Part shown: positions 1-64,000 of the stretch, one piece after another
Layout: each line of letters begins with the position of its first letter
Position numbering within the stretch: position 1 is the stretch's first letter
Assembly (NCBI GenBank): GCA_029262235.1
Contig: JAJCZU010000006.1
Coordinates: 10,934 to 74,933, forward strand
DNA length: 64,000 nucleotides
From: Candidatus Eiseniibacteriota bacterium
GTDB lineage: Bacteria; Orphanbacterota; Orphanbacteria; Orphanbacterales; Orphanbacteraceae
Direction of reading: 5' to 3'
Notes under the pieces: model-generated
Told to the model about the DNA's origin: nothing
The model's database searches: none
Seen by the model: the letters and a program-made list of their open reading frames with translations, nothing else
Position numbers and translations under genes: made by a program

Positions 1-147
1 ACGCTGCTTGCTTCTCGAACCGGCGCGAACGGGCGCATTCGAAAGAAGAAGGGCCCGAAGAGCGACGTGGACCAGATTGCGGCCGTCCTCATTCTGCAGT
101 CGTTTCTCGATCGCCGTGCGAGCGAGGCCCGCGAGGACCGGACTTAG
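1..147 (+). CDS. ruvX: Holliday-junction resolvase-like RuvX/YqgF, C-terminal fragment (5' end outside window)
   Basis: Frame-1 translation ...KKKGPKSDVDQIAAVLILQSFLDRRASEAREDRT* matches the conserved C-terminal AA(V)ILQ(S/D)(Y/F)LD motif of YqgF/RuvX; stop TAG 145-147 overlaps the mltG ATG (TAGATG). Confidence 0.55.
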   Translation, partial: TLLASRTGANGRIRKKKGPKSDVDQIAAVLILQSFLDRRASEAREDRT

Positions 148-1167
148 ATGCGCGTCCTGTTCGCTCTCGGCATTCTGGCTCTCCTCGCGGCCATCGCGGC
201 GGGTTCCGGGTATTTCTGGTTCCAGCGCGAATTCGAAGAACCCGCGGGAGGCGGGGCGGACGAAGTCGTGACGCTCGAGATCCCCGAGGGGACCGGCTTT
301 CCGGCCGTCGCCGGGCTGCTGGCGGAGAAGGGCCTGATTCGGGCCGCGAAACCGTTCGTGTATTACGCGCGCTACCGTGAGGCCGATCGCAGCGTGAAGG
401 CCGGCTGGTATGAGATCCCGACTGCGCTCACGCCCGCGGAAGTCCTTTCGCTGCTCGTCGAGGGGCCGAATCTCTACGACCGCATCACGCTGCCTGAAGG
501 GCTCTGGCTCGCCGAGTCGATCGCGCTCCTTGCGAACGGACTTCAGCTCGACTCGCTCGTGCTCGATTCGCTCGCCCGGTCGCCCGGCTTTCAAGCCGCG
601 CGGGAGCTGCCCGGACCGACCCTCGAAGGCTACCTCTATCCTGAAACGTATCATTTCGGTCGCGGGGTCGATGAGGAGGCCGTGCTCTCGCACCTGGCGA
701 GGCAGTTTCACGCATTCTGGAATGACGTGCGGCGCGCCCGGGCCGAGGAGCTCGGCATGAGCGTTGCGGCTGTCACGACGCTGGCTTCGATCGTGGAGGC
801 GGAGGCGGTGATCGACGAAGAGCGCGCCCGGATCGCGGCCGTTTTTCACAACAGGCTCGACCGCGGGATGCTTCTGCAGGCCGATCCAACGGTGCAATAT
901 GCCCGCGGGAATCGCAAAAAGCTCTACTATCGGCACCTGGAGATCGATTCTCCTTACAATACGTATCGATACGGAGGGCTGCCCCCGTCTCCGATCTGCT
1001 CGCCGGGAGCGGCCGCGATGCACGCCACGCTCTACCCCCTGGAGGGGTGCCGGGACCTCTATTTCGTGGCCGCGCGGGACGGTTCCGGGCGGCATACCTT
1101 TTCGCGCACGATCCGGGAGCACAACCGGGCGCGGGAGGAAGCGGCCAGGGAGTCCAAATCTCCTTGA
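148..1167 (+). CDS. mltG: Endolytic murein transglycosylase MltG (YceG-like)
   Basis: 339 aa; N-terminal TM helix (LFALGILALLAAIAAGSGYFWF); YceG-family motifs (VTLEIPEGTG, AKPFVYYARY, GWYEIP, SIVEAEA, ERARIAAVFHNRL, LQADPTVQY, DSPYNTYRY.GLPP.PICSPG). Confidence 0.9.
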   Translation: MRVLFALGILALLAAIAAGSGYFWFQREFEEPAGGGADEVVTLEIPEGTGFPAVAGLLAEKGLIRAAKPFVYYARYREADRSVKAGWYEIPTALTPAEVLSLLVEGPNLYDRITLPEGLWLAESIALLANGLQLDSLVLDSLARSPGFQAARELPGPTLEGYLYPETYHFGRGVDEEAVLSHLARQFHAFWNDVRRARAEELGMSVAAVTTLASIVEAEAVIDEERARIAAVFHNRLDRGMLLQADPTVQYARGNRKKLYYRHLEIDSPYNTYRYGGLPPSPICSPGAAAMHATLYPLEGCRDLYFVAARDGSGRHTFSRTIREHNRAREEAARESKSP

Positions 1168-1199
1168 CCGGGGAAGGAAATCGCGTTCTAATCCCGCGT

Positions 1200-1409
1200 A
1201 TGGCCAAGCAAGGGAAATCACGACGGAGAAAGACCGGGACCGATAACTCGCTTCCGTTCACCAGCAAAAACTACATCCTATTCACGGCAGGCATTGTCTT
1301 GATCCTGCTTGGATATTTCTTCCTGAGCAGGAATTCCATCACCCTGGCCCCGATCCTCCTGGTCGCCGGCTACTGCGTTTTAATCCCGCTGGCGATCGCT
1401 CTTAAGTAG
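1200..1409 (+). CDS. Small two-helix membrane protein (hypothetical)
   Basis: In-frame ATG at 1200 within ORF 1047..1409; MAKQGKSRRRKTG... followed by two hydrophobic helices (ILFTAGIVLILLGYFFL / LAPILLVAGYCVLIPLAIAL); AT-richer than flanks. Confidence 0.4.
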   Translation: MAKQGKSRRRKTGTDNSLPFTSKNYILFTAGIVLILLGYFFLSRNSITLAPILLVAGYCVLIPLAIALK

Positions 1410-1431
1410 TTACATTGCAACGATTTGACTG

Positions 1432-1505
1432 GGGCGAGTAGCTCAGTTGGTTAGAGCGCCTGCCTTACACGCAGGAGGTCACAGGTTCGAGTCCTGTTTC
1501 GCCCA
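1432..1505 (+). tRNA. tRNA-Val (anticodon TAC)
   Basis: Cloverleaf by hand: acceptor GGGCGAG/TTCGCCC, D-arm AGCTCAGTTGGTTAGAGC, anticodon stem CCTGC/GCAGG with loop CTTACAC (TAC), T-arm ACAGG-TTCGAGT-CCTGT; 74 nt, CCA not encoded. Confidence 0.9.
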
Positions 1506-1903
1506 GATTTGCATTCTTTGCCCGGATCTTCAAGATACGCCTCCGTAACCGTTTAACGGTACCTTTGGATTGACTTCACCCGGTGTCTCTGGTAAGATTC
1601 TTGCCAATTCCAGAGGACAGAAAAGGTCACCGGAAACCACCGGGGAGATACGGTTTCGGGTTGACGGGTCCCAATGGAAATGGTAGAGTAGCCAATGCTA
1701 CGTTAGTGCGATTGAGTTCTCCCACAGTCAATTGCCGAAGTACAGCTGAGTCGCGAAAGGAGGTGCTGGGTAGCTCCGTCAAGAGCGGTTGTATTCAGTT
1801 ACGAGCCCAGAGTCCCCTTTACTACGTGGACTCAGGAAACTTTGGTTAGGATCACATCGTGCACGTTTTTCAAAAAATTGAGACTGCAGGAGGAATTGCT
1901 CTC

Positions 1904-2602
1904 ATGAAAAAAGTTTTGATGCTTGGCCTCGTAGCCGTCGCTACGCTCGGCCTCACGGGTTCCGCAATGGCGGGACTTCCCTGTGCTGCTTACTCGAGCG
2001 CCAGCTTCTCCATTGGCGGGACGGCTTGTGGCGACGCTGATGGTTTCTTCTCGTATCAGGGCAACAAGGCCACGATCGATATCTGCGTAACGGTCAATGA
2101 CTGCCTGCAGTCGCCGGTCGACACGTGCACGGTTCGCCTCGACTACGGCATCAAGTATGACGCCCAGGGCGATCTCAACGCCGGTACGAACGGTCGTGTC
2201 TGCGGAACGGGTTCCACCCTTGGCCAGACCAGCGCCAACGGCGTTGTCTGCTTCGAGCTTCTGCTCGGCGGCGGTGGCGCGGCTGTGCTCGACTGGACCG
2301 TGACGGCCCAGTGCGCGAGCCCGGAAGTGTTCCTCGCGGGCGCTTCGGATACGCTTTGCTACCGTGCGACGGACTTCAACGGCAGCGGGAACGTCAACTT
2401 CTTCGATACGTTCAAGTACCTGCCGCAGTTGAACTCGGGTGCCGGTTACACGGGTAACCTGAACTGCGCGCCTCCGGTCAACTTCTTCGATACGTTCCAG
2501 TACCTGCCGGACCTCAACGCGGGCGCGGCCTGTGTTGGCGGCAGCATCTTTGGTGCTGACGGAACGGCTGTGATCGGTGACTGCTCCGGTAAAATCAACT
2601 AG
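1904..2602 (+). CDS. Secreted Cys-rich hypothetical protein with two C-terminal dockerin/EF-hand-like calcium-binding loops
   Basis: RBS GGAGGA then ATG 1904; signal peptide MKKVLMLGLVAVATLGLTGSAMA; C-terminal repeats DFNGSGNVNFFDTFKYLPQLN and VNFFDTFQYLPDLN (nt 2372-2518) fit the dockerin-type loop D-x-N-G-x-G-x-V-N-x-x-D; followed by a rho-independent terminator. Confidence 0.6.
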   Translation: MKKVLMLGLVAVATLGLTGSAMAGLPCAAYSSASFSIGGTACGDADGFFSYQGNKATIDICVTVNDCLQSPVDTCTVRLDYGIKYDAQGDLNAGTNGRVCGTGSTLGQTSANGVVCFELLLGGGGAAVLDWTVTAQCASPEVFLAGASDTLCYRATDFNGSGNVNFFDTFKYLPQLNSGAGYTGNLNCAPPVNFFDTFQYLPDLNAGAACVGGSIFGADGTAVIGDCSGKIN

Positions 2603-2646
2603 AGCGAGGATCCCGTCTTAGCAACTGTCTGCTGAAGACTCCGGAA

Positions 2647-2680
2647 CCGGCCCTTCTCGTAAGAGAGGGGCCGGTTTTTT
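2647..2680 (+). terminator. Rho-independent terminator after the 1904..2602 gene
   Basis: 12-bp GC-rich stem CCGGCCCTTCTC/GAGAGGGGCCGG, loop GTAA, then TTTTTT. Confidence 0.75.
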
Positions 2681-3069
2681 GTTGTCGTGGCGGAGGCCCT
2701 GGATACACAGGATCCGCGCCTTGCGCAGTCTCGTCCGACTCGTAATGCCTTTGACGGACACGACCGATATTTGCTATAGTAGTGCAAGGCTGAATTCGAG
2801 GCTCGAACCCGAAGGAGGTGGTGGAACACGAACTAACGGCTACTACCATCTCGGGCCCTTCCAGGCCCGGCGCGGCGGACATGAGCTCCGCCGGCGACTC
2901 GAATCCGCAGGAAAACACGCTATAGCGGAGTACCTGCGGTTTGCACCACGGATCGAGACCGGTTCCTGATCGTTTTCGATCCAATAAGTTATTGAATAAC
3001 ATCACGTTATCAAGAGCTTGCCGGGAGTGCTGATAATCGGAAAAATATGGATCGATCAGCATTTTCCAG

Positions 3070-3099
3070 TTGACTTGAGGCGGTTCAGAAGTCTATACT
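3070..3099 (+). promoter_or_regulatory. Sigma-70-like promoter candidate for the 3268 gene
   Basis: TTGACT (3070-3075), 18-nt spacer, TATACT (3094-3099), in a 660-bp AT-richer intergenic region; an inverted repeat GGTGAC-N2-GTCACC follows at 3115-3128. Confidence 0.4.
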
Positions 3100-3267
3100 T
3101 CTTTCAACCGTTAAGGTGACGTGTCACCAGAGACGGCCTGAGTGTCAGGGAAGCATTTCAGGCGTGTCTGGCGAGCGGTTCTACGATGGATGGGTCCCCG
3201 GAGTAGATCACGGCACGTATTTTTCAAAGTCAGTTCTCGATAACTGATGGAAGGAGTTCAGAAGAAC

Positions 3268-3801
3268 ATGAAGAAGGCTTTAGTATTAGGCGCTGCTCTG
3301 CTGATGTTCGCTGGTGTTGCCAGCGCACAGTACAGTGTCGAACTTGACCAGAATGCGACGCTGGGCGATGGCCCGGACTTCGCGGCGGCCGTTCCGGCCG
3401 GCGCCGTTGCCATTGATGCTTGGATTACGGGACAGGCGTCCTTCGTCTACTCCGGTAACTTCACGCTCAGCCATGCCGGCCCGGCCACGTGGAATCCGTA
3501 CACGCATGCTACGGGTTGGACGACGACCCCCGATCAGAACCAGGGTGGAAACGACTGGCTCGTCCAGGCGACCGACTTCGGTTTTGGCGGTCTGGTTCCG
3601 CCGTTCCTTCATGGTACGGCCAACTACACGTATGACGGTCCGGTCGGCATCGTGACGGTTTCCGTCGTGCAGCCGAACGGCTGGTTCGACTCGAGCTTCA
3701 CCTCGGGTCCGTTCACGAACAACACCGGCGCGTCCTTCGGTATCGGCGTCACCGCCACCGAAGAAACGAGCTGGGGTGCGGTCAAAGATCTGTTCCGGTA
3801 G
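3268..3801 (+). CDS. Secreted hypothetical protein with conserved C-terminal ...EETSWGAVKDLFR tail (family member 1)
   Basis: RBS GGAAGGA then ATG 3268; signal peptide MKKALVLGAALLMFAGVASAQ; Gly/Thr/Asn-rich mature region; ends TATEETSWGAVKDLFR*; own promoter and terminator. Confidence 0.7.
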   Translation: MKKALVLGAALLMFAGVASAQYSVELDQNATLGDGPDFAAAVPAGAVAIDAWITGQASFVYSGNFTLSHAGPATWNPYTHATGWTTTPDQNQGGNDWLVQATDFGFGGLVPPFLHGTANYTYDGPVGIVTVSVVQPNGWFDSSFTSGPFTNNTGASFGIGVTATEETSWGAVKDLFR

Positions 3802-3830
3802 ATCTGAGACTGGCTTTTGCTAGTTCGAAA

Positions 3831-3861
3831 GGCGGCCTTCTTCGGAAGGCCGCCTTTTTTT
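3831..3861 (+). terminator. Rho-independent terminator
   Basis: GGCGGCCTTC-TTCG-GAAGGCCGCC hairpin followed by TTTTTTT. Confidence 0.8.
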
Positions 3862-3927
3862 GTGCCCGTACTGTTTCCTCTGCCGGCGGCGTCAAGCCCG
3901 GCCGCCCTCGAAATTCCTAATTTCCCG

Positions 3928-3956
3928 TTGACACCCCACGTCCTGATTCCTATAGT
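3928..3956 (+). promoter_or_regulatory. Sigma-70-like promoter candidate for the 4039 gene
   Basis: TTGACA (3928-3933), 17-nt spacer, TATAGT (3951-3956); about 80 nt upstream of RBS AAGGAGA. Confidence 0.45.
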
Positions 3957-4038
3957 AGGCCAGTCTATTTATGTCGTACCAAACCTTCGGGAGAGCGGAA
4001 CGTTTTCCTCAGTTCTACAGGAAAGGAGACGGTCACCC

Positions 4039-4680
4039 ATGAGCGGCCGAATCAATTACAAATCGATGTTCGCGGGGATCGGGTGCGCCCTTCTCTTCAG
4101 TGTTGCGGGCGCTTCCGCTGATGTTTTCATCGGCATGGACGAGGACGCCGACCTCGAGTGCTCGACGGACGAAATGATCAAGAACAGCGCAACGGCCATG
4201 AACGATCAGCAGATCGACATCTTCTTCGAGGGAGATAATCTCTACTCGGCGAATTGCACGTTCTGCATCGAGGACGCGGCGACGATCTCTCTCGACACGG
4301 TCATTGCCACGGTGCCGGGGGCCTGGACCATTACAGATCTGCAGAACTCGGAAGACACTCCGGGTATGTCAGTCGCAGACTGGATCAAGACGGCCTATCC
4401 GAGTTACAAGTGCTGGCTCTTCCAGTCGACGGACTTCTCGTTCGGAAGCCCGATCGGCCCGGGCGCGGTGAAGATCGCCGAAGTGCACTACGACATCTTG
4501 ACGTCGGGTCGCCTCGGTTTCCATATCGACGGCGCGAACAGCGGCTGGTTCACGACGGCATTCGTGTCGGGGTCATGCGCCGAACCGCCGGGGAGCGCCA
4601 CGTGCAAGTGCTTCACGGGCACAGGCGCCACGAGCTCCGAAGAGTCGAGCTGGAGTGCGGTGAAACAGATCTTCCGCTAG
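4039..4680 (+). CDS. Secreted hypothetical protein with conserved C-terminal ...EESSWSAVKQIFR tail (family member 2, paralogue of 3268..3801)
   Basis: RBS GAAAGGAGA then ATG 4039 (the ORF extension from 3817 runs through the upstream terminator and is rejected); signal peptide ...MFAGIGCALLFSVAGASA; shares TDF(G/S)FG and (N)GWF..F.SG blocks with the 3268 protein; ends TSSEESSWSAVKQIFR*. Confidence 0.7.
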   Translation: MSGRINYKSMFAGIGCALLFSVAGASADVFIGMDEDADLECSTDEMIKNSATAMNDQQIDIFFEGDNLYSANCTFCIEDAATISLDTVIATVPGAWTITDLQNSEDTPGMSVADWIKTAYPSYKCWLFQSTDFSFGSPIGPGAVKIAEVHYDILTSGRLGFHIDGANSGWFTTAFVSGSCAEPPGSATCKCFTGTGATSSEESSWSAVKQIFR

Positions 4681-4704
4681 ATTTTGCTATTCTGATTGCA
4701 TGGA

Positions 4705-4736
4705 AAGAGCCTTCCTTCGGGGAGGCTCTTTTTTTA
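4705..4736 (+). terminator. Rho-independent terminator
   Basis: AAAGAGCCTTCC-TTCG-GGGAGGCTCTTT hairpin then TTTTTTT. Confidence 0.7.
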
Positions 4737-4746
4737 TGATGGAGAC

Positions 4747-7119
4747 ATGAGCATGATGCCCAGCAGAAAGCCTTCCGGTTCCGTCAGCCTGCCACGGCGC
4801 GCCATCCGCGCGGCCGTCGCGATCGTGTTCCTGCCCGCGCTGATGCTGTCCGGTGCGGGGTGCGGCGGGGGAGACGACGGACGCCCCCTTTCCCTGATCG
4901 TGATTTCCATCGACACGATGCGGCCGTCGCGGCTCGGCTGCTACGGAAACGATGCGATCGAAACGCCGCACATCGATCAGCTCGCCGCGCGCGGGGCGCG
5001 CTTTACGAACTGCATGGCGAGCGCGCCTCTCACTCTTCCGAGTCACGCCTCGATCCTGACAGGCCAGTATCCGTTCCGCCATCGCGTGCGGAACAACGGT
5101 CGGTACGTGCTGGGCGACGAACGCGAGAGCATCGCGGAAATATTGAAGCACAAAGGATATGAAACGGCGGCGTTCGTCGGCGCGTTTCCCCTGGCCGCGA
5201 AGTTCGGCCTCTCGCAGGGATTCGATCGCTATGACGACGAGTTTCAGGAAGCGATCAACAAGGTGCAGGAATACGAGGAGCGCAGCGCGGACCGCGTGGT
5301 CGACGCGGCGCTCGCGTGGCTCGATGAAAAGGGCGAGGAAGACATGTTCCTGTTCGTCCATTTCTTCGATCCGCATTTCCGCTACGAGCCGCCGGAACCG
5401 TTCCTCACGAAGTACGCGTCGAATCCGTATGATGGCGAGGTCGCGTTCGTGGATCAGGAAATCGGCCGACTGCTTGCCGCACTGCGCGAGAAGGGGATCG
5501 ATCGTCGCGCGTTGATCGTGCTGACGGGGGACCACGGGGAGTCGTTCGGCGAGCATGGCGAGATGTCGCATGCGATCTTCGTCTATGACGCCACGATTCG
5601 AGTACCGCTTGTCCTTTTGTGGCCCGATCGAGTATCGGAATCGATTCCCTGGGCGCGCGGCTCCGTAGTGGACGATCTCGTGCGCACGATCGACATCGCC
5701 CCCACGGCGCTTGCGCTGCTGGAAGCCCCGCCTCTGGCGGAAGCCCAGGGCGTGAATCTGTCCCGGCCCGGAGCACTCGGTACGATCGAGAACGCGTACT
5801 CGGAATCGTTCGCCTCGAAGGAAGACTACGGGTGGAGCCCGCTCCGTTCGATCCGGACGCCCGAGTGGAAGTACGTCATGGCGCCGCGGCCCGAACTCTA
5901 CGATCTCGTGAACGACCCGGGCGAAACGGTCAACCGGATCGACGAAGAGACGGCCATCGCCGAACGCCTTGCCTCGGAACTCCAGGCCTGGGTGACGGAA
6001 GACAAGAGCCGCGGTACGAATGAGGCGAAGCCGCTCGACGATGAAACGCGCGCGAAACTGGAAGCGCTCGGCTATGCGACCCGAGGCGGCAATCCCCGCG
6101 TAAGCGAGGCGGCGCTGCCGGACCCGAAGGACCGTATCGGAATTGCGGACGAGGTGTATGACGCGGAGGGACTCTCGACCGCCGGCCGGTACGACGAGGC
6201 GATCGCGATGCTCGAGGATATCCTGGCGCGGGACGCTTCCAATCACCGCGCCTGGAAGCTGCTCGGGGACGCGTACATGCAGGTCGGCGATCTTGCGTCG
6301 GCCCGCAAGGCTCTCGACAAAGGGCTGGAGACCGAACCGGACAATCCGTTTCTGCTCATCTCCGATGCGCACTTCTATTCGCTGAGCGGCGACTACGACA
6401 CTTCGAACGAAATCCTCCGCGCGGTCATCGCGATGCATCCGAAGCACGAGGGAGTGCACGGATTGATCGCCGAAAACTACATGGCGGTCGAAGACTGGGA
6501 AGGTGCGATCCGCGAAGCCGTCATGGAAACGGAGAAGAACCCGGCTTCCGTTTCATCATGGAACAGTTTAGGTGCGGTCTATTCCCTTTCCGGCGACCAG
6601 GACCGCGCGATCGAAACGTTCCGCCACGCGATCGAAGTCGATCCGACCGACGCGCGGTCGCACTTCAATCTAGGCAACGTCCACATGGACCGGGGAGAGT
6701 CCGATCGCGCGATCGCGTCGTATCAGGAGGCTTTGCGCGTGGATCCGGGCTTTGTCGAGGCCTATCAGAACTGGTCCTACATCGAGGCCGAGGCGGGGCG
6801 CATGGAGAAGGCGGTTACGCTGCTGCAGAAAGCGATTCGCGTCGATCCGACCTACTCGAACTCCTACCTGCTTCTCGGGAACCTGAGCCGGAAGGCGCGC
6901 GCCTACGACGCTGCCATCAAACACTACCGAACCGGCCTTCACTACGACCCGCGCAATCAGGACCTGCTGCTGGGGCTCGGTACGGCGCTGGCCAACACCG
7001 GCCGCCTCGAAGAGGCGATCCCCGCATGGCAGGAAGCGATCGCGATTGCGCCGGGGACGCAGGCCGCGCGCGCCGCGGCGGCCAACATGGCAACCGCGCG
7101 CGCGAGTATGGGAAGGTGA
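4747..7119 (+). CDS. Sulfatase-like hydrolase/transferase (alkaline-phosphatase superfamily, Thr-type nucleophile) fused to a C-terminal TPR-repeat domain; probable lipoprotein
   Basis: Start ATG 4747 (MSMMPSRK...) chosen after the terminator; lipobox-like LSGAGC; PF00884-type N-terminal domain (LIVISIDTMRPSRLGCYGN...PHIDQLAARGARFTN...SHASILTGQYP, later LTGDHGESFGEHG) with no Cys/Ser-x-P-x-R FGly motif; C-terminal ~310 aa are TPR repeats (AWKLLGDAYMQVGDLASARKALDKGLETEPDN etc.). Confidence 0.75.
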   Translation: MSMMPSRKPSGSVSLPRRAIRAAVAIVFLPALMLSGAGCGGGDDGRPLSLIVISIDTMRPSRLGCYGNDAIETPHIDQLAARGARFTNCMASAPLTLPSHASILTGQYPFRHRVRNNGRYVLGDERESIAEILKHKGYETAAFVGAFPLAAKFGLSQGFDRYDDEFQEAINKVQEYEERSADRVVDAALAWLDEKGEEDMFLFVHFFDPHFRYEPPEPFLTKYASNPYDGEVAFVDQEIGRLLAALREKGIDRRALIVLTGDHGESFGEHGEMSHAIFVYDATIRVPLVLLWPDRVSESIPWARGSVVDDLVRTIDIAPTALALLEAPPLAEAQGVNLSRPGALGTIENAYSESFASKEDYGWSPLRSIRTPEWKYVMAPRPELYDLVNDPGETVNRIDEETAIAERLASELQAWVTEDKSRGTNEAKPLDDETRAKLEALGYATRGGNPRVSEAALPDPKDRIGIADEVYDAEGLSTAGRYDEAIAMLEDILARDASNHRAWKLLGDAYMQVGDLASARKALDKGLETEPDNPFLLISDAHFYSLSGDYDTSNEILRAVIAMHPKHEGVHGLIAENYMAVEDWEGAIREAVMETEKNPASVSSWNSLGAVYSLSGDQDRAIETFRHAIEVDPTDARSHFNLGNVHMDRGESDRAIASYQEALRVDPGFVEAYQNWSYIEAEAGRMEKAVTLLQKAIRVDPTYSNSYLLLGNLSRKARAYDAAIKHYRTGLHYDPRNQDLLLGLGTALANTGRLEEAIPAWQEAIAIAPGTQAARAAAANMATARASMGR

Positions 7120-7124
7120 CACGG

Positions 7125-8420
7125 ATGCGATTGAAATGGTTTGCATGCGCATTCCTGGCGCTGGCGGTCTTGACCGCACCGTCCCGGGCCCGGGGGGATG
7201 TCCTTCTGGAGGCGCGACAACTCGTCTTTGCGGGTGATCGCGAAGCGGCGCGCACGCTGCTGGAAGAACAGTTGCGGAAAACCCCCGGCGACCCCGATGT
7301 CCATCTCACGTATGCATTCGTGCGGGGCGCTCTCGGCGAACGCGCCGAGGTACGGTCCGAATACGTGAACCTTCTGCGTGGCGATCCGGACAATCCGATC
7401 TATGCGGTCACGATGCTTTCCGTTTCCCCGCCGTCGCAGTTCGTTACCCGCACGTTCGCCCGACTCCTCGAAAAGAACCCGGAGTTTGCGCCCGGGTGGG
7501 AAGAGTGGGGCCGTTTTCACCTGATCAACTGGAATCCGGCGGAGGCCATTCCGCAGCTCGAGCGCGCCATCGCCCTCGCGCCCGGGCGCACGCGCTCGCT
7601 CCTTTATCTGGGGCTGGCGCACCGCACCCTGGGCGATTTCATGCCGGAGATCCGCTATCTCTCGCAGGCGTTTCAGGCCGATTCGCTCGACGCGCAGATT
7701 CGCGCCGAGTGGGCGTTCACGATTCTCGACCGCGGCGATCCGGCGCTTGCCCTGCGGGTTCTGGAGCCGCTGCTGGGGGGGAGCGTCGAGGACGACTACC
7801 CGTTCGTGATCGCGGCCGCGGCCCACGCGCATCTCGGCGAAACGGCTCTCTCGGAAGCGCGGAAGCGCGAAGCGGAGAGCAGGAATCCGAACCTGCTGCG
7901 CGACATTCTGCATCGCGGCATCCAGTTTCGCAACGTCGCGCAGGGGCGCGAGGCAGAGCGGATGTTTCGCCTCGCGCTCGATCTCGACCCGCACTACGAC
8001 AAAGCCGCCGTACAGCTCGGCATTCTGCTCATGAACCGCGGCCAGTTCGCGGAGGCACGAAAGACTTTCGAAGACCTGGTAGGGACACCGGCGGGCAGGA
8101 CGGACGCCGTGTCATGGAAGCATCTCGGCGTCTGTGCCGCGGAGCTCGGGAAACAGGAAGTCGCGCTGGCGCACTTCGACACGGCCCTCGCGATCGATCC
8201 CGATCTCGTGGCCGCCCGGTCGGAACGTGCCCGGGCACTGACACGGCTCGAGCGATTCGACGAAGCGGCAGACGAATGGGAGCGCGTGATCGATCGGGAT
8301 CCTCTCGGCTGGGTCGCGGCCGAGGCGCGCCGATCGATCAGCCCTTTGCGCAGGGGAGAAGCGCCACCTGCGATCGAGCCGCAGAACGAGGGGATCAAGC
8401 CCCCGACCGGGGTCCGCTGA
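7125..8420 (+). CDS. TPR-repeat protein, secreted/periplasmic
   Basis: ATG 7125 (MRLKWFACAFLALAVLTAPSRARG signal peptide) just after the upstream stop; the 6558..7124 ORF extension overlaps the sulfatase gene in another frame and is rejected; multiple TPR-like helix pairs. Confidence 0.65.
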   Translation: MRLKWFACAFLALAVLTAPSRARGDVLLEARQLVFAGDREAARTLLEEQLRKTPGDPDVHLTYAFVRGALGERAEVRSEYVNLLRGDPDNPIYAVTMLSVSPPSQFVTRTFARLLEKNPEFAPGWEEWGRFHLINWNPAEAIPQLERAIALAPGRTRSLLYLGLAHRTLGDFMPEIRYLSQAFQADSLDAQIRAEWAFTILDRGDPALALRVLEPLLGGSVEDDYPFVIAAAAHAHLGETALSEARKREAESRNPNLLRDILHRGIQFRNVAQGREAERMFRLALDLDPHYDKAAVQLGILLMNRGQFAEARKTFEDLVGTPAGRTDAVSWKHLGVCAAELGKQEVALAHFDTALAIDPDLVAARSERARALTRLERFDEAADEWERVIDRDPLGWVAAEARRSISPLRRGEAPPAIEPQNEGIKPPTGVR

Positions 8421-8517
8421 CGTTTGGCTTGGAAGTTGCAGATCCAGTTCGTATACTGAGTATGAAATCTCCCGCTCACCCCTGCCGAATCCCCGTCAAG
8501 GAAGGCTAACGCAAAGA

Positions 8518-11500
8518 ATGAGAATCGGTTATTGCTTCATCGCGGCGCTTTCCGTGATGTTCCTGATGAACGCCGGCCGAGCCGAGGCCGCGCGCGTGTC
8601 CTCCGATGGGGACGGTTCGGTTACCCTTGTCCTGACACCGGACCGCTATCGAATCGCGGAAACGACGATTCAGGGAGAAACGTTCCGCGAGGTAAGGGGA
8701 CTCGGCACCGGCGTCAGCGCGGGGGGCAGGCCCGACCTGCCGACCCAGGGGTACTGGGTCGCGATCCCGGACGGCATGGAGCCGCGACTTACGATCGTGC
8801 GCACGGACTACGAAGATCTTCCGGGGCCCCCGATTGCGCCGGCGCCGAAGGACACCCTGTTCGGACGCACGCGCGAACCGGGGTTCACGCAGTCGATCGA
8901 CCGCGCGTTCTACCAGACTTCCGCGCTGTATCCGGAGGCGATTGCCACGCTCGGCGAGTTCGAGCGCTTCCGGAATCAGCGCGTCGTTCCCGTTCGTTTT
9001 CATCCGTACCGGACCATGCCTTCGAGCGGAATGCTCCGCATTTATAATGAAGTGGAAGTGCGGATCGACTTCGTTCCCGCACCGGCAGAGAAGCGCGCGG
9101 CGGGCGCGCGTGAGCCGGCACGCGACGAGGCGAAGTGGGAGGGCCTGTACCAGGGCACGATCGTGAACTACGAGCAGGGGCGCGGGTTCCGATCGCGGCC
9201 TGCGAGAACGGGGCAGCAGAGAGCTTCGAAGTCGTCCCGTGTGGAAAACGAGTACAAGCTTTTCATCGAGAAGAGCGGCGTCTACAAGATCCCGTTCGCC
9301 GAACTGAACAAGAAGGGCCTCGCCGGGGGCGCCTCCGTCGACCGGATCTCGATCTACAGGCGCGGCTTCTCCGAACAGCTTCTGCAGGACGACCTGAGTC
9401 CGTTCACCGAGGTGTCGCTGCCCACGCGCGTGCTCGACAAGACGGGCAACGGCACGTTCGAAGACGGCGACACGGTGATTTGCTTCCTGCCCGGGTTTCG
9501 AGAAGATCGCATGGAGCGTGACTTCGAGGATCGGTTTGCGATCGAGGCTGTGTATTTCCTGTCTGTCGAAGGGGAGGCCCGCCCGGCCGCGACCCGGAGC
9601 GCGAACCTCGGCCTCGCGAGTCCGACTTCTCTCACGTCGTTCCCCGACTCGATACGATGGGAGATCGACGTGCAGTACGACGGGAAGTCGCCGACCGACA
9701 CGATCGATCACTATTTCGCGGGCGGAAACCGGATCGAAAGCCGTACGACGCAGATCGAACTCGGCGCCATTGACCCCTCCGTTCTGTTCGGCGTGAAAGG
9801 GATGGTGGTTTCCACCGTATCCGAAGGCTCGGGCGCTCTTCTTTATCACCGGTACCGGCTCGAAACGGCGGGCGGGACCGAGATCTTCAATTATCTGAAC
9901 TTCGGCGAGCGCGCGAATCTTTCGCGCACGGGGCGCGTGCACGACCCTGTTCTGCTTGTCGAGGGTCTGAACAACATTCGCTACTTCGGGTCCCGTGGCC
10001 GCGCGGTTGAAACGACGACGCCGGGAGCGGGGGGGCATCTCGACTGGTACGAGATTCACGCGAACTTCCTGTACAAGGCCCACCAGGGTGCGCTTCATTT
10101 TTCGACGGGGACCGGTTCCGGTCCGGTCGCAATGACCGTGACGGGATTCCCGAGCGCGCAGGTTCATGTCTGGGACGTGACCGATCCGTACGGCGCGAGC
10201 GTGATTGAAGCGGCAGCTACCGGCAGTGGCGGGAACTTCGCGATTACGATCCAGGACACGATCAACGGCGGGCGGCACGCGTACCGTGCGTACGCGGGGA
10301 GCGCGATTCCGGTGCTGAAGAGCGCGAAGATCGTGGCGGATCTGCCGACGAACCTCGCGTCGGCGCAGTCCGATTACCTGATGGTCGCGCACGAGGACTT
10401 CTACGATGCCGTCGCGCCGCTCGAGGAGTACCGCGAGTCGAAAGGGTACACCGTGGAGCGCGCGCGGATCAGCGACGTGTACGACGAGTTCAACGGGGGC
10501 GTGAAGGATCCGGTCGCGATCCGGAATTACGTGCGCTACGGATTTACGGCGTGGGACAAGCAGCCCCTTTTTCTGCTGCTCGTCGGGGACGGTTTCGAAG
10601 ACTACAAGAATCTCGCCGTGAATCGGGGGAACAGCGGCGATGACTTCGATTTCATCCCCGCGTACCCGGGTTATACGCGTCAGATTTTCGGAAGCGGCGA
10701 CAACTGGGACGCCAGCGATCCCTGGTTCGGCTTTCTCGACGGCGACCGGGACGCGCTGCTCGACGTCATCGTCGGGCGCATGCCGGTCAAAACCGCGTCG
10801 GAAGCCGAAATCATCGTCGAAAAGACGATTGCCTACGAAGACTTCTCGCCGAACGACACCTGGCGGAATCGCATGATCTTCATGGCGGACGACCGCTGGG
10901 TCTTCGACTCCGGCTGCATCGAAGACGGGCGTCAGCCGCAGTTCGAATCGAACTCGCGCGTGTTCGTCGAGAACCTGCTCGAATCTTCCGCCCGCGACAT
11001 GGATACGGCGACCATTTATCTGAGCACGTCGACGGATGCCGTTCACGAAATGTGCCCGTGCGCCGCGAACCCCAACTCCACACAGGAAGCCGACGTCGAC
11101 TGCGTGATCGCCGGCGCGCGCGCCACGGTCGGAAAGCGCATGTTCGACCAGTTGAACGGGCCGGGCGCATTGTTCGTGAATTTTCAGGGGCACGGAAACC
11201 GGAATGTGCTGACGCATGAAGTCGTCGTCCGTCAGGGGCCCGACTACAGGAACAACACGTCGAACGATTTCGACGTCAACACGAACAACAAGGGACGCCC
11301 TTACATTTTTGCCGCGTACGGCTGTTCGATCTCCGAATTCGATCGATTTACGTCATTCGGTTACGAGGCGCTGACGGAAGTCATGATCCGGAGCGACAAG
11401 GGAGGCGCGGTCGCGGCGTTCGGTTCAACCGGGATCGAATTCCTTTCACCGAATCTCGCTCTCAACAGTTCGATCCTGAAGTATTTCTATCAGTCTCCCG

Positions 11501-12615
11501 GAATCGTTCCTTCCATCGATGTGAACGGAAGTCCGCCGCCCTGGTACCAGGGTGTTCCGCGCTGGTCGATCGGCGAGATCATCGCGCTCGGACTGAACGA
11601 CTTTGCGGTGCGCAGTCCGCTCGGCAGTCCGGATACGATCCGGCGCTATGCGATCTTCGGTGACCCTGCCCTTATGATGGACGCGTCGATTCCGAAATTC
11701 GAAGTGTTCCTCGACGGCATTCCCACCACGAACGGGGGAGTGGTGACATCCAACCTCGACGGCACGCCCGTCCTCGTGACGGCGCAGGTGCGCGACGAGG
11801 TGCTGATCCCGCGTGATTCGATCGCCGTGTTCGCGGGTGCCGTGGCGCTCGACACGGCGGCTTATTCGGTCATCGCCGATACGACGTGGCAGGAAGGGCA
11901 CGCGTGGAACCTCGCGTTCGAACTCGACCTTGACTCGGACGAGTCCGTGGACTACACGCTGCGCGCGGTCGACCTGAACGGGCGCGTTTCGACGTTCGTG
12001 CTGAAGACGACGGCTGCGATGATCCTGACAGTGGACGGACGCGAACTGGTCGATGGCGCCCTCGTTTCGCCGCGACCGACGATCCGCGCCGAAATCACGA
12101 CTCCGCGGCCCGTGACGGCGAACGAGATCGACATCATGATCGATGGCGTGTCGCTGCTTCTCGACAGCCTCGTCAGCATCGACCAGTTCCGGTGGGTCGC
12201 CGTGGCGCGCCCGACCCTGTCGGGCGGAACCCATACGCTGAAGGTCACCGTGGGGGCGCAGAGCGTCGAATACATGATCCGGGTCGATGCCACGTTCCGC
12301 GTGGCGGACCTGCTGAACTATCCGAATCCGGCCGAAGACGGTACCGGCTTCTACTACGAGCTTACGGACCAGGCCGACGAGGTGTCGATCGAGGTGTTCA
12401 CGGTGAACGGGCGCCGGATCCGCACATTCCGCGACCTCGGCTCGCGCGCGGGCTACAACGAGAACCCTCTCGTCTGGGACGGCACGGACGCGGACGGGGA
12501 TCGCGTGGCGAACGGAGTCTACATCTATCGCCTGCAGGCCCGCCGCGCCGACGACCGGGTCGAAGCGATGGGGAAGGCGGTTTTCCTCCGCACCACCCCT
12601 CCCGAAGACGAATGA
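8518..12615 (+). CDS. Peptidase C25 (gingipain-like cysteine protease) with type IX secretion C-terminal sorting domain
   Basis: 1365 aa; signal peptide MRIGYCFIAALSVMFLMNAGRAEA; central block YLMVAHEDFYDAVAPLEEYRESKGYTVERARISDVYDEFNGG...IRNYVRY...PLFLLLVGDG...FIPAYPGY...DPWFGFLDGD...VGRMPV characteristic of PF01364; C-terminal ~100 aa (YPNP..DG..F.Y........V.I.V....GRR.R.......NGVYIYRL) is a Por_Secre_tail/FlgD-Ig-like domain. Confidence 0.8.
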   Translation: MRIGYCFIAALSVMFLMNAGRAEAARVSSDGDGSVTLVLTPDRYRIAETTIQGETFREVRGLGTGVSAGGRPDLPTQGYWVAIPDGMEPRLTIVRTDYEDLPGPPIAPAPKDTLFGRTREPGFTQSIDRAFYQTSALYPEAIATLGEFERFRNQRVVPVRFHPYRTMPSSGMLRIYNEVEVRIDFVPAPAEKRAAGAREPARDEAKWEGLYQGTIVNYEQGRGFRSRPARTGQQRASKSSRVENEYKLFIEKSGVYKIPFAELNKKGLAGGASVDRISIYRRGFSEQLLQDDLSPFTEVSLPTRVLDKTGNGTFEDGDTVICFLPGFREDRMERDFEDRFAIEAVYFLSVEGEARPAATRSANLGLASPTSLTSFPDSIRWEIDVQYDGKSPTDTIDHYFAGGNRIESRTTQIELGAIDPSVLFGVKGMVVSTVSEGSGALLYHRYRLETAGGTEIFNYLNFGERANLSRTGRVHDPVLLVEGLNNIRYFGSRGRAVETTTPGAGGHLDWYEIHANFLYKAHQGALHFSTGTGSGPVAMTVTGFPSAQVHVWDVTDPYGASVIEAAATGSGGNFAITIQDTINGGRHAYRAYAGSAIPVLKSAKIVADLPTNLASAQSDYLMVAHEDFYDAVAPLEEYRESKGYTVERARISDVYDEFNGGVKDPVAIRNYVRYGFTAWDKQPLFLLLVGDGFEDYKNLAVNRGNSGDDFDFIPAYPGYTRQIFGSGDNWDASDPWFGFLDGDRDALLDVIVGRMPVKTASEAEIIVEKTIAYEDFSPNDTWRNRMIFMADDRWVFDSGCIEDGRQPQFESNSRVFVENLLESSARDMDTATIYLSTSTDAVHEMCPCAANPNSTQEADVDCVIAGARATVGKRMFDQLNGPGALFVNFQGHGNRNVLTHEVVVRQGPDYRNNTSNDFDVNTNNKGRPYIFAAYGCSISEFDRFTSFGYEALTEVMIRSDKGGAVAAFGSTGIEFLSPNLALNSSILKYFYQSPGIVPSIDVNGSPPPWYQGVPRWSIGEIIALGLNDFAVRSPLGSPDTIRRYAIFGDPALMMDASIPKFEVFLDGIPTTNGGVVTSNLDGTPVLVTAQVRDEVLIPRDSIAVFAGAVALDTAAYSVIADTTWQEGHAWNLAFELDLDSDESVDYTLRAVDLNGRVSTFVLKTTAAMILTVDGRELVDGALVSPRPTIRAEITTPRPVTANEIDIMIDGVSLLLDSLVSIDQFRWVAVARPTLSGGTHTLKVTVGAQSVEYMIRVDATFRVADLLNYPNPAEDGTGFYYELTDQADEVSIEVFTVNGRRIRTFRDLGSRAGYNENPLVWDGTDADGDRVANGVYIYRLQARRADDRVEAMGKAVFLRTTPPEDE

Positions 12616-12777
12616 GAGCCCCTCACCGCCCATAACCGTGGCGAATAGCGAGCCCCTATCGCTCGCCCATATAATTATAGAAGGAATACATTCCCGCCCT
12701 GGAAATCACCCTCCGGGGCGGTTCTCATAGCGGCCCCCAGGTCCAGGTGCTACAATGCTGCGCCGAAAGGGGGCAGG

Positions 12778-14469
12778 GTGCAGATAATCGACTGGGTGGT
12801 GGTCGCCGCCTATCTCATTTTTGCTCTGGGCGTGGGGGTGTTCTTCGCCCGCAGAGCCGGGTCCGGGATCGAGGAGTATTTCCTCTCGGGCCGCAGCCTG
12901 CCCTGGTGGGTCGCGGGCACCAGCATGGTGGCCACGTCATTCGCCGCGGACACCCCGCTCGCCGTCACGGAACTCGTGCGCCAGTACGGCATTGCCGGGA
13001 ACTGGTTCTGGTGGACCTACGCGATCGGCGGCATGCTCTCGGCGCTCCTGTTCGCCCGCTTCTGGCGCCGCGCCGGCGTTCTGACCGACGCGGAGCTCAC
13101 GGAAATCCGATACGACGGCCGGGGCGCCGCCATTCTGCGCGGGTTTCGCGGATTCTACTTCGCCACGATCCGGAACTGCCTCGTCATGGGCTGGGTGATT
13201 CTGGCCATGGCCACTCTCGTGAGTACGCTGTTTCCCGGCTTCGACAAAGGTCTCGCCGTCGCGCTCTCGTGCGCCATCGCGCTTACGTACGCGGTGCTCT
13301 CCGGCTTCTGGGGCGTTGTCGTCACGGACCTCGTTCAGTTCGCGCTCGCGATGACGGGAGCGATCGCCACCGCGTTCTTCTCCGTGCGCGAAGTCGGCGG
13401 CATGAAGGCCATGCAGAGCGGCCTGCTCGAGGCTCATGGCGCGGGACTTACGTCATTCCTGCCGTCGCTCGACGGGAGTTCGTTTCTTCCGATGTCGGCG
13501 TTTCTGATCTATGTGTTTTTCCTGTGGTGGTGCACGGACAACGCCGACGGCGGCGGCATGATCATTCAGCGCATGAGCGCGTCGAAGAACGAAAACGAGG
13601 CGCTGAAGGCCACGGTGTGGTTCAACTTCGCGCACTACGGACTGCGCACATGGCCCTGGGTGCTCACGGCGCTCGCCTCGCTCATTCTCTTTCCCGACCT
13701 GACCGACGACAAGCTGGCCTACCCGCAGACGGCGCTCACGGTGCTGCCGGCGGTATGGAAGGGGATTCTCGTCGCGTCGATTCTCGCGGCGTTCATGTCG
13801 ACGATCGATACGCACCTCAACTGGGGCGCTTCGTACCTCGTAAACGACATCTACCGGCGTTTTCTGCGCCCGGACGCCTCGATGCCAGGCCTCGTTCTTG
13901 TCTCGCGCATCTCGACAGTTCTGCTGATGGTGCTCGGGGGCATCATCGCCCTGCAGTACAGCACGATCACGGGCGCATGGATTCTGACGCTCTCGCTCGG
14001 CGCAGGCGCGGGCGTCGTTTACGTCCTCCGCTGGGTGTGGTGGCGCGTGAATGCCTGGTCTGAACTCTCGGCCATGATCGCCTCGATCCTCGTCAACATC
14101 GTTCTGCGCGTCTGGTTTCCCGACCTCAAATTCCCGTACTCGATTCCCGTGGTCGTTTTCGCTTCCGCCGCCATCTGGATTCCCGTGACGTTTCTGACGA
14201 GCCCGGTAGGCGACGAAAGGCTCCACACGTTCGTCGCGCGCGTGCGCCCCGTCGGTTTCTGGTCACGCTTCCGTCCTGTAGACGATCCGAACCGGCTCGG
14301 GCGTTGGCTTTTTCTCTGGGTCGTGGCCACTGCCGCGCTTTATGGCTTCCTGTTCGGGGGCGGCGCGGCCCTGTTCGGCCGATGGGGGCTCTCGGGGGTC
14401 TGCTTCGCGATCTCGATTCTGGGCGGCTGGTACCTGTTCCGATCGCTCGATCGGGAGGGCTGGTTTTGA
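12778..14469 (+). CDS. Sodium:solute symporter family (SSS/SLC5) transporter; candidate MurNAc/anhydromuropeptide importer by operon context
   Basis: GTG start 12778; 563 aa, about 13 TM helices; SSS hallmarks (EYFLSGRSLPWWVAGTSMVATSFAADTPL, GWVILAMATL, LNWGASYLVNDIYRRF); 5-nt gap to anmK. Confidence 0.8.
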   Translation: MQIIDWVVVAAYLIFALGVGVFFARRAGSGIEEYFLSGRSLPWWVAGTSMVATSFAADTPLAVTELVRQYGIAGNWFWWTYAIGGMLSALLFARFWRRAGVLTDAELTEIRYDGRGAAILRGFRGFYFATIRNCLVMGWVILAMATLVSTLFPGFDKGLAVALSCAIALTYAVLSGFWGVVVTDLVQFALAMTGAIATAFFSVREVGGMKAMQSGLLEAHGAGLTSFLPSLDGSSFLPMSAFLIYVFFLWWCTDNADGGGMIIQRMSASKNENEALKATVWFNFAHYGLRTWPWVLTALASLILFPDLTDDKLAYPQTALTVLPAVWKGILVASILAAFMSTIDTHLNWGASYLVNDIYRRFLRPDASMPGLVLVSRISTVLLMVLGGIIALQYSTITGAWILTLSLGAGAGVVYVLRWVWWRVNAWSELSAMIASILVNIVLRVWFPDLKFPYSIPVVVFASAAIWIPVTFLTSPVGDERLHTFVARVRPVGFWSRFRPVDDPNRLGRWLFLWVVATAALYGFLFGGGAALFGRWGLSGVCFAISILGGWYLFRSLDREGWF

Positions 14470-14474
14470 GCGGA

Positions 14475-15635
14475 ATGCGCCTGATCGGCCTCGTCAGCGG
14501 AACCTCGATGGACGGAATAGACGCGGCTGCCATCCATGTGCGGGCGCGCGGGGAGAAACTCGCGGTCGCGCTCGAAAACTTTCGCACGGTGCCGTACCCG
14601 GAAGGGGTCGCAAGGGCGCTTCGCAGGCATCACGGGCCCGGGAAGAGTGACCGCGATGAACTCGCCGCGCTCTCGATCGAGGTAGGGCGCCTGTTCGGTC
14701 GCGCGGCGGCCCGCGTGGCGGGAGGCGCAGCGCGGCTGCAGGAATATGACGCGATCGGATCGCACGGGCAGACGCTGCTGCATCGCCCCGGCGCGAAACA
14801 CCCGTTCAGCCTCCAGATCGGGGACGGCGTGACGATCGCCGGCCGGACCGGGCTTCCGGTCGTGTACGACTTTCGTTCCGCGGACATCGCGGGCGGGGGT
14901 GAAGGGGCGCCGGTGCTGCCGATCGCGGATTACCTGCTCCTGCGATCCGGCAGGCGGGATCGCGCCGTGCTGAACCTCGGCGGGGTTGCGAACCTGACGT
15001 GGCTTCCGCGCGCCGGCGGCTGGGGCGGCGTTCGTTCGTTCGACACCGGGCCCGCCAACGCACTCATGGACAGGATCATGCAGTCGCGCTTCGGAAAGCC
15101 GTACGACAAGGACGGTGGGCTGGCGCTCTCGGGAAGCGTGGACGACGCGCTGCTCGCGCGGCTCATGCGCCATCCGTATTTTCGGCGCAAGCCGCCGAAG
15201 TCCACCGGCTTCGAGGAATTCGGCGACGCGTTCGCCCGGGATGCGCTGCGGGGTCTGCGCAGGAACCGGATTCCGGACGTGCTGGCGACTCTGGCCGCGC
15301 TCACGGCGCGCACGGCCGCCGCAGGATTCAGCTCTCTGACGAGCACGCCGTTCGACCTGGCGCTTGCCGGCGGGGGCGCTGCGAACGGCGCGATCACGCG
15401 CGCTCTCGAGCAGGCGATTCCGTACGCCCGCTTCGTCCCCCTTGCGGAGTGGGGGCAGGATCCTGCGGCGCGCGAAGCGATCGGCTTCGCCGTGCTGGCC
15501 CATGAATTCCTCCGCGGCCGGCGTTATGTTATGAAGCACGTTACCGGCTCGAAGAGCGTGGCGCCTCTCGGCGTGCTCGCCCCGGGCGAGAAACCGTACA
15601 CCCTTCGTTTTCCCCTCGATCGGAATCTCCCATGA
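14475..15635 (+). CDS. anmK: Anhydro-N-acetylmuramic acid kinase
   Basis: ATG 14475 (MRLIGLVSGTSMDGIDAA...) 5 nt after the symporter stop; AnmK N-terminal motif GLMSGTSMDG-like; about 386 aa. Confidence 0.85.
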   Translation: MRLIGLVSGTSMDGIDAAAIHVRARGEKLAVALENFRTVPYPEGVARALRRHHGPGKSDRDELAALSIEVGRLFGRAAARVAGGAARLQEYDAIGSHGQTLLHRPGAKHPFSLQIGDGVTIAGRTGLPVVYDFRSADIAGGGEGAPVLPIADYLLLRSGRRDRAVLNLGGVANLTWLPRAGGWGGVRSFDTGPANALMDRIMQSRFGKPYDKDGGLALSGSVDDALLARLMRHPYFRRKPPKSTGFEEFGDAFARDALRGLRRNRIPDVLATLAALTARTAAAGFSSLTSTPFDLALAGGGAANGAITRALEQAIPYARFVPLAEWGQDPAAREAIGFAVLAHEFLRGRRYVMKHVTGSKSVAPLGVLAPGEKPYTLRFPLDRNLP

Positions 15636-16909
15636 AACGCAACGCTTTGTTCCTCTTGTTTCTGATCGTACTGACGGCCGGCTGCTCACCCCGCCCGCCC
15701 GTGCGTCTGTCGCCGGTCGCCGCGGCGCGAACACCCGTCGGCCCTGTCCGGATCGCGCTGCACGAAAGCGCGCCGGAGGTCGCGGTCGCGTTTCCCGAGG
15801 GAGGGAAATGTGTCTGGCAGGGCGGCGATCTCGATGTCCCGGCGGGGGGCTCGCTCACATTCGTCGCGGCGGAGGCGAACGAGATGCACGTGCGCGAAGC
15901 GGGGAATCTGCGCGCCATCGTGACGGCGGCCACCGTGCAGCCGACGGCGGGCGGCGTCTTCGAAACGGAAGGGCGTCCTTACGGCGGTACCTTCGACCTC
16001 ATCATTCACGACGGGGGGATTCTCGCGATCAACCGGATCGGGCTCGAAGAGTATCTGCGCGGAGTCGTTCCGTGGGAGATCGGATTCCTGTCCGAAGACA
16101 AGCTGGAGGCGCTCAAGTCGCAGGCCGTGGCCGCCCGCACCTACTCGCTGACACGCATCCTGGCCAGCGACGATATCTGGGACATGAGCGCCGACGAAAT
16201 GGATCAGGTCTATCGAGGACTCGAGAAGACGAGCCCGGTCGTCGATCGCGCGATCGCGGAGACGGCGGGCCTGGTGGCGATTGACGGCCACGAGCTCGTG
16301 CGGACGTATTACTCTTCGACATGCGGCGGGCGTACTTCGCCACTCGAAGATGTATGGTTCGATCGTGAAGGTGCGCGTTATCTGCGCGGCGTCCATGACA
16401 CGCCTTCGGGCGGCCCCGACGAAGAAGCTTCGTACTGCAAGCGATCGCCGCGGTTCGTGTGGACCGAGATCATGGGCGCGTCGGATATCGAAAAGATTCT
16501 GGATGCGCTTGCGCTCGAGATTCCGCGCAATCGGGCTTCGCTCGGACGCCTGAAGAACATCGAGATCGGACGCCGGGGCAGAACCGGTCGCGTGCTCTAT
16601 ACGGTCTTCGAAACCGAGGGCGGAAGATTCGAGATCCCGGCCGATCGCGTGCGCTGGGTTCTTCGTCGCCCGGCGGACGGCGGCATCCTGCGAAGCACGT
16701 GGTTCAATTTAAAGGTAAAACGTTCCGGCGGCTTCGTCCGCGAAGTGCAGGTCGACGGTCGCGGCTTCGGGCATGGAATCGGCATGTGCCAGTGGGGCGC
16801 GATGGGAATGGCCGAGCGGGGCCGTTCGTACGAAGAGATCCTGAAACACTACTATCCCGGCATCCGGATCGGTATCTACGATCCCGGCGCGCGCGGGGGA
16901 GATGCGTGA
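15632..16909 (+). CDS. SpoIID/LytB-domain lipoprotein (amidase enhancer family)
   Basis: Lipobox LTAGCS; SpoIID/LytB signature EEYLRGVVPWE...ALKSQAVAARTYSL...YYSSTCGGRT; ATGA overlap with anmK stop. Confidence 0.8.
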   Translation: MKRNALFLLFLIVLTAGCSPRPPVRLSPVAAARTPVGPVRIALHESAPEVAVAFPEGGKCVWQGGDLDVPAGGSLTFVAAEANEMHVREAGNLRAIVTAATVQPTAGGVFETEGRPYGGTFDLIIHDGGILAINRIGLEEYLRGVVPWEIGFLSEDKLEALKSQAVAARTYSLTRILASDDIWDMSADEMDQVYRGLEKTSPVVDRAIAETAGLVAIDGHELVRTYYSSTCGGRTSPLEDVWFDREGARYLRGVHDTPSGGPDEEASYCKRSPRFVWTEIMGASDIEKILDALALEIPRNRASLGRLKNIEIGRRGRTGRVLYTVFETEGGRFEIPADRVRWVLRRPADGGILRSTWFNLKVKRSGGFVREVQVDGRGFGHGIGMCQWGAMGMAERGRSYEEILKHYYPGIRIGIYDPGARGGDA

Positions 16910-18408
16910 GCAGGACTCCCGATTCGATCCGGCGCGCGTGCGGCGCCGTTCTGATGGCCGCCCCGCGCGGCAAGGCACTGACGAAAGCGGAAGAGAAGAT
17001 CCTGCGCGACGGCCGCGTCGGCCACGTCATCCTGTTCGCGCAGAACGTGGAATCGCCGGAGCAACTCGCGAAACTCACGAAACAGATTCGAGACGTCGCC
17101 CCCGGACGCTGCCTGATCGCGATCGACCACGAGGGCGGGCTCGTGGCGTTCGGCGCGGGCGCGGTGGAGCGTGGTCCCACGGCGCTCGCGCTCGGCGCCA
17201 CCGAGTCGGAGTCGCTTGCTCAGAAGTGGGGGCGCTACTTCGGCAGCGCGTTTCGTGCGTGCGGGGTGGATGTCGTGTTCGCGCCCGTCCTCGATGTTCT
17301 GTCGACGGAGGGGGGCGAGGTGATCGGCACGCGCGCTTTCGGTTCGAAGCCGGCGCGCGTGTCGCGGCTCGGGGAAGCGATGCGGCGCGGCCTGGAAGCC
17401 GGCGGCGTTCTGACCTGCGCCAAGCACTTCCCGGGACACGGCGGCGTGGTCGCCGACTCTCATCTGACCCGGCCGCGCGACGACCGCCCGCTTGCCCGCT
17501 GGACGCACCGCGATCTCGTGCCGTTCCGCGCCGCGATTCGCGCCGGCATCGGTTCCATCATGGTCGCTCATATCGAAACGCCCGCGCTCGGCGCAGCGGG
17601 CGTGCCGGCGTCCGCGTCGGAAGCCGTGCTGCACGGCCTGCTGCGCGAACGGCTCGGCTTTCAGGGCATCATCGTGTCCGATGCGATCGACATGAACGCG
17701 TATGAGCCGTCGCTTCTGCGCGCGAGCCTGCTGGCCGGCGTCTCGCTCTTTCCGATGGGAGGGACGCTGCGTGATGCCGCGGCACTCGGCGCGAAGATCG
17801 CGGAAGACCTCAGGGACGATGGCGACGGGCACTGGCATCTCGCGCGGAGTGCGATGGAGATCGCAAAATGGGCGGGATCCGCTGGAAAGCGCGCGTCGCG
17901 CTCCCGGGCCAAGCCGTCACCCGTGCCTGCGATGCCGGGCGCGGCGGGGATCGCGCGCCAGGGGAGGGCGGCTCCGATGGTCACGTCCGACGCCGGCATT
18001 CTGCTTCTGCCCGAAGAGCTCGGAGGTCGCATCCGGCTTCCGATCGACACGGGCCATATCGCGAACGAGCGCGGGGAGGTCTGGATGAGGCGTCACGTGC
18101 GCGTCTATCCTTTCGATCCGGGCGCGGGTATACGCCGGAAGCTTCTCGCCGCCCTTCCTGCCGGAGAGCCTGTCACGCTCGCCCTGGCGCACCGCGGGAA
18201 GCCGCCCGCCGGCCAGGTCGCGTTTCTCGAGGCTCTCAGAAGCGACGGCAGGCTCGGCTGCGCGGTGTCCCTTCTCGACCCGCACGACCTCATGGCCCGG
18301 CGCGAGGTGGGGTATCGGCTCCATACATTCGACCCGGGCCCGGAGCCCCTCCGATACCTCGTCAAGATCCTTGCAGGCGAAGCGAAACCAACGGGAAAAC
18401 TTCCCTGA
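16906..18408 (+). CDS. nagZ: Beta-N-acetylhexosaminidase NagZ (GH3) with about 190-aa C-terminal extension
   Basis: GTG 16906 overlaps the SpoIID stop (GTGA); alternative ATG 16954; GH3 motifs GHVILFAQN, IAIDHEGG, VVFAPVLDV, KHFPGHGG.V.DSH; the ORF N-terminal extension from 16459 overlaps SpoIID in another frame and is rejected. Confidence 0.8.
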   Translation: MSRTPDSIRRACGAVLMAAPRGKALTKAEEKILRDGRVGHVILFAQNVESPEQLAKLTKQIRDVAPGRCLIAIDHEGGLVAFGAGAVERGPTALALGATESESLAQKWGRYFGSAFRACGVDVVFAPVLDVLSTEGGEVIGTRAFGSKPARVSRLGEAMRRGLEAGGVLTCAKHFPGHGGVVADSHLTRPRDDRPLARWTHRDLVPFRAAIRAGIGSIMVAHIETPALGAAGVPASASEAVLHGLLRERLGFQGIIVSDAIDMNAYEPSLLRASLLAGVSLFPMGGTLRDAAALGAKIAEDLRDDGDGHWHLARSAMEIAKWAGSAGKRASRSRAKPSPVPAMPGAAGIARQGRAAPMVTSDAGILLLPEELGGRIRLPIDTGHIANERGEVWMRRHVRVYPFDPGAGIRRKLLAALPAGEPVTLALAHRGKPPAGQVAFLEALRSDGRLGCAVSLLDPHDLMARREVGYRLHTFDPGPEPLRYLVKILAGEAKPTGKLP

Positions 18409-18463
18409 CAAGTGATTGACACTTTCGAAAACTCAGTGCTACATTCCTGATCTATTTGCTTGC

Positions 18464-18540
18464 GGGGTCGTGGTGCAGCTGGTTAGCACACTGGCCTGTC
18501 AAGCCAGAGGTCGCGGGTTCGAGTCCCGTCGGCCCCGCCA
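18464..18540 (+). tRNA. tRNA-Asp (anticodon GTC), CCA encoded
   Basis: Acceptor GGGGTCG/CGGCCCC, D-arm GTGC-AGCTGGTTA-GCAC, anticodon stem CTGGC/GCCAG with loop CTGTCAA (GTC), T-arm GCGGG-TTCGAGT-CCCGT, discriminator G + CCA. Confidence 0.9.
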
Positions 18541-18950
18541 GCAGAATCTTCTATTCCACCCCCGACTTTCCCGGATCCAGTATTGCAGGAAGACCGAGGG
18601 GCGGCGCCAGGCCGCTCTTTTTCCGGCTACCCATGCCTCCATGTGACCAGATCGAGCCCTCCGGGGTCCAATCACTATAGGAAACGGCTTTGGATCGCCC
18701 GGCTTCTCCCGCCGGCGACGCAGGATCCCGGGAGCGGCCGCCGGATTGGGGAAAATGCCCCGATTCAGGGCCTTCAGCCCCACAACCCGCCGGATTCTGC
18801 GTAGAGTAGAAACAAGGCCTCCCGACGTAACCCCCTGTCAGACAAGCAACAACGAGATCGATCCGCCCGAGCCTCGATGGCTCGTCCCCTGGCACCCGAC
18901 TTGCAATTCAACGGGGAAGAGGATCAGCACCTGGACTGGAGGTCCGCATC

Positions 18951-19949
18951 ATGAATCTGCAACCGAGATCCATCGCTCTAAGCGCCATTCTTACGGCGCT
19001 CGCTGCGTCCGGACCCGCTCACGCGGCGACCATCGTGGTCAAGGCGGGAGAATCGATCCAGGCGGCTCTGAACGCCGCTCAGCAGGGTGACGTCGTGGCG
19101 GTCGATCCCGGCCACTTCACGGTGAACCTGACCATGCCCGACGGCGTCACGCTTCGCGGCGCCGGGGCCGATTTCACGACCCTCGACGGCGCGGGCGTCT
19201 ACTCCGTGATCCGGGTCCCCGCCAGGGCGGCGCGTGACACGCGGATCGAAGGTTTCCGGATCATCAACGGCAATGCCGAGCGCGGAGGCGGCATCTCGGT
19301 CGGCCTGCTCTCTTTCCCCACGATCTCCGACTGTGAGTTCGTCGGGAATCATGGCAGACAGGGCGGGGGAGTCTATATAGGCGAGGCCGGCGGCGCCACG
19401 ATCGAACGGTGCCGATTCATGGAGAATACGGCTCTGGAAGGCGCGGGCATCTATATCTTCCGCGGACCGGCCACGATTCGTTTCAACACCTTCTGCGGGA
19501 ACGAGGCGGACATTACCGGAGGCGGAATGCACTTCGCGAACACGATCGGCGCCGTAGCTGTCAATAACACGATTGTGCGCAACACGTCGGGGCACGGATT
19601 CGGCTCCGGAGTCTCGTTCGGCGGGAGCCAGGTCGACTTCAGCCGGAACATCGTCGCTTTCAACGAAGGCGGGCACGGGCTGTCGGTCGTCGGCTCCGAC
19701 ATCATCGACGAGTGCAACGTGCTGTTCGAGAATCACGAAGGCGACATGTGCGGCAAGGTACCGGGCGAAACCGACCTGATCGGCGACCCCGGGTTCTGCG
19801 ACCTGAACGACTGTGAATTGTCGATCCAGGGGAACGGCCTCGCGACGAAGATCGACTGCGGCGGATTCGCCGGGGCGATGCCCGTCGGGTGCGCCTTCAC
19901 CGCAAGCGAAACGGTAAGCTGGGGCGAGGTCAAAGCCCTCTTTCGATAA
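18951..19949 (+). CDS. Secreted right-handed parallel beta-helix repeat protein with conserved C-terminal ...ETVSWGEVKALFR tail (family member 3)
   Basis: Signal peptide MNLQPRSIALSAILTALAASGPAHA; repeated beta-helix turn motifs (G.GI....S..TI..C.F..N...GGG, NTIV.N); ends TASETVSWGEVKALFR*; followed by a terminator. Confidence 0.7.
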   Translation: MNLQPRSIALSAILTALAASGPAHAATIVVKAGESIQAALNAAQQGDVVAVDPGHFTVNLTMPDGVTLRGAGADFTTLDGAGVYSVIRVPARAARDTRIEGFRIINGNAERGGGISVGLLSFPTISDCEFVGNHGRQGGGVYIGEAGGATIERCRFMENTALEGAGIYIFRGPATIRFNTFCGNEADITGGGMHFANTIGAVAVNNTIVRNTSGHGFGSGVSFGGSQVDFSRNIVAFNEGGHGLSVVGSDIIDECNVLFENHEGDMCGKVPGETDLIGDPGFCDLNDCELSIQGNGLATKIDCGGFAGAMPVGCAFTASETVSWGEVKALFR

Positions 19950-19978
19950 GACATCCTCCGTGCCCTCCTGCGGAGATT

Positions 19979-20010
19979 GCCGGCGGCCGGAAACGGTCGC
20001 CGGCTTTTTT
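19979..20010 (+). terminator. Rho-independent terminator
   Basis: GCCGGCGGCC-GGAAAC-GGTCGCCGGC hairpin then TTTTTT. Confidence 0.75.
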
Positions 20011-20170
20011 GTGCCCGCGCGCCATGCTCCATCCGCTCCTGCGCACTTCCTGCCTGCTTCCGGCCAATCTTGACACGCCCTCCGGGCGATGGTACTCTGC
20101 TCGCCCGCAAAACTTCTGTTACGCCCCGTCGAACGGATTCCGGCGGCTCCGCCGCCGCAGGAGGACTACT

Positions 20171-20524
20171 GTGTCGGAACGCATCGAGGACTACAACACG
20201 CTCCGGTTCCTGGAACTGCTGGGAACCCTTCATGAGACGACGATGGCCTTTCTGGGCAAGAAGGCGAATCCCGCCACCGGCGAGACATTCGTCGACCTCC
20301 GGATGGCGCAGTGGCACATCGACGTTCTTGCCGCCCTCGAAAAGAAAACCGAGGGCAACCTCTCCGATATCGAAAAGCGCCAGCTCTCCACGATCCTGAC
20401 GAACCTTCGCCTGAACTACGTGGATGAACAGGAAGCCGAGAAGAAGAAGGCCGCTGCCGAGGGGGAGGGTGCGCCCCCCGAGGAAGGAACGGCGACAGAA
20501 GAACGTCCTGAAGCAGGCGAATGA
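20171..20524 (+). CDS. DUF1844-family small protein
   Basis: RBS AGGAGGA then GTG 20171; NTLRFLELLGTLHETTMAFLGKKANPATGETFVDLRMAQWHIDVLAALEEKTEGNLSDIEKRQLSTIL resembles DUF1844; acidic Glu-rich tail. Confidence 0.5.
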   Translation: MSERIEDYNTLRFLELLGTLHETTMAFLGKKANPATGETFVDLRMAQWHIDVLAALEKKTEGNLSDIEKRQLSTILTNLRLNYVDEQEAEKKKAAAEGEGAPPEEGTATEERPEAGE

Positions 20525-21807
20525 CCTTTCTGCAACGCGCACTCCTCTGTCTCTTCGTGCCGGCCTTCGCTGCGAACGTGGCGGCCGACGATCTCGTGGG
20601 GCAGGCCGAGCCGATTCCCCGCGGCGCCTGGATGCTCGAGACGCGCGACGCTTCCGTCCTGTGGGGACGTCAGTACTCCATCGACTTCCGCTCCGACTAC
20701 TATCCTCGCGACATCCCCGTTTCCGGGTTCCCCGTAACGGACGCCGAACACGTTCTGCGGGGAGAGCTGCTTCTTTCGTACGGCTTGCTTCAGGGACGAA
20801 TCGATTTGTCAGGCGCCTTACGGTTTTACGGTCAATGGTTGAACTATCAATCATCGAGTGGCCGCGACACGCCGGCCGGCGACTTCACGGGCGACATCGG
20901 CGACAGCTGGCTGTCGCTTCGCGTGGCCCTTCCGTCGCCGCACAGCAACTTCGCGCTCAACATGGAAACGTTCGTGACTCTTCCCACCGGCCCGGCCGGC
21001 TCCGACTCGACCACGGCTCTCTTCACGACGAACAAAACCGACGCCGGCTTTCTGGTTGCGGGGAGCTGGCGCGGTGCGCGCAGCCGGTTTCACCTGCAGA
21101 CCGGCTATCGCTTGAATCAGAACGAATCGGGCGGGGCCCTGCTGTACCCGATCTACTATCCTCCTGTCGTTGACGGGGGAAGCAACTCGGACAACGACGC
21201 CTGGATGCTGCGGGCGGGCGCGGAATTCCATTCGGCCCCCGTCGACATCATGATGGAGATCATGGCCGACCGGATAATCGGCACGGACGGGCTCGGATGG
21301 CGCGAAGCCCCGGTGCAGCTGATTCCCGGGATCCGGTACGCCGTGAGCCGCAGTTTCTCGGTTTCCGCGCACTGGGGGATCTCGCTCTCGCAGTCGGATG
21401 CCGACCGTACGCCCCTGCCCGGGTTCGGGGCGGTTCCCGAAGTGCTTTACCCGGACTGGAGCTTTTCCATGCGGCTCCGCTGGACGAAGACCGTGGGGGC
21501 GTCGGACCGGGACCGGGACGGCATCGCGGACCCGTTCGACCGCTGTCCGATCGATCCTGAAGACTACGACGGCTATCAGGACGACGACGGGTGCCCCGAT
21601 CTCGACAACGACCGGGACGGCATCCCGGACCTCTGGGACAAGGCTCCGCGCGAGGCCGAGGACTTCGACGGCTTCCAGGACGATGACGGGGCGCCGGATT
21701 ACGACAACGACGGCGACGGGATCCCGGACATCGAAGATTACTGTCCCGACGCGGCCGAGGACTTCGACGGCGATCGAGACGATGACGGCTGTCCTGACGT
21801 CTCCTGA
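20521..21807 (+). CDS. Outer-membrane beta-barrel-like protein with C-terminal thrombospondin type-3 (TSP3) calcium-binding repeats, no OmpA domain
   Basis: Signal peptide MTFLQRALLCLFVPAFAANVAA; ~330-aa region with alternating hydrophobic strands; C-terminal ~100 aa consist of D-x-D-x-D-G-x-x-D-x-x-D-x-C-P repeats (DRDRDGIADPFDRCP, DDDGCPDLDNDRDGIPD, DNDGDGIPDIEDYCP). Confidence 0.6.
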   Translation: MTFLQRALLCLFVPAFAANVAADDLVGQAEPIPRGAWMLETRDASVLWGRQYSIDFRSDYYPRDIPVSGFPVTDAEHVLRGELLLSYGLLQGRIDLSGALRFYGQWLNYQSSSGRDTPAGDFTGDIGDSWLSLRVALPSPHSNFALNMETFVTLPTGPAGSDSTTALFTTNKTDAGFLVAGSWRGARSRFHLQTGYRLNQNESGGALLYPIYYPPVVDGGSNSDNDAWMLRAGAEFHSAPVDIMMEIMADRIIGTDGLGWREAPVQLIPGIRYAVSRSFSVSAHWGISLSQSDADRTPLPGFGAVPEVLYPDWSFSMRLRWTKTVGASDRDRDGIADPFDRCPIDPEDYDGYQDDDGCPDLDNDRDGIPDLWDKAPREAEDFDGFQDDDGAPDYDNDGDGIPDIEDYCPDAAEDFDGDRDDDGCPDVS

Positions 21808-22024
21808 GGTGTTTCAGGGATTTTTCTTGACACTCTTCAGGGCACGTTGATACGTTGACCCCCGTTTTTAGCCAGAGCGGAATTCCGTCGCAACTCGCGG
21901 GAGGAGCGGCGGGTCGAGAATGCGGAGTGACGATGCTCTTACATTGGGCCAATTTTAAAAAAAAGCTCAATCGATCGTCAGGATCCGCCGAAAGAGGACA
22001 GGAAGCGCGAAAAGGAATTTTTTC

Positions 22025-22053
22025 TTGACAACCCAAATGGCCCGTGGGATATT
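22025..22053 (+). promoter_or_regulatory. Sigma-70-like promoter candidate upstream of the giant gene
   Basis: TTGACA (22025-22030), 17-nt spacer, GATATT (22048-22053), in a 550-bp AT-richer intergenic region; implies a leader of about 300 nt. Confidence 0.4.
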
Positions 22054-22357
22054 GGCCGCGATTTTTTTCTGGAAAAATCGTGCCTGTTCCCACACCGGGA
22101 AGGCGAGAAGGAACGCGTTGAAAACAAAGTAGTTAGAAGGGTGTAAGGGTCTCTTTTCCGGCTCGCAGAGAGCAGCCGGAAGAGCGTGCCCATTACTGTA
22201 TTTTGGCTTAAATGAAGAAACTGCAATCACATAGAAGTCTCAAGGAGGACACGGAGTGGAGAACGACTCGTGGTTACAAAGCGTTATTCCGCTTTTATCT
22301 TTCCGAAGAAGAAAACCTCGCGGGATGACCATATCCCCGCAAAAGGAGGGCTCGAGT

Positions 22358-25300
22358 ATGAGTAGTCGTAGGAAGGGACGACTCAAAACACTCTCCCTGT
22401 TCGCGCTGCTTCTGACTGGAATGCTGTTCGCCCCTCAGGCGGATGCGCTTCCTGAAGTCGGGAGCCTTACGATCAGGGATGTGACGTACGATTCTGGCGC
22501 TGACAGGCTGGATATCGTATTCGACCGTACTGTGTCGGCAGCTGCCGCCACGGACTTCCGTTTTAACGACGGAACCACCTATGCCGGCGGCGCCCCCGTA
22601 ATTTCGGGGCTGCTCGGTAACGTAGTCAGTTTGACGACGTTCTCGACAGCGCCGGTGCCAGGTACCACTACGGTCGCCATCAAGGATTCGCTTGCCGCGA
22701 TCACCGGGTTGGAGATTATTACGGGGAACGCGACGGCAACGCGCGACTTCTCGTTCCACCCGATCGTGACAGGCCCTGTGATCGCTTCGGCGCTCTACAC
22801 GGCTGGTGAATCGGATCTCGATCCTACGAACGACGTCATTACGGTAGAGTTCAATACCGGAGTGACGTTCGTACCGGCGGCTCACGACACCCTGTTCAGC
22901 ATGCCGCAGCTCAAGGGCACGCAGACAATCGGTGATGACGACGGTGACGAGTTCCTCACACTCATCTTCGGTGCTGACGAAACGACGGTCCTCGACTACG
23001 TGTCGACGGTCGGACTCGCGTCGGACATTCTTGCCGGAATGGGCATCCAGGATTCGAACACCGACGAGATGACCTCGCTCACCCGCGTTCGCGTGGGTTC
23101 GGGCAGTGGTGCATTTCCGCTGTACGCTCCCTGGTACGCTGATGCGGGTGGCGTAGGCGGCGGCAACGACCGCTTCTACTATGTGATGAGCGGAGATGTT
23201 TCGTTCAACACGCCCGGCATCGGGATCACCGGTATCACCACGTTCAGTGGCGCTGGTGTGGCCCCGACGTTCAGTGGTGAAGTCTGGTCGACTCCGAACC
23301 GCCGCACGGTCGTCGGTGTCCGGAACGCGCATAAGGACGGCAACTATCTGAGCGCTCCGGTGCTTGGAACTTCGACGCGTCCGACGCTCCCGGTTGATGC
23401 CGATCTCGTGAACGCAACGCTGACCACGGCGGCCGATTCGGCTGATTCGGGGCCGGCTGGCGTGCCGATCGGTTTCGGTCCCGCGATCATCGCCGCTTAC
23501 TGGGATGGCAACGCGGATCAGATCATTCTTTACTTCTCGGAAGGCTTCGGGACGAACCCGGTGGCCGCCGACTTCCAGATCAACGGCGATGTCGCAACAG
23601 GCATCGGCGCGGGCTGGACGCTGGCAACGGTTGCCGGACGTGAAGTTCGCCTGAATGCTCCGGCTGACACGACCTGGCTCGAAGGCGATGTGATCAACAT
23701 CGAAACGACGCCGGTCATGGTCGGCCTTTCGGGTTTCGTGCCCTCGTTCACCGGCGCGGCCGGTACCGTGGACAACGCGATTCCGATTCGCGACGCGACG
23801 CCGCCGTCGAGCAACCTCGCTCTGACGGACCTTCTCGAGCGGAATCCGCAGGATACGCTCTCGCACGGCTTCATCAGCCTGTACGAGAATCCGGATCTGG
23901 ATGTCTGCTATTACCTCATTCTCAGCAAGATCGGGGAAGAGGTTAACAACGGCGACTTCGACACTACGCTCAACGTATGTGGTTCGATTCCCTTCCCGAA
24001 TCCGCAGGGCGTTGACGGCGACACGGCGACGGTCATTATCGACATTACACCGGGTCTGAACGATGCCACCGGAACCGTGATCGCCCAGGGCGACCGCGTC
24101 TTCTTCGGTGTCGCTCCTGTCGACAAAGAAGGGAACATCGGACAGTCGTATCGGGTTCCCGGCTCTCTTGTAGCCGGCCCTGTTGCCTGTCCGCGTGACT
24201 TTATTACGATTGCCGACGACCTTCGTATCAGCCTCGGCGCTGACTCGATCGTCGTTACGGACAACAATATCTGGATCAACGGTCACGCCGACCCGGTGCC
24301 GGACACTCTCGTAGGGGATACGCTCGCTGTCGATCCGTTCGACATCGTCGTCGTCTACCAGGATGCCGCGCTCACGGACTCGATCGCGGCCGGTACTGCT
24401 ACGGACGTCGGATCCTTCGTGATCGGACTCCCGAGCGACGCGGGTGATGCCAACGACTGGATCTACCTGACGTCGCGTGACCAGTTCGGCAACCAGTGCC
24501 CGGGCTTCACGCAGATCCTGAATGATCAGACACCCCCCGCTATCACAAAGCATGGCGATCCGAAGAATCCGTGGGCGATTTACGGCCCCGGCGATTCGGT
24601 TTGCGTCTTTGTTGAGGGCGCGGATACGACCGCCGGCGTCGCGATCGATCAGATCTCGTCGCTCCTGAGCGGTACGGTCGAAATCCTGACGTTCCACATG
24701 CCCCAGGAAATCGTGGCTTCGGCCAGCTTCGTGGCATGGGGTTCGGATCAGACTGACAACGACGGCGACTGGATCTCGGGCGCCGTTGGCGACAGCGCGG
24801 TCTGTGGACCGGCGTATCGCCGTCCGGCCGACACGTGCCGTGTCGGAACGGAAGACTATGCTGAGCCGTATTGCGACGAGAACGGCAACGGGGCATTCGA
24901 CCTCGGTGAGTACTTCGTCGACTACAATGGCAACAAGGTGTTCGACGGCGGTGGCGACTTCAATCTCGACTACCTCGACGCACCGTACACGGGCGACACC
25001 ACCAACATCGGTGGCGAAGGCCCGACCATGCGTCAGGAACTCGCGATGTATAAGGCTTCGTTCGCGAACCTTGACGCCGCTCTAGCGAATCCGGAACCGG
25101 TTCAGTGGCTCATCTGCCGCGTCCGGCTCCTCGACAAGAACGAAAACGAGTCGATTCTTCTCGACACGATCACGTTCGATAATCTCGCTCCGGAACAGTC
25201 GCAGTTCTCGCGCCTCGCGCGTCGTGACTCGTCTCAGTCCGGTGCGGGCAGCGGTAACCTGCTTCCGGATATCGGTGGCACGGCCAACTGCTACACCGTC

Positions 25301-28300
25301 GGTAACTTCGTCGACTTCGACGTCACGACCTACAGTGACTCGCACGACGTCGATTACGTTCTCCTTCAGATCAACACGGGTGGAGGCTGGGGTGACCTCA
25401 ACTTCGACCCGAACGGTGATTTGAATGCGGACGGTCAGCCGGGTAAAGCCGGTATCGATGATGACTTCGATGGCTGGGCGGACACGCTCGACGTCCAGGT
25501 TCACAACGCCATGCAGAACAGCCTTGCGGCTGATGCTGCTGACACGGATTCGACGCCGGCCGCCGGTGACGGGATCTGGGCGCTGAACGACGGAATCGAT
25601 AACGACAATAATGGCGTGATCGATGACGCGACGGACACGACGTACGCTGCCAACTTCATGGACGATGACGACGAAGACGGGATGCTCGACGGTACGACCG
25701 TTTCGACTCTCGACGCTGTCATCGGTGGTGGCTTCGGCCCCGGTGTCAACATGTTCCCGCAGTACCTGCACGTTGCCGGTATTGCCGCGACGGACACCAG
25801 CCTCAATGTTCCGGGTGACGGCTTCAGCGATGAAACCGCCCTTCTCTTCCCGGACATCGGCACGCCGATTCCGCTCACGGGCACGGACGAAGTGTTCGGC
25901 TGGGCGGCGCTGAACGGGTTCAACCTGAACATGCGCATGATCCAGCATCACTACAACATCCCGAACGAAACGCAGTTCAGTCTGCGCGCCGTTCCTTACG
26001 ACACGCGTGGCGGCCGCATAGGCCCGATGTCCAAAGCCGGTGGCGTCTTCGATGACGACATTGCGGCGAACCGGACCGGGAACAGCGACCCGACGAAGGC
26101 GATTCAGATCTGTCTGATCGTCGACACCACGGGTGTTGCCTGCGCGATCGATGTCGCTGCATTCGGTGAGAACACGGGCGCCGACAGTGCGGCCGCTGCG
26201 AACATCGACTACACCGCATGGGATTCGGAAGATTCGACGTACACGTCGCCGGCCGCACCGCTGAGCTACACGCTCACGGCTGCGGGTTCGGGCGCGGAAA
26301 TCGACTCGGTCGTCTTCTACGCGATGATGTGGAATGTCGATCCGGTCGATCCGGACACGTGGCTCGGTACGTGGACGCGCGTCGGTGCTGATTCCGACGG
26401 CATTCCGTACAACACGGACTGGACGGCTCCGATCGTCACGAACAAGCCGTGTGACAAAACGCTTCGTTACTACTTCTACTGCCAGGCCTTCGGCGCGTCC
26501 GGTCTCTTCGAAGAGGCCCTCGCGGATTCCGATACGGCGCTTGCAGAACTCGTAGTCGAGGTCGTGGACCATGTGTTCCCGATCACGAACATCACGAGCG
26601 TGGGTAACGATTACGACCTGACCAACGGTGCGACGGTTCCTGCCGATTCTGCGATCCACATTCGGATCGAAGGTACGGCGGATCTCGACGACCGCGACGG
26701 TCTGGCCGGCTTCAGTGACATTACGAGCATTGAATTCCAGCAGCGTCGTACGAACAACGGCAACAACAGCGCCGGACCGTGGTACACCATCGGTTCGATC
26801 GCGACGCCGTTTGATTCGATGCCGCCGGTTGACGTTGTCTGGCGTACCGATACGCTGACCGCACGGGACTACGATGTCCGCGCGATCGGTATCGACTGCG
26901 AAGGCAACTCGAATATCAAGTTCACGCAGGTCGTGCATGTCTCCATTGACACGCTCGGTCTTCGCGCATACATCGAGCCCCAGGTCTTCGAATCATCAGA
27001 TTCGATCACGCTTACGGCTCAGGTCTTCATTCACGACGAGTCGATTGACAATGTCGACTTCCAGGTATGGCCGGACTCGAATGAGAACTGCCTCCCGGAT
27101 GAAAACATCTCGTGGGTGTCGATCTACAACGACGACAACGACGATTCGTCGAGCGCCGATCCGGGTGGTGATGTCACCCTCCGTGTCGGTAGCGGAACGC
27201 TGTACGAAGTCAGCCAGCTCACGCCGGGTGACAAGTACGTCGACTTCGATGCGGATCACGGTTACATCGACTACGACGGTGACGGCTACTCGCCGATCGA
27301 CCCGGTCGTATGGGATGACAACAGCGACGGCTTCTACGATGAGTCCGATGGTGACACCACCGTGATCGGCCAGGTCGTGTCGACGGGGACGCCTCCGGCG
27401 ATCACGTCGTTCGACGCGGACGAATTCTACGCCGACTACAACACGAACGGTGACCTCGACGACGATGACTGGATCTTCAAAGAAGGTCTCGGCGGCTTCG
27501 AAGCCGGTTCGGATGAGCATCATACGTGGCAGGGCGGCTGGAACGTTGCGGACCTTTCGGGTTCGTGGTTGATCCGGTCGGTCGCGACGGATGAGCTCGG
27601 TAATGTCGACACCGACTCCAATACGGCGATTCCGTACATCTGCTGCGGTCTCGACGTCGATGCGCCGGCCGCTCAGGTCTGCAAAATCGCGATGGGTCTC
27701 GGTGGCTTCTCCTGGTACGACGGCATGCCGGTCGACTCGGTAGTTTGCGGTGACAACGAATGGGTCAAGCTCTGGGCTTGCCTGAACGACTCCGCCGACT
27801 ACGCCGATCTCGACTACATCCGGTTCGAGTACTCAGTTGATAACGTGAACTGGACCGACCTCGACGTGAACGACGACAACGACTTCTATGTCGATATCGA
27901 CGACACGCTCGGGTTCTCGCTCGGCGATGCCATCGTTCGCGATGACTACAGCGCCGACACCACGTTCACGGTGGACGCTTCCGACGTTCTGCTTCGCAAC
28001 GGGATTGCGGGCGACATCAGCGACATCTACGGATATCGCATGTTCCCGCTCTCCGACGAAGACGGCGCCGGTGGTGGTGATGAAGACGGTGACGGCAATG
28101 CGGACGAGGATGACTTCGACGAAGAAGACAGCCGCGATCCGTACTGCGTCTACTTCAATATTCGCGACCTGACGATGAACGACGGTCTTTTCCGCACCTC
28201 GACGCGCGTTTACTTCCGCGCCGTGGCCGTGGACGAGAACGGAAACGAAGACACGGATCCCACGATCACGCAGTTCGTGATTCAGGAAAACGTGGATCCG

Positions 28301-31300
28301 GAAACGGACATCGTCTGGGCAACGGACGAAAACGGTGACACGCTCGACGTCTACCCGGCCACGCAGGATGGTGACGGCGGCGATGCGCTCTACCTGATCA
28401 ACCAGCTGAATCTCCACGTTACTGTGGAAGACTCCAGCACGGTCGATTCGGTGTACGTCTGGTACCGTTGGAATCCGAAGGCCTACGAAGGTCTCAACAA
28501 CCTCAACAATCCGTGGCAGCGCGCCGCGGTTGTGGATGTTGTCTATCCGTTCAATCTCGATTGGGACATCAGCGGTCTTACCGATGGTTGCTATCAGTTC
28601 GCCGTGATTGCTCGCGACGAAACGTGCAACGAATCGGCTCCGCGTCTCAATCCCTACGAATTCACGAAGCTTTCGGTCCTGGCCGAAATCGAGTCCGCGC
28701 TCCGTCCGCTCGACTGGACGAAGAACGGCAATCTCGATCATCACAGCTCCGTGACGCTCGATACGGTTCAGGTCGGTGCTGAACTCTGGATCCGCGCGGA
28801 ACTTTCCGCGTCGGCCACGGCAGCGGACGCCGCGAATGCTGAAGTGTACTTCTGGTACGCCGACCGCGTTCTTGGTGAAGAGCTGACGGTTCAGACCTTC
28901 TACCCGTATATCTCGAGTGATGTTGCTGCTTCCGACAGCGGTTACAGCATCTTCGGTGACGAGGACAACTGGTGGTGTGACGTTCAGGTGCACGTGGATA
29001 CGGGCACGGCAGACGGCATCGCCACTTACTACACGAACGACGATTTCGAAGCTCTCGCGGCGCCGACGAAGTTTGACTTCACGGTCCGTGGCGGCTCGAA
29101 AATCGAGTTTGGTGCACAGCTCGCGTCGACGGACGTGGCCTACGTCAGCTACAACTACACTGGGTGGCAGCTGATCGCGGACTCACCGGATGACGACGTG
29201 GACGAAAACGGTTACTTCACGAGCGCCTGGGATCCGGCCGATCCGGTACCGGCACCTGAGAACAAGGGCCTGACGTGCGCCTACGACATGATCGCTCAGG
29301 TTCAGTACGACTTCGGTGGCGATGACAACTGTCTCGCCGAAACGCCGTGGTCCGAGAACAAGATCGTGCTGCTCCAGGAAATCGACGGACCGGAAGTCAC
29401 GCTTCACGGCTTCTTCTGGGACGAAGATTCTCCGTTCACGGAGTACAACTGGTCGGGTAACCCCATGCGCCAGTCGAACGGCTCGCATCGCAAGACGAAG
29501 CTCTGCGGTATCGAGTACGACGCGTTCGTGATTGTGGACTCGGTCGAAGCCGACAGCGTCAAGCTGGCGTTCGACTCGGGTACGCAGTACGACCTGACGA
29601 ACTACGTCACGGGTGACACCATCACGCTGACGATCACGATGAACGAACAGGACTTCCTGTGGTTCACGAATCCGGCGATCTTCCCGGATTCGATCGAGAA
29701 CGTACATCTTCTCTGGGACACCTCGGGTGACACGCAGAAGATCACCATGTACGACGACGGCGCGCACAACGACGGTGCAGCTGACGACGGCTGGTGGGGT
29801 ACGCAGGTCGACGTCATCGTGGGCAGCTCGCTCCGTGACTACAACTACCAGTTCGATATTGACGGCTCGGGCGACGAAGACGGCGTCTTCAACGATCCGC
29901 GCGTCAACGGCAGCGACGTTCAGGTTCCGGCCGACTTCTGGCACCGGAACTTCACGACGGAGCTGGGCGAAGGCACGCACACCGCGGTGGCGAGCGCCTG
30001 GGGGAACTTCGGTGTCCTCGGCACGAACACCACGAGCGCGCAGGGTCCGATCGTCTTCACGATCGACTGCACGCCGATGACGGTGGAAAGCCTGAATATC
30101 GTTCAGGATTGCGACTCCGACGACGAGTTCCAGTTCGTCGCGATCATTCGCGACGCGGGTGAGCTCATCACCGATATCTTTGAAGTAGACGAAGTCCGTT
30201 TCCAGTACGCGACCGACGTTCATAAAGACCGTTGGATCGATCTGGAAGACCTCGACTACTTCGATCGCGAAACCGGCTGGGTATGGGAAGGCAACTGGCC
30301 TTCGAGCGCTCTGCCGGCCAGCGATGGGATCGATAACAACGGCAACGGCATCACCGACGAACCGGAAGAAGAAGACTACGAATTCTGCATCCGCGTCGTG
30401 GTAGCCGATTGTGGCTGGGCCGTCACGGTCTTCCCGACTGTTCCGGAAGACGTAACGGTTCGTATCGATCGCAGTGCTCCGACGATCACGATGACCTCGC
30501 CGGCTCAGGGCGCTACGGTCACGTACGGTGAAGACTTCACCGTCTGTGCCCAGCCCGACGTGACCGGTCAGGAAATCGATTACTACGTGTTCTACTTCTC
30601 GGATCAGTCCGGGAACTGGATCCCGATCGACCCGACTCCGCAGGACGACGGTGATGATCCGTGGGTGCCCGCCGATGGTGACAACGAGGTCTGCGTGACC
30701 TTCGACACCGACTGGCTCGGCAACCAGGAAGATCAGTACGTGCAGTTCCTCGCAGTCGCCGTTGATAACGGCTGCAACCGTTCGGATTCGACGCAGACCA
30801 CGCCGATCGTGGCGGCTGTGAACGATACGATCGGGCCGGCGGCCTGCATCATTTCGATCGACCTTGATTGCGACAACGAAATCTCGGTCGCCGACCCGAA
30901 TCTCCGGATTCAGGGTGATGAAGTCACCGTTGTCGGTAAAGTCCTGAGCGACGCAGACCGTGTTTCGGTTGTGGAGTTCTGGCTCAACGACGGTACGACG
31001 AATCATCTCGTCGGCTTCGAGAACGACCTCAGCGGTAATCCGGCGGCTCTTTCGTTCACGTTCAACGCGAACGATTACATCGCCAGCGGTACGACTGCTG
31101 AAGGATCGATCTGGTTCCTTGCCCGCGACCTCGACGGCAACCCGGACCCGACACCTCTCATGGTGCCGGTGACATGGGACCGCGTGGATCCGAGCGTGAA
31201 CTACACCGCAGTGAACTTCGTAGACGGCACGGAAGACTATGCCGACGATGACATCGTCGACAACACGTCGCTCGCGCTGAAAGCGGATCCGTTCACGGGG

Positions 31301-34300
31301 CTCCTGACCTTCCGGGTCACGACCGCCGATGCGGATGTTAAATACATGACTCTCCAGGCCCGTCCGGACTCCGCATACTGGGGTCTCCTCGGTGACTGGG
31401 AAGACATCGACGACCTCGACTTCGAACCGCAGTTCGACGTGGGTGGCGAGTACCTCTGGTGGCTCGAAACCACGCCGGGTGACATCGATCTTGATGACGG
31501 CCCGTATGAATGGCGTGTCCTCGCAACGGACTTTGCCTGCAATACGAACGCGCTCGATCCGCTCGTGGTCAAAGCGACTCTCGACACGGAAGATCCGAAC
31601 TGCCTCTTCGTCGGCGACGACGCGGTGGCTGACGGTGACATCGGTCAGGTTGCTGCCGGTGACGATGTGGAACTGACCTGGTTCGGTCAGGACAACAACG
31701 GTGCACGCGGACGTACTGACATCGAGCATGTCACCTTCTGGTACTTCGGTGCCGACGGCGACACGGTGATCATCGGTACGGACGATACGCCGACGCCGGA
31801 TCAGCTCGACACGCCTGGAACGAAGTGGACGGCCAACGTGACCTGGACGACGCCGGACTGGCTCGTACGTGACACGGAATGGACGGTCTACGCCTGGGCA
31901 TACGATACGCCCTGGAATCGGACGACCTGTTCGTTCGATATCAATATTGAAGATCGTCACGCTCCGCAGGGCACGCGCCTCGTGGGTGTTTCGCCGGACG
32001 AAGACTGCAATATCTTCCCGCGCGAAATCAGTGAGACGGTTCTGAATGAGCAGACCATCACGTGGACGAACGTCATTGAACTCGAAGCCGAAACGGCGGT
32101 CGGGGACAGCGGCATCGCACGCGTCTGGTTCTATGCGATTAACGAAGCCGGTGACACTCTTGTCATCGACGTTGATGAAAACCCGAGTTCCACGACCGAC
32201 GGTGCACAGGATGTCTGGCGCTGGTACGGCGAGTGGGACTGCGAAGAACTCGATCATGCAACGGACACGCCGAAATGGGCCGAAGGCTCGTACACGGTGT
32301 ACGCGTGGGCAGTTGACGAAGAGGACAACGTCGAAGTACCGACCATGTGGTACAACTTCGTCCTCGACAAGACTGCTCCGAAGGCCGTCGCGACGATCAA
32401 CGGTTCGACGGATGACACCACCATCGAACGAGGCGACTCGGTCCATGTCGGCGCCAACGTTGACGGTAACGAAGACGTTACGGTCACGTGGTACATGCGC
32501 TCGCACTACGACTCGACGCCGGGTGAAGATGCGTGGCTGGCCATGACGGTTCCGAACGGATTCAACTTCATCTATGAAACGACGAATCCGGATGACAACC
32601 GTCCGTACAGCTTCGACTGGGCGACCTGGCTGCAGGACGCTCCGCTCGAAGTCGGAAACTGCTACGACATCGTCCCGGTGGCTGAAGACCTCGTGTGCAA
32701 CGCGGGTGACATTCAGTCTGCCTGGGCGGCTGATTGTGGCATTACCTTCTGTGTCGAGGACAACATGGCGCCCTGCGCCACGATTACGTACCTCCGTCGC
32801 GAACTGTGCGACGAAGAGGGGAACATCGAGCAGCCCGATCGCGAACGAGTCCGAGGATTCGCGAGCTTGACGGCCAAGGTGCTCCGTGGCGATACGGACA
32901 CGCAGTGGGTCGCCTTCCAGTACAGCATCGACAACGGTGCGACCTGGGTACTTGCGGACAATGATGTGGATTCCCTGGGTGACTTCTCTTGGACACTCAA
33001 CGATTGGAATTCGGATCTGCTCCCTGAAGGTGACATCCTCTGGCGTGCCGTTGCGTATGACGACGCTGGCAACTTTGATGAAAGTGCTGCCTGCTCGCCG
33101 ACGCGTACGCTCGTGATCGATCGTACGGGCCCGACCATTGAAGTGGTTACGCCGAACGACTTCGATCAGTGCCCGTTCGTTCGCAATGAGGACGGTGACC
33201 CCGTGGTCCCGCTCATCATTACGAGCTCGGACGATCAGCAGCAGGCGCAGTTCGGTCTGGTCTTTGAATGGAAGAAGACGATCTCCGACACGACGCGCTG
33301 GTCGACATCGGACATTGAGGACTTCCTCTACGACGAAAAGTCGGGCTACTACACGACGACTTGGAACGTGGACGAAAACGAAAGCGGCAAGTACGACTTC
33401 CGCGTCACGGCTCTCGACAGTGCGTGCAACTGGACTACAGTCATGATGGCGACGGAAGTCGTGATCGACGTGGACGCACCGCTAGTCAACATCACCCGCT
33501 TCGAGATCGATCGGAACGTGGGTGGTGAGCAGACAACGGTCGTCTCCCAGATCAGCCAGGGGCTCGTGGTGGATGTTTCGGCCGGCGAACCGGTCCGCAT
33601 CTATGCTACGGCAACCGATGATGAACAGGACATCCCCGGCCCGCTCGATCAGGGTGTCGATAGTGTCTACTTCGAAGTTACGGCTTCGCTCGGCGGCACC
33701 ATCTACCACCTCGATCTGGGTGAGCAGGATGAAAGCGACAGCAGCCACTTCGTGGCACACTGGAACACGTCCGCGCTCGACCCGGGTGATTACTTCATCC
33801 GTGCCCGCGCCGTGGACCACTGCGGAAACGAATCGTACTCCGACTGGAGTGAGGTCAATGTGATCGACGATTCGCCGCCGCGTGCCGCTGTGATCTGCTG
33901 GGAGCCGGATGTCATTAACGACATCAACGCGACGACGAAGGTCAAGGTTTACGCCACCGAGTGGTGCAACCAGCGTGTTGATGAAGTGATGTTCCAGTAC
34001 CAGCGCGTCGACGCCTCGCAGGGCGACGGTGGAACGGACGACGGAGATGGGGCCGCCGGTAAGGCTGCCGCTCCGTGGGTCACGTTCGGCACGCAGACGA
34101 ACGTCGCTACCGACGATTCGCTCTGGTGCGCTGAGCTCGAGATCGGCCGCGGTACGATCTGGAACATCGGTGATGAAATGCTTCTCCGCGCGGTAGCGAT
34201 CACGCTCCGTCCGGAAATCACTTCGAAGACGGATGCCTCCGAAGCTTCGGCTTCGAACAAGGGAGACATTCTCTACTTCGATGCGAATCCCCCGTACACG

Positions 34301-37069
34301 CAGGTTCGCGTGGTGGCGGATCGCTTCAATCGCGATCTCGAGTCGGTGCATCCGGAAGGCGGCGCCTGGCTCAGCTATAACGACGTGAAAGTCGTACCGA
34401 ACGACGGTCTCGGAACGAACCTCTGGGTCGAAATCGCTATCAATGACTCGATCGTTGATAACGCCGACTGGGGTACGATCGCGAAGCCCTGGGTTCTCGT
34501 AACGGCCGATCGGGTTGTCAATCCGGCCGGCCCTGACGGAACAGAGCCCAACTTCGAAGAAATCGTCGAAATGGATCCGATGAACGAAGGTGGCGGACTC
34601 AGCCCGTACAACTGGGGTGGGTTCAGCTACAAGGGTCTGATCGATACGATCGGATGCGGCGGTTACATCTACGTGAACGCGGCGGTAGTGGAAGACAGCG
34701 GCTCGGCGACCAGCCCGGCACGCGTCGACATTATCCGTCACGTGATTGCTGTCCATGAAGTCACGAACGGCGCGGGTACCCGTGGTCCGGTCGCGATTCC
34801 TGGCGACGACAATCTCACGGTAAGCATTCCTTCGGGCAACGGTGTCTACGGTGGTCTCATGCTGACGCAGGCGAACACGCCGAGCGCGTCGCGCGATGAG
34901 AACGAGCAGGCATATCGTCTCCGCCCGTTCGGACAGGCGTACAGCCTGAAGATGCTGGATTGTGCCGGCGGCTTCACGAACGACTGCCCCGAGTTCAATG
35001 ACGGCTATGATGCCCTCATTACCTGGAGCTACGACGAAGAAGACCTGACGGTGGTCGACGCCTTCGGTGACTCCGTCACGATCAACGAACTGACCGACAT
35101 CTACGTCGCCCACTGGGACGGAGATGAGTGGGAGGGCGGATTCGACGCGGATCTGCGGGTTGATACGGAGAACAACACCGTAACGGTCAACATCGGTAGC
35201 TTCTGCTACAACGATGACTCATTCCAGGATGACGCGGTCTGGAGCCTGGTTGGCGTTACCGCGCCGACGCAGGTTGCCTTCTCACCGTGGTGTGACGGAT
35301 ACACGAACGAAAGTCCGGTATTCACGGCCACGCTGACGGACCATGTCGGGAATGGATACATCGAGCGGATGGAGATCTTCATCGACAACGAACTGGTTGC
35401 TTCAAACGGCGATCCCTTCGATCAGCTGGAAGACGACAACTGCTTCACGAACGACGATGACTATATCTACGTCCTCGGTAACGGAAGCATCTGTGCTGAA
35501 GTAGTTACGTATCAAGAAGATCAGATGACGATCCAGTACACGCATTCGACGAATGCCGCGGATGTTCTGGACGGCGGGCCTCACACGCTCCGCATCCAGT
35601 ACACGTCGTCCGATGATGAGGACAATACGTACAACATCATCCAGGAGTTCTCGGTCGATAACACGCCGGTGGCCATGGAGTGGAGCGGAGGCTTCCTCGC
35701 TGGTCCGTGTGTTGGAACCGCAGACTGCTTCATCAGTGGTGATGAGGACGGATCGCACGAAGGAATCACGGTCAAGCTGACCGACCTGGAGTCCGGCGTT
35801 CATACGCAGGGCAACAACGTCACGGCGACCCTGAATATCGTGTTCGGCGCTCTGGCTGAACTCGTCGGGAACACCGCAAGCCTGGGTGTCCTCGGTAACT
35901 TCGTAACGGTGAACGGTGTTGCCGTTCTGCCGGTCGCAGAACTCGGTCTCAAGATGGACGTCTGGCTCGTCGACGACGAAGACGATCAGACCGACATCGA
36001 TGAGTTCTGGGAACGCGCTCTCATTCAGTCGGCTACCCCGGTCATGCTCACGTATGAACCGGAGATCTGCCCGTACTCGAATGAGGCGAACTGTGACGAT
36101 TCGGTACATTACGATCCCAGTGACGACCTCTATGTCACGCTTCCGCTCACGGTGAATCTGAAGCCGTACGACGGACGTGAAATCGAAGTCGTTCTCTATA
36201 GCTCGAAAGTGGATCACATCGGATTCGACTCCAACCTGATCGGTATCTTCGGTGATGCCCCCGAAGGTTGGAATGAAGATGACGATGAAGAATTCACGCG
36301 GTACATCTTTGGACCGTTCGATTGTGTCGGTAACGTCGGATCGCAGTACGCTGCGCGCCGATTCATCGTGGACAGCTCGGCTCCGGTCGTAACGTTCTCG
36401 ACGCCGAACCAGGTCAACCCGGGATCGGACCTTCCGATCTGGGCGACGATCGCGGACGGTACGGAATCCGCCAGCGGCGCGGGAGTGGACGAGTCCACGC
36501 TCGAGCTCACGCTGAACGGACCGAGTGGTGAATGCTTCTCGATCAACCCGGCGACGTACGTTGTTGACACCTCGGAGAAGGCTTCGAACGACAGCAACGC
36601 GGTCATCGAATCGATCGAGTGGGATGGTGAAATGGTTCACGCTGTGGTCTCCGGCCTCGAAGAGAAGGGGAATTACACCCTCACGCTCTCCGGTCGTGAC
36701 CGCACGGGGAACAGCTTCACCGCCACGCACAGCTTCGTGGTCGGCAGCTCGGTGCTGACGATTACGGACGCTGCGGTGTACCCGAACCCCGTCGATCCGT
36801 CTGATGGAGATGAAGCTTGCATTAACTTCCTCCTCGGCGGAACGCGCGATGCGCAGGTCCAGTACATGATCTACGACTTCGCGGGTGACCTCGTCTACGA
36901 GTCGCCGGTCGCTTCCATGGCACCTGGTCAGATCAGCCAGTGCTGGAACGGTCGGACGAACGGCGGGACGATGGTGGCCAACGGTGGTTACCTGGCCCGG
37001 ATTCTGGTGAACGACGGAGCCGGCACGAAAGCCGAAACCGTCAAGATCGCCATCCGGAAGGGAGACTAA
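22358..37069 (+). CDS. Giant (~4,900 aa) highly acidic repetitive cell-surface protein with signal peptide and type IX secretion C-terminal sorting domain (SprB-like adhesin analogue)
   Basis: RBS AAGGAGG then ATG 22358 (MSSRRKGRLKTLSLFALLLTGMLFAPQADA); one uninterrupted 14.7-kb ORF; very Asp/Thr/Gly-rich with recurrent Ca-binding-type loops (DENGNGAFDLGEYF, DYNGNKVFDGGGD, DYDGDGYSPIDP, DDDGDE); last ~90 aa (VYPNP.DPSDGDEACI.F.L.G..DAQV.Y.IYDFAGDLVY.......G.....W.G....G..VANGGYLARI....G.....TVKIAIRK) is a Por_Secre_tail-type domain. Confidence 0.85.
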   Translation: MSSRRKGRLKTLSLFALLLTGMLFAPQADALPEVGSLTIRDVTYDSGADRLDIVFDRTVSAAAATDFRFNDGTTYAGGAPVISGLLGNVVSLTTFSTAPVPGTTTVAIKDSLAAITGLEIITGNATATRDFSFHPIVTGPVIASALYTAGESDLDPTNDVITVEFNTGVTFVPAAHDTLFSMPQLKGTQTIGDDDGDEFLTLIFGADETTVLDYVSTVGLASDILAGMGIQDSNTDEMTSLTRVRVGSGSGAFPLYAPWYADAGGVGGGNDRFYYVMSGDVSFNTPGIGITGITTFSGAGVAPTFSGEVWSTPNRRTVVGVRNAHKDGNYLSAPVLGTSTRPTLPVDADLVNATLTTAADSADSGPAGVPIGFGPAIIAAYWDGNADQIILYFSEGFGTNPVAADFQINGDVATGIGAGWTLATVAGREVRLNAPADTTWLEGDVINIETTPVMVGLSGFVPSFTGAAGTVDNAIPIRDATPPSSNLALTDLLERNPQDTLSHGFISLYENPDLDVCYYLILSKIGEEVNNGDFDTTLNVCGSIPFPNPQGVDGDTATVIIDITPGLNDATGTVIAQGDRVFFGVAPVDKEGNIGQSYRVPGSLVAGPVACPRDFITIADDLRISLGADSIVVTDNNIWINGHADPVPDTLVGDTLAVDPFDIVVVYQDAALTDSIAAGTATDVGSFVIGLPSDAGDANDWIYLTSRDQFGNQCPGFTQILNDQTPPAITKHGDPKNPWAIYGPGDSVCVFVEGADTTAGVAIDQISSLLSGTVEILTFHMPQEIVASASFVAWGSDQTDNDGDWISGAVGDSAVCGPAYRRPADTCRVGTEDYAEPYCDENGNGAFDLGEYFVDYNGNKVFDGGGDFNLDYLDAPYTGDTTNIGGEGPTMRQELAMYKASFANLDAALANPEPVQWLICRVRLLDKNENESILLDTITFDNLAPEQSQFSRLARRDSSQSGAGSGNLLPDIGGTANCYTVGNFVDFDVTTYSDSHDVDYVLLQINTGGGWGDLNFDPNGDLNADGQPGKAGIDDDFDGWADTLDVQVHNAMQNSLAADAADTDSTPAAGDGIWALNDGIDNDNNGVIDDATDTTYAANFMDDDDEDGMLDGTTVSTLDAVIGGGFGPGVNMFPQYLHVAGIAATDTSLNVPGDGFSDETALLFPDIGTPIPLTGTDEVFGWAALNGFNLNMRMIQHHYNIPNETQFSLRAVPYDTRGGRIGPMSKAGGVFDDDIAANRTGNSDPTKAIQICLIVDTTGVACAIDVAAFGENTGADSAAAANIDYTAWDSEDSTYTSPAAPLSYTLTAAGSGAEIDSVVFYAMMWNVDPVDPDTWLGTWTRVGADSDGIPYNTDWTAPIVTNKPCDKTLRYYFYCQAFGASGLFEEALADSDTALAELVVEVVDHVFPITNITSVGNDYDLTNGATVPADSAIHIRIEGTADLDDRDGLAGFSDITSIEFQQRRTNNGNNSAGPWYTIGSIATPFDSMPPVDVVWRTDTLTARDYDVRAIGIDCEGNSNIKFTQVVHVSIDTLGLRAYIEPQVFESSDSITLTAQVFIHDESIDNVDFQVWPDSNENCLPDENISWVSIYNDDNDDSSSADPGGDVTLRVGSGTLYEVSQLTPGDKYVDFDADHGYIDYDGDGYSPIDPVVWDDNSDGFYDESDGDTTVIGQVVSTGTPPAITSFDADEFYADYNTNGDLDDDDWIFKEGLGGFEAGSDEHHTWQGGWNVADLSGSWLIRSVATDELGNVDTDSNTAIPYICCGLDVDAPAAQVCKIAMGLGGFSWYDGMPVDSVVCGDNEWVKLWACLNDSADYADLDYIRFEYSVDNVNWTDLDVNDDNDFYVDIDDTLGFSLGDAIVRDDYSADTTFTVDASDVLLRNGIAGDISDIYGYRMFPLSDEDGAGGGDEDGDGNADEDDFDEEDSRDPYCVYFNIRDLTMNDGLFRTSTRVYFRAVAVDENGNEDTDPTITQFVIQENVDPETDIVWATDENGDTLDVYPATQDGDGGDALYLINQLNLHVTVEDSSTVDSVYVWYRWNPKAYEGLNNLNNPWQRAAVVDVVYPFNLDWDISGLTDGCYQFAVIARDETCNESAPRLNPYEFTKLSVLAEIESALRPLDWTKNGNLDHHSSVTLDTVQVGAELWIRAELSASATAADAANAEVYFWYADRVLGEELTVQTFYPYISSDVAASDSGYSIFGDEDNWWCDVQVHVDTGTADGIATYYTNDDFEALAAPTKFDFTVRGGSKIEFGAQLASTDVAYVSYNYTGWQLIADSPDDDVDENGYFTSAWDPADPVPAPENKGLTCAYDMIAQVQYDFGGDDNCLAETPWSENKIVLLQEIDGPEVTLHGFFWDEDSPFTEYNWSGNPMRQSNGSHRKTKLCGIEYDAFVIVDSVEADSVKLAFDSGTQYDLTNYVTGDTITLTITMNEQDFLWFTNPAIFPDSIENVHLLWDTSGDTQKITMYDDGAHNDGAADDGWWGTQVDVIVGSSLRDYNYQFDIDGSGDEDGVFNDPRVNGSDVQVPADFWHRNFTTELGEGTHTAVASAWGNFGVLGTNTTSAQGPIVFTIDCTPMTVESLNIVQDCDSDDEFQFVAIIRDAGELITDIFEVDEVRFQYATDVHKDRWIDLEDLDYFDRETGWVWEGNWPSSALPASDGIDNNGNGITDEPEEEDYEFCIRVVVADCGWAVTVFPTVPEDVTVRIDRSAPTITMTSPAQGATVTYGEDFTVCAQPDVTGQEIDYYVFYFSDQSGNWIPIDPTPQDDGDDPWVPADGDNEVCVTFDTDWLGNQEDQYVQFLAVAVDNGCNRSDSTQTTPIVAAVNDTIGPAACIISIDLDCDNEISVADPNLRIQGDEVTVVGKVLSDADRVSVVEFWLNDGTTNHLVGFENDLSGNPAALSFTFNANDYIASGTTAEGSIWFLARDLDGNPDPTPLMVPVTWDRVDPSVNYTAVNFVDGTEDYADDDIVDNTSLALKADPFTGLLTFRVTTADADVKYMTLQARPDSAYWGLLGDWEDIDDLDFEPQFDVGGEYLWWLETTPGDIDLDDGPYEWRVLATDFACNTNALDPLVVKATLDTEDPNCLFVGDDAVADGDIGQVAAGDDVELTWFGQDNNGARGRTDIEHVTFWYFGADGDTVIIGTDDTPTPDQLDTPGTKWTANVTWTTPDWLVRDTEWTVYAWAYDTPWNRTTCSFDINIEDRHAPQGTRLVGVSPDEDCNIFPREISETVLNEQTITWTNVIELEAETAVGDSGIARVWFYAINEAGDTLVIDVDENPSSTTDGAQDVWRWYGEWDCEELDHATDTPKWAEGSYTVYAWAVDEEDNVEVPTMWYNFVLDKTAPKAVATINGSTDDTTIERGDSVHVGANVDGNEDVTVTWYMRSHYDSTPGEDAWLAMTVPNGFNFIYETTNPDDNRPYSFDWATWLQDAPLEVGNCYDIVPVAEDLVCNAGDIQSAWAADCGITFCVEDNMAPCATITYLRRELCDEEGNIEQPDRERVRGFASLTAKVLRGDTDTQWVAFQYSIDNGATWVLADNDVDSLGDFSWTLNDWNSDLLPEGDILWRAVAYDDAGNFDESAACSPTRTLVIDRTGPTIEVVTPNDFDQCPFVRNEDGDPVVPLIITSSDDQQQAQFGLVFEWKKTISDTTRWSTSDIEDFLYDEKSGYYTTTWNVDENESGKYDFRVTALDSACNWTTVMMATEVVIDVDAPLVNITRFEIDRNVGGEQTTVVSQISQGLVVDVSAGEPVRIYATATDDEQDIPGPLDQGVDSVYFEVTASLGGTIYHLDLGEQDESDSSHFVAHWNTSALDPGDYFIRARAVDHCGNESYSDWSEVNVIDDSPPRAAVICWEPDVINDINATTKVKVYATEWCNQRVDEVMFQYQRVDASQGDGGTDDGDGAAGKAAAPWVTFGTQTNVATDDSLWCAELEIGRGTIWNIGDEMLLRAVAITLRPEITSKTDASEASASNKGDILYFDANPPYTQVRVVADRFNRDLESVHPEGGAWLSYNDVKVVPNDGLGTNLWVEIAINDSIVDNADWGTIAKPWVLVTADRVVNPAGPDGTEPNFEEIVEMDPMNEGGGLSPYNWGGFSYKGLIDTIGCGGYIYVNAAVVEDSGSATSPARVDIIRHVIAVHEVTNGAGTRGPVAIPGDDNLTVSIPSGNGVYGGLMLTQANTPSASRDENEQAYRLRPFGQAYSLKMLDCAGGFTNDCPEFNDGYDALITWSYDEEDLTVVDAFGDSVTINELTDIYVAHWDGDEWEGGFDADLRVDTENNTVTVNIGSFCYNDDSFQDDAVWSLVGVTAPTQVAFSPWCDGYTNESPVFTATLTDHVGNGYIERMEIFIDNELVASNGDPFDQLEDDNCFTNDDDYIYVLGNGSICAEVVTYQEDQMTIQYTHSTNAADVLDGGPHTLRIQYTSSDDEDNTYNIIQEFSVDNTPVAMEWSGGFLAGPCVGTADCFISGDEDGSHEGITVKLTDLESGVHTQGNNVTATLNIVFGALAELVGNTASLGVLGNFVTVNGVAVLPVAELGLKMDVWLVDDEDDQTDIDEFWERALIQSATPVMLTYEPEICPYSNEANCDDSVHYDPSDDLYVTLPLTVNLKPYDGREIEVVLYSSKVDHIGFDSNLIGIFGDAPEGWNEDDDEEFTRYIFGPFDCVGNVGSQYAARRFIVDSSAPVVTFSTPNQVNPGSDLPIWATIADGTESASGAGVDESTLELTLNGPSGECFSINPATYVVDTSEKASNDSNAVIESIEWDGEMVHAVVSGLEEKGNYTLTLSGRDRTGNSFTATHSFVVGSSVLTITDAAVYPNPVDPSDGDEACINFLLGGTRDAQVQYMIYDFAGDLVYESPVASMAPGQISQCWNGRTNGGTMVANGGYLARILVNDGAGTKAETVKIAIRKGD

Positions 37070-37313
37070 TCAATAAGGCTTCGGGGGGGAGCTTGACTCC
37101 CCCCCAAGCCTCTTCATATTCGAGGGCCCGGAATTCACCGTGGCTCTCGAACATGAGGAGGACCTTGATTCTGAGGTTTTCTGATTGGTCAAAGAGGGTG
37201 AGATGAAACAGCGAGTTGATAATAAAAGTCAGAGTGAAATCAGAGAGAGAGTCAAACAGTCGGATGAGTCATTGAAGTACTCATTTGATCCCTATGAGAG
37301 GAGGACCGAGAGA

Positions 37314-39005
37314 ATGTGCATTCGCAGTAAGGCGGTTACCGCGCTTGCGGCCGTCGGGTCGATTGCTCTTCTCGTTGCGTTCACGGTTCCGGCGTTCGCC
37401 GAAGAGAACGGTAGCGACAACCACGCGGCTGCGTTCAGTCGTGTGGGCGTTGGTGCCCGCGCTCTCGGTATGGGTGGCGCCTATACTGCCGTAGCGGATG
37501 ATGCAAACGCAACGATGTGGAACCCGGCCGGCCTTGCTCGTGTCGACAACCTGAACTTCACGTTCATGTACACGGGCGGCTACGATTTTGACCGTAACCA
37601 TAACTACTTCGGTTACGCGCAGTCTTTCAACATGGCATCAGTCGGTATCGGCTGGACGAATGCCGGTTGGGATGACTTCGTGCGTGCAGGCCAGGGTAGT
37701 GGTGACGGTGGAAGCTTCGATCTCACGGACAACCTGATTCACCTCGGTGTCGCACGTCAGTACGGCCCGGTCGGTTTCGGTGTCGCCGGTAAGATCTTCG
37801 ACCAGGAGATCGACGGCAAATCGGAATCCGGTGGTGGTGTGGACGTCGGTACGTTCTTCATGCCCAGCCCGTACATGACCTTCGGTGTCACCGTACAGGA
37901 TGTCTGGAGTGAAATCGGTGAAGATCAGGTTCCGTTCAACCTTCGTGGCGGTGTCGCACTCAAGCCGATGGGCGATCTTACGCTCGCGGCGGACATCGAA
38001 CACGGTGAAGACGACGAAACGGTCTTCCATCTCGGTGCCGAAGCATGGTTCGAATACCATCCTGGCTACCAGCTCGCGCTTCGCGCGGGTGCGAGCGACA
38101 TCGCTCGTGACGACCAGGACAATGGTTACTCCCTCGGTCTCGGGCTCCGCGTTCCGCGGTTCTTCGGTATCGGGCTGGACTATGCCTTCGTGAACGAAAT
38201 GGAAGATTTCATGGGCGAGAACCATCGTATCTCCCTCAATCTTGCCTTTGGCGAGCGTGAGCGTGATCGCGATGGCGACGGCATTCCGGATTACGACGAC
38301 GAATGCCCGAACTCGGCCGAAGACTTTGATGGGTTCATGGATGATGACGGTTGCCCGGATCTCGACAACGACGGCGACGGCATTGTGGATGAACTCGACT
38401 CGTGCCCGGATGAAGCCGAAGACTTCGACGGCATCGATGATTCGGACGGTTGCCCGGAACTGGATGACAGGGACGGCGACGGCCTGATGGACGCTGACGA
38501 TCAGTGCCCGGATGAGCCCGAAGACTTCGATGGATTTGAAGACGGCGACGGCTGCCCGGATGATGACAACGATGGCGACGGCATCCCGGATGCGCAGGAT
38601 CGTTGCATGAACAATGCAGAGACCTACAACGGTTATATGGACGACGACGGTTGCCCGGACATCGCTCCGCGCGAAAACTTGAACGGCGTCCACTTCGAGT
38701 TCAATTCTGCCAAGCTGAAGCTCGGCTCGCAGCAGATCCTCGACGAACTCGTCCGCGCCCTCAAGGCGAACCCGGACGTGAACGTGCAGATCGAAGGCCA
38801 CACCGATGATGTCGGTTCGGCTTCGTACAACAAGGATCTCTCGCAGCGCCGCGCGAAAGCCGTGGTGGACTACATCGTAACCAAGGGGATCAACGCTTCG
38901 CGTCTCTCCCCGCAGGGTTACGGTGAAGAGCGTCCGATCGCGTCGAACAAGACGCCGGAAGGACGACTGGAGAATCGGCGGGTTGAAGTAATCCGCATGA
39001 ACTAA
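37314..39005 (+). CDS. Outer-membrane protein: PorV/FadL-like N-terminal beta-barrel region + six TSP3 calcium-binding repeats + C-terminal OmpA-family peptidoglycan-binding domain
   Basis: RBS GAGGAGGA then ATG 37314; signal peptide MCIRSKAVTALAAVGSIALLVAFTVPAFA; N-terminal motif RVGVGARALGMGGAYTAVADDANATMWNPAGLA as in PorV/UPF0164-type barrels (pattern matched from memory, so uncertain); repeats DRDGDGIPDYDDECP / DNDGDGIVDELDSCP etc. at nt 38260-38665; OmpA-C domain NGVHFEFNSAKL...QIEGHTDDVGSASYNKDLSQRRAKAV...GYGEERPIA.N.T.EGR..NRRVE. Confidence 0.75.
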   Translation: MCIRSKAVTALAAVGSIALLVAFTVPAFAEENGSDNHAAAFSRVGVGARALGMGGAYTAVADDANATMWNPAGLARVDNLNFTFMYTGGYDFDRNHNYFGYAQSFNMASVGIGWTNAGWDDFVRAGQGSGDGGSFDLTDNLIHLGVARQYGPVGFGVAGKIFDQEIDGKSESGGGVDVGTFFMPSPYMTFGVTVQDVWSEIGEDQVPFNLRGGVALKPMGDLTLAADIEHGEDDETVFHLGAEAWFEYHPGYQLALRAGASDIARDDQDNGYSLGLGLRVPRFFGIGLDYAFVNEMEDFMGENHRISLNLAFGERERDRDGDGIPDYDDECPNSAEDFDGFMDDDGCPDLDNDGDGIVDELDSCPDEAEDFDGIDDSDGCPELDDRDGDGLMDADDQCPDEPEDFDGFEDGDGCPDDDNDGDGIPDAQDRCMNNAETYNGYMDDDGCPDIAPRENLNGVHFEFNSAKLKLGSQQILDELVRALKANPDVNVQIEGHTDDVGSASYNKDLSQRRAKAVVDYIVTKGINASRLSPQGYGEERPIASNKTPEGRLENRRVEVIRMN

Positions 39006-39039
39006 GCCGGTTCAAGGACTCTCATAGGGAACTCTGCTA

Positions 39040-39070
39040 GGGGGACGAGTCTCTGCTCGTCCCCCTTTTT
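39040..39070 (+). terminator. Rho-independent terminator
   Basis: GGGGGACGAG-TCTCTG-CTCGTCCCCC hairpin followed by TTTTT. Confidence 0.8.
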
Positions 39071-39085
39071 CTGTGTCCGCGCCAC

Positions 39086-42000
39086 TTGCCGCCCCCCGCC
39101 TCTCGCGATACGCTGTCACCGGAGCGCTTTCCGCGCACCGCTCTCATTGTCCTGCCGTACCGTGAAGGGGCCGCCGTGCAGATCCTCGATGAAAAACTCG
39201 TCCTCTCCGCCACCGATCTTGCGAACCACCTCGGCTGTTCGCATCTGACGCAGCTCGCGCGCATGGCCGCCGAGCGCGAGATCGAAATGCCGCGCTACAA
39301 AGACGATCAGCTTGCCGTTCTCGAGAAGAGGGGACTCGAACACGAGGCAGCGTACGTCGACCATCTCCGATCGAAAGGTCGCACGGTCGTTTCTCTGCGC
39401 GACTTCGAAGGAGATGCGGGCAAACGCACGGTGGCGGCGATGCGGGAAGGAAGCGACGTCATTGTTCAGGCGGAACTGGCGGACGAAGGATGGAGGGGGC
39501 GCGCGGATTTTCTGATGCGCGTCGAGACGGCGAGCGCTCTCGGAGACTGGTCGTACGAAGTCGTCGATACGAAGCTGGCGCAGGAAACGCGCGGCGGAAC
39601 GATCCTGCAGCTCTGCCTGTACACCGAGCTCGTCGGTAAACTGCAGGGACTCGTCCCCGAGAACATGTACGTCGTGCGACCCGGCAAGGACTTCGAGCCG
39701 GACGCCTATCGCTTCGCCGAGTATCGGGCGTACTATGCGCTCGTGCAGGGTGACATGCGACGTGACCTTCCCGACGACCCCACCGTTCCGCGCCCCGAAA
39801 CGTACCCGGATCCGGTCCCGCACTGCGACATCTGCAAGTGGTGGTCACGCTGCGAGAAGCGACGCCGGGGCGACGATCATCTTTCGTACGTCGCCGGCAT
39901 TCACCGCTCCCATGTCGACGAGCTGCGGGAGCAGGGCACGAGCACGCTGGCCGGATGGGCAGCGTCGGAGAAGCCGCTCTGGCGCGCCCCGCGACGCGGC
40001 CTGACGAGGACGTTCGAGCGCCTCCACCGCCAGGCTCAGCTGCAGTTCGAAGGCCGGCGCACGCAAAAGCCGGTTCATGAGTTGCTCGCACTGGAAGAGG
40101 GACGGGGCCTTCGTCGCCTGCCTGAGCCGAGTCGTTCCGACGTGTTTCTGGACTTCGAGGGTGATGTCTTCGTGGAAGGGGGAGGTCTCGAGTACCTGTT
40201 CGGCTATGCGTACCGGGACGAGGACAACGAACTCGAGTACGAGTACGTGTGGGCGACCGACTTCGAAACGGAGCGCGCCGCGTTCGAACGATTTCTGACG
40301 TTCGCGCTGAACCGCTGGAAGGGAGATCTCGGGAGCGGCACGGGTGGCGACTACGGGTTCCACATCTACCATTTCGCCCCGTACGAACCGGTGGCGCTGA
40401 AGCGAATGGCGGGAAAGTACGGCGTGGGCGGTGACGCGCTCGACCGTCTTCTGCGCGGGGAGCGACTGATCGACCTGCATCGCGTGGTGCGCGAAGGGGT
40501 GCAGGCCAGCGTCGAGCGCTACTCACTGAAGGACCTCGAACCGTTCTTCGGTTACTCGCGCGACCTCGCGCTCCGTGACGCCTCGCTTGCGAAGCATCGC
40601 CTCGAGCACGAACTCGAAATGGGAACGCCGGAGGCCATACTCGAAGAGGATCGCGACCTCGTGATCCGCTACAACCGCGACGACTGTTTCGCGACGGCGG
40701 GGCTGCGCGACTGGCTGGAGGATCGTCGCGCCGAGTGGATCGCGCGCGGCGAGGAGTTGCCGCGGCCGGAGCTCAAATCAGGCGACCCGGGCGATCAGGT
40801 CGAAGAGGCGGAGGACGAAGCGGGCCGGGTGGCGGCCGGTCTTCTCGCGGCGCTTCCGGAAGAGCGCGACGAGTGGAACGAAACCGAGCGCAGAATGCAT
40901 CTGCTCGCGCATCTCGTGCCGTACTTCCAGCGTGAGTTGAAATGTGCCTGGTGGGACTTCTTTCGGCTTCACGAACTGACGGAAGAGGAGGCGCTCGGAG
41001 AGAGGAAGGCGATTGCCGGCTTGATGTTCGAAAAGGAAGTCGGGCGGACGAAAGGCGGCATCCCGATCCAGCGATACTCTTTTCCTGATCAGGAACTCGC
41101 GCTCGATTCGGGAGACAAGCTCGAAGAAGTTCTCGGCGAAAAAGTGGGCGTGGTCGAGCACTTTGATCCACGCGAGAGCACGATCGACATACGGAAGATG
41201 CGCGCGTCCGCCGAGCGCCACCCGAAGATGGTGCATGAAGGCGGTGTCATAACTCCCGGCGACCTCCATCGCTCGCTGCTGGCGTTCGCGCAGTCGCTTC
41301 TGCCCGCGGGGGACGGCGCCCCGGACGAAGTCGCGCGTGAGCTGCTGACGGTCATGGCGGGCTCGAAGCCGCTGGCGCCGGGCGATCGGGATGCGCGTCT
41401 CGACCTCCTCTTTCGCAGGCCCCCGCAGGCGGCGGAGGCCACGCCGACCCTCTTTCCGACGCTGCGGCAGCAGGACGAGCCGGTGGCGGAAGCCGCTCTC
41501 CGGATTACGCGCGGCCTGGACCGGAGCATCCTCCCCGTGCAGGGCCCGCCCGGCACCGGTAAGACGTACGTGGGAGGGGAGATGATTGCCCGCCTGGCGG
41601 CCTCAGGAGCCCGCGTCGGGGTCACGGCCGTCAGCCATAAAGTGATCGTCCATCTCCTCCGATCGGCCCTGGAGCGCGCCGACGCGCTCGAGATCGCATT
41701 ACAGGCGTCCCACAAGTGGGGAGACCCGCCCGGGGAGAACGAACGGATCGGCAGCGTCGACAACAAGACGTTCCTGGCGGCCCTGGGAGAGGGCCGGATC
41801 GTGGGGGGCACGGCCTGGATGTGGTCCCGCGAGGATGCCCGGGAGTGTCTCGACGTGCTGTTCATCGACGAGGCGGGGCAGCTGTCGCTTGCCATGGCCC
41901 TGGCGGCCTCGCGCGCCGCGAAGAACGTCGTGCTTCTGGGCGATCCGCAGCAGCTTCAGCAGCCGCAGCGGGGGGCGCACCCCGAAGGGGCTGACGTCTC

Positions 42001-42694
42001 CGCTCTGGAGCATCTGCTTGACGGCGCCAAGGTCATCGATGGCGACCGCGGGCTGCTGCTCGACCGCACCTGGCGCCTGCATCCCGCGATCTGTCGTTTT
42101 ACATCCGAACTGTTCTACGAAAACCGGCTCGAGCCCATCGACACAATGAAAAACCAGCGCCTCGTAACCGACTCTGCGTTCCGCGAGAGCGGTCTTTACT
42201 TCGTTCCCGTATCGCACGAAGGGAACCAGAGCAGCGCGCCGGAGGAGGCCGAAGCGATCGCGGCTCTCGTGAAGAACCTGCTTGCCACAACGCGCGCGTG
42301 GATCAACGCGGACGGCGTCACGCAAAAGTTCACACCGAAAGAGATTCTGATCGTGGCCCCGTACAACGCGCAGGTCGGGCGTTTGCGCCGGCTCATCCCT
42401 GACGTGCGCATCGGCACCGTCGACAAGTTCCAGGGGCAGGAGGCGCCCGTCGTGATCTATTCGATGACGAGTTCTTCCGCAGAGGACGCGCCCCGCGGCA
42501 TGTCGTTTCTGTACGACCCGCATCGCTTCAACGTGGCCGTGAGCCGCGCCCGCTGCATTTCGATCGTGGTCGCGACGCCCGCGCTCCTGCGCCCCGAATG
42601 CCGCACGCCCCACCAGATGCGAATGGCAAACGTGCTCTGCCGCTATCACGAAATGGCACACGAGGTGCGGCTTCCGGGGACGAGCGCGTCGTGA
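39086..42694 (+). CDS. Dna2-like nuclease-helicase: TM0106-type RecB/Cas4-like Fe-S nuclease + RNase-H-like exonuclease domain + SF1B (Upf1/Dna2-like) helicase
   Basis: ORF opens at TTG 39086; GTG 39176 (VQILDEKLV...) is an alternative start; N-terminal region with C...Cx2Cx5C cluster (HCDICKWWSRC); middle region matches the TM0106-family exonuclease part (HIYHFAPYEPVALKRM...RYSLKDLEPFFGY); C-terminal SF1 motifs (QGPPGTGKT Walker A, VLFIDEAGQ motif II, LLGDPQQLQQP, TVDKFQGQE, NVAVSRAR). Confidence 0.75.
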   Translation: MPPPASRDTLSPERFPRTALIVLPYREGAAVQILDEKLVLSATDLANHLGCSHLTQLARMAAEREIEMPRYKDDQLAVLEKRGLEHEAAYVDHLRSKGRTVVSLRDFEGDAGKRTVAAMREGSDVIVQAELADEGWRGRADFLMRVETASALGDWSYEVVDTKLAQETRGGTILQLCLYTELVGKLQGLVPENMYVVRPGKDFEPDAYRFAEYRAYYALVQGDMRRDLPDDPTVPRPETYPDPVPHCDICKWWSRCEKRRRGDDHLSYVAGIHRSHVDELREQGTSTLAGWAASEKPLWRAPRRGLTRTFERLHRQAQLQFEGRRTQKPVHELLALEEGRGLRRLPEPSRSDVFLDFEGDVFVEGGGLEYLFGYAYRDEDNELEYEYVWATDFETERAAFERFLTFALNRWKGDLGSGTGGDYGFHIYHFAPYEPVALKRMAGKYGVGGDALDRLLRGERLIDLHRVVREGVQASVERYSLKDLEPFFGYSRDLALRDASLAKHRLEHELEMGTPEAILEEDRDLVIRYNRDDCFATAGLRDWLEDRRAEWIARGEELPRPELKSGDPGDQVEEAEDEAGRVAAGLLAALPEERDEWNETERRMHLLAHLVPYFQRELKCAWWDFFRLHELTEEEALGERKAIAGLMFEKEVGRTKGGIPIQRYSFPDQELALDSGDKLEEVLGEKVGVVEHFDPRESTIDIRKMRASAERHPKMVHEGGVITPGDLHRSLLAFAQSLLPAGDGAPDEVARELLTVMAGSKPLAPGDRDARLDLLFRRPPQAAEATPTLFPTLRQQDEPVAEAALRITRGLDRSILPVQGPPGTGKTYVGGEMIARLAASGARVGVTAVSHKVIVHLLRSALERADALEIALQASHKWGDPPGENERIGSVDNKTFLAALGEGRIVGGTAWMWSREDARECLDVLFIDEAGQLSLAMALAASRAAKNVVLLGDPQQLQQPQRGAHPEGADVSALEHLLDGAKVIDGDRGLLLDRTWRLHPAICRFTSELFYENRLEPIDTMKNQRLVTDSAFRESGLYFVPVSHEGNQSSAPEEAEAIAALVKNLLATTRAWINADGVTQKFTPKEILIVAPYNAQVGRLRRLIPDVRIGTVDKFQGQEAPVVIYSMTSSSAEDAPRGMSFLYDPHRFNVAVSRARCISIVVATPALLRPECRTPHQMRMANVLCRYHEMAHEVRLPGTSAS

Positions 42695-43092
42695 AGAAGC
42701 GCATCCAGGATGCGAAGAAGCGCATCCAGGATGTGAAGAAGCGCATCCAGGATGCGAAGAAGCGCGATCTGAACCTGTCGAACTACGACCGGATCTATGC
42801 CGTCGTGAAACGCATCCCGAAGGGACGCGTGGCGACGTATGGACAGGTCGCGTCGCTTGCCGGGCTGCCAGGGCACGCGCGCCAGGTGGGCTACGCCCTG
42901 CACGCGCTTCCCGAGAACCATCGCCTCCCGTGGCACCGCGTCGTGAATGCGAAGGGCGAAGTGTCCCCCCGCGCCTATCCGTTCGCCGAGGACATGCAGC
43001 GGGCGTTTCTCGAAGCCGAAGGGATCCCGTTCGACGAGCGCAACCGGTTCCCGCTCGAAGAGTATCGCTGGCGCCCCCGTAAGGCGCTCTGA
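42691..43092 (+). CDS. atl: Alkyltransferase-like protein Atl (O6-alkylguanine-binding MGMT-family domain lacking the active-site Cys), with N-terminal basic heptad repeats
   Basis: GTG 42691 overlaps the helicase stop (GTGA); alternative GTG 42733; MGMT DNA-binding domain motifs YGQVA, GLPGHARQVGYAL, and PWHRVV in place of PCHRV (Trp substitution, the hallmark of ATL proteins). Confidence 0.75.
   Translation: MKKRIQDAKKRIQDVKKRIQDAKKRDLNLSNYDRIYAVVKRIPKGRVATYGQVASLAGLPGHARQVGYALHALPENHRLPWHRVVNAKGEVSPRAYPFAEDMQRAFLEAEGIPFDERNRFPLEEYRWRPRKAL
42694..42765 (+). repeat. Perfect/near-perfect 21-nt in-frame tandem repeat (3.4 copies: AAGAAGCGCATCCAGGATG[C/T]G), encoding KKRIQDA/V
   Basis: Read directly: three 21-nt units differing at one base plus a partial fourth copy, starting 1 nt after the helicase stop and forming the N-terminus of the Atl ORF. 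Confidence 0.85.
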
Positions 43093-43143
43093 CCGAATTC
43101 CCGTATCGCGCTATACTGAAAACGGCACACTCGTCCGCCCCTG

Positions 43144-43614
43144 ATGGAGATCCGGTCCATGCGCGCCCTCTCGTTCGACGCCATCGATACGGTCATCGCC
43201 CGCTGGATGTTCCGGTACGGCGGGTTTCTGCTGCGTATTTCCCTCGCCGTGATCTTCATATGGTTCGGCCTTCTGAAGCCGCTCGGCATGAGTCCCGCGG
43301 CGGATCTCGTGCGCCGTACGGTCTACTGGATGCCCCCGGAGGTCTTTCTGCCCATTCTCGGCTGGTGGGAAGTCGCGATCGGCGTGTGCCTGCTTTTCCG
43401 GCCCCTCATTCGCGCCGCGCTGCTCCTTCTCTTCCTGCAGATGCCCGGCACCGTACTGCCGCTCTTTCTACTGCCCGCGGTCTGCTTCACCCATCCGCCG
43501 TTCGGGCTGACCCTCGAGGGGCAGTACATTATCAAGAATCTCGTTCTGATCAGCGCGGCACTCGTCATCGGCGGCACTGTCCGGCGCGAGTCGACGCGCG
43601 ACAAAGTTCTGTAA
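43144..43614 (+). CDS. DUF417-family inner-membrane protein
   Basis: Four predicted TM helices; LRISLAVIFIWFGLLK and C-terminal TLEGQYIIKNLVLISAALVIGG resemble DUF417 (YkgB-like). Confidence 0.55.
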   Translation: MEIRSMRALSFDAIDTVIARWMFRYGGFLLRISLAVIFIWFGLLKPLGMSPAADLVRRTVYWMPPEVFLPILGWWEVAIGVCLLFRPLIRAALLLLFLQMPGTVLPLFLLPAVCFTHPPFGLTLEGQYIIKNLVLISAALVIGGTVRRESTRDKVL

Positions 43615-43632
43615 CCACCCCCGGAGAATCGT

Positions 43633-44139
43633 ATGTCGAACTTTTATCCGTCAATTACAGAAGAACAGGAGACGCTGATCAGGAATGCGCCGCTGTTTTT
43701 CGTCGCGAGCGTCGACCCCGGGGCCATGCCCGGTCCTTCGCCCGCGGAGACGGGACCGCTCAACGTGTCCCCGAAAGGCGGTTCCCCGCTTCACGTACTC
43801 GGTCCGAATCGTGTGGCGTACGTCGACTTTCTCGGCAGCGGCAACGAAACCGCCCGGCATGTGCAGGCGGGGAGCCCGATCACGCTGATGGTATGTTCGT
43901 TCGAAGAGGAAGACGCGGCCATCGTGCGCCTGTACGGAAAGGCGGTCGTGCGCCCGGTTGACGACGAAGATCTTCCCGAAGGAATCTTCGAAACGAAAGC
44001 CGCGCAGTTCAAGTTCAAGGCCCGGCAGGTGATCGACGTGGAAGTGGAAAAGACGATGACGAGTTGCGGGTACGGTGTTCCGATTCTCGAGCCCGTACGA
44101 CAGAGAAGCAAGGCCGAGTGGGGAAGGAAGTACAAATGA
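43633..44139 (+). CDS. Pyridoxamine 5'-phosphate oxidase-like FMN-binding family protein
   Basis: PNPOx-like split-barrel pattern (APLFFVASVD...PLNVSPKGG...LHVLGPNRVAYVDFLGSGNETARHV.AGSPITLMV). Confidence 0.65.
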   Translation: MSNFYPSITEEQETLIRNAPLFFVASVDPGAMPGPSPAETGPLNVSPKGGSPLHVLGPNRVAYVDFLGSGNETARHVQAGSPITLMVCSFEEEDAAIVRLYGKAVVRPVDDEDLPEGIFETKAAQFKFKARQVIDVEVEKTMTSCGYGVPILEPVRQRSKAEWGRKYK

Positions 44140-44636
44140 CGAACCAGCTGGCCGCGATAGTACGCAGGGAGCTGGGCGCCCTGTCGCGCGAGCTCAATCT
44201 CTACCCGGACGAAACGTACCTGTGGGCGCGACCGCCGGGAACGCCGAACACAGCGGGGAATCTCGCGCTTCATATCGTCGGCAACCTGCGCGCCCTGATC
44301 GGAGCACAGCTCGGCGGCACAGGGTATGAGCGGGACCGCGACGCGGAGTTTGCGAAGCGCGGTGTCGCGCGCAGCGAGATTCTGGCCGAAATCGAAGTAG
44401 CCGCGCGCGAAGTGGAGGAGACGCTGGCCGGCCTGACCGCCGCTGACCTGGCGGCCCCGTACCCCGTCGCGATTGCGGGAGTCCGGTTTCGCGTCGACGA
44501 CTTCCTGCTCCATCTTGTAAGCCACCTCTCGTTTCATCTGGGGCAGATCGATTATCACAGGCGGATCGTAACCGGCGTGAAGACGGGCGCGGACACGCTC
44601 GCGATCCCGGCGCTCGCGTCGGCCGAACCGCAGTAA
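44136..44636 (+). CDS. DinB/YfiT-like (DinB_2 superfamily) four-helix-bundle protein
   Basis: ATG 44136 overlaps the upstream stop (ATGA); conserved His positions (LALHIVGNLRALIG ... HLVSHLSFHLGQIDYHRR). Confidence 0.5.
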   Translation: MTNQLAAIVRRELGALSRELNLYPDETYLWARPPGTPNTAGNLALHIVGNLRALIGAQLGGTGYERDRDAEFAKRGVARSEILAEIEVAAREVEETLAGLTAADLAAPYPVAIAGVRFRVDDFLLHLVSHLSFHLGQIDYHRRIVTGVKTGADTLAIPALASAEPQ

Positions 44637-44647
44637 GGAGACTCATC

Positions 44648-44923
44648 ATGTGCAGAAACATTCGTACGCTTTTCAACTTCGAACCGCCCGCGACGCGCGC
44701 TGAAATCGAAGCGGCGTCCCTGCAGTTCGTGCGCAAGGTGAGCGGCTTCACGAAACCGTCGCAGGTGAATGAACCATCATTCACACGCGCGGTCGAAGAC
44801 GTGGCGAAGATCGTCGAAGGTCTTCTGGAGTCGCTCGAAACGAATGCAGAACCGAAGGATCGTGAGGAAGAAGCGGCCAAGGCGCGTGAACGGGCGAAGA
44901 AACGGTTCGGCGTGCGCGCCTGA
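44648..44923 (+). CDS. DUF2277-family protein
   Basis: MCRNIRTLFNFEPPATRAEIEAASLQFVRKVSGFTKPS... matches the conserved N-terminus of DUF2277. Confidence 0.7.
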   Translation: MCRNIRTLFNFEPPATRAEIEAASLQFVRKVSGFTKPSQVNEPSFTRAVEDVAKIVEGLLESLETNAEPKDREEEAAKARERAKKRFGVRA

Positions 44924-44990
44924 TTGTGCTCGTCTCTGCGTGCCCGCGCGCGTGATTACGCGCTCGCGCGTTCCGTGGTAGAATGCGCGC

Positions 44991-46769
44991 ATGCTGACTC
45001 GCTGGATCGCCCATACCGCCGTGCGCGCACTTCCGTTCACGCTTTTCCTGGGTGTATTGCTCGGGTCTGTTCGGGCATGGGATGAAGTACGCGCGGGGCT
45101 CTGGCTCCTCGTTTTCGACGAGCTCCAGCGCGGGCTCGTTCTCGCCGCCGGGCTCACGCTTCTCTTCTTTCTCGCGAGCCTGCTGTTCCGGGGAATGGCG
45201 CGCTCGCTCGGCCTGGATGACGTGCCTGCCACCGCGCTCGGCACGGCTGCCGCTCTCGCCCCGATCTTTTCCGTGGCGGGGTATGAAATCAACCGCCGCC
45301 TCCTGCCCGGAATCACGGAACCCCTCAGTATCGTCGGCAATCTCGTCATGCTCGTCGCGATGGTCTATTTCTGGTCCTTCCTCGGCAGGTGGTTCGCCGC
45401 TTTCCGCGCAAACCCGCCCGGCGCGATGCCTTCGCCGCTTCGCTACTGGCCGCTCGTCGCGATCGCGGCGGTGCCCGTGTTTCTGGGCGTTCTGCGAGCC
45501 GGCGCCCCGACTGTTCCCGTCCTGTTCGTTCTGATCGACACGCTGCGCGCCGATCGCCTCGGCTGCTACGGCAACCCGCTTTCCCCCTCGCCCTCACTCG
45601 ACCGTCTCGCCCGCGAAGGCATCCTCTACCAGGATGTCGTGACGCCGGCTACCTCGACCAAGTCGAGCATTGCCTCTCTCTTTACGGGGAAGGACGTCCA
45701 TGCGCACGGCGTGTACGTTGGCAACCGCGAAGATCGGGAAGGGTATGTGACGCAGCGTATCCGGGAAGAGGAAGAAACGATGGCCGAAGCGTTTCGTGAC
45801 GCCGGTTACGTGACCGTGGCATGGGTGCAGAACGGCCATGTTTCAAAGCTCTCCCGATACGATCAGGGCTTTACGTCGTTTACCGAGAACGCAGGGTCCG
45901 TGAACACGATTCACGATCGCTTCAGGCGCTGGTTCCCCCGGGGACATCGCTATCCGTTCTTCGCATATCTTCATATCATCGACGTTCATGGACCGTACAA
46001 GCCGCCAGCACCATGGAACAAACTGTACGGCGCCGATGCGTTCTCTCTTTACGACAAGGTGCCCATCGACGACTGGAGGGACTACGTTCGCGGGACGAGG
46101 CTGGGGGAATACGAATTCGGCCCGGAGGAAATGCGGAAGATCCGCAGCCTCTACGACGGTCAGATCAAGCTCGTCGACTCGGTGCTCGGTACGCTTTTCG
46201 AGGAACTGCGCGCGGCCGACCTGTACGATTCGATGTGCATCGTTGTGACGTCTGATCATGGCGACGGGTTTCAGGAGCATGGCTTCATGGGGCACTCGCA
46301 TCACCCGTACACGGAACTTACGCATGTGCCTCTGATCGTAAAGCTGCCTGGCGGCGCGCGCGCGGGTACGATCGAAACCGGGCAGTTCCGGCTGCGCGAT
46401 CTCGGATCGCAGGTTGCTGTGTGGGCCGGAATCCCGCCGCCATCGACCGCGGCCCCGGCCGCCGAGAGCGACCTGATCGTGAGTGAGAATCACATCAGTA
46501 CCGACGCCGGCGAGTTCCCTGTAGCCGTTTCGGTTCGTAACGATTCGCTCAAAATGATCCGGCTTCCGGACGGTCGTCAGACTCTCTATCATATCGGGAA
46601 CGATCCTGCGGAAACGATCGACCGCACCGCCGGGTTTCCCGAAGCGGTCGCGCGCTTCTCCGCCGTGGTCGACCGCATCGGCAATGAACGCGCCCGGAAC
46701 ATCGACCAGGCGGTGTTGCCGAAATCCACCGTGGACGAGCTGAAGGCGCTCGGCTATGTCGGCGATTAA
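44991..46769 (+). CDS. Membrane-anchored sulfatase-like hydrolase/transferase (Thr-type alkaline-phosphatase superfamily; paralogue of 4747..7119 catalytic domain)
   Basis: N-terminal ~180 aa with about 5 TM helices, then a PF00884-like domain (VLFVLIDTLRADRLGCYGNPLSPSPSLDRLAREGILYQDV...TSDHGDGFQEHGFMGH); no Cys-x-P-x-R motif. Confidence 0.75.
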   Translation: MLTRWIAHTAVRALPFTLFLGVLLGSVRAWDEVRAGLWLLVFDELQRGLVLAAGLTLLFFLASLLFRGMARSLGLDDVPATALGTAAALAPIFSVAGYEINRRLLPGITEPLSIVGNLVMLVAMVYFWSFLGRWFAAFRANPPGAMPSPLRYWPLVAIAAVPVFLGVLRAGAPTVPVLFVLIDTLRADRLGCYGNPLSPSPSLDRLAREGILYQDVVTPATSTKSSIASLFTGKDVHAHGVYVGNREDREGYVTQRIREEEETMAEAFRDAGYVTVAWVQNGHVSKLSRYDQGFTSFTENAGSVNTIHDRFRRWFPRGHRYPFFAYLHIIDVHGPYKPPAPWNKLYGADAFSLYDKVPIDDWRDYVRGTRLGEYEFGPEEMRKIRSLYDGQIKLVDSVLGTLFEELRAADLYDSMCIVVTSDHGDGFQEHGFMGHSHHPYTELTHVPLIVKLPGGARAGTIETGQFRLRDLGSQVAVWAGIPPPSTAAPAAESDLIVSENHISTDAGEFPVAVSVRNDSLKMIRLPDGRQTLYHIGNDPAETIDRTAGFPEAVARFSAVVDRIGNERARNIDQAVLPKSTVDELKALGYVGD

Positions 46770-46813
46770 AGGGCGCTTACGCCGCCCCTGCCCACAACCG
46801 GTCGGATTTGTTG

Positions 46814-46819
46814 TATAAT
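46814..46819 (+). promoter_or_regulatory. Candidate -10 element (TATAAT, preceded by TG) for the RRM gene
   Basis: ttgTGTATAATttc about 190 nt upstream of the RRM start; no convincing -35 identified. Confidence 0.3.
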
Positions 46820-47010
46820 TTCCCGACGTTGCCCGCCCGTTTTCGTCTGCGTTCGGGATCTCCTGCCCCTCGAGCCTTTCCGGACACGGTGGCGACGGCC
46901 ATCGGGAAGCCCCTTGATACCCTTCCCTCCGCGCGTTGGATCTCAGTTCGGGCGCCGTTGATTGAGGTCCGGCGGACCTCTGCTCCGAACGGCACGAAGG
47001 AGATCTGCTC

Positions 47011-47286
47011 ATGAAAAATATCTACGTCGGTAATCTTCCGTATCAAATATCGGAAGAGGAACTGCGCGCCACGTTTGCCGGGTATGGCGACGTTGCGTCC
47101 GCGAAGATCATCATGGATCGCGTGAGCGGTCAGTCCAAAGGCTTCGGTTTCGTCGAGATGGCCGATGACGGTCACGCCGCGGAGGCGATCAAGAACCTCG
47201 ACGGTTCCGAAGTGGGGGGACGCAACCTGCGCGTGTCCGAAGCGCGTCCGCGTGAAGCGCAGGCGCCGCGCGAAAACAGCTGGTAG
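47011..47286 (+). CDS. RRM-type RNA-binding protein (Rbp-like)
   Basis: RNP2 IYVGNL and RNP1 KGFGFVEM in canonical spacing; 91 aa; followed by a hairpin terminator. Confidence 0.9.
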   Translation: MKNIYVGNLPYQISEEELRATFAGYGDVASAKIIMDRVSGQSKGFGFVEMADDGHAAEAIKNLDGSEVGGRNLRVSEARPREAQAPRENSW

Positions 47287-47312
47287 CATTCCTGCGATGA
47301 TTTCGAACGGGA

Positions 47313-47340
47313 GGGGAGCCTTTTCGGGGGCTCCCCTTTT
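47313..47340 (+). terminator. Probable rho-independent terminator
   Basis: GGGGAGCC-TTTTCGGG-GGCTCCCC hairpin followed by TTTT. Confidence 0.5.
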
Positions 47341-47356
47341 GATTGAAAGGTAAAGC

Positions 47357-48061
47357 ATGAGCGAAGCCCGCGACCGCATTCGAAAAATCGCAGCCGAGCA
47401 TCGTGCGCGCGGCGACGAGACCGCGTGGTTCGAAGCGGTGTACTCCGAGGCGGGCGGGGATCGCGCGCGCATTGCGTGGGCCGACGGCGAACCGAATCCG
47501 CATGTGCTCGCGCTGCTGGACGAGATGAAACCGGGAGCCGACGGGGAACGCGACGTTCTCGAAGTGCTCGAAGTGCTCGAAGTCGGGTGCGGTCTCGGCG
47601 ACACGTCGGAGGCGCTGGCGGCGCGCGGACTGCAAGTGACAGCTTTCGATCTTTCGCCAACGGCGATTCGCTGGTGCCGCCGGCGCTTTCCCGCAAGCTC
47701 TGTCAACTTCGTCGCTGCCGATCTGTTCGCGCTGCCTTCGACATGGGAGAATCGCTTTCCGTTCATCGTCGAGTGCTACACGCTGCAGGTACTTCCGTCG
47801 GCGCTCCGCGCCAGAGCCATGCGCGCTCTGACGCGGACGCTTGCTCCCGGCGGCCACCTGCTCCTGGTGTGCCGCGCCCGTGACGAGGCGGAGCCCGAAG
47901 GCGAGATCCCGTGGCCGCTCACCGAAACGGAACTCCGCTCGTTCGCCGGCGGGGATCTCGAACTGACAAAGATGGAGCGCTTTCTCGATGACGAAGGGCC
48001 GCCTGCTTCCCGGTTCCGCGCGGTGTACCGCAGATCACCGGGGGAGGGGGGCGCGTCGTGA
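47357..48061 (+). CDS. Class I SAM-dependent methyltransferase (small-molecule type)
   Basis: Motif I VLEVGCGLGDTS; acidic loop AFDLSPTAIRW; contains an in-frame 9-nt x3 repeat (VLEVLEVLEV, nt 47558-47584). Confidence 0.7.
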   Translation: MSEARDRIRKIAAEHRARGDETAWFEAVYSEAGGDRARIAWADGEPNPHVLALLDEMKPGADGERDVLEVLEVLEVGCGLGDTSEALAARGLQVTAFDLSPTAIRWCRRRFPASSVNFVAADLFALPSTWENRFPFIVECYTLQVLPSALRARAMRALTRTLAPGGHLLLVCRARDEAEPEGEIPWPLTETELRSFAGGDLELTKMERFLDDEGPPASRFRAVYRRSPGEGGAS

Positions 48062-48831
48062 GACTCGCGTACGGGGAAGATCTCGCGTGGGTGCACCATG
48101 ACGGCTTCGGGGCCTTTGCGCGACAATCGGCGCCGGGCCTGCTCGCCCATCTGCGCGACGCGGGGATCGACGGGGGGCGTGTGATCGATCTCGGGTGCGG
48201 CAGCGGGATCTGGGCGGCTGCTCTCGGCCGCGCCGGTTACGATGCCTGCGGAATCGATTCTTCGCGGCACATGATCGCGCTCGCAGGGAAAGTCGCCCCC
48301 GCCGCGACGTTCGTGAACGAGTCGCTCTGGAGCGCGGAGCTTCCCCGATGCCGTGCGGTGACTTCGCTCGGCGAATGCGTCAACTTCCTGTTCGACGGCA
48401 GAAAGGACGCGCGGGCGATGCGCGCATTCTTCCGGCGCGTGTATGCCGCGCTCGACCCGGGCGGTCTCTTCGCGTTCGACTTCGCGGAACCCGGCCGGAG
48501 CCGGGGCGGATACCGCGGGTTTACCGAGGGCGCGGACTGGAGCATTCAGTACGACGTGAGCGAGAACGCGCGGCGCACGGAGCTCACACGCCGGATCGTC
48601 GTTTTTCGAAAAGCGGGCGATTCCTGGCGACGGAGCGAGGAGACGCACAAGCTCCGCCTGTTCCGTGCCCCCGACCTCGCGGATCGATTGCGCGAGGCCG
48701 GGTTTCGGGTTCGGATCGTGCGCGGCTACGGCGAGTTCCGCTTTCCGCCGGCCTACGCCGCGATCCTTGCACGAAAGCCGTCGAAAGGGGGCGGTCCCGC
48801 GCGCCCCGATGCTGTAGGATGCGAAGTATGA
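48058..48831 (+). CDS. Class I SAM-dependent methyltransferase, second tandem copy
   Basis: GTG 48058 overlapping upstream stop; motif I VIDLGCGSGIWAAAL; GIDSS.HMIALA; post-I acidic residue. Confidence 0.7.
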   Translation: MRLAYGEDLAWVHHDGFGAFARQSAPGLLAHLRDAGIDGGRVIDLGCGSGIWAAALGRAGYDACGIDSSRHMIALAGKVAPAATFVNESLWSAELPRCRAVTSLGECVNFLFDGRKDARAMRAFFRRVYAALDPGGLFAFDFAEPGRSRGGYRGFTEGADWSIQYDVSENARRTELTRRIVVFRKAGDSWRRSEETHKLRLFRAPDLADRLREAGFRVRIVRGYGEFRFPPAYAAILARKPSKGGGPARPDAVGCEV

Positions 48832-49322
48832 AACTACGCACAATCATGGTGTCCGGCCGGGAGCGAGACCTCGCGTTCGCATGGAACGAACAGTTCGCGC
48901 CCCACGTCGGCGCACTGACACGTTCCGCATTCGAAGAGCTTCTCGATCGAGCAGGGGGCGCGCTGTTCATCGAACACGATGGCGTCGTCGCCGGCTTTCT
49001 CGTTACGTTTCGTGAAGGGGCCGAGTACGAGAGCGAGAACTACCGCTACTTCGACGCGAAGTACGATTCGTTTCTCTACATCGACAGAATCGTCATCGCC
49101 GCGTCGTTTCAGCGACAGGGGATCGGACGCGCCGTGTACGAAGAGCTGGCACGCATGGCACGGGAAGAGGGCATCGCGATGATCGCGTGCGAAGTGAACG
49201 TAAACCCGCCGAATCCGGATTCGTCCGCATTTCACGAAAGTCTCGGTTTTCGTGAAGTCGGAAAACAGGATACGTGCGGCGGGGAGAAGACGGTTGCTCT
49301 GCTCGTGAAAGACTGCAGGTGA
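48828..49322 (+). CDS. GNAT-family N-acetyltransferase
   Basis: ATG 48828 overlapping the MTase stop (ATGA); acetyl-CoA-binding motif A QRQGIGRAVYEELARMA; 164 aa. Confidence 0.7.
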   Translation: MKLRTIMVSGRERDLAFAWNEQFAPHVGALTRSAFEELLDRAGGALFIEHDGVVAGFLVTFREGAEYESENYRYFDAKYDSFLYIDRIVIAASFQRQGIGRAVYEELARMAREEGIAMIACEVNVNPPNPDSSAFHESLGFREVGKQDTCGGEKTVALLVKDCR

Positions 49323-49338
49323 CGAGAGAGACACGCGC

Positions 49339-50118
49339 ATGATTACGCTGACGGAGAAACCCGGTTTCACGCTCGTTCGCATGGACGACGGAAAAGCCAA
49401 CGCGATGAGCCTCGCGTTCTGCGAGCAGCTCACGGAAACGATGCGCGCCGCCGAAGCCGCGAAACAGCCGGTCGTTCTGACGGGCGCGGGGCGCATCTTC
49501 TCGGCCGGCGTCGACCTGCCGCTTCTCGTGCGCGAAGGCGAAGAGTACGTGCGCGCGTTTCTTCCGGCGCTCGACCTCTCGTTCAGCGCGGTGGCATTCG
49601 CGTCCGTGCCCGTGATCGCCGCCGTAAACGGACACGCGATCGCCGGCGGATGCGTGCTCACGTGCGCGTGTGACTATCGCATTCTGATCGATCGGGGCGC
49701 GAGCATCGGCGTTCCCGAACTGCGCGTCGGCGTCCCGTTTCCGCATCTCCCGTTCGAGATCATGCGCGCGCGCGTTGCGCCGGAACACTTCCGCGAAGTC
49801 ATGCTGCTCGGAAAGAACTACGAGCCATCCGCTGCACTTGGGCTTGGACTTGTCGACGCCCTGGCGCCCGGTTCGACCCTTCTGGAAACGGCAGAAGGTG
49901 TAGCGCGCCAGCTCGGTTCGGTGCCGGCTGCCACGTTTCGTTTTACGAAGGAGCAGCTCCTGGCGCCGCTCCGCGCCAGGCTTCAGGAGGCTGCGCAGGG
50001 AGATGACGAACCGCTGACGCTCTGGACGAGCCCGGCGGTCACGGCCGCGATCACGGCTTTCATCGAAACCACGATTCGGGGGAACGCCCGCCCCCGGAGC
50101 ACCGAAGAGACTGTTTGA
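49339..50118 (+). CDS. Enoyl-CoA hydratase/isomerase (crotonase) family protein
   Basis: Crotonase fold motifs: KANAMS, VVLTGAGRIFSAGVDL, AAVNGHAIAGGCVLTCACD.RI. Confidence 0.8.
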   Translation: MITLTEKPGFTLVRMDDGKANAMSLAFCEQLTETMRAAEAAKQPVVLTGAGRIFSAGVDLPLLVREGEEYVRAFLPALDLSFSAVAFASVPVIAAVNGHAIAGGCVLTCACDYRILIDRGASIGVPELRVGVPFPHLPFEIMRARVAPEHFREVMLLGKNYEPSAALGLGLVDALAPGSTLLETAEGVARQLGSVPAATFRFTKEQLLAPLRARLQEAAQGDDEPLTLWTSPAVTAAITAFIETTIRGNARPRSTEETV

Positions 50119-50153
50119 CGCACCACGCACGACAACGTGCGGGAGGACTATCG

Positions 50154-50528
50154 ATGGCAGAAGGAAAGAACGTACTCGGCGGTGATCTCGCTCCCTGCTC
50201 GAAGGATCCGCTCACGGGGTTCTATCGCGACGGGTGCTGTCGCACCGGCCCGGAAGACTACGGTCTTCACATTGTCTGCACGCGCGTGACCGACGAGTTC
50301 CTGGCGTTCTCGAAGCGGACCGGCAATGATCTCAGCACGCCGATGCCGCAGTACGGGTTTCCCGGACTGAAGGACGGCGACCAATGGTGCGTGTGCGCGG
50401 AACGCTGGAAGGAAGCGTACGACGCGGGTGTCGCCGCGCCGGTCGTGCTCGAAGCAACGCATGTTTCGGCGCTCGAGTTCGTTTCACTCGACGCGCTCAA
50501 GAAGAACGCCGCGAAAGGATCGTCGTGA
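50154..50528 (+). CDS. DUF2237-family Cys-rich protein
   Basis: RBS GGGAGGA then ATG 50154; GFYRDGCCRTGPEDYGLHIVCTRVTDEFLAFSKRTGNDLSTP...GDQWCVCAERW matches DUF2237. Confidence 0.7.
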   Translation: MAEGKNVLGGDLAPCSKDPLTGFYRDGCCRTGPEDYGLHIVCTRVTDEFLAFSKRTGNDLSTPMPQYGFPGLKDGDQWCVCAERWKEAYDAGVAAPVVLEATHVSALEFVSLDALKKNAAKGSS

Positions 50529-51049
50529 TGGATCTCAAAGCCGTCATCAGCGAGCTCGAACGAAACGGCGCGGCGATCGAAGCGGCATACGAAGGAATTT
50601 CGAGCGACGGCGTACGCTGGAAGCCGAGCGAGAAGAAGTGGTCCCTTCTCGAAGTTCTCTGTCATCTCGCCGATGAAGAGAAGCGCGACTTTCGCACGCG
50701 CGTTCGCGTGACCCTCGAAAGCACGGACGAGAAATGGCCCCCGATCGACCCCGAAGGGTGGGTGACCGAGTTTCGCTACAACGAACAGGACCTGGACGCG
50801 GTGATGACACGCTTTCGCGAAGAGCGTGCGGAGTCGCTGCGATGGCTGCGGTCTCTGAAGAAGCCCGACTGGGAAATCGCATATGAACATCCGGCTCTCG
50901 GGCCGCTGCGCGCGGGAGACCTGCTGGCTTCCTGGGCCGCGCACGACCTGTTGCACCTGAAGCAGATCGCGCACACGAAGGCCATGCTTCTCGCCCATGA
51001 AAGCAAACCGTTCTCTGTGCGTTACGCGGACCCCTCTCTGGGCGATTGA
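50528..51049 (+). CDS. DinB-superfamily (DinB_2-like) protein
   Basis: ATG 50528 overlapping the upstream TGA by 1 nt; conserved His pattern (LLEVLCHLADEE ... AAHDLLHLKQIAH). Confidence 0.5.
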   Translation: MDLKAVISELERNGAAIEAAYEGISSDGVRWKPSEKKWSLLEVLCHLADEEKRDFRTRVRVTLESTDEKWPPIDPEGWVTEFRYNEQDLDAVMTRFREERAESLRWLRSLKKPDWEIAYEHPALGPLRAGDLLASWAAHDLLHLKQIAHTKAMLLAHESKPFSVRYADPSLGD

Positions 51050-51175
51050 CCCGTGAAGCACCCGGCGGTCGTGGCCTTCACCCTGCAGCGTGTTTACGCT
51101 CAGCTTCCGTCCGCCGATCTGGTAGAGTGGCTGCATACCTTTTCAATCTGAGATACGACATCCGCGGGGGAAAAC

Positions 51176-53068
51176 ATGCCGAATCGACTGATCGCACATG
51201 TACTGATTGCACCACTACTGCTGGTTTCACTGCTGATCGGAGCGTCGCGGGCGGAAGCCGTTGTCGATCCGAACGGTGGTTTCGGGGGCGGGCCGCTCGC
51301 CGGGACTCTGAACGTGCAGGTCATCGACGGTCTGACCGGGGCGCCGATCGAAGGCGCGTTCTGCCAGGTCGGCGAGGCGCCGGGATCGCCGTTCGCCGGG
51401 AACCTCGGCTTCACGGATGCGGGCGGAAACGTGACCTTCACCGACACGGCGCTCACCGGACCGCAGACCGTGACCGCAGGGAAGAGCGGGTACAACTACT
51501 TTACCGTGTTCGATATCGACGCGAACACGATGATCCTTCCCATCATTCTTTACGACGACGAACCCCAGAAGTCCGTGTACGACGGCGTTGTGAACGGAAT
51601 CAACTTTGTGAACAACGACGGCAACTTCGATCTTGCAATCGTGCTACCCACGATCGGAATCGGCGACATCACGAGCCTCGCGAACTTCGGCGCATTTTCT
51701 CCCATCGTCCTCGATACGTTTCCGCTGATCGGCGAGACGGGAGTCCCCGGCATTCTTTACATGCCGCTCCAGGTCGAATTCCTGTTCGTTGCGGTCGATC
51801 GCACGCCTTACTTCATCAATCTCCAGACGAATACGACGCAGGATCTCTTCGCGCTGAACGGACGGATTCCGACGAGCGTGCTGCTCGACGGTCTTGGTGG
51901 CGAAGAGCTCGACTTCCTGGCGCTTGCTCAGGACTTCAATCTGCGCGAATTCGGAATCGTCGAGGGGGTGAACGTTACCGGCGATGCGAGCGGCGTCGAC
52001 ATCGAGCTGACGGCGGACGATGTGCGCGATACGTATATCGACGTCCAGAATACGCTGCCCGGCTTCGACGTGTTCGCGATCGAGGTCGGCGATCTTGACG
52101 GCCTTACGGGACTGGGACGGCTCGTCATGGCCGGTTTCGCCGCGTTCGAAGGCGGTACGAACGAGCTCGTTGAAGTCACCACGATCGAACCGCTCGGCCC
52201 GTTTGCAGGGATGGACTACTTCGCGGGCGCCGTGCAGAACGACACGATCGAGGGGCGGGCGAATTCGTTCGCCTCGGACCGCACGAGCCGCGCGCCCGGA
52301 GACACGGCGACGGTGACCGACTTCTTCCTGCCGCCGCAGCCCGATCTGCTCGGCCCGACTTTCTCCTGGAACTCGGTGGAGAATCCCGGCATCACGGGCG
52401 CCGCCGATCTCTACCAGTCGACGATCACGCTGGTTACGACCGTTCCCGACACGACGCCGGGCGCGGATCCGCAGGTCGACACGCTCGACCTCGCCACGAC
52501 GCTCTGGGAATTCGTGATGACCGGAAGCGACACGGATTTCACGATTCCGGCTCTCGGGCCGAACATCCTGCCCGGGCTCGTCGATCCCGGTGCCACGCCC
52601 GAGAAGGACCGGCTGACTTTCAACATTTTCGGCCTCGGGCTCGGAATGAATCCTTCGTTCGATTTCAACGAGTTCGATCTCGTCGACCGCGCGATCGACG
52701 CCACACAGATTGCGTGGAACAGCGCGACGTTTCTCGATTTCCCCGAAGAACTCTGGACATCGGTCCCCGGCGGGCGCGATCGTGACGCGATTCGCGTCCT
52801 GAGCGGTGCGCGGCCGAACCCGTTCCGCGGCGAAACCGTTCTGCTGCTGAATCTCGGCGCGAACGAGGGGCGCTTCGATCTCGAAGTCTTCAACATTGCA
52901 GGGCGGCGCGTGCGCACGCTTCTCTCCGGCGCGAGCGGTTCGGGCGAAATGACCGTGACCTGGGACGGGATGGACGCAGGCGGCAGGCGCGTGCCGGCCG
53001 GCAGCTACTTCCTGCGGCTCAGCGATGGGGAACGGGTGTATTCGACGAAAGTAGTGAAGACGCGATAG
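51176..53068 (+). CDS. Secreted protein with N-terminal carboxypeptidase-regulatory-like domain and type IX secretion C-terminal sorting domain
   Basis: Signal peptide MPNRLIAHVLIAPLLLVSLLIGASRAEA; LNVQVIDGLTGAPIEGAFCQVGE...GNVTFTD...GPQTVTAGKSGYNYFTV is a CarboxypepD_reg-like Ig fold; C-terminal ~85 aa (ARPNPFRGETVLLLNL.....FDLEVFNIAGRRVRTL.......G...V.WDG.D..GRRVPAGSYFLRL.....V.S.KVVK) is Por_Secre_tail-like. Confidence 0.65.
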   Translation: MPNRLIAHVLIAPLLLVSLLIGASRAEAVVDPNGGFGGGPLAGTLNVQVIDGLTGAPIEGAFCQVGEAPGSPFAGNLGFTDAGGNVTFTDTALTGPQTVTAGKSGYNYFTVFDIDANTMILPIILYDDEPQKSVYDGVVNGINFVNNDGNFDLAIVLPTIGIGDITSLANFGAFSPIVLDTFPLIGETGVPGILYMPLQVEFLFVAVDRTPYFINLQTNTTQDLFALNGRIPTSVLLDGLGGEELDFLALAQDFNLREFGIVEGVNVTGDASGVDIELTADDVRDTYIDVQNTLPGFDVFAIEVGDLDGLTGLGRLVMAGFAAFEGGTNELVEVTTIEPLGPFAGMDYFAGAVQNDTIEGRANSFASDRTSRAPGDTATVTDFFLPPQPDLLGPTFSWNSVENPGITGAADLYQSTITLVTTVPDTTPGADPQVDTLDLATTLWEFVMTGSDTDFTIPALGPNILPGLVDPGATPEKDRLTFNIFGLGLGMNPSFDFNEFDLVDRAIDATQIAWNSATFLDFPEELWTSVPGGRDRDAIRVLSGARPNPFRGETVLLLNLGANEGRFDLEVFNIAGRRVRTLLSGASGSGEMTVTWDGMDAGGRRVPAGSYFLRLSDGERVYSTKVVKTR

Positions 53069-53105
53069 GGGTGGGGTTCGCTCTGATGCGCGATGCGTGC
53101 GTGCG

Positions 53106-53145
53106 GAAGCCGGGGCGCGCGTCGGCGCGATCCCTGGCTGAGCGG
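53106..53145 (+). repeat. 40-bp direct repeat, copy A (GAAGCCGGGGCGCGCGTCGGCGCGATCCCTGGCTGAGCGG)
   Basis: 39/40 identity with copy B at 53349..53388; both lie in the 346-bp intergenic region between the T9SS-cargo gene and the LysE gene. Confidence 0.8.
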
Positions 53146-53348
53146 CCTTTGATGGAGGAGGCGGATGGGGATACCGTACGCTGACTTCTGTTGCTGTCGT
53201 GTCAGTTTCGCGGCTGTGCGCCGAAAGGCCTTTTCAGCCAAGGTTGGTCTCGCTTGCCGCGCGCCCCGGCTTTCCGCACGCACGCCTCAGAAGTCGGAGT
53301 CCGGGGGGGCGGCGAGTCGGATCGGAAGTCGGAAAAGAAGTCGGAAAA

Positions 53349-53388
53349 GAAGCCGGAGCGCGCGTCGGCGCGATCCCTGGCTGAGCGG
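53349..53388 (+). repeat. 40-bp direct repeat, copy B
   Basis: GAAGCCGGAGCGCGCGTCGGCGCGATCCCTGGCTGAGCGG; preceded by an array of GAAG(T/C)CGGA motifs (53290-53357) at ~12-bp spacing. Confidence 0.8.
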
Positions 53389-53414
53389 GCTCACAATGTC
53401 GTAGAATCGGCCGC

Positions 53415-54017
53415 ATGCATTTCGACCTCACAGCCACACTCGTGTTCATATTCGTCACGACTTTCACCCCGGGTCCCAACAACATTTTGAGCGCTTCGAT
53501 GGGCGCGCTCTATGGCTATCGCCGCACGCTGCCGTTCCTGTTCGGGGTGGTGTGCGGGTTCGTGATCGTCATGACGCTCTCCGCCACTCTTTCGACGGCG
53601 CTCAGGAGTGTTCTGCCGGCCGCGGCGCCGGTCATGCGGTATCTTGGCGCGGCCTACATTCTCTGGCTGGCGTTCGGTATCTATCGAAGCAGCGGCGCGC
53701 TTCTCGCGCCACGTGTGGACGCCAGGCCGCTCCCTTTTCTGACCGGTCTCACGCTGCAGTTCGTCAATCCGAAGGGCGTGTTCTTCGGGCTCACGATCTA
53801 TTCCACTTTTCTTGCGCCGCTTTCGAATGATTTCCGGCTGCTTCTCCTGGCGCCGTTTGCGATCGCGCCGGTCACGTTCGCCGGGATCTCGACCTGGGCG
53901 CTGGGTGGGCAGGCCATTCGCGGCTGGATCGACTCTCCCGCAAAAGCCAGAATCGTGGGGATCATTCTGGCGCTCTCTCTGGCGTACACGGCGCTCGATG
54001 TACTGGGAGTGATCTAG
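53415..54017 (+). CDS. LysE/RhtB-family amino-acid exporter
   Basis: 200 aa, 6 TM helices; N-terminal FTPGPNN motif typical of LysE/RhtB translocators. Confidence 0.8.
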   Translation: MHFDLTATLVFIFVTTFTPGPNNILSASMGALYGYRRTLPFLFGVVCGFVIVMTLSATLSTALRSVLPAAAPVMRYLGAAYILWLAFGIYRSSGALLAPRVDARPLPFLTGLTLQFVNPKGVFFGLTIYSTFLAPLSNDFRLLLLAPFAIAPVTFAGISTWALGGQAIRGWIDSPAKARIVGIILALSLAYTALDVLGVI

Positions 54018-54100
54018 GTCGGGGGGGCGGTACGAAGTCGGTGCAAACCGCCGGGCCTGCCCGCTCCCTCGGGGAAGGGCGCGGGAACAACCAGACCATT

Positions 54101-54895
54101 TTATTTCTCGCGCTTCTCGGCTTCTTTCGCTTCGTTCCAGTAGCCGTCCATGACTGCGAGAGAGGGCGGGTTCTTGACGTCGATGCGTTCTTCGATCGTG
54201 CGAAAACGTGAGTAAAATCTTCGGATCGAGCCGTTCAGCGCGTCTTCGGGATCGATGTCGAGATGACGCCCCAGGTTCGCGAGCGCGAAGATCAGGTCGC
54301 CGAGTTCTTCCTGCATGCGATCGCGGTCGCCCGCTTTCACTTCATCCGTGAACTCTTTCAGCTCCTCGTGAATCTTGTCGACGACGGGGTCGACGTCGGG
54401 CCAGTCGAAACCGATGCTCGCGGCCTTCTGTGTGATGCGGCGCGCGCGCAGCAGCGCGGGGAGCGACGCGGGGATACCGTCGAGAATCGACTCGCGATGT
54501 TCGTTCCCTTTTTCGGCCTTTTTCGAAGCCTCCCACGACGCCTTGAGCTCTTCTTCGGTCTTGAATTTCTGATCGCCGTAGACGTGCGGATGCCGCCGGA
54601 TCATCTTGTCGAGGATGGACTGGATCGAGTCGGCAATCGTAAAGCGTTCTTCTTCCTCGGCGATGCGCGCGAGAAACGCCGCAAGAAAAAGCGTGTCGCC
54701 GATCTCGCCGCGAAACCCTTCAAAGTTCCCCTTGCCGTACTCTTCGACCGCTTCGTGCGCCTCTTCCAGAAAGTGCGGCAGCATCGACTCGTACGTCTGC
54801 TTCTGGTCCCAGGGACAGCCCTCGGGGCTTCGCAGATGCGCCACCATTTCGACCAGCTCGCCGAAGAGCTCGGCGGCGCGTTCTTTCGTGCTCAT
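54101..54895 (-). CDS. mazG: Nucleoside triphosphate pyrophosphohydrolase MazG
   Basis: Start at the internal ATG (MSTKERAAEL...) of ORF 54101..54955; tandem MazG domains with LRSPEGCPWD, EEAHEAVE, IRRHPHVYG, then ELGDLIFALANL. Confidence 0.85.
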   Translation of the reverse strand: MSTKERAAELFGELVEMVAHLRSPEGCPWDQKQTYESMLPHFLEEAHEAVEEYGKGNFEGFRGEIGDTLFLAAFLARIAEEEERFTIADSIQSILDKMIRRHPHVYGDQKFKTEEELKASWEASKKAEKGNEHRESILDGIPASLPALLRARRITQKAASIGFDWPDVDPVVDKIHEELKEFTDEVKAGDRDRMQEELGDLIFALANLGRHLDIDPEDALNGSIRRFYSRFRTIEERIDVKNPPSLAVMDGYWNEAKEAEKREK

Positions 54896-55011
54896 GATTC
54901 GCGTGACCTCCGTGATCACGCGAGAATAGCACAGCGACTGTATTGTGGAGTGCATCCGCCGTGGCTCAGGTCCGGCTGGATCCGGCTGGGTCCTGTTCGC
55001 TCCGGCTCACC

Positions 55012-56208
55012 TCAGGCGGAAACCGAGTCGGCGGGGTCTTTCGGCAGCGTGATGCTCAGCACTTTGAACCCGATGAGCCCGGCCACGATCGAACCGCCGA
55101 ACACGCCGAACCGGGTGGCGGCGGCGTACTCGGGAGCGGCGCCTTCGAACGCGAGCATGCCGATGAAGAGGCTCATCGTGAAACCGACGCCGGTCAGGAT
55201 GCTGACACCGAAGAGCGATCCCCACGATGTCCCCTTCGGGAGACTCGCGATTCGGGTCACGATGGCGAGAGCCGAGAAACCGAACACGCCGAGCGTCTTT
55301 CCGATCAGAAGGCCGCCCGCGATTCCGAGCGAGACGGGGCCGAACAGAACGTCGGCGCCGATTCCACGGAAACTCACGCCCGAGTTCACGAAGGCGAACA
55401 GCGGCAGGATCATGAACGCGACGTAGGGATGCAGCAGGTGTTCGAGCCTTCGCAGGGGAGAATGGCCATCCGCGTCCGTGGCGCGGAGCGGAATCGCGAA
55501 CCCGAGTGAAACGCCCGCGATCGTGGCGTGCACCCCCGATTTCAGGACGCAGACCCAGATGATGGCGCCAACGAGAAGATAGACGCCGAGATGTGTCACG
55601 CGCCGTCGGTTCAAGATCGCGAGAACGACCATGCCTATCGTGCCGAGCGAGAACGCGAGGAGCGAGAGCTTGCTCGTATAGAACAGGGCGATGATGCCGA
55701 TCGCGCCGAGGTCGTCGACGACGGCGACCGCGGTCAGAAAAACTTTCAGCGCGATCGGCACGCGTTTCCCGAGCATGGAAAGAATGCCGAGCGAGAACGC
55801 GATGTCGGTCGCGGCCGGAATGGCCCAGCCGGCCCGGCCCACCGGATCGTCCTGCGTGAACCAGAGGAAAATGAGCGCCGGGATCGCGACGCCCCCGATC
55901 GCGGCGACGACAGGAAGCGTCATCTGCCTGCGATCGGACAGTTCGCCGTCGAGGATCTCGCGTTTGATCTCGAGTCCGACGAGTAGAAAGAAGATTGCCA
56001 TGAGCCCGTCATTCACGATCAGCAGAAAGTTCTTGTTCAGTTCGAGTGCGCCGAGTCTGACTTCGATCGGAACGTCGAGCAGCAGCTGATACCAGCGCGC
56101 CACTCCCGGCACGTTGGCGCAGACGAGTGCGGCCGCTGCCGCGATCATGAGCAGAATCCCGCTCGCGGACTGGAGCTTCAGAAAACTCTGGATGGTGCGA
56201 ACCGGCAT
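55012..56208 (-). CDS. nhaA: Na+/H+ antiporter NhaA
   Basis: Start at ATG 56208 (MPVRTIQSFLKLQSASGILLMIAAAAAL...); the upstream Arg-rich ORF extension is rejected; NhaA signature blocks (LLVGLEIKREILDGELS, IPAATDIAFSLG, AVVDDLGAI). Confidence 0.85.
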   Translation of the reverse strand: MPVRTIQSFLKLQSASGILLMIAAAAALVCANVPGVARWYQLLLDVPIEVRLGALELNKNFLLIVNDGLMAIFFLLVGLEIKREILDGELSDRRQMTLPVVAAIGGVAIPALIFLWFTQDDPVGRAGWAIPAATDIAFSLGILSMLGKRVPIALKVFLTAVAVVDDLGAIGIIALFYTSKLSLLAFSLGTIGMVVLAILNRRRVTHLGVYLLVGAIIWVCVLKSGVHATIAGVSLGFAIPLRATDADGHSPLRRLEHLLHPYVAFMILPLFAFVNSGVSFRGIGADVLFGPVSLGIAGGLLIGKTLGVFGFSALAIVTRIASLPKGTSWGSLFGVSILTGVGFTMSLFIGMLAFEGAAPEYAAATRFGVFGGSIVAGLIGFKVLSITLPKDPADSVSA

Positions 56209-56243
56209 GACTTCCTTTCCATGGTAACGGCTGGTCCTTGCAG

Positions 56244-57158
56244 CTACTTGTTCGCGTTGCGTGTAAAGAGACCGTCGCGTGCGGTCTCCATGAGTTCGCG
56301 TACCGCGGGATGCTTGACTCTTCGCTCCACCGAGATCGCGAAGAACCGTTCCCGAAGTTCCGGAATCCGGCCGACGATCTGCACGCGGTACTGCCTGACG
56401 ATCTCCTCTTCGATGACGCTCGGCCCGATGAACAGTCCGACCCCGGCCTGCCCGAACACTTTGAGCAGTGCGCTGTCTTCGAATTCCCCCGTGACCTGCG
56501 GTCGAACGCCGTTCCGGTCGCACCAGGCATCGAATGCCAGGCGAAGCGCCGTATTCACCGTGGGCAGCAGGAAGGGGGCGCCGTCGAGCGACTGCGGGAA
56601 TCCCTTGCGATGCTTCGTCGCGTGGCGTTTCGCGCCGAAGACGGTGACGCCGCACGAACCGATCTCATGATTGTAAGCCTGCACTTTCACTTCGGGCGCG
56701 ATCGGGCTGTCCGAAAGCACGAGGTCGATATCGTGGACCGCAAGCCGGGCCAGCAGGTCGGTCGACTTCCCTTCGAAACAGATGATCTGGATGCCGTCGC
56801 CGAGCTTCATCGCCGGCTCGAGAAGTCGCCACGCGACGAGCTTCGGAACGACGTCCGTGATGCCGACCCGGAATCGCACCGGGCTTCCGACCGGCCTCCC
56901 CTTGACGGCATCCTGCAGTTCGCGGCCGAGCGTGAAGATCTCTTCCGCGTAACGGTAGACGAGATGCCCGGTCTCCGTCAGCACCAGTTTGCGGCCGGTG
57001 CGCGAGAAGAGCTCCGCGCCGAGGTCCTCTTCGAGGAGCTTGAGCTGCGCCGAAATCGTCGGTTGCGCGAGCCGCAGTTTCCTGCCGGCCGCCGCGATCG
57101 TCCCTTCGCGGGCGACCGTCCAGAAGTACAGCAGGTGATGGTAATTGATCCATTCCAT
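56244..57158 (-). CDS. nhaR: LysR-family transcriptional regulator, NhaR-like
   Basis: MEWINYHHLLYFWTVAREGTIAAAGRKLRLAQPTISAQLKLLEEDLG matches the NhaR N-terminal wHTH; immediately upstream of nhaA on the same strand. Confidence 0.8.
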   Translation of the reverse strand: MEWINYHHLLYFWTVAREGTIAAAGRKLRLAQPTISAQLKLLEEDLGAELFSRTGRKLVLTETGHLVYRYAEEIFTLGRELQDAVKGRPVGSPVRFRVGITDVVPKLVAWRLLEPAMKLGDGIQIICFEGKSTDLLARLAVHDIDLVLSDSPIAPEVKVQAYNHEIGSCGVTVFGAKRHATKHRKGFPQSLDGAPFLLPTVNTALRLAFDAWCDRNGVRPQVTGEFEDSALLKVFGQAGVGLFIGPSVIEEEIVRQYRVQIVGRIPELRERFFAISVERRVKHPAVRELMETARDGLFTRNANK

Positions 57159-57295
57159 GGGCACAGTATAGTTAGTTAAAACCGATGATGCCATGTTTTA
57201 TTATCTATTTTACTAACGATCGGATTTGGGCGATACTTCGTGTGTGCAAGCAAATGGTCTTCGATCCGTTCCCCTTACACAAGGAGTGCAGATTC

Positions 57296-57697
57296 ATGAG
57301 AGTCCGGATTCAGAGTCGTAGTTTTGACGTCACCGATTCGTACGGGCGACATGTGCGGCGGCGTGTCCATCACTCACTCGACAGAGTGCAGCGGCGCATC
57401 GCCGACGTGGAAATCAGGCTGATGGATCTGAACGGCCCGAAAGGGGGAGTCGACAAGCAGTGCAACGTCATTGTCCGGCTCTTGAACGGTCGCAGGGTGA
57501 TCCTTCGTGAAACCGACAGCTGCGCCTGGCGTCTGATCGATGTCGCCACGAATCGCATGAAACGGCTCGTGATGGAACACCTGGAGCTTCGAAGGGGTAG
57601 AAGGGGCCGAAGGAGTCGCGAGAGCATCCGGCACCATGTGCACGATGAGCCGATGGAAGTCCGCTCGATGGAAACCGCGCAGGCGACTAACGAATAG
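57296..57697 (+). CDS. Ribosome hibernation factor-like protein (HPF/RaiA/YfiA family), Arg-rich
   Basis: RBS AAGGAG then ATG 57296; profile M.V.I.SR.F.VTD....HV..R....L.RV...I..V.I.L.......V...C.V.V.L..GR.V...E.D......ID.A..R..R fits the HPF beta-alpha-beta-beta-beta-alpha fold pattern. Confidence 0.5.
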   Translation: MRVRIQSRSFDVTDSYGRHVRRRVHHSLDRVQRRIADVEIRLMDLNGPKGGVDKQCNVIVRLLNGRRVILRETDSCAWRLIDVATNRMKRLVMEHLELRRGRRGRRSRESIRHHVHDEPMEVRSMETAQATNE

Positions 57698-57833
57698 ATA
57701 GGTCGGCCCTTGCGGCCGGCGGTGCGGAAATCAATTGCCCTCCATAAGCAAAGCCCGAGGCCCGGCCGCCCCGGGCTTCCGCATGTCTGGCCAGGGCGGT
57801 TGACGGTTCCCGCGAGCGCGGTAAAATAGCGGC

Positions 57834-59000
57834 ATGCCATTCATCACAACTATGTGCGGGGCCGTAGTATTCGCTATTCTCGCACTTCCCGCCGGTTCGC
57901 ATGCTGTGGCGGACCAGTCGATTCCGTCCCCCGAGCCGGTCCTCGATGCGGAGCCGGCCACGCGCCCTCCCAGCACGCTTCTCGTTTACGGCGCCTGCGA
58001 CAACGACGGCGAACCGCATTTTCTGGGCAAGATCAAGGACATGACGGCCGCTGCGCGCGATTTCGCCGCGAACGAGAAGATCGTCGTCTTCGTCGATCGC
58101 GCCGAGGGGCACTCGGACGAACCGGGCCCGCTGGCCGAGGAATTCACGGGGGCTCGGGTCTATGAAATCGATCGCGACGGCATGCGACGTGTCGGGCACG
58201 ACCTGTTCGCGGAGTGGAACGACGAGCCTGCCACCGGGGATCCGGATGTGTTCGCGCGTTTCGTGCAGTTCGGTCTTGCGCGGGGAGAGGCACCGTACTC
58301 GCTGGCGATCTACGGGCACGGGAACGGTCGACGCTTCGGCTACGACGCGTCCGAAGAGGATAGTGAGGCGAAGTGGATGACCGTGCCGGAGCTCATCGCC
58401 GCGCTCCACAGCGCCGGGGCCGCGCGCTTCGCCGTGCTCGGTTTCGACGTCTGTAACATGGGGCTGCTCGAGAACGCCGCGGCGCTCGCGCCGGTTACGG
58501 AGCGCATGGTCGCTTCCGCTCCTCTCTCGGGTCCATGGCCGTACACTGCCATTCTGAACGCCCGGGAGGCCGGTGACGACGGAAAGGCCCTGCCCCGGTT
58601 CGGCCTTTCATTCGGGAACGTCGCGATCCGTGAGCTCGAAGCGATGTTTCCGGAGCGCATGAATCGCGAGCGCCCCTGGCAGGCGATGCAGTCGTGGGCG
58701 TTGATCGATACGGACGCGGCCGCGCGCGTGTGGGAGAAGCTGCGCGTGCGTGATGAAGCCGCCGCGTTCACGGGCATCGATTACCGGCCGCTCCTTCCCG
58801 GCTACGATCGCACGAAGTATCCATACGCGGATGCGTTCGACCTGGCCGGTGCGTCGAGCGCGTCGAGCGAAGAGACGACGCTGTCTGCGCTCGTGGACGA
58901 AGCCGTGCTCGCGTCATTCGGCGGCGCCTTCTATGAAGGCTTCGAACCCGGTCGCCACGGTCTCGGCGTCAGCGTACCCGATCTCCTCCGTTCGGAGTGA
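57834..59000 (+). CDS. Secreted caspase-fold cysteine peptidase, clostripain (C11)-like
   Basis: Signal peptide MPFITTMCGAVVFAILALPAGSHA; His-Gly and Cys motifs in the order expected for clan CD (LAIYGHGNG ... VLGFDVCNMG). Confidence 0.45.
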   Translation: MPFITTMCGAVVFAILALPAGSHAVADQSIPSPEPVLDAEPATRPPSTLLVYGACDNDGEPHFLGKIKDMTAAARDFAANEKIVVFVDRAEGHSDEPGPLAEEFTGARVYEIDRDGMRRVGHDLFAEWNDEPATGDPDVFARFVQFGLARGEAPYSLAIYGHGNGRRFGYDASEEDSEAKWMTVPELIAALHSAGAARFAVLGFDVCNMGLLENAAALAPVTERMVASAPLSGPWPYTAILNAREAGDDGKALPRFGLSFGNVAIRELEAMFPERMNRERPWQAMQSWALIDTDAAARVWEKLRVRDEAAAFTGIDYRPLLPGYDRTKYPYADAFDLAGASSASSEETTLSALVDEAVLASFGGAFYEGFEPGRHGLGVSVPDLLRSE

Positions 59001-59028
59001 TGAGCGGCGCGCATTGGCCGTCGGTCGG

Positions 59029-61212
59029 TCAATCGTCCCTTCTCAATAGAATGCGCGCGTCCACCGCGACGCAACCCTTCCCTGACGCCAGCACCTTCAC
59101 CGGATTCAAATCCATCTCCGCGATCAGCGGGAACTCGGTCGCGAGCTGCGAGATGCGCGAGAGCAGCTCCTCGAGCGCCGCGACATCCGCGACGGGAGCG
59201 CCGCGATAGCCGGTCAGCATCGGATAGCTGCGGATCGCGCGGACGAGCTCGCGCGCCTCGACATCCGTGAGTGGCAGGCTCCGGAAGCGAACGTCGCGCA
59301 GCAGCTCCACGTGCGTGCCGCCGAGACCGAACATGACGAGGTGGCCGTACGCTTCGTCGCGATTGACGCCCACGATTGCCTCGACGCCGTCGTCGACGAG
59401 TGACTGCACGAGAACGCCGCGCATCGAGTCGGACAGTCCGTGCTTCGCGAGAGACTGCGCGATGCCGTCGAAGGCCGCGCCCGCTTCCTCTTCCGTTCGG
59501 ATGTCGAGTCGTACGCCGCCGACGTCCGTCTTGTGTTCCACGCCGTCTGCGGACGCCTTGAGAACCACGGGGAAACCGATCGCGCGCGCGACCGCGACCG
59601 CTTCGTCATGCGTTGCGGCGAAACGCGCTTCCGGGATCCGGATGCCCGCTGCCGTGAGTACGCGCGCGACCTCGGGGCCGGTCAGCCATGCGCCCTCGGC
59701 GCCTTTCGCCCGCCCGGCCGCGCCTTCGATCACTTCGCGAATCGTGTTCAAATCGAAATGCTCGAACGCGCGAATCTTCCCTTCGGGGCGCGCGAGCCAG
59801 TCGCCGTAGCGCGCTGCGCGCGAGAGGACGCGAATGGCCGACTCGGGGAACGGATACGACGGGATGTTCCCCGCCTGCATCGAGCTGAGCGATTCCGTGA
59901 CACCCTTCGCGCCCATGAAACAGGCGAGCACCGGTTTGTCCGCTCCCTCGGCGCCGCGCACGATCGATTTGCCGATGTCTCCGGTCTCGACGCGAACGGG
60001 GGGGCGCACCGCGATCACGAGCAGCGCGTCGATGCGATTCGAATCGAGCAGGATCCGCGTCGCCTGCTCGAACTGTTCCGGACCGGCCGAAGCGATCATG
60101 TCGACGGGATTCCTGACGCTCGCTTCGTTCGGGAGAACACGGTTCAGACGCTCGCGAATCTCGGGTTCGAGGTCTGGGACCTCGAGCCCCCACGCCTCGC
60201 ATGCGTCGGTCGCGAGAATGCCGGGGCCGCCCGCATTGGTCAGGATGCCGACCTTGTTGCCGCGCGGCGCGGGCTGATGCGCGAGAAACGCGGCCATGTC
60301 GAAGAGTTCATCGACCGTATCGACCCGGATCATGCCCGTCTTCTTCGCGAGCGCCTGAACGCCCACGTCCGTTCCCGCAAGGCTGCCCGTATGACTGCTG
60401 GCCGCCTGCAGTCCGCGACGGCTCCGCCCGCTCTTCACGGTCACGATCGGCTTCGTACGATTGACGCGCATGGCGTTTTCCGTGAAGGTCTTCGGATCGC
60501 CGAACGATTCGAGATAGAGCAGGATCACTTTCGTGCGCGGGTCGTCGCCCCACCAGTGCAGCAGATCGTCGCCCGAGACATCCGCCTTGTTTCCCATCGA
60601 AACGAAGTCGCTGATCCCGATGTTGAGGTCTTTCGCATACTCGAGCATCACGACGCCGAGCGCGCCGCTCTGGCTGCCGACCGCCACCGTTCCGGGCGGA
60701 GGCGAGATCGGGGCGAACGAGCCGTCCATGCGGATGTCGGGGTGGGTCGAGATGACGCCCATGCAGTTCGGCCCGACCATGCGCATGCCGTTTGCGTGCA
60801 CGAGCTCCGTGATCTCGGCTTCCAGCGCCCCCCCGGCGGGGCCCGTCTCCTTGAACCCGGCCGTGATAACCACGACGCCTTTGACCCCGATCGAGGCGCA
60901 CTCTTCGATCACGCCTTTCACGTGCGGCTGCGGCACCGAGATGATCGCCATTTCGACCCCGTCCACGATATCCGACACGCTCTTGTACGCCCGGCACGAA
61001 TGCACGTGCGACGCGCGGTTGTTGACCGGATAGACCGGCCCGTTGAAACCGAAGGCGAGCAGGTTCTTGAAGATCGTGCCGCCGAGCGAGTCGCTGCGCG
61101 TCGAAGCTCCGATCACGGCAATCGAGCGCGGTCGCAGAATGGAGGCAAGGGTTCCGGGATTCGCCGGTCTCTTGTCGGGCACGTGTGTCTCCTTCGACCC
61201 GTGAGGCGTCAT
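59029..61212 (-). CDS. ADP-forming acetyl-CoA synthetase (NDP-forming acyl-CoA synthetase, fused alpha/beta)
   Basis: Start at ATG 61212 (MTPHGSKE...); CoA-binding domain (SIAVIGAS...GPVYPVN...EMAIISVP...GVKGVVVITAGF), succinyl-CoA-ligase-like domain (GPNCMGVI), C-terminal ATP-grasp; no C-terminal GNAT domain. Confidence 0.8.
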   Translation of the reverse strand: MTPHGSKETHVPDKRPANPGTLASILRPRSIAVIGASTRSDSLGGTIFKNLLAFGFNGPVYPVNNRASHVHSCRAYKSVSDIVDGVEMAIISVPQPHVKGVIEECASIGVKGVVVITAGFKETGPAGGALEAEITELVHANGMRMVGPNCMGVISTHPDIRMDGSFAPISPPPGTVAVGSQSGALGVVMLEYAKDLNIGISDFVSMGNKADVSGDDLLHWWGDDPRTKVILLYLESFGDPKTFTENAMRVNRTKPIVTVKSGRSRRGLQAASSHTGSLAGTDVGVQALAKKTGMIRVDTVDELFDMAAFLAHQPAPRGNKVGILTNAGGPGILATDACEAWGLEVPDLEPEIRERLNRVLPNEASVRNPVDMIASAGPEQFEQATRILLDSNRIDALLVIAVRPPVRVETGDIGKSIVRGAEGADKPVLACFMGAKGVTESLSSMQAGNIPSYPFPESAIRVLSRAARYGDWLARPEGKIRAFEHFDLNTIREVIEGAAGRAKGAEGAWLTGPEVARVLTAAGIRIPEARFAATHDEAVAVARAIGFPVVLKASADGVEHKTDVGGVRLDIRTEEEAGAAFDGIAQSLAKHGLSDSMRGVLVQSLVDDGVEAIVGVNRDEAYGHLVMFGLGGTHVELLRDVRFRSLPLTDVEARELVRAIRSYPMLTGYRGAPVADVAALEELLSRISQLATEFPLIAEMDLNPVKVLASGKGCVAVDARILLRRDD

Positions 61213-61307
61213 GAGTTTTGCGAGCGTGACGACCGCTGCGGCCGACGCTTTGAAGCTACACCGTAACGTCTTCGAAACGGGGGAGACCAGTACGGATATC
61301 CGAAGCT

Positions 61308-61880
61308 CTAGCCACCCAGTTCGCGCGCGAGCCACATCTTCGCCATCCGCCAGTCTTCCTGTACGGTGCGCGGAGAGATGGCGAGCACGTGGGCGATCTC
61401 ATCTGTTTTGAGGCCGCCGAAGAAGCGCAGTTCGACAACGCGCAGCATGCGGTCGCTCTCGCCGGCAAGCTTCACGAGAGCGCGTTCGAGCGCCAGCATG
61501 TCGACGTCGTTCGTCTGCTCCGCGATCCGGTCGTCGAATGTAACGCGAACGAGATCGCCACCCCGCTTCTGTGCATTCTTCTTCCGGGCATGTTCGACAA
61601 GAACCTGGCGCATGGCGCGGACGGCGATTCCGAAGAAGTGAGCGCGGTTTCCCCATTCGAGCCGTGAGTCGTCGGCCAGTCTTCCGTACGCCTCGTGAAT
61701 GAGCGCCGTCGGCTGCAGCGTGTGGTTCGGTCGCTCCCGCACCATGAGACCTCCCGCGATCCTGCGAAGCTCCTGATACGCCGCTTCGAAAACACGGCCG
61801 GTCGCCGCCGGCCGATCGACCTCACCGGCCTGCATGGCGAGCAGGATTTCCGTAATCTGCGGGTCGCGCGGTGAGTTCAA
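61308..61880 (-). CDS. ECF-type RNA polymerase sigma factor (Sig70_X6/TIGR02999-like subgroup)
   Basis: N-terminal ITEILLAMQAGEVDRPAATGRVFEAAYQELRRIAGGLMVRERPNHTLQPTALIHEAY typical of that ECF subgroup; sigma-4 HTH (LKTDEIAHVLAISPRTVQEDWRMAKMWL). Confidence 0.8.
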   Translation of the reverse strand: MNSPRDPQITEILLAMQAGEVDRPAATGRVFEAAYQELRRIAGGLMVRERPNHTLQPTALIHEAYGRLADDSRLEWGNRAHFFGIAVRAMRQVLVEHARKKNAQKRGGDLVRVTFDDRIAEQTNDVDMLALERALVKLAGESDRMLRVVELRFFGGLKTDEIAHVLAISPRTVQEDWRMAKMWLARELGG

Positions 61881-62076
61881 GTGATTCCTTTTGATCTATG
61901 GTTGCGTCTCTATTTGTAACGACTTACGCGATTGATATCTACTGGAATCTATCTCGTGTCCACTTTTTTCGCAGGATTTCCGCGCGGAATGCGCATGCAG
62001 GTGTAGACCGATGCGGCGACGTCGGACCGGCCGTCGTTCGCCTCGCATTCGAAAATGTAAGAAGGGGGATGCGAAG

Positions 62077-62649
62077 ATGAAATGGAACACGGGATTGACT
62101 GCTCGGACCCTGATGGTGGCTGCCCTGATCGCGGCGGGAGCGAACGCGAAGCCGCAGGCCATGATCGTGAGCGGGCTGCCCAGCCCGATTCCGGGGGCGC
62201 CGGGAACACTGGTGACGGAGCCGGTCGCGGCGGACGCCGGGGCGGGAAGCCTCGGCCAGATCGTGCTCGAACTCGAGATCGTGCACGAGTCCGTCTGCGA
62301 CCTCGCGCTGACACTGCATTACGACTCGGACAACGACGGGCAGATCGATGCCTCGGTTCCGGTCGTGCTCGCGATCCCGGAGCGGGATGTCGAGACCGGG
62401 AGTCAGGTATGGACGTGCCCGCTCTCGCTGGACGGCGCCTATCGCTTCGAGTTCCCGTCCGAGATGCAGCGGGAGAGTTTCGAAGGGATGCGCGCGGGCG
62501 GTGCCTTTCAACTGGAGGTCGCCGATTGTGGTCCCGGTTCGCGCGGGACTCTCTCGCGCTGGGATATCGAGACCGAGTTGATCCCGAACAGCGACTATGA
62601 GAAAAAACCGAATGTGATCGTCGGAAGCTATTGTGAAATCTGCAACTAG
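62077..62649 (+). CDS. Secreted hypothetical protein with proprotein-convertase P-domain-like region
   Basis: ATG 62077; signal peptide MKWNTGLTARTLMVAALIAAGANA; LELEIVHESVCDLALTLHYDSDNDG resembles the PF01483 core (...I.H...DL.i.L.SP.G). Confidence 0.4.
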   Translation: MKWNTGLTARTLMVAALIAAGANAKPQAMIVSGLPSPIPGAPGTLVTEPVAADAGAGSLGQIVLELEIVHESVCDLALTLHYDSDNDGQIDASVPVVLAIPERDVETGSQVWTCPLSLDGAYRFEFPSEMQRESFEGMRAGGAFQLEVADCGPGSRGTLSRWDIETELIPNSDYEKKPNVIVGSYCEICN

Positions 62650-62740
62650 AACGTGCGAGGTCGGCGGCCGGGCGGAAGCGGTACGTTCCGAAGCGCCTTT
62701 TCCGGGGCCGCGTGCCACACCCTGGAGGATCAGCACTCGA

Positions 62741-63925
62741 TTATTCGTATCGCTCGATCAGCTCGCCCACCCGTTCGTTGAAATTGCCCCTGTTGATGCC
62801 GACCAGCCGGTCGATCGTTTCGAAATAGCGGTCCATTGCGTCTTTGCGGCCACAATTGATCAGCTCAAGCAGCCCCGGCATTCCCTCACGCCTTTCCACT
62901 TCGTCGCAGATCAAGCTGGAGATCGTGGAGAGCGCGGATGCTTCGGGGGCGAGATCGAAGATCTTGCGGTTGTTCTCGAACAGTTCCCGCGCACTCGCGC
63001 CAGGGTTCGCGGCAAGATACTGCGCGAGTGCTTCGACCAGAGCGCGCTGCTCGATCATTTCTCCCGCCGGATCCGTGTAGTACGCGTTCCCCCAGCTGTA
63101 GGCAACGCCCTCTTCCGTGATTCCGTTTCTGTCTTCGCGCCTGTTGATCTTCCCCGAGTAGTAATGAAAGATGTCATGTGAGAAATCTTCGTTGTTCATG
63201 ATCGAAAAGATTACGCCGTCATCCACGCCGTAGCCGTCTCTCGTCATGCCGTTTGATTCCCTGTCGTACTGGAATCCTATGAGGGCCAGTATCTCCTGGT
63301 AGTCGTCACACATGTAGAAGTCCATGGCCTCGGGCGCGACTCCCAGCTTCTCCGCGATCGCCGTGTTTCTGGAATCGAAGTGCGAGGCCCGCGTGCGGTT
63401 GAGCGTGCTGCGAAAGTGGTAAGTTACGCGGCCTACCGTTTCGGATTTCCAGTGCCGCGTCATGTGCTGCAGCGGGATCGCGAACTCCACGGACCCGTCA
63501 TGATCCTGTGCCACGAGGTTCACGATCATCTTGATCGCCGGTGGTGAGGCTGATTCCTCGACCTCCTCTTCTTCGAAGTTCGAATCCGTGATCGCGATCG
63601 TAAGGAAGTATCGATCCGGGGAGAGCGAATAGAAGTTGATCAACTGCCGCCGATCGCCTTCAGGATTTCCCTCGTCAGGCGCCGGCGCCCGCAGGTTGGA
63701 CAGAGAGGACTTCGTGAGCCCGGCATGCTCACGTACCAGAAGTCTGTCAGCAACGCTTCCATTGTCGATCGCCGCGAACAGCTCATCCAGTGCATCCAGC
63801 ACTCTGCTTTCGGTCGCGTCCTCGATCCCGGGATTCAGATAGCCCGGCCTGACGATCGGAGAAGCCTCCGCGCGGAAAAAGAGAATGGTAAGAAGCAGGC
63901 AGACTGTCAGCAGGGCTTTGTACAT
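62741..63925 (-). CDS. Secreted hypothetical protein
   Basis: 394-aa ORF with signal peptide MYKALLTVCLLLTILFFRAEA; no recognisable domain. Confidence 0.5.
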   Translation of the reverse strand: MYKALLTVCLLLTILFFRAEASPIVRPGYLNPGIEDATESRVLDALDELFAAIDNGSVADRLLVREHAGLTKSSLSNLRAPAPDEGNPEGDRRQLINFYSLSPDRYFLTIAITDSNFEEEEVEESASPPAIKMIVNLVAQDHDGSVEFAIPLQHMTRHWKSETVGRVTYHFRSTLNRTRASHFDSRNTAIAEKLGVAPEAMDFYMCDDYQEILALIGFQYDRESNGMTRDGYGVDDGVIFSIMNNEDFSHDIFHYYSGKINRREDRNGITEEGVAYSWGNAYYTDPAGEMIEQRALVEALAQYLAANPGASARELFENNRKIFDLAPEASALSTISSLICDEVERREGMPGLLELINCGRKDAMDRYFETIDRLVGINRGNFNERVGELIERYE

Positions 63926-64000
63926 GGGTTCGTCTCCTGGTTTCGATTCGATGCAGCACCATCAGAGGCAACGCGAGCATGGCACGGCAGCGGAGTGCCG

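Follow-up and report, generated by a model that had tools for sequence, protein, structure and literature searches.

Three genes of the DNA stretch analysed here (the window, 64,000 nucleotides) encode exported proteins which end in nearly the same short sequence, and the question raised by this locus is what such a tail does. The original prediction regarded it as a possible new sorting or recognition tag. The three tails are found exactly where they had been predicted (Table 1), all on the + strand and each with a stop codon directly behind it. The analysis confirmed that the observation is real and far wider than the three genes of the window.

Table 1. Coordinates of the carrier genes, their tails and signals, and the context genes in the window
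Feature	Position	Strand	Description
Carrier gene 1	3268..3801	+	177-aa exported protein (P0001, 100% identical), predicted cohesin-like beta-sandwich body and tail
Sec (SPI-type) signal peptide, carrier 1	3268..3327	+	MKKALVLGAALLMFAGVASA ahead of QY, read from the sequence
Tail 1	3751..3798	+	TATEETSWGAVKDLFR, stop TAG 3799-3801
Intrinsic terminator, gene 1	3829..3861	+	12-bp GC-rich stem, TTCG loop, T-run
Carrier gene 2	4039..4680	+	213-aa exported paralogue of carrier 1 (called gene)
Sec signal peptide, carrier 2	4039..4119	+	MSGRINYKSMFAGIGCALLFSVAGASA ahead of DV, read from the sequence
Tail 2	4630..4677	+	TSSEESSWSAVKQIFR, stop TAG
Intrinsic terminator, gene 2	4711..4735	+	Hairpin and T-run, from terminator scan and sequence
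Carrier gene 3	18951..19949	+	332-aa exported parallel beta-helix protein, PF13229
Sec signal peptide, carrier 3	18951..19025	+	MNLQPRSIALSAILTALAASGPAHA ahead of AT, read from the sequence
Tail 3	19899..19946	+	TASETVSWGEVKALFR, stop TAA
Intrinsic terminator, gene 3	19979..20014	+	11-bp stem with 10 GC pairs, then T-run
PorU-like C25 peptidase (T9SS sortase family)	8290..12615	+	Context; has its own FlgD_ig/T9SS type-A CTD
PorV/PorQ-family barrel fused to OmpA domain	37185..39005	+	Context; after giant T9SS-CTD protein (22235-37069)
Canonical T9SS type-A CTD protein	51152..53068	+	TIGR04183 (3e-8), FlgD_ig; alternative signal in the same genome

Carrier genes and predicted structures

The reading frame of carrier gene 1 is open from 3247, and its start at ATG 3268 is based on the orthologues and on the called gene P0001. 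As had been proposed, carriers 1 and 2 are paralogues (BLASTP E = 3e-14, 31% identity; carrier 2 aligns with the carrier 1 family), the third carrier is a parallel beta-helix protein and all three have Sec-type N-termini. The signal peptide of carrier 1 is conserved in homologues; a crude hydrophobicity and charge score was also applied to it. The claim that each gene has its own promoter and terminator holds for the terminators of all three genes (that of gene 1 was read directly from the sequence and is absent from the list of the simple terminator scan) and for the promoters of two: sigma-70-like matches are found at 3070-3099 (gene 1) and 3928-3956 (gene 2), and none was found upstream of gene 3.

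The description of the two small carriers as Gly/Thr-rich was incomplete, as a cohesin-like beta-sandwich fold is predicted for them. The body of carrier 1 is modelled by AlphaFold2 with pLDDT >90, and in a Foldseek comparison with the PDB the top 19 matches are all cohesins, as are most of the top 50 (best E = 1.3e-7, TM 0.59-0.75). The modelled body of carriers 1 and 2 thus resembles the nine-stranded jelly-roll of solved cohesins; no match of the small carriers to the Pfam cohesin family was found at E≤1. Concerning carrier 3, the beta-helix body is modelled confidently and residues 291-332 with low confidence. In both modelled carriers the tail appears as a short helix (pLDDT about 30-50) beyond a low-confidence linker, unpacked against the body; the prediction is of a flexible short helix projecting from the folded body.

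The cohesin-like fold brings to mind a docking peptide for non-covalent assembly on a scaffold or surface protein in the cohesin-dockerin style, which would yield a surface complex. Carriers 1 and 2 are predicted to be single cohesin-fold modules, a neighbouring 247-aa protein (1859-2602) has two dockerin/EF-hand-like segments at its C-terminal end, and the carriers as a whole are small modules of many kinds, frequently arranged in tandem. However, no candidate receptor domain was found and the dockerin-like neighbour has no Pfam match even at E≤10. Since this reading also overlaps with that of a sorting tag (see below), the main difference being the kind of receptor, we consider it improbable as a separate explanation.

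Sequence of the tail

The consensus of the tail, about 16 residues long, is [PV]-[VT]-x-[VT]-E-x-x-[ST]-W-[GS]-x-[VI]-K-x-[LMI]-[FY]-R-COOH: a semi-conserved linker ([PV]-[VT]-x-[VT]) leads to a near-invariant core, from E to R, which is the end of the protein. The looser expression W..[VILM]K..[FYW][RK] matches only these three sites in a six-frame scan of the window. Searched as DNA together with a TAG stop, the motif is observed twice in the window against 0.00 expected from 100 dinucleotide-preserving shuffles, a count which leaves out tail 3 because of its TAA stop. In the 13 aligned members of the carrier 1 family, E, W, K, F and R of the tail are invariant. The terminal residue is Arg in 126/127 tails; 8-9 residues follow the Trp, the invariant Lys among them, with a single Arg at the end. 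Upstream of the ~16 terminal residues the information content is <0.7 bit.

Codon usage in the tails is varied: both AGC/AGT and TCN codons are used for Ser, all four codons for Gly and all four CGN codons for Arg, and all three stop codons occur. The tail is also kept in orthologues and distant homologues whose bodies are down to 34-40% identical. Because synonymous codons vary while the tail is invariant across such divergent bodies, the alignments show it to be under selection at the protein level. A nucleotide-level element was rejected on the same grounds: the wide synonymous variation, in which both families of Ser codons and each of the three stops appear, rules out an element at the DNA or RNA level. 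A longer shared domain was likewise rejected, as conservation ends at about -16.

Distribution and C-terminal position

A DNA pattern written without a stop codon matched at least 115 stretches in ~78 species-level MAGs, which are labelled Eisenbacteria, Krumholzibacteriota, Latescibacterota, 'Fibrobacteraceae' and 'Gemmatimonadetes'. A stop follows immediately in 105/121 of the DNA-pattern matches, the stop not being part of the pattern. Based on the loose expression, the stop is immediate in 127/145 matches (vs ~5% by chance), and 142/145 lie at the C-terminus or ≤3 residues from the end, again with no stop required. True internal copies are found only at the module ends of tandemly fused lipoproteins.

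An exhaustive search of 1.84 billion representative proteins, with a profile of 33 positions in which no fixed residues were imposed, gave 196 representative-cluster matches, nearly all of them C-terminal. Among the 144 new representatives, the tail is the exact end of the protein in 113, and a further 12 carry 1-3 extra residues; the W-x3-K-x2-[FY]-R core is at the terminus in 125/144. In the matches that had not been pre-selected by the DNA pattern (n=31), E is found at W-4 in 18/31 and S/T before W in 27/31. About 10% of tails have 1-3 residues beyond the terminal Arg. A homology search with 42-aa C-terminal segments examined 7 word-sharing candidates and found no match.

These counts show that the tail is restricted to the extreme C-terminus. 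The lineages in which it occurs are all of the Eisenbacteria/Krumholzibacteriota type, within the FCB (Fibrobacterota-Chlorobiota-Bacteroidota) group. The Bacteroidota in the scan contain no genuine tail; their sole match (Niastella, locus L047) is a chance one, interrupted by a stop. All carriers come from MAGs of uncultured organisms, and gene starts and taxonomic labels are therefore imperfect. The original prediction would have failed had the motif been confined to three genes, missing from related genomes or internal in cytoplasmic proteins. It was found instead in at least 78 species-representative MAGs and 196 clusters, in a terminal position (142/145) and mostly on proteins with Sec-like signal peptides (106/118).

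Export and portability of the carriers

Sec-type signal peptides are present in 106/118 complete carriers, some with lipoboxes; a few carriers are lipoproteins, and some are fragments or have no detectable signal peptide. Most carriers are small and have a single domain (median length 230 aa). The tail had been proposed to be a portable module, and this agrees with the clustering of 109 carriers into 52 body clusters unrelated by BLASTP. The Pfam families of the bodies include Beta_helix, NHL, CHRD, CBM96, FG-GAP, LTD, PPC and cupredoxin, and the NCBIfam families choice_anch_W (8e-53), choice_anch_V (3e-23), DNRLRE, spondin, ExeM, ScyF and MXAN_6652; several of the latter bear NCBI names which link them to other C-terminal sorting signals. 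Proteins with haem motifs and a cupredoxin are also among the carriers. The comparison of the bodies shows the tail to be portable across dozens of unrelated extracytoplasmic folds with signal peptides.

Relation to the T9SS C-terminal domain

The window also has a PorU-like gene, a PorV-family gene and genes for proteins with a T9SS type-A C-terminal domain (CTD). The PorU-like gene matches Pfam Peptidase_C25 (1e-68) and NCBIfam NF033707 with 290 bits, under the 420-bit cut-off, and the barrel at 37185..39005 matches NCBIfam PorV_fam (95 bits, cut-off 90) and Pfam OmpA. With these genes and the 106/118 signal peptides, the carriers have what T9SS cargo would need, i.e. a Sec signal peptide and T9SS genes in the genome. 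A folded Ig-like C-terminal domain of ~70-100 aa is absent, as there are only ~16 conserved residues and AlphaFold2 predicts a linker and a short helix.

The statement that the tail has no transmembrane segment and is not the ~80-aa T9SS domain is upheld by its length and by HMM searches. None of the 121 tail proteins matches a CTD HMM made with 28 CTDs from the neighbourhood, and yet 45 CTD proteins are found in 37 of the 115 tail loci. The three window proteins have no match to a T9SS CTD model in Pfam or NCBIfam at E≤1, and for the 52 carrier representatives there is no sorting-domain model among the Pfam/NCBIfam families listed. CTD-bearing homologues exist for 15 tail-bearing bodies. In the tandem paralogues of locus L006 the proteins are 70% identical up to the junction, after which one continues with a 13-residue tail core and the other with a ~85-aa CTD. 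Homologues of the window beta-helix protein in the global database have the tail in P0014-16, P0018 and P0025 and the T9SS CTD in P0017, P0021 and P0023. These alignments show that the tail and the T9SS type-A CTD are mutually exclusive and, to judge from the paralogues, interchangeable at the same junction. Tandem paralogues which keep both signals suggest two destinations rather than one common route.

The remaining non-functional reading of the tail, as a relic of an ancestral longer C-terminal domain, a nucleotide element near the stop or a gene-calling artefact of MAGs, has very little probability in our view. Metagenome assemblies throughout, and carriers that are fragmentary or without a detectable signal peptide, would be compatible with it. 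It is already contradicted by the body clusters with their different folds, the codons, the CTD exclusion and the profile search, as well as by the end of conservation ~16 residues from the terminus (<0.7 bit upstream) and the recurrence of the motif in ~78 assemblies made independently in different studies.

Translocation cannot do without the last residues of the T9SS CTD, which tolerates short extensions (PMC11285876); the 1-3 extra residues on some tails parallel this tolerance. T9SS signals studied to date require a folded ~80-aa Ig-like domain (PMC11285876), which a tail of 16 residues is too short to provide.

Comparison with known C-terminal signals

No Pfam or NCBIfam model matches the tail and no paper describing it was found, in line with the earlier remark that it was not recognised as a described signal. 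One of the closest counterparts is the T9SS type-A CTD (TIGR04183/PF18962; FlgD_ig-like here). Both are found at the extreme C-terminus of Sec-exported proteins of the FCB group, are portable over unrelated bodies, use the same junction in paralogues, tolerate short extensions and, in these genomes, end in L-hydrophobic-[RK]-COOH. This ending is the only sequence feature shared with the local CTDs; the Lys, which T9SS CTDs conserve in their last strand, lies at -4 in the tail vs -5/-6 in the CTDs. The CTD is a folded ~80-aa Ig-like beta-sandwich, whereas the tail has ~16 conserved residues, predicted flexible or helical, and no CTD model recognises it. Bacteroidota with T9SS lack the tail, no genuine copy having been found in those sampled by the scan.

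The tripartite signals (LPXTG/sortase, PEP-CTERM/exosortase, GlyGly-CTERM/rhombosortase and MYXO-CTERM) are also lineage-restricted, portable and C-terminal, with a short signature motif before a stretch of greater hydrophobicity and a basic residue at the end. They share with the tail the same 'choice-of-anchor' body families and a genome-dispersed distribution, often in tandem paralogues. However, such signals combine the signature motif with a hydrophobic transmembrane helix of ~20 residues and a basic cluster, and the tail, with 8-9 residues including a Lys after the Trp, has neither helix nor cluster. NCBIfam sorting-signal HMMs do not match the tail, and none is listed for the window proteins or the carrier representatives. 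Neighbourhood clustering of the 115 loci also gave no cognate sorting enzyme.

Very short, near-invariant and strictly C-terminal tags with no membrane span are known from eukaryotes: PTS1 -SKL is read by the TPR domains of Pex5, and KDEL by its own receptor. They belong to another domain of life and compartment, differ in sequence and are not homologous. By analogy only, the similar brevity and invariance across unrelated cargo would therefore point to a protein receptor for the tail.

A receptor-free alternative is an in-plane anchor in the membrane or LPS, in which a short amphipathic helix tethers soluble periplasmic or surface proteins to the leaflet. The C-terminal amphipathic helix of E. 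coli PBP5/DacA anchors that enzyme to the membrane, and AlphaFold2 likewise predicts a short C-terminal helix on the Sec-exported soluble proteins modelled here. In such a helix W, V/I, L/M and F/Y would line one face, with K and R flanking; the W1-V4-L7-F8 spacing suits this, and the hydrophobic moments are 0.44-0.68. Small carriers (median 230 aa), such as the cupredoxin and the haem-motif proteins, would profit from tethering, and short extensions are tolerated. The helix has just 9-10 residues, though, its amphipathicity is no more than moderate, and the moments in the four sequences tested, for a helix of low pLDDT, are equalled by 3-32% of shuffles and not above them in 3/4; because the hydrophobic moment is not convincingly over the shuffles, the anchor is not our main reading. 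PBP-type anchors have about 18 residues, are weakly conserved and occur in one enzyme family only, and lipid-binding helices are usually weakly conserved in general, in contrast to a near-invariant tail on at least 52 families (27/31 S/T before W, 18/31 E at W-4, 125/144 for the core). An anchor would leave the conserved upstream E and the linker unexplained, and the way in which the tail alternates cleanly with a genuine secretion domain speaks for a sorting decision. We regard it as unlikely.

Still less probable is a C-terminal pro-segment or degron for a periplasmic S41 protease (Prc/CtpA), read by its PDZ domain and controlling maturation or turnover rather than location. Recognition of C-terminal peptides by PDZ-type domains is a well-established mechanism, and pre-D1 has a short C-terminal extension that is removed by CtpA. 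The strictly C-terminal position of the tail on a flexible linker would suit this, as would a possible cleavage dipeptide, [VT]-E, upstream. However, Prc-type proteases favour non-polar C-termini and the tail ends in Arg; the 1-3 residues past the Arg in about 10% of tails argue against a strict reading of the terminal carboxylate. Such a role has no obvious rationale across >50 unrelated enzyme, binding-module and redox families, and leaves the swap with the T9SS domain and the choice-of-anchor carriers unexplained.

Two further candidates were rejected. The beta-signal of OMPs, recognised by BAM, is likewise short and C-terminal, with hydrophobic residues close to the terminus of envelope proteins exported by Sec, but it ends in an aromatic residue on beta-barrels, whereas the tail ends in Arg (126/127) on soluble folds; a genuine PorV-family barrel from the same loci ends in ...TVTIEF. 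Type I secretion (T1SS) signals are unstructured C-terminal segments of ~50 aa, often with RTX repeats, on proteins that lack an N-terminal signal peptide. Such a signal does not agree with the Sec signal peptides of the carriers, and no RTX family is found among their Pfam/NCBIfam bodies.

Proposed role of the tail

The reading that we favour, and hold to be somewhat probable, is that of a C-terminal tag, portable and specific to the lineage, by which Sec-exported proteins would be sorted or anchored. After Sec export the exposed tail would be bound by a dedicated envelope protein, and this candidate receptor would set the final place of the carrier, through retention at or attachment to the outer membrane or surface, or through crossing of the outer membrane. 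A protein receptor is preferred to generic lipid binding because W, K, F/Y and R are invariant and the tail stays close to the free C-terminus. The conserved [VT]-E just upstream of the core may be a processing site. Distribution, position, export and portability all support the tag that was originally suggested, its sorting function being what we infer from them, and further support comes from the CTD swap of the L006 type, the same swap in the beta-helix homologues and the choice-of-anchor carriers.

C-terminal sorting signals have repeatedly led to whole machineries (sortases, exosortases, rhombosortases and T9SS), and a sharply defined new signal usually implies an undiscovered reader. The tail marks a distinct class of the secretome, with at least 52 unrelated protein families in candidate phyla without cultured members, and would allow the carriers to be annotated as proteins of the envelope or surface. 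Phylogenetic profiling of the partner machinery has a precise handle in an HMM of the last ~16 residues, and the tail is a compact candidate tag for engineered surface display, given a host. If it is independent of T9SS, the tail represents a new pathway. We put forward as a tentative idea, with about one chance in three, a separate envelope sorting pathway in uncultured phyla of the FCB group (Eisenbacteria, Krumholzibacteriota and relatives), parallel to T9SS and with its own reader or processing enzyme, in which paralogues would be sent to two destinations by swapping a ~16-residue tail and an 80-residue domain. It would be, to our knowledge, the first very short, non-membrane-spanning, receptor-read signal at the extreme C-terminus of bacterial Sec substrates.

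The most concrete version of the sorting tag, which takes roughly half of the probability given to the tag as a whole, has a reader that would lie within T9SS or hand over to it, e.g. a paralogue of the PorV-family shuttle. The tail has the L-hydrophobic-[RK]-COOH ending in common with the local T9SS domains. If it is linked to T9SS, T9SS-type systems could read a signal of one fifth the length of the accepted folded domain.

Concerning partner genes, 2,933 ORFs from the 115 loci of 8 kb were clustered, and no consistent neighbour of the tail genes was found, the best families reaching ≤9/115 loci. The recurrent neighbours, besides T9SS-CTD proteins, are TPR proteins (9 loci), histidine kinases (7), ABC ATPases (6), sigma-54 regulators (6) and PorV-like barrels (6). 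Homologues of the Sulfatase+TPR neighbour of the tail genes in the window are found at 5 other loci and were rejected as a partner because they are no denser there than in the window. The gene order PorV-family gene, CTD protein, tail protein recurs in four MAGs, and in two further MAGs another tail family has a PorV-family gene next to it; the PorV-like gene in these cassettes could instead serve the neighbouring CTD protein. A PorU-like gene is found near tail genes in the window and at locus L014 only.

The three tails of the window

The three tails lie where the original prediction had placed them, each at a stop codon: the ORF listing and the six-frame regex scan agree. Even with W..[VILM]K..[FYW][RK], a much looser regex, no further site is found in any frame of the 64 kb. 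The DNA version of the motif followed by TAG is observed twice against an expectation of 0.00, based on 100 dinucleotide-preserving shuffles of the window; the stop after the third tail is TAA, hence outside this count. The predicted properties of the carriers also hold: the two small ones are paralogues (E = 3e-14), the third is a parallel beta-helix protein, typical Sec signal peptides are found at all three N-termini and strong intrinsic terminators follow all three genes. The G+C content of the window is 62%, and the same proteins are present in the Logan assemblies of runs SRR15505512 and SRR15505513.

Features of the window referred to in the text
Feature	Position	Strand	Remarks
247-aa Sec-exported protein	1859-2602	+	Immediately upstream of carriers 1 and 2
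Tail 1	3751-3798	+	TATEETSWGAVKDLFR; ORF listing and six-frame regex scan; stop directly after
Tail 2	4630-4677	+	TSSEESSWSAVKQIFR; ORF listing and six-frame regex scan; stop directly after
Sulfatase-family protein	4696-7119	+	Fused to C-terminal TPR repeats
PorU-like C25 peptidase, 1441 aa	8290-12615	+	Propeptide_C25, Peptidase_C25 and own FlgD_ig/T9SS type-A CTD
Tail 3	19899-19946	+	TASETVSWGEVKALFR; ORF listing and six-frame regex scan; stop TAA directly after
Giant protein	22235-37069	+	T9SS-type CTD at end; ORF of 4944 aa, called gene on Logan contig 4903 aa
PorV/PorQ-family barrel, TSP3 repeats and OmpA domain fusion	37185-39005	+	Directly after giant CTD protein
Sulfatase-family protein	44982-46769	+	
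391-aa protein	57825-59000	+	Weak clostripain (C11 peptidase) likeness

Distribution and position of the tail

We searched 185,579 species, each represented by a single genome, for the degenerate DNA pattern E-x2-[S/T/C/R/W]-W-[GSR]-x-[VIM]-K-x-(NTN codon)-F-R (CGN codons only for R); a stop was purposely not demanded. At least 115 stretches match; the pattern is restrictive and all scan counts are lower bounds. Among the 121 matches listed, the stop follows immediately in 105 and after one or two residues in 9 more (chance: ~5%). With a loose protein regex, 145 sites are found in the same 877 kb; in 127 of them the motif is the very end of the protein, and in 15 it is at most three residues away from it. 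A 33-position profile, independent of the DNA scan and made solely with sequences of the window and their database homologues, was compared exhaustively with 1.84 billion representative proteins. Among the 144 new profile matches listed, the tail is exactly terminal in 113 and followed by one to three residues in 12; near-terminal variants account for about 9 and false, low-complexity matches for 5, and one (P0158) is truly internal. The motif is therefore not confined to the three genes of the window: genuine tails occur in at least ~78 different assemblies (counted by accession prefix), and the profile gives 196 matches at E<=0.001. By these searches, the tail is a widespread, strictly C-terminal module.

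Concerning taxonomy, all tail data are MAG-derived and the labels are the submitters' own: Candidatus Eisenbacteria, Krumholzibacteriota/-ia, Latescibacterota, 'uncultured Fibrobacteraceae', 'Gemmatimonadetes/-ota' and 'bacterium'. Two genuine tails lie on contigs assigned to Verrucomicrobia and to Reyranella, perhaps through mistakes in binning or labelling. The only unrelated taxa among the matches listed are three clear chance matches (Niastella, Rhodoferax and a Thorarchaeota MAG).

In IMG/VR, the same DNA pattern matches only two contigs, both with genuine tails: a 272-aa ORF ending ...EKTSWGNVKGLFR (L119, 1094-1131) and a beta-helix-like protein ending ...SWSDVKELFRSE (L120, 4240-4277). 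These 'viral' contigs may carry prophage-borne tails or be misclassified bacterial contigs. The sole genuine internal occurrences found are in fused copies of one tail-bearing module: P0158 is a lipoprotein of three such modules with a tail-like motif at the end of each, and L012 holds a two-module version (carrier ending at 2905). Examples of these module ends are ...SWGKIKGLFY-PAPP... and ...SWSEIKSLFRDEEG...

Conservation and consensus

Only 12 homologues of carrier 1 were found among 5.8 billion clustered proteins; their source MAGs are labelled Gemmatimonadetes or Eisenbacteria. Although aligned family members can be as little as 34-40% identical overall, none departs from the E, W, K, F and R of the tail, and S and V hardly vary. 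The tail consensus is [PV]-[VT]-x-[VT]-E-x-x-[ST]-W-[GS]-x-[VI]-K-[ASG]-[LMI]-[FY]-R. For an unbiased view of variation, 31 tails not chosen by the DNA pattern were considered: most have an acidic residue at or next to W-4 (E exactly there in 18 of 31), the residue before W is S/T in 27 and the one after it G/S in 25, and Y is often found in place of F.

Codons at conserved positions vary freely (Ser: AGC, AGT and TCN; Gly: all four codons); the Arg of the tail uses all four CGN codons and all three stop codons occur. Information content reaches background about 16 residues from the C-terminal end. A nucleotide-level element near the stop is thus excluded by the free codon variation and the three stops, and a longer shared C-terminal domain by the drop in information. 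Selection on the tail acts at the protein level.

Carrier proteins

A Sec-like N-terminus, scored by a crude home-made charge and hydrophobicity heuristic, is present in 106 of the 118 carriers lying wholly within a locus; the remainder are mostly short fragments. Among the carriers are lipoproteins whose Cys is followed by a run of acidic residues. The portability proposed for the tail is borne out by the bodies: with signal and tail removed, 109 carriers (median carrier length 230 aa) fall into 52 clusters without mutual BLASTP similarity (E<=1e-5). Most cluster representatives match no listed Pfam family; Beta_helix, NHL, CHRD, CBM96, FG-GAP, Lamin-tail, PPC and cupredoxin are each found in a single representative. 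NCBIfam bodies include choice-of-anchor W and V, DNRLRE, spondin, ExeM, ScyF-like NHL, MXAN_6652 and haem or copper proteins, and the NCBI names of several such families refer to other C-terminal sorting signals (PEP-CTERM, MYXO-CTERM). In the databases the carriers are named 'hypothetical protein'. The AlphaFold2 models are confident for the beta-sandwich of carrier 1, for which every top PDB match is a cohesin module, and for the beta-helix of carrier 3; in both, the tail is a low-confidence short helix after a disordered linker, outside the fold. The tail is thus a portable tag, found at the extreme C-terminus of Sec-exported proteins and selected at the protein level.

In the lipoprotein carriers of L012 and P0158 the acidic run directly follows the lipobox Cys (CGDDDD...) and resembles the Bacteroidota surface-lipoprotein export signal.

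Alternation with the T9SS domain and gene context

Type-A CTDs terminate 45 ORFs, spread over 37 of the 115 loci listed, but are absent from all 121 tail ORFs. Fifteen tail-bearing bodies have CTD-bearing homologues. The clearest swap is a pair of adjacent paralogues (L006, 5760-7460, + strand), 70% identical from the signal peptide through the body end: one ends ...DDPSPIEQSSWGKVKSLFR, the other runs into a CTD of ~85 residues, a natural swap experiment. Tail and CTD also alternate among the global-database homologues of carrier 3, downstream of a common ...DPLFC...GC junction (tail in P0014-16, P0018 and P0025; CTD in P0017, P0021 and P0023). The tail therefore stands in the architectural position of a domain with proven sorting function, and tail and CTD are interchangeable. 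Local CTDs end in T-[RK]-[KR]-[MLIV]-[VT]-[LV]-[VIL]-[RK], with only L-hydrophobic-[RK]-COOH in common with the tail. The last CTD residues are essential and short extensions are tolerated (PMC11285876); the parallel with the tail is no proof of a link.

The window and related loci are rich in T9SS features and encode canonical type-A (FlgD_ig-like) CTD proteins. The gene of the PorU-like peptidase, which scores 290 bits on the PorU model against an equivalog cut-off of 420, is 3.6 kb downstream of the tail genes of carriers 1 and 2. In four MAGs (L025, L032, L041 and L054) the genes of a PorV-family barrel and a T9SS-CTD protein are joined on the same strand by those of one to three tail paralogues in a conserved cassette; in two Eisenbacteria MAGs (L060 and L086) a PorV-family gene is divergently upstream of a different tail family. 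This arrangement is suggestive of a cognate shuttle (cf. PMC12618676); the adjacent CTD protein explains it equally well. The neighbourhood comparison of the loci listed gave no consistent neighbour gene family. This is usual for sorting systems with substrate genes scattered over the genome.

Sulfatase homologues near tail genes in five other loci are no commoner than the window density predicts. The clostripain likeness of the 391-aa protein (NCBIfam, 52.6 bits) is far below cut-off.

Possible reader and relation to known systems

After export, an envelope protein would read the tail and set the destination of the carrier; processing near the conserved [VT]-E is possible. A protein receptor is favoured over a membrane helix binding lipid, since W, K, F/Y and R are near-invariant, which is atypical of membrane-binding helices, and the helical hydrophobic moment is unremarkable. 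The receptor possibly belongs to the T9SS: the lineage of the tail genomes, the gene context, the slot equivalence and the common ending are consistent with this, but a folded CTD is accepted as required, genuine tails were not found in the Bacteroidota sampled, and tandem paralogues keep both signals, which suggests two destinations.

No model in Pfam or NCBIfam (release 20, June 2026) matches the tail, and in the full-text literature we found no description of the motif or of sorting signals in the tail-bearing phyla. The tail lacks the hallmarks of T9SS CTDs, of tripartite sortase/exosortase signals, of OMP beta-signals and of T1SS signals. In concept it would be closest to short receptor-read C-terminal tags (e.g. 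PTS1 and KDEL), and in genomic behaviour to Haft-type 'choice-of-anchor' signals. The tail is probably a C-terminal sorting signal, with a substantial chance of marking a new pathway.

The 247-aa protein encoded next to the cohesin-fold carriers 1 and 2 has two dockerin/EF-hand-like segments at its C-terminus (DFNGSGNVNFFDTFKYLPQLNSG and NLNCAPPVNFFDTFQYLPDLNAG); Pfam gives no match for it at E<=10, and its orthologue in L030 is 86% identical. With these carriers it may form a cohesin-dockerin-like pair in a Gram-negative organism.

Follow-up and report, generated by a model that had tools for sequence, protein, structure and literature searches.

The four co-directional genes at 12778-18408 on the + strand, coding for a sodium:solute symporter (SSS), AnmK, a SpoIID/LytB lipoprotein and NagZ, constitute a variant of the known peptidoglycan recycling pathway, and we consider it fairly probable that they act as one self-contained unit for the salvage of peptidoglycan sugar. 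The symporter is a good candidate for the import of cell-wall fragments, in which case it would represent a new kind of importer. Peptidoglycan recycling is known almost wholly from Proteobacteria and Firmicutes, with AmpG, Opp-MppA, MurP, MurT and, more recently, YejBEF-YepA as import routes, and an SSS importer driven by sodium would be a further transporter class in it. Many environmental diderm phyla possess AnmK and NagZ but no recognised importer. Rhodothermus marinus is a published example: AnmK and NagK are present, and AmpG, MurP and NagE are absent (PMC6987092).

All four genes, each backed by profile matches, were found where the initial annotation had put them in the 64-kb window, that is, the whole stretch of DNA analysed. 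Direct reading of the sequence gave TGA-GCGGA-ATG (a 5-nt gap) at the symporter/anmK junction and 4-nt overlaps at the anmK/SpoIID (ATGA) and SpoIID/nagZ (GTGA) junctions. The tight packing first described thus stands for both overlaps, but the "5-nt gaps" given in the plural come down to a single one. Upstream of the symporter gene lies an intergenic leader/promoter region of 162 nt (12616-12777, + strand), past the stop of a C25-peptidase gene. This region contains a terminator-like hairpin, GCGAGCCCCTATCGCTCGC, followed by CATATAATTATAG, as well as a second strong hairpin; it shares a TATAAT-like box with the loci L087 and L088, the rest is poorly conserved, and the leader gave no Rfam family match. 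On the other side, a tRNA-Asp(GTC) gene (18464-18540, + strand; ARAGORN and Rfam), for which a separate promoter-like site is present (TTGACA-18-TACATT, 18416-18445), forms the downstream border and is outside the pathway. An intergenic region of its own precedes the operon, which stops ahead of the tRNA-Asp. The genes around it encode several secreted degradative proteins: the C25 peptidase just before the leader is gingipain-like and 1365 aa long, and there are also sulfatases, beta-helix proteins and a C11 peptidase. The mltG gene reported in the same window is real (148-1164; PF02618, E 2.7e-80); it is located 11.6 kb upstream of the operon with unrelated genes between, and is not an operon member. 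Within the 64-kb window we found neither murQ, nagA, ampD, ldcA or mpl, nor a BadF-type kinase or MurQ homologue, nor an AmpG-like gene of the major-facilitator superfamily (MFS).

The symporter gene (12778-14469, + strand) has a GTG start, located after GGGGGCAGG, and codes for a protein of 563 aa. Its only Pfam match was PF00474 (E 8.9e-32, 110.9 bits against a cut-off of 22.8, residues 34-434); the score against the stricter NCBIfam superfamily model TIGR00813 was below threshold (133.5 against 184). The AF2 model (pLDDT 84.6) exhibited about 14-15 transmembrane (TM) helices, the family criterion being at least 13, and the top Foldseek matches were SGLT2, SGLT1, SiaT and vSGLT, with TM scores of 0.67-0.76 and a sequence identity to these sugar symporters of only 18-22%. 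The fold search returned solely SSS/LeuT-fold proteins, and the protein is a member of the SSS family (PF00474 / TC 2.A.21) by profile and by its LeuT-type fold. It is not an AmpG family member, since Pfam and fold search give SSS and not major-facilitator; any AmpG likeness is one of role, not of family. Residues S341-T342 are invariant across 18 clade members and align with the 'VSS' segment of vSGLT, whose Ser364/Ser365 we take, from the vSGLT structure, to be the Na2-site hydroxyl pair in TM9. The predicted Na2-site Ser-Thr is present in the symporter. Identities as PutP (72.8 against an NCBIfam equivalog cut-off of 515.5), PanF (58 against 328), YidK-type (PRK10484, 76.5 against 401) and VC_2705-type (family score 47.5 against 320.75) were rejected. 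Concerning a grouping with SSS transporters of known specificity, a point raised in the initial annotation, the symporter stood apart from PutP, PanF and the others, and its nearest solved structures were sugar symporters. It belongs to a large uncharacterised SSS clade of about 570 aa, and its nearest relatives by sequence and fold are the sugar symporters vSGLT/SGLT and SiaT. The family is very large: at E <= 1e-10 the database contains over 8000 relatives, and representative genomes contain 593 related loci. Relatives of the symporter are automatically annotated 'Na+/proline symporter'.

The anmK gene (14475-15635, + strand) starts 5 nt past the symporter stop codon. The protein of 386 aa gave a full-length match to PF03702 (E 1.1e-86, 291.7 bits, residues 1-370), and the score against its best NCBIfam equivalog, NF007148, was 369.4 bits, just short of the cut-off of 387. 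The following gene (15632-16909, + strand) codes for a SpoIID/LytB-domain lipoprotein of 425 aa, recognised by TIGR02669 (E 8.6e-56, 189.8 bits against 83.3) and PF08486 (64.6 against 23). The N-terminus, MKRNALFLLFLIVLTAGC, is a signal peptide with the lipobox LTAGC. The Glu of its VVPWEIG segment aligned with that of VVASEMN in B. anthracis SpoIID (4rwr), which we presume from SpoIID structure papers to be the catalytic residue. Orthology to sporulation SpoIID was not reached (TIGR02870, 128.1 against 234.75), and the protein is probably a periplasmic lytic transglycosylase, as judged from its sequence.

The last gene, nagZ (16906-18408, + strand), codes for a two-domain GH3 beta-N-acetylglucosaminidase of 500 aa from GTG 16906, or 484 aa from ATG 16954. 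The GTG start is favoured because a conserved segment, 'GQLxMA' in NagZ homologues and GAVLMA in the window protein, begins upstream of ATG 16954. NagZ scored 216.8 bits with NF003740 (cut-off 207) and has no signal peptide. The KHFPGHG....DSH residues (K157 H158 F159 P160 G161 H162 G163 ... D168 S169 H170) were invariant in 23 homologues; K-H-[FI]-P-G-[HL]-G-x4-D-[ST]-H is presumably a NagZ-specific motif. The two-domain architecture proposed earlier was borne out by the AF2 model (pLDDT 89.6), which superposed over its full length on two-domain GH3 structures: Foldseek matched it to the two-domain GH3 N-acetylglucosaminidase 6k5j (TM 0.88 over 514 columns), to B. subtilis NagZ 4gyj over both domains, and to 3sql. 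Pfam did not recognise a C-terminal domain when searched with the protein itself, and its C-terminal segment aligned with the PF01915-matching part of protein P0253. NagZ proteins adjoining AnmK and the SSS gene (window, L072, L081), or the SSS gene in L085, are likewise two-domain proteins of 500-515 aa devoid of a signal peptide. The identities of NagZ and AnmK are established by sequence and structure, and from these we infer their activities.

Identical gene order with overlapping junctions was found in three other Candidatus Eisenbacteria genomes, the symporter being the best-conserved operon protein (64-75% identity among Eisenbacteria, compared to 43-56% for the three enzymes). For the linkage in other phyla, we considered the genes within 10 kb, predicted with our own heuristic ORF caller, at 80 loci holding clade members of 40-52% identity. 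At least one gene for NagZ, NamZ, AnmK, MurQ, NagA, SpoIID or a BadF-type kinase was found at 21 loci, and none of these at the other 59. One linked gene cluster, in which GH3, NamZ and PF00144 proteins are mixed via fusions, was represented at 17 loci; BadF-type kinases were found at 8, MurQ at 5, AnmK and NagA at 3 each and SpoIID at 1. GH3 was found independently, by the NagZ N-terminal domain, at 12 of the 80 loci, which corresponds to P about 1e-14 for a rough background of 0.5% per locus and with the loci treated as independent, although they are phylogenetically non-independent (about eight Gemmatimonadota loci are one arrangement). The linkage to NagZ, AnmK, MurQ, NamZ and kinases amounts to roughly ten arrangements in at least eight phylum-level groups, and cell-wall-sugar contexts were scattered across the entire clade in an NJ tree. 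Among them are murQ-anmK-nagZ-SSS in a Spirochaetia MAG (L081), murQ..anmK-nagZ-SSS in Thermodesulfobacteriota (L072), anmK followed by the SSS gene after a 7-nt gap (L062) and, in Terriglobia, a PF00144-NamZ gene divergent from SSS, murQ and nagA (L032). NamZ also adjoins the SSS gene in L027 and L047 and is encoded in L036; clade members are accompanied by GH3-PF00144 lipoproteins in L006, L054 and L064 and by GH20 in L090. In several lineages these neighbouring glycosidases (GH3-PF00144 fusions, NamZ, GH20) are secreted and paired with sugar kinases. Bacteroidales clade members adjoin GH20 and M20 genes, not murK/murQ, and a Rhodothermales MAG (L075) also carries a clade member. SpoIID in a recycling operon, noted before as unusual, was indeed seen only once more among the 80 loci (L013). 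From these comparisons we judge the Eisenbacterial arrangement to be more than chance, because the order recurs in three Eisenbacteria genomes and the SSS clade adjoins peptidoglycan-sugar genes elsewhere.

In the proposed pathway, the SpoIID/LytB-type lipoprotein would cut glycan strands in the periplasm, leaving 1,6-anhydroMurNAc ends, as suggested by its family membership and conserved catalytic Glu. The Na+-coupled symporter would then move the released N-acetyl-amino sugar over the inner membrane; in the cytoplasm NagZ would take off GlcNAc and AnmK would turn anhMurNAc into MurNAc-6-phosphate. The later steps (MurQ, or MupP/AmgK/MurU, and NagA) would be encoded elsewhere. That the co-transcribed symporter is the importer of the pathway, as the initial annotation had proposed, is likely from the operon structure and the repeated linkage of the SSS clade in other phyla. 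Gene context makes import of some peptidoglycan-derived N-acetyl-amino sugar the likely function, since the clade recurs by cell-wall-sugar genes and is related to sugar symporters. As to the precise cargo in the Eisenbacterial operon, we tentatively favour the disaccharide GlcNAc-1,6-anhydroMurNAc, possibly with peptide, at somewhat under even chances, because NagZ lacks a signal peptide and no periplasmic glucosaminidase is encoded in the operon. The symporter would then have an AmpG-like role. The cargos of all characterised SSS proteins are, as far as we know, small, not exceeding about 310 Da (sialic acid is one of them), and a 478-Da disaccharide would be unprecedented. Our literature search gave nothing joining 'solute symporter' with NagZ, AnmK, anhMurNAc, MurQ, AmpG or NamZ.

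The size of the known SSS cargos, monosaccharides or below as far as we know, fits better with import of a monosaccharide (anhMurNAc/MurNAc or GlcNAc), in a role like that of MurP/MurT rather than AmpG, the cytoplasmic NagZ then receiving its substrate through another permease, for disaccharides or muropeptides (AmpG or other), encoded elsewhere in the genome. The transporter gene also abuts a kinase gene, with a gap of 5 nt in the operon and 7 nt in L062, which resembles known pairs of transporter and first enzyme, and the clade also accompanies BadF or ROK sugar kinases, MurQ and NagA. The secreted glycosidases paired with sugar kinases in several lineages fit a monosaccharide cargo (MurNAc or GlcNAc), the single-sugar exo-glycosidases being NamZ, GH3-PF00144 and GH20 at the loci named above. 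However, the NamZ context does not discriminate between cargos, since NamZ-type enzymes can release disaccharides too (bioRxiv 10.1101/2021.12.02.470905). Moreover, the operon has no periplasmic enzyme able to free anhMurNAc from the lytic-transglycosylase product, NagZ lacks a signal peptide in the window, L072, L081 and L085, and no second permease was found in the 64-kb window, so that we hold a monosaccharide cargo to be rather unlikely. Still less probable, at about an outside chance, is an unrelated solute (proline, pantothenate, or a lactate- or acetate-type monocarboxylate) carried by a symporter that shares the transcript and serves a separate pathway. It would agree with the automatic annotation of the relatives, with the weak NCBIfam matches to PutP and PanF and with the lack of cell-wall genes near about three quarters of the related loci, but the scores are far under every equivalog cut-off (73 against 515, 58 against 328, 76 against 401), sugar symporters are nearest in both sequence and fold, and the cell-wall-gene linkage recurs across phyla.

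A further question, compatible with either sugar cargo, concerns the biological role, as the operon might serve to feed on foreign cell-wall debris, its glycan-cleaving lipoprotein and its symporter gathering the peptidoglycan of dead neighbours as carbon and nitrogen source, instead of recycling the cell's own wall. The secreted degradative proteins encoded around it (C25 peptidase, sulfatases, C11 peptidase, beta-helix), the catabolic murQ and nagA linked in other phyla and the comparable Tannerella clusters that scavenge foreign peptidoglycan (PMC7670621) point in this direction. On the other hand, AnmK and a cytoplasmic NagZ are the classical self-recycling enzymes, the operon has no outer-membrane uptake component, and its sequence features fit own-wall recycling equally; we regard the foreign origin as conceivable, if not the expected case.

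If the symporter imports the disaccharide, no sodium:solute symporter before it would have been shown to carry one. More speculatively, and we would not expect it on present grounds, the clade of about 570 aa might be the main anhydromuropeptide-disaccharide permease, replacing AmpG, in many non-proteobacterial diderm phyla, perhaps Eisenbacteria, Gemmatimonadota, Acidobacteriota, Spirochaetota, Desulfobacterota, Rhodothermota and others. It would then fill the documented gap in organisms having AnmK without AmpG, MurP or NagE. A sodium-coupled SSS importer as such would already widen the substrate range of the SGLT/SiaT fold, assign a role to the many proteins at present labelled just 'Na+/proline symporter', and allow better predictions of how necromass and cell walls are turned over in soils and sediments.

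Among known systems, AmpG (E. coli, many Gram-negatives, Tannerella Tf_AmpG) shares with the symporter its proposed place in the pathway, namely the supply of NagZ and AnmK in the cytoplasm with what lytic transglycosylases release, GlcNAc-anhMurNAc that may or may not bear a peptide (PMC7670621, PMC12214514). AmpG is however a proton-driven major-facilitator protein, whereas the symporter has a LeuT-type SSS fold and a putative cargo. The murT-murK-murQ genes of Tannerella forsythia likewise put a non-PTS amino-sugar importer on one transcript with the enzymes that begin MurNAc use in the cytoplasm, but MurT carries free MurNAc, Tannerella has no AnmK (PMC7670621), and murK/murQ are not adjacent to the symporter in the window. 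The initial annotation had named MurT as the nearest SSS precedent, and one paper places it in the 'sodium symporter superfamily' (PMC5790795). This precedent is doubtful: S. maltophilia NagF, 35% identical to MurT, has an HGSNAT domain and 9 TM helices (PMC13055268, PMC11887185), so MurT is probably not a PF00474 protein. The sugar SSS symporters vSGLT, SGLT1/2, SiaT and the GlcNAc1A symporter OngIT have the fold and the Na2-site Ser/Thr in common with the symporter, and the cargos of SiaT and OngIT, acidic N-acetyl amino sugars (PMC9537276), are similar in chemistry to MurNAc. The galactose-binding AEQF and YEW of vSGLT are replaced in the clade by invariant ADTP and NWxWW, and the symporter has two extra C-terminal helices. 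MurP (PTS), Opp-MppA and YejBEF-YepA (ABC) differ in energy coupling and fold, none being SSS, and bacteria have repeatedly recruited differing transporter classes for wall-fragment uptake (PMC10622912, PMC13209645, PMC13507758). The lipoprotein resembles SpoIID of Bacillus/Clostridioides, an engulfment lytic transglycosylase, in its SpoIID/LytB domain and conserved catalytic Glu, and differs in having a 130-aa N-terminal region of unknown fold and in coming from a recycling operon of a non-sporulating diderm. Finally, the B. subtilis murQ-murR-murP-amiE-nagZ-namZ operon also unites a transporter, a two-domain NagZ and MurNAc enzymes, but with a secreted NagZ and a PTS transporter, whereas the Eisenbacterial operon combines a cytoplasmic NagZ and an SSS symporter with the kinase AnmK and a lytic-transglycosylase-type SpoIID protein.

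The four genes are located on the + strand at 12778-18408 and code for an SSS-family transporter of 563 aa (12778-14469, PF00474, E 8.9e-32), an AnmK of 386 aa (14475-15635, PF03702, E 1.1e-86), a SpoIID/LytB-domain protein of 425 aa (15632-16909, TIGR02669, E 8.6e-56) and a GH3 N-acetylglucosaminidase, NagZ (16906-18408, NF003740, 216.8 bits against a cut-off of 207). The family profiles, together with the junctions read from the DNA (TGA-GCGGA-ATG, ATGA and GTGA), confirmed the four-gene operon of the initial annotation; of the tight packing that it described, the GTGA/ATGA overlaps are present, but there is a single 5-nt gap and not several. The 162-nt intergenic region 5' of the operon contains TATAAT-like boxes and a hairpin resembling a terminator of the C25-peptidase gene before it, and the tRNA-Asp 3' of the operon has its own promoter-like site; from these features and the close junctions, the genes look like a single transcription unit. 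A regulatory RNA upstream of the operon was considered and rejected, with no match in Rfam and a leader poorly conserved among Eisenbacteria; the modest fold z-score of this leader (-2.5) is accounted for by two hairpins. The preceding gene (8518-12615), syntenic in all Eisenbacteria relatives, codes for a secreted peptidase of the C25 (gingipain-like) family, 1365 aa long, whose C-terminal domain is of FlgD_ig type. Further downstream, a single ORF of about 4900 aa (22256-37069; 4903 aa in the public call) with faint Big_3_3/FlgD_ig matches, probably a giant surface protein, is followed by an OmpA-domain protein with thrombospondin-type repeats (37185-39002). The mltG gene also pointed out in the window is real (148-1164), but it lies 11.6 kb from the operon with unrelated genes between.

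The symporter scores far under all NCBIfam equivalog thresholds (PutP 73 vs 515, PanF 58 vs 328, YidK-type 76 vs 401). Among solved structures, the sugar symporters vSGLT and SGLT1/2 come closest to it in sequence and profile, with the sialic-acid symporter SiaT next, and fold comparison of the AlphaFold model of the window protein (pLDDT 84.6; some 14-15 helices, of which two lie past the Pfam domain) gave the identical ranking. In alignment, residues S341-T342, invariant in the clade of related proteins, stand opposite the Ser-Ser in the sodium site of vSGLT, and the clade-invariant ADTP and NWxWW motifs replace the vSGLT galactose-binding positions. Taken together, these matches mark it as a sodium-coupled symporter of the sugar-carrying SSS branch that has a distinctive binding site; the clade is very widespread and uncharacterised. 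The only other polytopic membrane protein in the window is an NhaA Na+/H+ antiporter (55015-57194, PF06965, E 1e-138), which adjoins a LysR-type regulator, probably NhaR. Its sole relevance here is to suggest that the cell keeps a sodium gradient usable by an SSS symporter. No AmpG-like MFS protein and no murQ, nagA, BadF/ROK kinase, ampD-like or ldcA-like gene was found in the 64-kb window.

We scanned one genome per species for symporter relatives, which gave 593 loci, and investigated the gene neighbourhoods of the best of these. The best 80 of these 593 (40-52% identity to the window symporter, related genomes among them) come from Acidobacteriota, Gemmatimonadota, Poribacteria, Spirochaetia, Thermodesulfobacteriota, Bacteroidota, Planctomycetota and others. 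Genes were called in 20-kb slices, neighbours were clustered, the clusters were named with Pfam and the result was cross-checked by tblastn; the gene calls are heuristic, from a caller with start-codon trimming and a filter on codon-position GC. In 21/80 loci, one or more peptidoglycan or amino-sugar genes were present within 10 kb; informative neighbours were absent in three quarters of the 80. A linked cluster mixing GH3, NamZ and PF00144 proteins was found in 17 of the 80 loci, GH3 by independent tblastn with the NagZ N-terminal domain in 12, a BadF-type sugar kinase in 8, MurQ in 5, AnmK and NagA in 3 each and SpoIID in one. With roughly 0.5% per locus taken as the background for any single-copy gene, the 12 GH3 matches correspond to P ~1e-14, a value that is only indicative because the loci are not independent; the roughly ten distinct arrangements are a fairer count.

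Among the arrangements, the clearest are murQ, anmK, nagZ and the SSS gene in one direction in a Spirochaetia locus (L081), the same series with murQ set apart in Thermodesulfobacteriota (L072), nagZ followed by the SSS gene in Dadabacteria (L085) and anmK 7 nt before the SSS gene in an uncultured bacterium (L062). In Terriglobia (L032), the SSS gene precedes murQ and nagA and stands divergent from a PF00144-NamZ gene, and NamZ adjoins the SSS gene in two Acidobacteriota loci (L027, L047). Several Gemmatimonadota loci combine GH3, GH3-PF00144, SSS and BadF kinase genes, a Marinimicrobia locus (L006) a BadF kinase, an alanine racemase, GH3-PF00144, SSF and SSS genes, and an Aminicenantes locus (L004) an SSS gene followed by PF00144 with NamZ nearby, while in Bacteroidales (L090) a GH20 hexosaminidase and an M20 peptidase stand on either side of the SSS gene. 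In a neighbour-joining tree, these cell-wall-sugar contexts are scattered across the whole clade, and the Eisenbacteria branch adjoins that of L072, L081 and L085. Judged from the neighbouring genes, the factor common to the clade contexts is a cell-wall N-acetyl-amino sugar. Two Poribacteria loci (L003, L008) were not counted as support, apart from an adjacent SLT gene, since their enolase-superfamily, GFO and AP-endonuclease-2 genes may mean sugar-acid catabolism and not peptide recycling. Among the multi-TM neighbours scanned in 90 loci (DUF819, RodA/FtsW, HGSNAT/DUF5009, a Na+/H+ exchanger, a Na+/alanine symporter and two generic MFS proteins), none was recurrent.

Several of these loci had features of their own. 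In Terriglobia, Gemmatimonadota and Marinimicrobia, genes that adjoin the SSS gene code for secreted fusions of the beta-lactamase-fold PF00144 domain with NamZ (L032:3286-5685, L036:1651-4146) or with a GH3 glucosaminidase (L006:3633-6488, L054:6876-9989, L064:6897-10004); such a fusion may be a one-chain machine that removes both the peptide and the sugar parts of peptidoglycan. Several loci (L006:6531-7997, coding for 488 aa directly 5' of the clade member; L032:324; L060; L071:7438) have another SSF-family gene, more distantly related, next to the clade member or in its vicinity, which suggests paired transporters with different cargos. This bacterial clade also has a 43%-identical member, next to a ROK kinase, on a contig assigned to a methanogen MAG (Methanosarcinaceae archaeon, L084), which could be bin contamination or horizontal transfer.

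In three Eisenbacteria assemblies (GCA_025782575.1, GCA_016930695.1 and GCA_016867715.1), the SSS-anmK-spoIID-GH3 order is kept with overlapping junctions, and as the wider neighbourhood is also syntenic, the operon was retained and not independently assembled. Between the window and the Eisenbacteria loci L087-L089, identity is 64-75% for the symporter, 43-48% for AnmK, 51-56% for SpoIID and 46-48% for the NagZ N-terminal domain; by this measure the transporter evolves much slower than the other three within the operon. One protein of the same 90%-identity cluster carries the NCBI label 'Gemmatimonadetes bacterium', and for the relatives that share 64-67% identity the label is Candidatus Eisenbacteria.

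The AlphaFold model of the window NagZ (pLDDT 89.6, from 23 homologues) superposes across both domains on 6k5j (TM 0.88), B. subtilis NagZ 4gyj and Synechococcus 3sql, which bears out its description as a two-domain enzyme. The invariant KHFPGHG....DSH motif is present, and the GH3_C-matching segment of the homologue P0253 aligns with its final 65 residues; Pfam, even at E 10, gave nothing for the NagZ C-terminus, the SpoIID N-terminus or the symporter C-terminus. In the public gene call (P0241, 484 aa), the start codon is ATG 16954. The counterpart GAVLMA of the N-terminal 'GQLxMA' kept by NagZ homologues begins 5' of this codon, so that GTG 16906, in the GTGA overlap with spoIID, is the likelier start. 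NagZ has no signal peptide. That of the SpoIID-like protein ends in a lipobox, LTAGC; this protein falls below the sporulation-specific equivalog cut-off of NCBIfam, and the Glu of its VVPWEIG stands opposite the Glu of VVASEMN in B. anthracis SpoIID (4rwr).

The role of the symporter as importer in this pathway, proposed in the initial annotation, is well supported by gene context, and the readings differ in the cargo. The AnmK-linked NagZ proteins (window, L072 and L081) and that of L085 are 500-515 aa long, two-domain and devoid of a signal peptide, which implies that their substrate, GlcNAc-(anh)MurNAc, must reach the cytoplasm intact. The SpoIID family acts on peptide-free glycan, as known from Bacillus work. 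In the window operon, the SpoIID-type lytic transglycosylase would free GlcNAc-anhMurNAc in the periplasm, the symporter would bring it in, NagZ would split it and AnmK would make MurNAc-6-phosphate. This scheme is the simplest for the operon, with no outside component needed, and we propose it tentatively, at somewhat below an even chance. The main objection is size, as we know of no characterised SSS protein that carries a cargo as large as this disaccharide. A monosaccharide cargo, which we consider somewhat less likely, would escape that objection, and single-sugar uptake fits the linked glycosidases elsewhere, which are secreted or lipoproteins (GH3-PF00144 fusions, NamZ, GH20) accompanied by sugar kinases; the signal-less NagZ of the operon speaks for the disaccharide. 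A cargo unrelated to the cell wall would suit the many loci devoid of informative neighbours, but is improbable given the cell-wall-sugar contexts spread over the clade.

AmpG, an MFS protein, is the canonical anhydromuropeptide permease. In the searchable literature, the wall-fragment importers listed are AmpG, Opp-MppA, YejBEF-YepA, MurP and NagE (PMC13209645, PMC13507758, PMC10622912), and no solute symporter linked with NagZ, AnmK, anhMurNAc, MurQ, AmpG or NamZ was found there. The Tannerella MurNAc transporter MurT, previously named as the nearest SSS precedent, is a doubtful one, as statements on its family conflict across the related literature: it was placed once in 'the sodium symporter superfamily' (PMC5790795), but S. 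maltophilia NagF, 35% identical to MurT (PMC13055268), appears to belong to the HGSNAT_cat/DUF5009 family, which makes MurT probably a protein of this type too. No Tannerella protein was among the listed homologues of the Bacteroidales clade member L086, and the one Bacteroidales context inspected has GH20 and M20 genes and no murK/murQ. In a Pyrinomonadaceae MAG, an HGSNAT_cat/DUF5009 membrane protein (L026:8708-9901) is encoded immediately 5' of the SSS gene of the clade and a ROK kinase. Rhodothermus marinus has AnmK and NagK without AmpG, MurP or NagE (PMC6987092), an importer gap that a transporter of the proposed kind would fill exactly, and a clade member is present in a Rhodothermales MAG (L075). 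Compared with AmpG, the window symporter is of a different family, and only the role would be common to the two.

Follow-up and report, generated by a model that had tools for sequence, protein, structure and literature searches.

A giant acidic protein and its PorV/PorQ-family barrel–TSP3–OmpA neighbor: a candidate dedicated surface-anchoring pair outside Bacteroidota

Introduction

Several described systems hold a protein at the bacterial surface through a partner barrel. Type IX secretion system (T9SS) cargo whose C-terminal domain (CTD) is of type B is anchored by cognate barrels, and PorP–PorE complexes have been proposed to tie such cargo to the wall (PMC9143113, PMC12618676); PorE is T9SS-associated and binds peptidoglycan via an OmpA_C-like domain (PMC7192894, PMC12773672). 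PorV anchors PorU, and PorQ anchors PorZ, which it has been proposed to pick up at the translocon (PMC10947112, PMC12365241). In Myxococcus, TraB, a protein with barrel, TSP3 and OmpA parts, has been proposed to anchor TraA to peptidoglycan (PMC12045341). Here we describe a gene pair from an uncultured member of Candidatus Eiseniibacteriota, found in a 64-kb window (the whole stretch of DNA analyzed), whose features are collected in Table 1.

Table 1. Features of the giant/fusion locus and of related genes in the window
Feature	Coordinates	Strand	Details
PorU-like C25 peptidase	8518..12615	+	1,365 aa, own FlgD_ig CTD; Peptidase_C25 232.8, Propeptide_C25 53.1, FlgD_ig 37.5
Secreted right-handed beta-helix protein	18951..19949	+	332 aa; Pfam Beta_helix 37.8 bits
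DUF1844 protein	19889..20524	+	Pfam PF08899 67.3 bits; domain at aa 106–178 of mechanical ORF
Secreted acidic protein	20521..21807	+	428 aa; N-domain about 310 aa, then C-terminal TSP3 repeats, without OmpA domain
Relatively AT-rich spacer	21808..22357	.	42–52% GC versus about 62% for window
Giant secreted protein	22358..37069	+	single ORF, ATG 22358 to stop at 37069; 4,903 aa, 531 kDa, pI 4.05
Predicted Sec signal peptide of giant	22358..22447	+	30 aa, ...APQADA; by inspection of sequence only
C-terminal beta-sandwich, FlgD_ig/type-A-like T9SS CTD	36749..37066	+	PNP, W.G..G..V..G.Y, K.A motifs
GC-rich stem-loop directly 3' of giant stop codon	37076..37111	+	without clear T-run; −31.3 kcal/mol, z = −5.0
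PorV/PorQ-family barrel–TSP3–OmpA fusion	37314..39005	+	563 aa, pI 4.05
Predicted signal peptide of fusion	37314..37400	+	aa 1–29, ...VPAFA; by inspection
FadL/PorV-type outer-membrane barrel, 14-strand	37425..38249	+	aa 38–312; NF033709 and AF2
Four 34-aa units with eight TSP3-type calcium-binding motifs, eight Cys	38265..38654	+	aa 318–447; motif scan
OmpA C-terminal-like peptidoglycan-binding domain	38694..38978	+	aa 461–555; GHTD...N..LS..RA..V and NRRVE motifs
Intrinsic terminator	39039..39066	+	12-bp stem (8 G-C pairs), then T-run TTTTTCTGTGT
Ordinary cargo protein	51176..53068	+	630 aa; CTD: TIGR04183 33.5 (cut-off 23), FlgD_ig 39

Results

The giant protein

The upstream gene of the pair had been described in a first-pass annotation as a single ORF encoding an acidic secreted protein. 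This held up: on public contigs of identical sequence, genes called independently had the same length, and the N-terminus, MSSRRKGRLKTLSLFALLLTGMLFAPQADA, looks on inspection like the Sec signal peptide it had been said to carry. That signal peptide aligns with the N-terminus of the ortholog at locus L099, and Eisenbacteria loci hold collinear orthologs of the giant at 27–54% identity over >2,800 aa. Asp makes up 12.2% of its residues. The calcium-binding-type Asp-rich loops attributed to it were borne out by 11 DxDxDG-like motifs, versus 1.6 ± 1.3 in composition shuffles. The label "repetitive" had to be dropped; self-BLASTP of the protein gave no internal repeats at E ≤ 1e-3, and TRF detected no tandem repeats in the gene.

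The terminal beta-sandwich passed the Pfam FlgD_ig model (32.6, cut-off 27) but failed the type A model TIGR04183 (14.2, cut-off 23). Calling it a canonical T9SS CTD was an overstatement. Falling below the curated type A cut-off while also not being type B, this domain counts against the anchoring role that we propose below. Its best local HMM matches were the CTD regions of PorU and PorZ, and an AF2 model (pLDDT 90–96) had PorU (6za2) as its top PDB fold match.

The PorU-like peptidase elsewhere in the window scored 290.9 bits against NF033707, under the cut-off of 420; its occurrence shows the organism to have T9SS-type sorting machinery. The ordinary cargo protein at 51176..53068 provides an in-genome contrast to the diverged CTD of the giant.

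The fusion protein

The next gene encodes the barrel–TSP3–OmpA fusion. The intergenic gap, first given as 116 bp, had been counted up to a TTG lying further 5' in the mechanical ORF; gene callers start at the ATG at 37314, which has a GGAGG ribosome-binding site 8 nt 5' of it and lies 244 nt past the giant stop. The N-terminal region had been called PorV/FadL-like, and the HMM comparison with PorV-type models, planned beforehand, bore this out. Over aa 38–312 it matched the whole NCBIfam PorV/PorQ model NF033709 at 95–98 bits (cut-off 90), and its AF2 model (pLDDT 84, pTM 0.79) had 14 strands. In Foldseek the model matched FadL at 1e-9 and gave its highest TM-score, 0.62, with F. johnsoniae PorV (6h3i_F). 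Profile searches gave no PorP/SprF match. Scores against the PorV and PorQ equivalogs were only 25 and 40 (cut-offs 250 and 220), and the barrel was likewise far under the PorV2 cut-off, shortfalls that weigh against our main reading. Judged by these profile scores, the barrel is a member of the PorV/PorQ family and is orthologous to neither canonical PorV nor canonical PorQ.

The TSP3-type motifs number eight, rather than the six repeats first reported, and TRF gave a period of 102 nt for the region, which we read as a periplasmic spacer. The claim of an OmpA peptidoglycan-binding domain was upheld (PF00691 at 92.9 bits, cut-off 27.2); peptidoglycan-binding motifs are retained, and the domain has many OmpA and Pal homologs in the PDB. 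The TSP3 and OmpA parts together (aa 318–559) matched PDB 5wtl at E 9e-50.

Transcription signals and upstream genes

Hairpins of differing sequence occurred at the position equivalent to the stem-loop of Table 1 in 12 of 12 loci checked, spanning three groups of bacteria. Such a conserved strong hairpin between the two genes makes their co-transcription uncertain, a further point against our main reading. The pair had been pictured as bracketed by an AT-rich promoter region and a strong terminator. Both signals exist, the former including a promoter-like site at 22025–22053 (TTGACA-17-GATATT, with TG; a consensus match only), but because of the hairpin they do not simply enclose a single clean transcription unit.

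Three genes precede the spacer. Given the position of the DUF1844 domain within its mechanical ORF, the true start is probably later. The 428-aa protein has a TSP3 region 57–58% identical to that of the fusion; its N-domain matched no Pfam or NCBIfam family, and hhalign gave a probability of 19% against PorV barrels. Gene order at L099 is alike, with the beta-helix gene conserved, a DUF1844 gene at the equivalent position, and a homolog of the 428-aa protein (44% identity) directly upstream of the giant ortholog. The 428-aa protein may belong to the module as a third component; our main reading gives it no role, which counts against that reading.

Conservation of the pair

The fusion lay directly downstream of a FlgD_ig-CTD protein of 4,300–5,500 aa in all 14 evaluable distinct loci (11 from protein look-ups and three further genome loci; barrel identity 33–78%), and the remaining flanking genes varied. 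The synteny check that the first-pass annotation had called for thus showed the pair at every evaluable locus. We found no case of the OmpA fusion beside an unrelated gene; only at L012, where the contig stops, was the case unclear. That annotation had named three outcomes that would refute its idea (no match of the barrel to PorV-type models, a pair not conserved together, and the fusion adjoining unrelated genes), and when all three were looked for none emerged.

The more alike two barrels were, the more alike were the CTDs next to them (Spearman 0.64, Pearson 0.80 across 990 pairs of loci), a co-variation confounded by shared phylogeny, which limits its value for our main reading. A Zixibacteria pair (L016) resembled the window pair more closely than it did paralogous pairs from the genome it belongs to. 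Unfused barrel relatives in many other phyla likewise come after CTD proteins. Homologous CTD/barrel pairs occurred in MAGs labelled Margulisiibacteriota (L085), Elusimicrobia (L086), Riflebacteria and "Clostridia". To our knowledge, T9SS is not known in Elusimicrobia, Margulisiibacteriota or Riflebacteria.

Discussion

On balance, and with confidence a little above even, we interpret the locus as a dedicated surface-anchoring pair that would fasten the giant to the cell wall across the outer membrane. The giant would be exported by Sec, and its C-terminal beta-sandwich would then carry it across the outer membrane via a type IX-like translocon. There it may be captured by its own PorV/PorQ-family barrel, the product of the gene immediately downstream, and retained at the surface with its CTD uncleaved instead of being handed over for cleavage (compare PorQ–PorZ, PorV–PorU and SprF–SprB). 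The C-terminus of the barrel would be periplasmic, leading through a calcium-binding, disulfide-stapled TSP3 spacer to an OmpA domain predicted to bind peptidoglycan. Barrel retention together with such a tail would make the 531-kDa protein a static, load-bearing rivet to the wall. The PorV/PorQ match, the invariant adjacency, and an unfused paralog that a related MAG carries near a porU-like gene (see below) all point towards the first-pass proposal that a cargo-specific, wall-anchored barrel may hold the giant.

A peptidoglycan-pinned barrel would be unable to diffuse, and this makes it rather unlikely that the barrel is a transient cognate shuttle, only collecting the giant at the translocon before a PorU-like sortase cleaves the CTD and the giant is covalently linked to lipopolysaccharide or released, the OmpA tail serving only to place the barrel close to the export apparatus. 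PorV has been described as a shuttle (PMC5562754), SprF, a parallel case, is needed for SprB secretion, and a PorU-like C25 peptidase is encoded within the window. The giant CTD retains type-A-like motifs of the kind that accompany cleavage in Bacteroidota, yet it departs from the type A model, which ordinary cargo in the window does pass, and the strict one-to-one pairing with co-varying CTDs resembles pairs that retain the CTD. Were the fusion instead the PorV or PorQ that the organism uses in general, for all CTD cargo or for the attachment complex, and merely a neighbor of the largest cargo gene, its match to the PorV/PorQ family model and its status as the sole PorV-family gene within the window would be in keeping. 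We nonetheless regard this as quite improbable, given that related Eisenbacteria MAGs have a separate unfused PorV paralog. SBS.BIN.67 has both the fusion (L014) and such a paralog (L072), the latter in the arrangement porU-like/RNase R/porV/TPR/PEGA; a second MAG (L041) has the same arrangement minus the porU-like gene, none being seen in that locus. With an unfused paralog near a porU-like gene, the fusion looks cargo-dedicated, not general; it also lies 25 kb from porU in the window and stays next to the giant gene where the surroundings otherwise change.

The pairs in MAGs assigned to Elusimicrobia, Margulisiibacteriota and Riflebacteria count against our main reading and, along with the "Clostridia" one, would suit a T9SS-independent two-gene system, and the literature regards T9SS as Bacteroidota-restricted (PMC12365241). 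The CTD would then dock in or on the partner barrel with no type IX translocon involved, much like LapA–LapE retention or an in-trans anchor, and the T9SS likeness would reflect only shared ancestry. We find this highly unlikely: a FadL-type barrel of 14 strands lacks the width for exporting a protein of 531 kDa, the window has both a PorU-like sortase with a like CTD and cargo passing the type A model, and the MAG labels may stem from mis-binning. It would surprise us greatly if there were no functional link at all, the barrel–OmpA protein being an ordinary OmpA/Pal-like tether between outer membrane and wall and its position inherited synteny. Tethers of the OmpA–TSP3 type are widespread in the FCB group, and the strong hairpin means that the two genes may have separate promoters, but adjacency persists down to 33% barrel identity while far-side neighbors turn over, unfused relatives in other phyla also follow CTD proteins, and barrel and CTD similarities co-vary.

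Comparison with known systems

The proposed anchoring pair resembles the type B/PorP–SprF systems, exemplified by F. johnsoniae SprB–SprF and Fjoh_3952-3951-3950 and by P. gingivalis PG1035–PorP–PorE, in that a large surface-protein gene has, immediately after it and in the same orientation, the gene for a cognate outer-membrane barrel. There too the barrel is proposed to retain the cargo, with non-mobile cargo tied to the wall via an OmpA_C-like domain (PMC9143113, PMC12618676). It differs in having a barrel of the PorV/PorQ family rather than PorP/SprF, a FlgD_ig/type-A-like CTD, a host outside Bacteroidota, and a wall-binding domain fused to the barrel, whereas that of PorP–PorE is on a separate TPR/beta-propeller lipoprotein. 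PorE itself (PG1058) has TPR, beta-propeller and CRD domains and no barrel; the fusion matched its model over the OmpA part only (97 bits, cut-off 600).

In PorZ–PorQ and PorU–PorV of the P. gingivalis attachment complex, a PorV/PorQ barrel permanently anchors a surface protein that keeps its CTD, and it is the CTDs of PorU and PorZ that the giant CTD resembles locally, with PorU its best fold match. PorQ and PorV, however, have no peptidoglycan-binding extension, their equivalog models score the fusion well under cut-off, and each partners a component of the machinery rather than a protein of 4,903 aa.

TraB of Myxococcus xanthus shares the order of signal peptide, N-terminal outer-membrane barrel, TSP3 repeats and OmpA domain, and has a surface partner, TraA (PMC12045341). 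The match to the TraB model NF033763 (136 bits, cut-off 700) is confined to the TSP3–OmpA part, at model positions 318–495. TraA is sorted by MYXO-CTERM rather than by a T9SS-type CTD, and TraAB performs outer-membrane exchange. In the 5wtl OmpA family protein, too, an OmpA domain comes after TSP3 repeats that hold Cys pairs within the repeat, but the solved fragment has no membrane part. Such OmpA proteins are known to carry small OmpA-type barrels rather than 14-strand PorV/FadL-type ones.

The first-pass annotation knew of no earlier description of a PorV-like domain tethered to peptidoglycan. The novelty is narrower than it supposed, since the general scheme has precedents in type B/PorP–PorE, PorZ–PorQ and TraA–TraB; what is new is the PorV/PorQ barrel family in this role and its fusion to TSP3–OmpA, the phylum outside Bacteroidota, the unfused CTD-cargo/PorV-like-barrel pairs in many other phyla, and the second TSP3 protein upstream of the giant. 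The fusion would condense into a single protein an anchoring scheme that Bacteroidota and myxobacteria are known to build from separate ones.

A PorV/PorQ-family barrel fused to TSP3 and OmpA domains

Downstream of the giant gene lies a gene whose product, the fusion, joins a barrel, a TSP3 region and an OmpA domain in one polypeptide (table). The first-pass annotation placed the two genes 116 bp apart, counting from a TTG (37185) that opens a mechanical ORF; the start used by gene callers is the ATG at 37314, which lies 8 nt after a GGAGG site and yields a 563-aa product, and the intergenic gap is therefore 244 nt. The proposal that the N-terminal region is PorV-like was borne out by NF033709 (cut-off 90 bits), which scored 95.4 bits with the whole protein and 98 with the barrel alone, aligning over model positions 3–326 of 326. 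AF2 predicted a barrel of 14 long strands with short N-terminal helices (pLDDT 84, pTM 0.79). Foldseek matched this model to FadL (1e-9) and to F. johnsoniae PorV (6h3i_F, 4e-8), which gave the best TM-score (0.62/0.59). Because the Pfam PorV (PF19572) and PorP_SprF (PF11751) models did not match the barrel, leaving weak Toluene_X and UPF0164 matches only, its family assignment draws on NCBIfam and the predicted fold.

Scores against the equivalog models fell far below their cut-offs for PorV (NF033710, 24.7 against 250), PorQ (NF033711, 40.2 against 220) and PorV2 (NF052325, 51.2 against 325), and PorP/SprF models gave no match in NCBIfam at E ≤ 10 (TIGR03519) or Pfam at E ≤ 1. The fusion belongs to the PorV/PorQ family but is orthologous to none of the named components.

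The six TSP3 repeats first reported were an undercount; there are eight calcium motifs and eight cysteines. The bacterial TSP3 profile PF02412 scored just 19.4 bits against 25, yet these motifs and cysteines mark the region as TSP3. The OmpA domain exceeds the PF00691 cut-off of 27.2 bits and has the sequences GHTD...N..LS..RA..V and NRRVE. The combined TSP3-OmpA part is homologous to a solved TSP3-OmpA structure (PDB 5wtl, E 9e-50). Scores with the full-length models of PorE (NF052230, 97 bits against 600) and TraB (NF033763, 136 against 700) stayed below the cut-offs, the matches being limited to the OmpA or TSP3-OmpA parts. An outer-membrane barrel with an even number of strands has its C-terminus in the periplasm. 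Since the predicted strand number here is even, the TSP3 and OmpA parts should be periplasmic.

Features of the locus and its surroundings, in window coordinates unless residues are stated
Feature	Position	Strand	Evidence or remark
Cell-wall turnover genes (MltG, sodium:solute symporter, AnmK, SpoIID-domain protein, GH3 NagZ-like enzyme)	148-1167; 12778-18408		described as lying between porU and the giant locus
Sulfatase-domain protein fused to long TPR region	4696-7119
PorU-like protein, 1,365 aa	8518-12615	+	Propeptide_C25, Peptidase_C25, own FlgD_ig CTD
428-aa secreted TSP3 protein	20521-21807	+	directly upstream of giant gene
Giant protein, 4,903 aa	22358-37069	+	ATG to stop
FlgD_ig	giant aa 4833-4879		PF13860, 32.6 bits (gathering 27)
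Intergenic stem-loop	37076-37111		-31.3 kcal/mol, z = -5.0
Fusion protein, 563 aa	37314-39005	+
Signal peptide	fusion aa 1-29		inspection
PorV/PorQ-family barrel	fusion aa 38-312		NF033709, 95-98 bits (cut-off 90), whole model covered
TSP3, four 34-aa units	fusion aa 318-447		motif evidence: eight calcium motifs, eight Cys
OmpA domain with peptidoglycan-contact motifs	fusion aa 461-555		PF00691, 92.9 bits
Terminator	39039-39066		12-bp stem, then T-run
RNase H-like and superfamily 1 helicase protein, 1,202 aa	39086-42694	+	81 nt past fusion, beyond terminator
Sulfatase-domain protein	44991-46769
Ordinary CTD cargo, 630 aa	51176-53068	+	TIGR04183, 33.5 bits
Clostripain-like peptidase	57834-59000

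A giant acidic protein with a diverged C-terminal domain

Identical public contigs carry gene calls of the same length as the giant ORF, which lies in a window of ~62% GC. The predicted protein is of 531 kDa and pI 4.05, with 12.2% Asp and 1.3% Lys. Inspection of its N-terminus was consistent with the Sec signal peptide proposed earlier, and, in keeping with the Asp-rich calcium-type loops, the protein has 11 DxDxDG-like motifs where its composition predicts 1.6 ± 1.3. The description of the protein as repetitive was not supported: self-BLASTP detected no repeats within it at E ≤ 1e-3, nor did Tandem Repeats Finder in the gene. Pfam returned weak Ig-like matches only, besides the C-terminal FlgD_ig, and we found no PDB chain related to it in sequence. 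Extreme acidity is specific to the extracytoplasmic proteins of this locus; a halophile-type acidic proteome was discarded as its cause, the window's cytoplasmic proteins not being acidic.

The giant proteins of Eisenbacteria are collinear orthologs, 27–54% identical across >2,800 aa. A word-indexed search with the last 300 aa returned just 3 fragments, and a full HMMER scan was required to reveal the family: no fewer than 18 representative clusters, 4,300–5,900 aa long, matched at the very C-terminus. The locus draws attention to this conserved family of giants, which have no known domains and probably represent a major surface structure in an uncultured phylum.

The C-terminal domain (CTD) had been called canonical for type IX secretion (T9SS), which proved too strong. 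The type A model TIGR04183 gave 14.2 bits against a cut-off of 23 at the extreme C-terminus, a model that the ordinary cargo of the same window passes, and type B (TIGR04131) was absent among NCBIfam matches at E ≤ 1 to the last 200 aa. Locally, the tail matched best in NCBIfam to PorU (42.5 bits) and PorZ (30.2 bits), in their CTD regions, and alignment showed PNP, W.G..G..V..G.Y and K.A motifs common to the CTDs of the giant, the PorU-like protein and the ordinary cargo. In the AF2 model an Ig-like domain is followed by a confident beta-sandwich (pLDDT 90–96) formed by the last ~105 aa. Among PDB structures the modelled tail was closest to P. gingivalis PorU (6za2, E 9e-10), a match to which we give little weight because Ig-like folds are generic. 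The FlgD_ig score, the type A shortfall, the missing type B match and the resemblance to PorU and PorZ together make this a T9SS-type CTD of a diverged subtype.

Conservation of the pair

With the barrel alone as query, 1,392 relatives were found. Of the best 120 clusters, about half have an OmpA domain and a length of 470–563 aa; those with names are nearly all from Candidatus Eisenbacteria, under the NCBI name 'PorV/PorQ family protein'. Pairing was invariant: in all 11 clusters looked up (33–100% barrel identity), the fusion follows a giant ORF ending in FlgD_ig, on the same strand and 93–269 nt downstream (244 nt in the window), directly downstream of a cargo gene as is typical of PorP/SprF-like genes. 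The upstream ORFs were of 4,378–5,509 aa where complete; one, cut by a contig end, was of 2,641 aa. Three further genome loci (L013, L014, L029) showed the same pairing, and genes beyond the pair varied (MazG, a pilin gene with a riboflavin operon, GroES/EL, a two-component system, a helicase).

Among the loci examined no fusion lay beside an unrelated gene. The sole ambiguous case, locus L012, has 345 bp of lower-GC, ApbE-like sequence at a contig end (1-345), upstream of the fusion where the giant's CTD would be expected. We set it aside as unevaluable; members of its clade (P0008, P0009) have the giant gene, and L012 is probably chimeric or broken at that gene. None of the three findings named beforehand as counting against a dedicated anchoring pair (no score with a PorV-type model, a pair not conserved together, a fusion beside unrelated genes) was encountered, and the proposed interpretation survived.

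At L004/L005, L008/L009, L093 and L094, all from Eisenbacteria, the pair precedes a riboflavin operon, nusB and genes for a methyltransferase, a GT4 glycosyltransferase and a TMEM260-like TPR glycosyltransferase; the two kinds of glycosyltransferase might modify surface proteins. The helicase protein of the window seems to lie outside the module, since, among the fetched loci, only contigs of this same organism have it after the pair.

Dedicated partner or general PorV

The fusion could instead be the general, housekeeping PorV of its host. One Eisenbacteria genome (MAG SBS.BIN.67) encodes both the fusion (L014) and a separate, unfused PorV paralog of 350 aa (L072). The latter stands in the order porU-like, RNase R, porV, TPR, PEGA (L072 2142-14805), the porU-like assignment resting on tblastn. 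A second MAG (L041 6265-16590) repeats the run from RNase R to PEGA, with no porU-like gene seen there; the unfused paralogs of the two are of 340–350 aa. These unfused sets are probably the housekeeping attachment sets. The genome scan used one peptide pattern and drew on up to 80 loci, and therefore under-samples the paralogs within each genome.

The closest unfused barrels (300–330 aa, 34–39% identity) come from Zixibacteria and Ignavibacteria and directly follow giant ORFs whose C-terminal 200–300 aa are homologous to those of the window giant. Across the fetched loci, in 45 of the 81 pairs of a PorV-like barrel and its upstream ORF, the upstream gene ends in a homologous CTD. Barrel similarity and adjacent-CTD similarity co-vary over 990 locus pairs (Spearman 0.64, Pearson 0.80), a correlation inflated by shared phylogeny. 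More telling is a comparison within one Zixibacteria MAG: its L016 pair resembles the window pair (barrel 0.28, CTD 0.26) more than it resembles paralogous pairs of its own genome (0.10–0.15 and 0.10–0.16). The separate paralog, the unfused pairs, the CTD adjacency and the co-variation point, at the level of sequence, to a dedicated partner, and we consider a housekeeping role for the fusion quite unlikely. That the adjacency is mere synteny, with the pairing saying nothing of function, seems to us highly improbable given the same comparisons.

Different periplasmic extensions, TPR (L042, L086, L054, L032, L036) or fn3 (L073), are found at the C-terminus of other PorV-like barrels, in Ignavibacteriales, Elusimicrobia and other MAGs; the OmpA tail is therefore one add-on among several. 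Several of these extended barrels also come after CTD-bearing proteins.

Flanking TSP3 protein and intergenic signals

The gene directly upstream of the giant encodes a very acidic secreted protein (13.8% Asp) whose TSP3 repeats are 57–58% identical to those of the fusion. Its ~310-aa N-domain matches no known family, and it has no OmpA domain. We considered a diverged PorV barrel for this protein and rejected it (negative HMM score, hhalign probability 19%). The order beta-helix protein, DUF1844, 428-aa gene, long spacer and giant N-terminus recurs in another locus (L099), where identity is 44% for the homologue of the 428-aa protein (3702-5012) and 33% for the giant N-terminus (E 5e-12). On the strength of this shared gene order and the TSP3 repeats, the module may have more than two parts.

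The AT-rich promoter region proposed before the giant gene was found as a spacer of 42–52% GC with a promoter-like site inside, and the terminator downstream of the fusion is real. Between the two genes, 7 nt past the giant's stop codon, is a stem-loop with no clear T-run. A hairpin of differing sequence occupied the same intergenic position in all 12 loci checked (the window, L001, L003, L004, L006, L008, L013, L014, L029, L015, L016 and L018), which cover Eisenbacteria, Zixibacteria and Ignavibacteria. These hairpins are GC-rich, show no clear T-run, have folding energies between -26 and -43 kcal/mol over 45 nt and start 2–15 nt past the giant stop. The element could be a terminator lacking a T-run, a stabiliser of the mRNA 3' end, or an attenuator setting the ratio of cargo to anchor; with so strong and conserved a hairpin, the giant and fusion genes may be transcribed or processed differently.

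T9SS context and spread

T9SS parts seen within the 64-kb window were a PorU-like sortase and CTD cargo only. The sortase has NF033707 (T9SS sortase PorU) as its best NCBIfam match, at 290.9 bits, under the cut-off of 420. In recent literature T9SS is confined to Bacteroidota (PMC12365241), and finding sorting parts in an Eisenbacteria-like genome, so assigned from its nearest named homologues, is therefore noteworthy. Our literature searches found no description of a PorV-OmpA fusion or of T9SS in Eisenbacteria or Zixibacteria. The window also holds cell-wall turnover genes, two sulfatase-domain proteins and a clostripain-like peptidase (table).

Pairs of a CTD protein and a PorV-like barrel were seen too in MAGs labelled Margulisiibacteriota (L085), Elusimicrobia (L086), Riflebacteria/Ozemobacteraceae (L035, L038, L039, L040, L047) and 'Clostridia' (L036, L048). 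To our knowledge these phyla have no T9SS. Either the module for sorting reaches much further than has been assumed, or the labels of these bins are wrong.

Proposed mechanism and alternatives

In the reading that we find best supported, and hold with a little more confidence than doubt, Sec would export the giant, whose CTD would carry it through a type IX-like translocon. The cognate PorV/PorQ-type barrel would then capture and retain that CTD, and the fusion would bind peptidoglycan in the periplasm through its TSP3 spacer and OmpA domain. The outcome would be a giant protein fixed via the outer membrane to the wall. The domain identities, the pairing, the predicted fold, the separate paralog and the co-variation were observed here, whereas passage through a T9SS, barrel-CTD binding, retention of the CTD and peptidoglycan binding are inferred. 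For binding of the CTD by the barrel at the cell surface the evidence is indirect, consisting of the conserved adjacency and the barrel-CTD co-variation.

An alternative is that the fusion barrel serves as a transient shuttle, the giant then being cleaved by PorU. A PorU-like sortase is encoded in the window, and the barrel carries its own candidate wall-binding domain; we think this unlikely. Another is that the pair works independently of T9SS. Similar pairs in the MAGs labelled Elusimicrobia, Margulisiibacteriota and Riflebacteria favour this, but those labels may reflect mis-binning, and we judge such independence very unlikely.

More tentatively, and as a reading we would not yet put on a par with wall anchoring of the giant by the fusion, the observations may be joined as follows. 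One-to-one pairs of a CTD surface protein and a PorV/PorQ-like barrel would be old and widespread well outside Bacteroidota (with Eisenbacteria, Zixibacteria, Ignavibacteria, KSB1 and perhaps Riflebacteria, Elusimicrobia and Margulisiibacteriota among the candidate hosts), and PorV as the general shuttle in Bacteroidota would be a derived special case. The Eisenbacteria pair would be a three-layer rivet (surface fibre, outer-membrane barrel, wall) for a length-conserved giant of ~5,000 aa without detectable repeats, with a second TSP3 protein on the giant's other flank and a conserved stem-loop between cargo and anchor genes.

Comparison with known systems

A PorV-like domain tethered to peptidoglycan had been put forward as apparently undescribed. 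Literature searches gave no PorV-type barrel-OmpA fusion, but the idea of a cargo-specific, wall-tied barrel already exists. PG1035, PorP and PorE assemble into a complex, and five F. johnsoniae operons encode type B cargo, an SprF-like barrel and a PorE-like protein, for which static wall-anchored complexes have been proposed (PMC9143113, PMC12618676). In the attachment complex, PorZ is anchored by PorQ and PorU by PorV, with CTDs uncleaved (PMC10947112, PMC12365241). Myxococcus TraB is itself a barrel-TSP3-OmpA protein, partners the surface receptor TraA and has been proposed as TraA's anchor to peptidoglycan (PMC12045341).

A natural fusion of a PorV/PorQ barrel with a peptidoglycan-binding domain is Rosetta-stone evidence, and supports the still unproven model in which cognate T9SS barrels hold cargo static on the wall, a role proposed for PorP-PorE. 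It also carries the cognate-barrel principle beyond type B/PorP pairs, to pairs of a type-A-like CTD and a PorV/PorQ-family barrel, and beyond Bacteroidota, into phyla usually said to lack T9SS. The window locus differs from the known systems in four respects. Its barrel is of the PorV/PorQ family, whereas type B systems use PorP/SprF; its giant has a type-A-like CTD, in contrast to the type B cargo that goes with PorP/SprF; its host lies outside Bacteroidota, unlike those of the PorP/SprF-PorE and attachment-complex systems; and the domain that would bind the wall is part of the barrel polypeptide itself.
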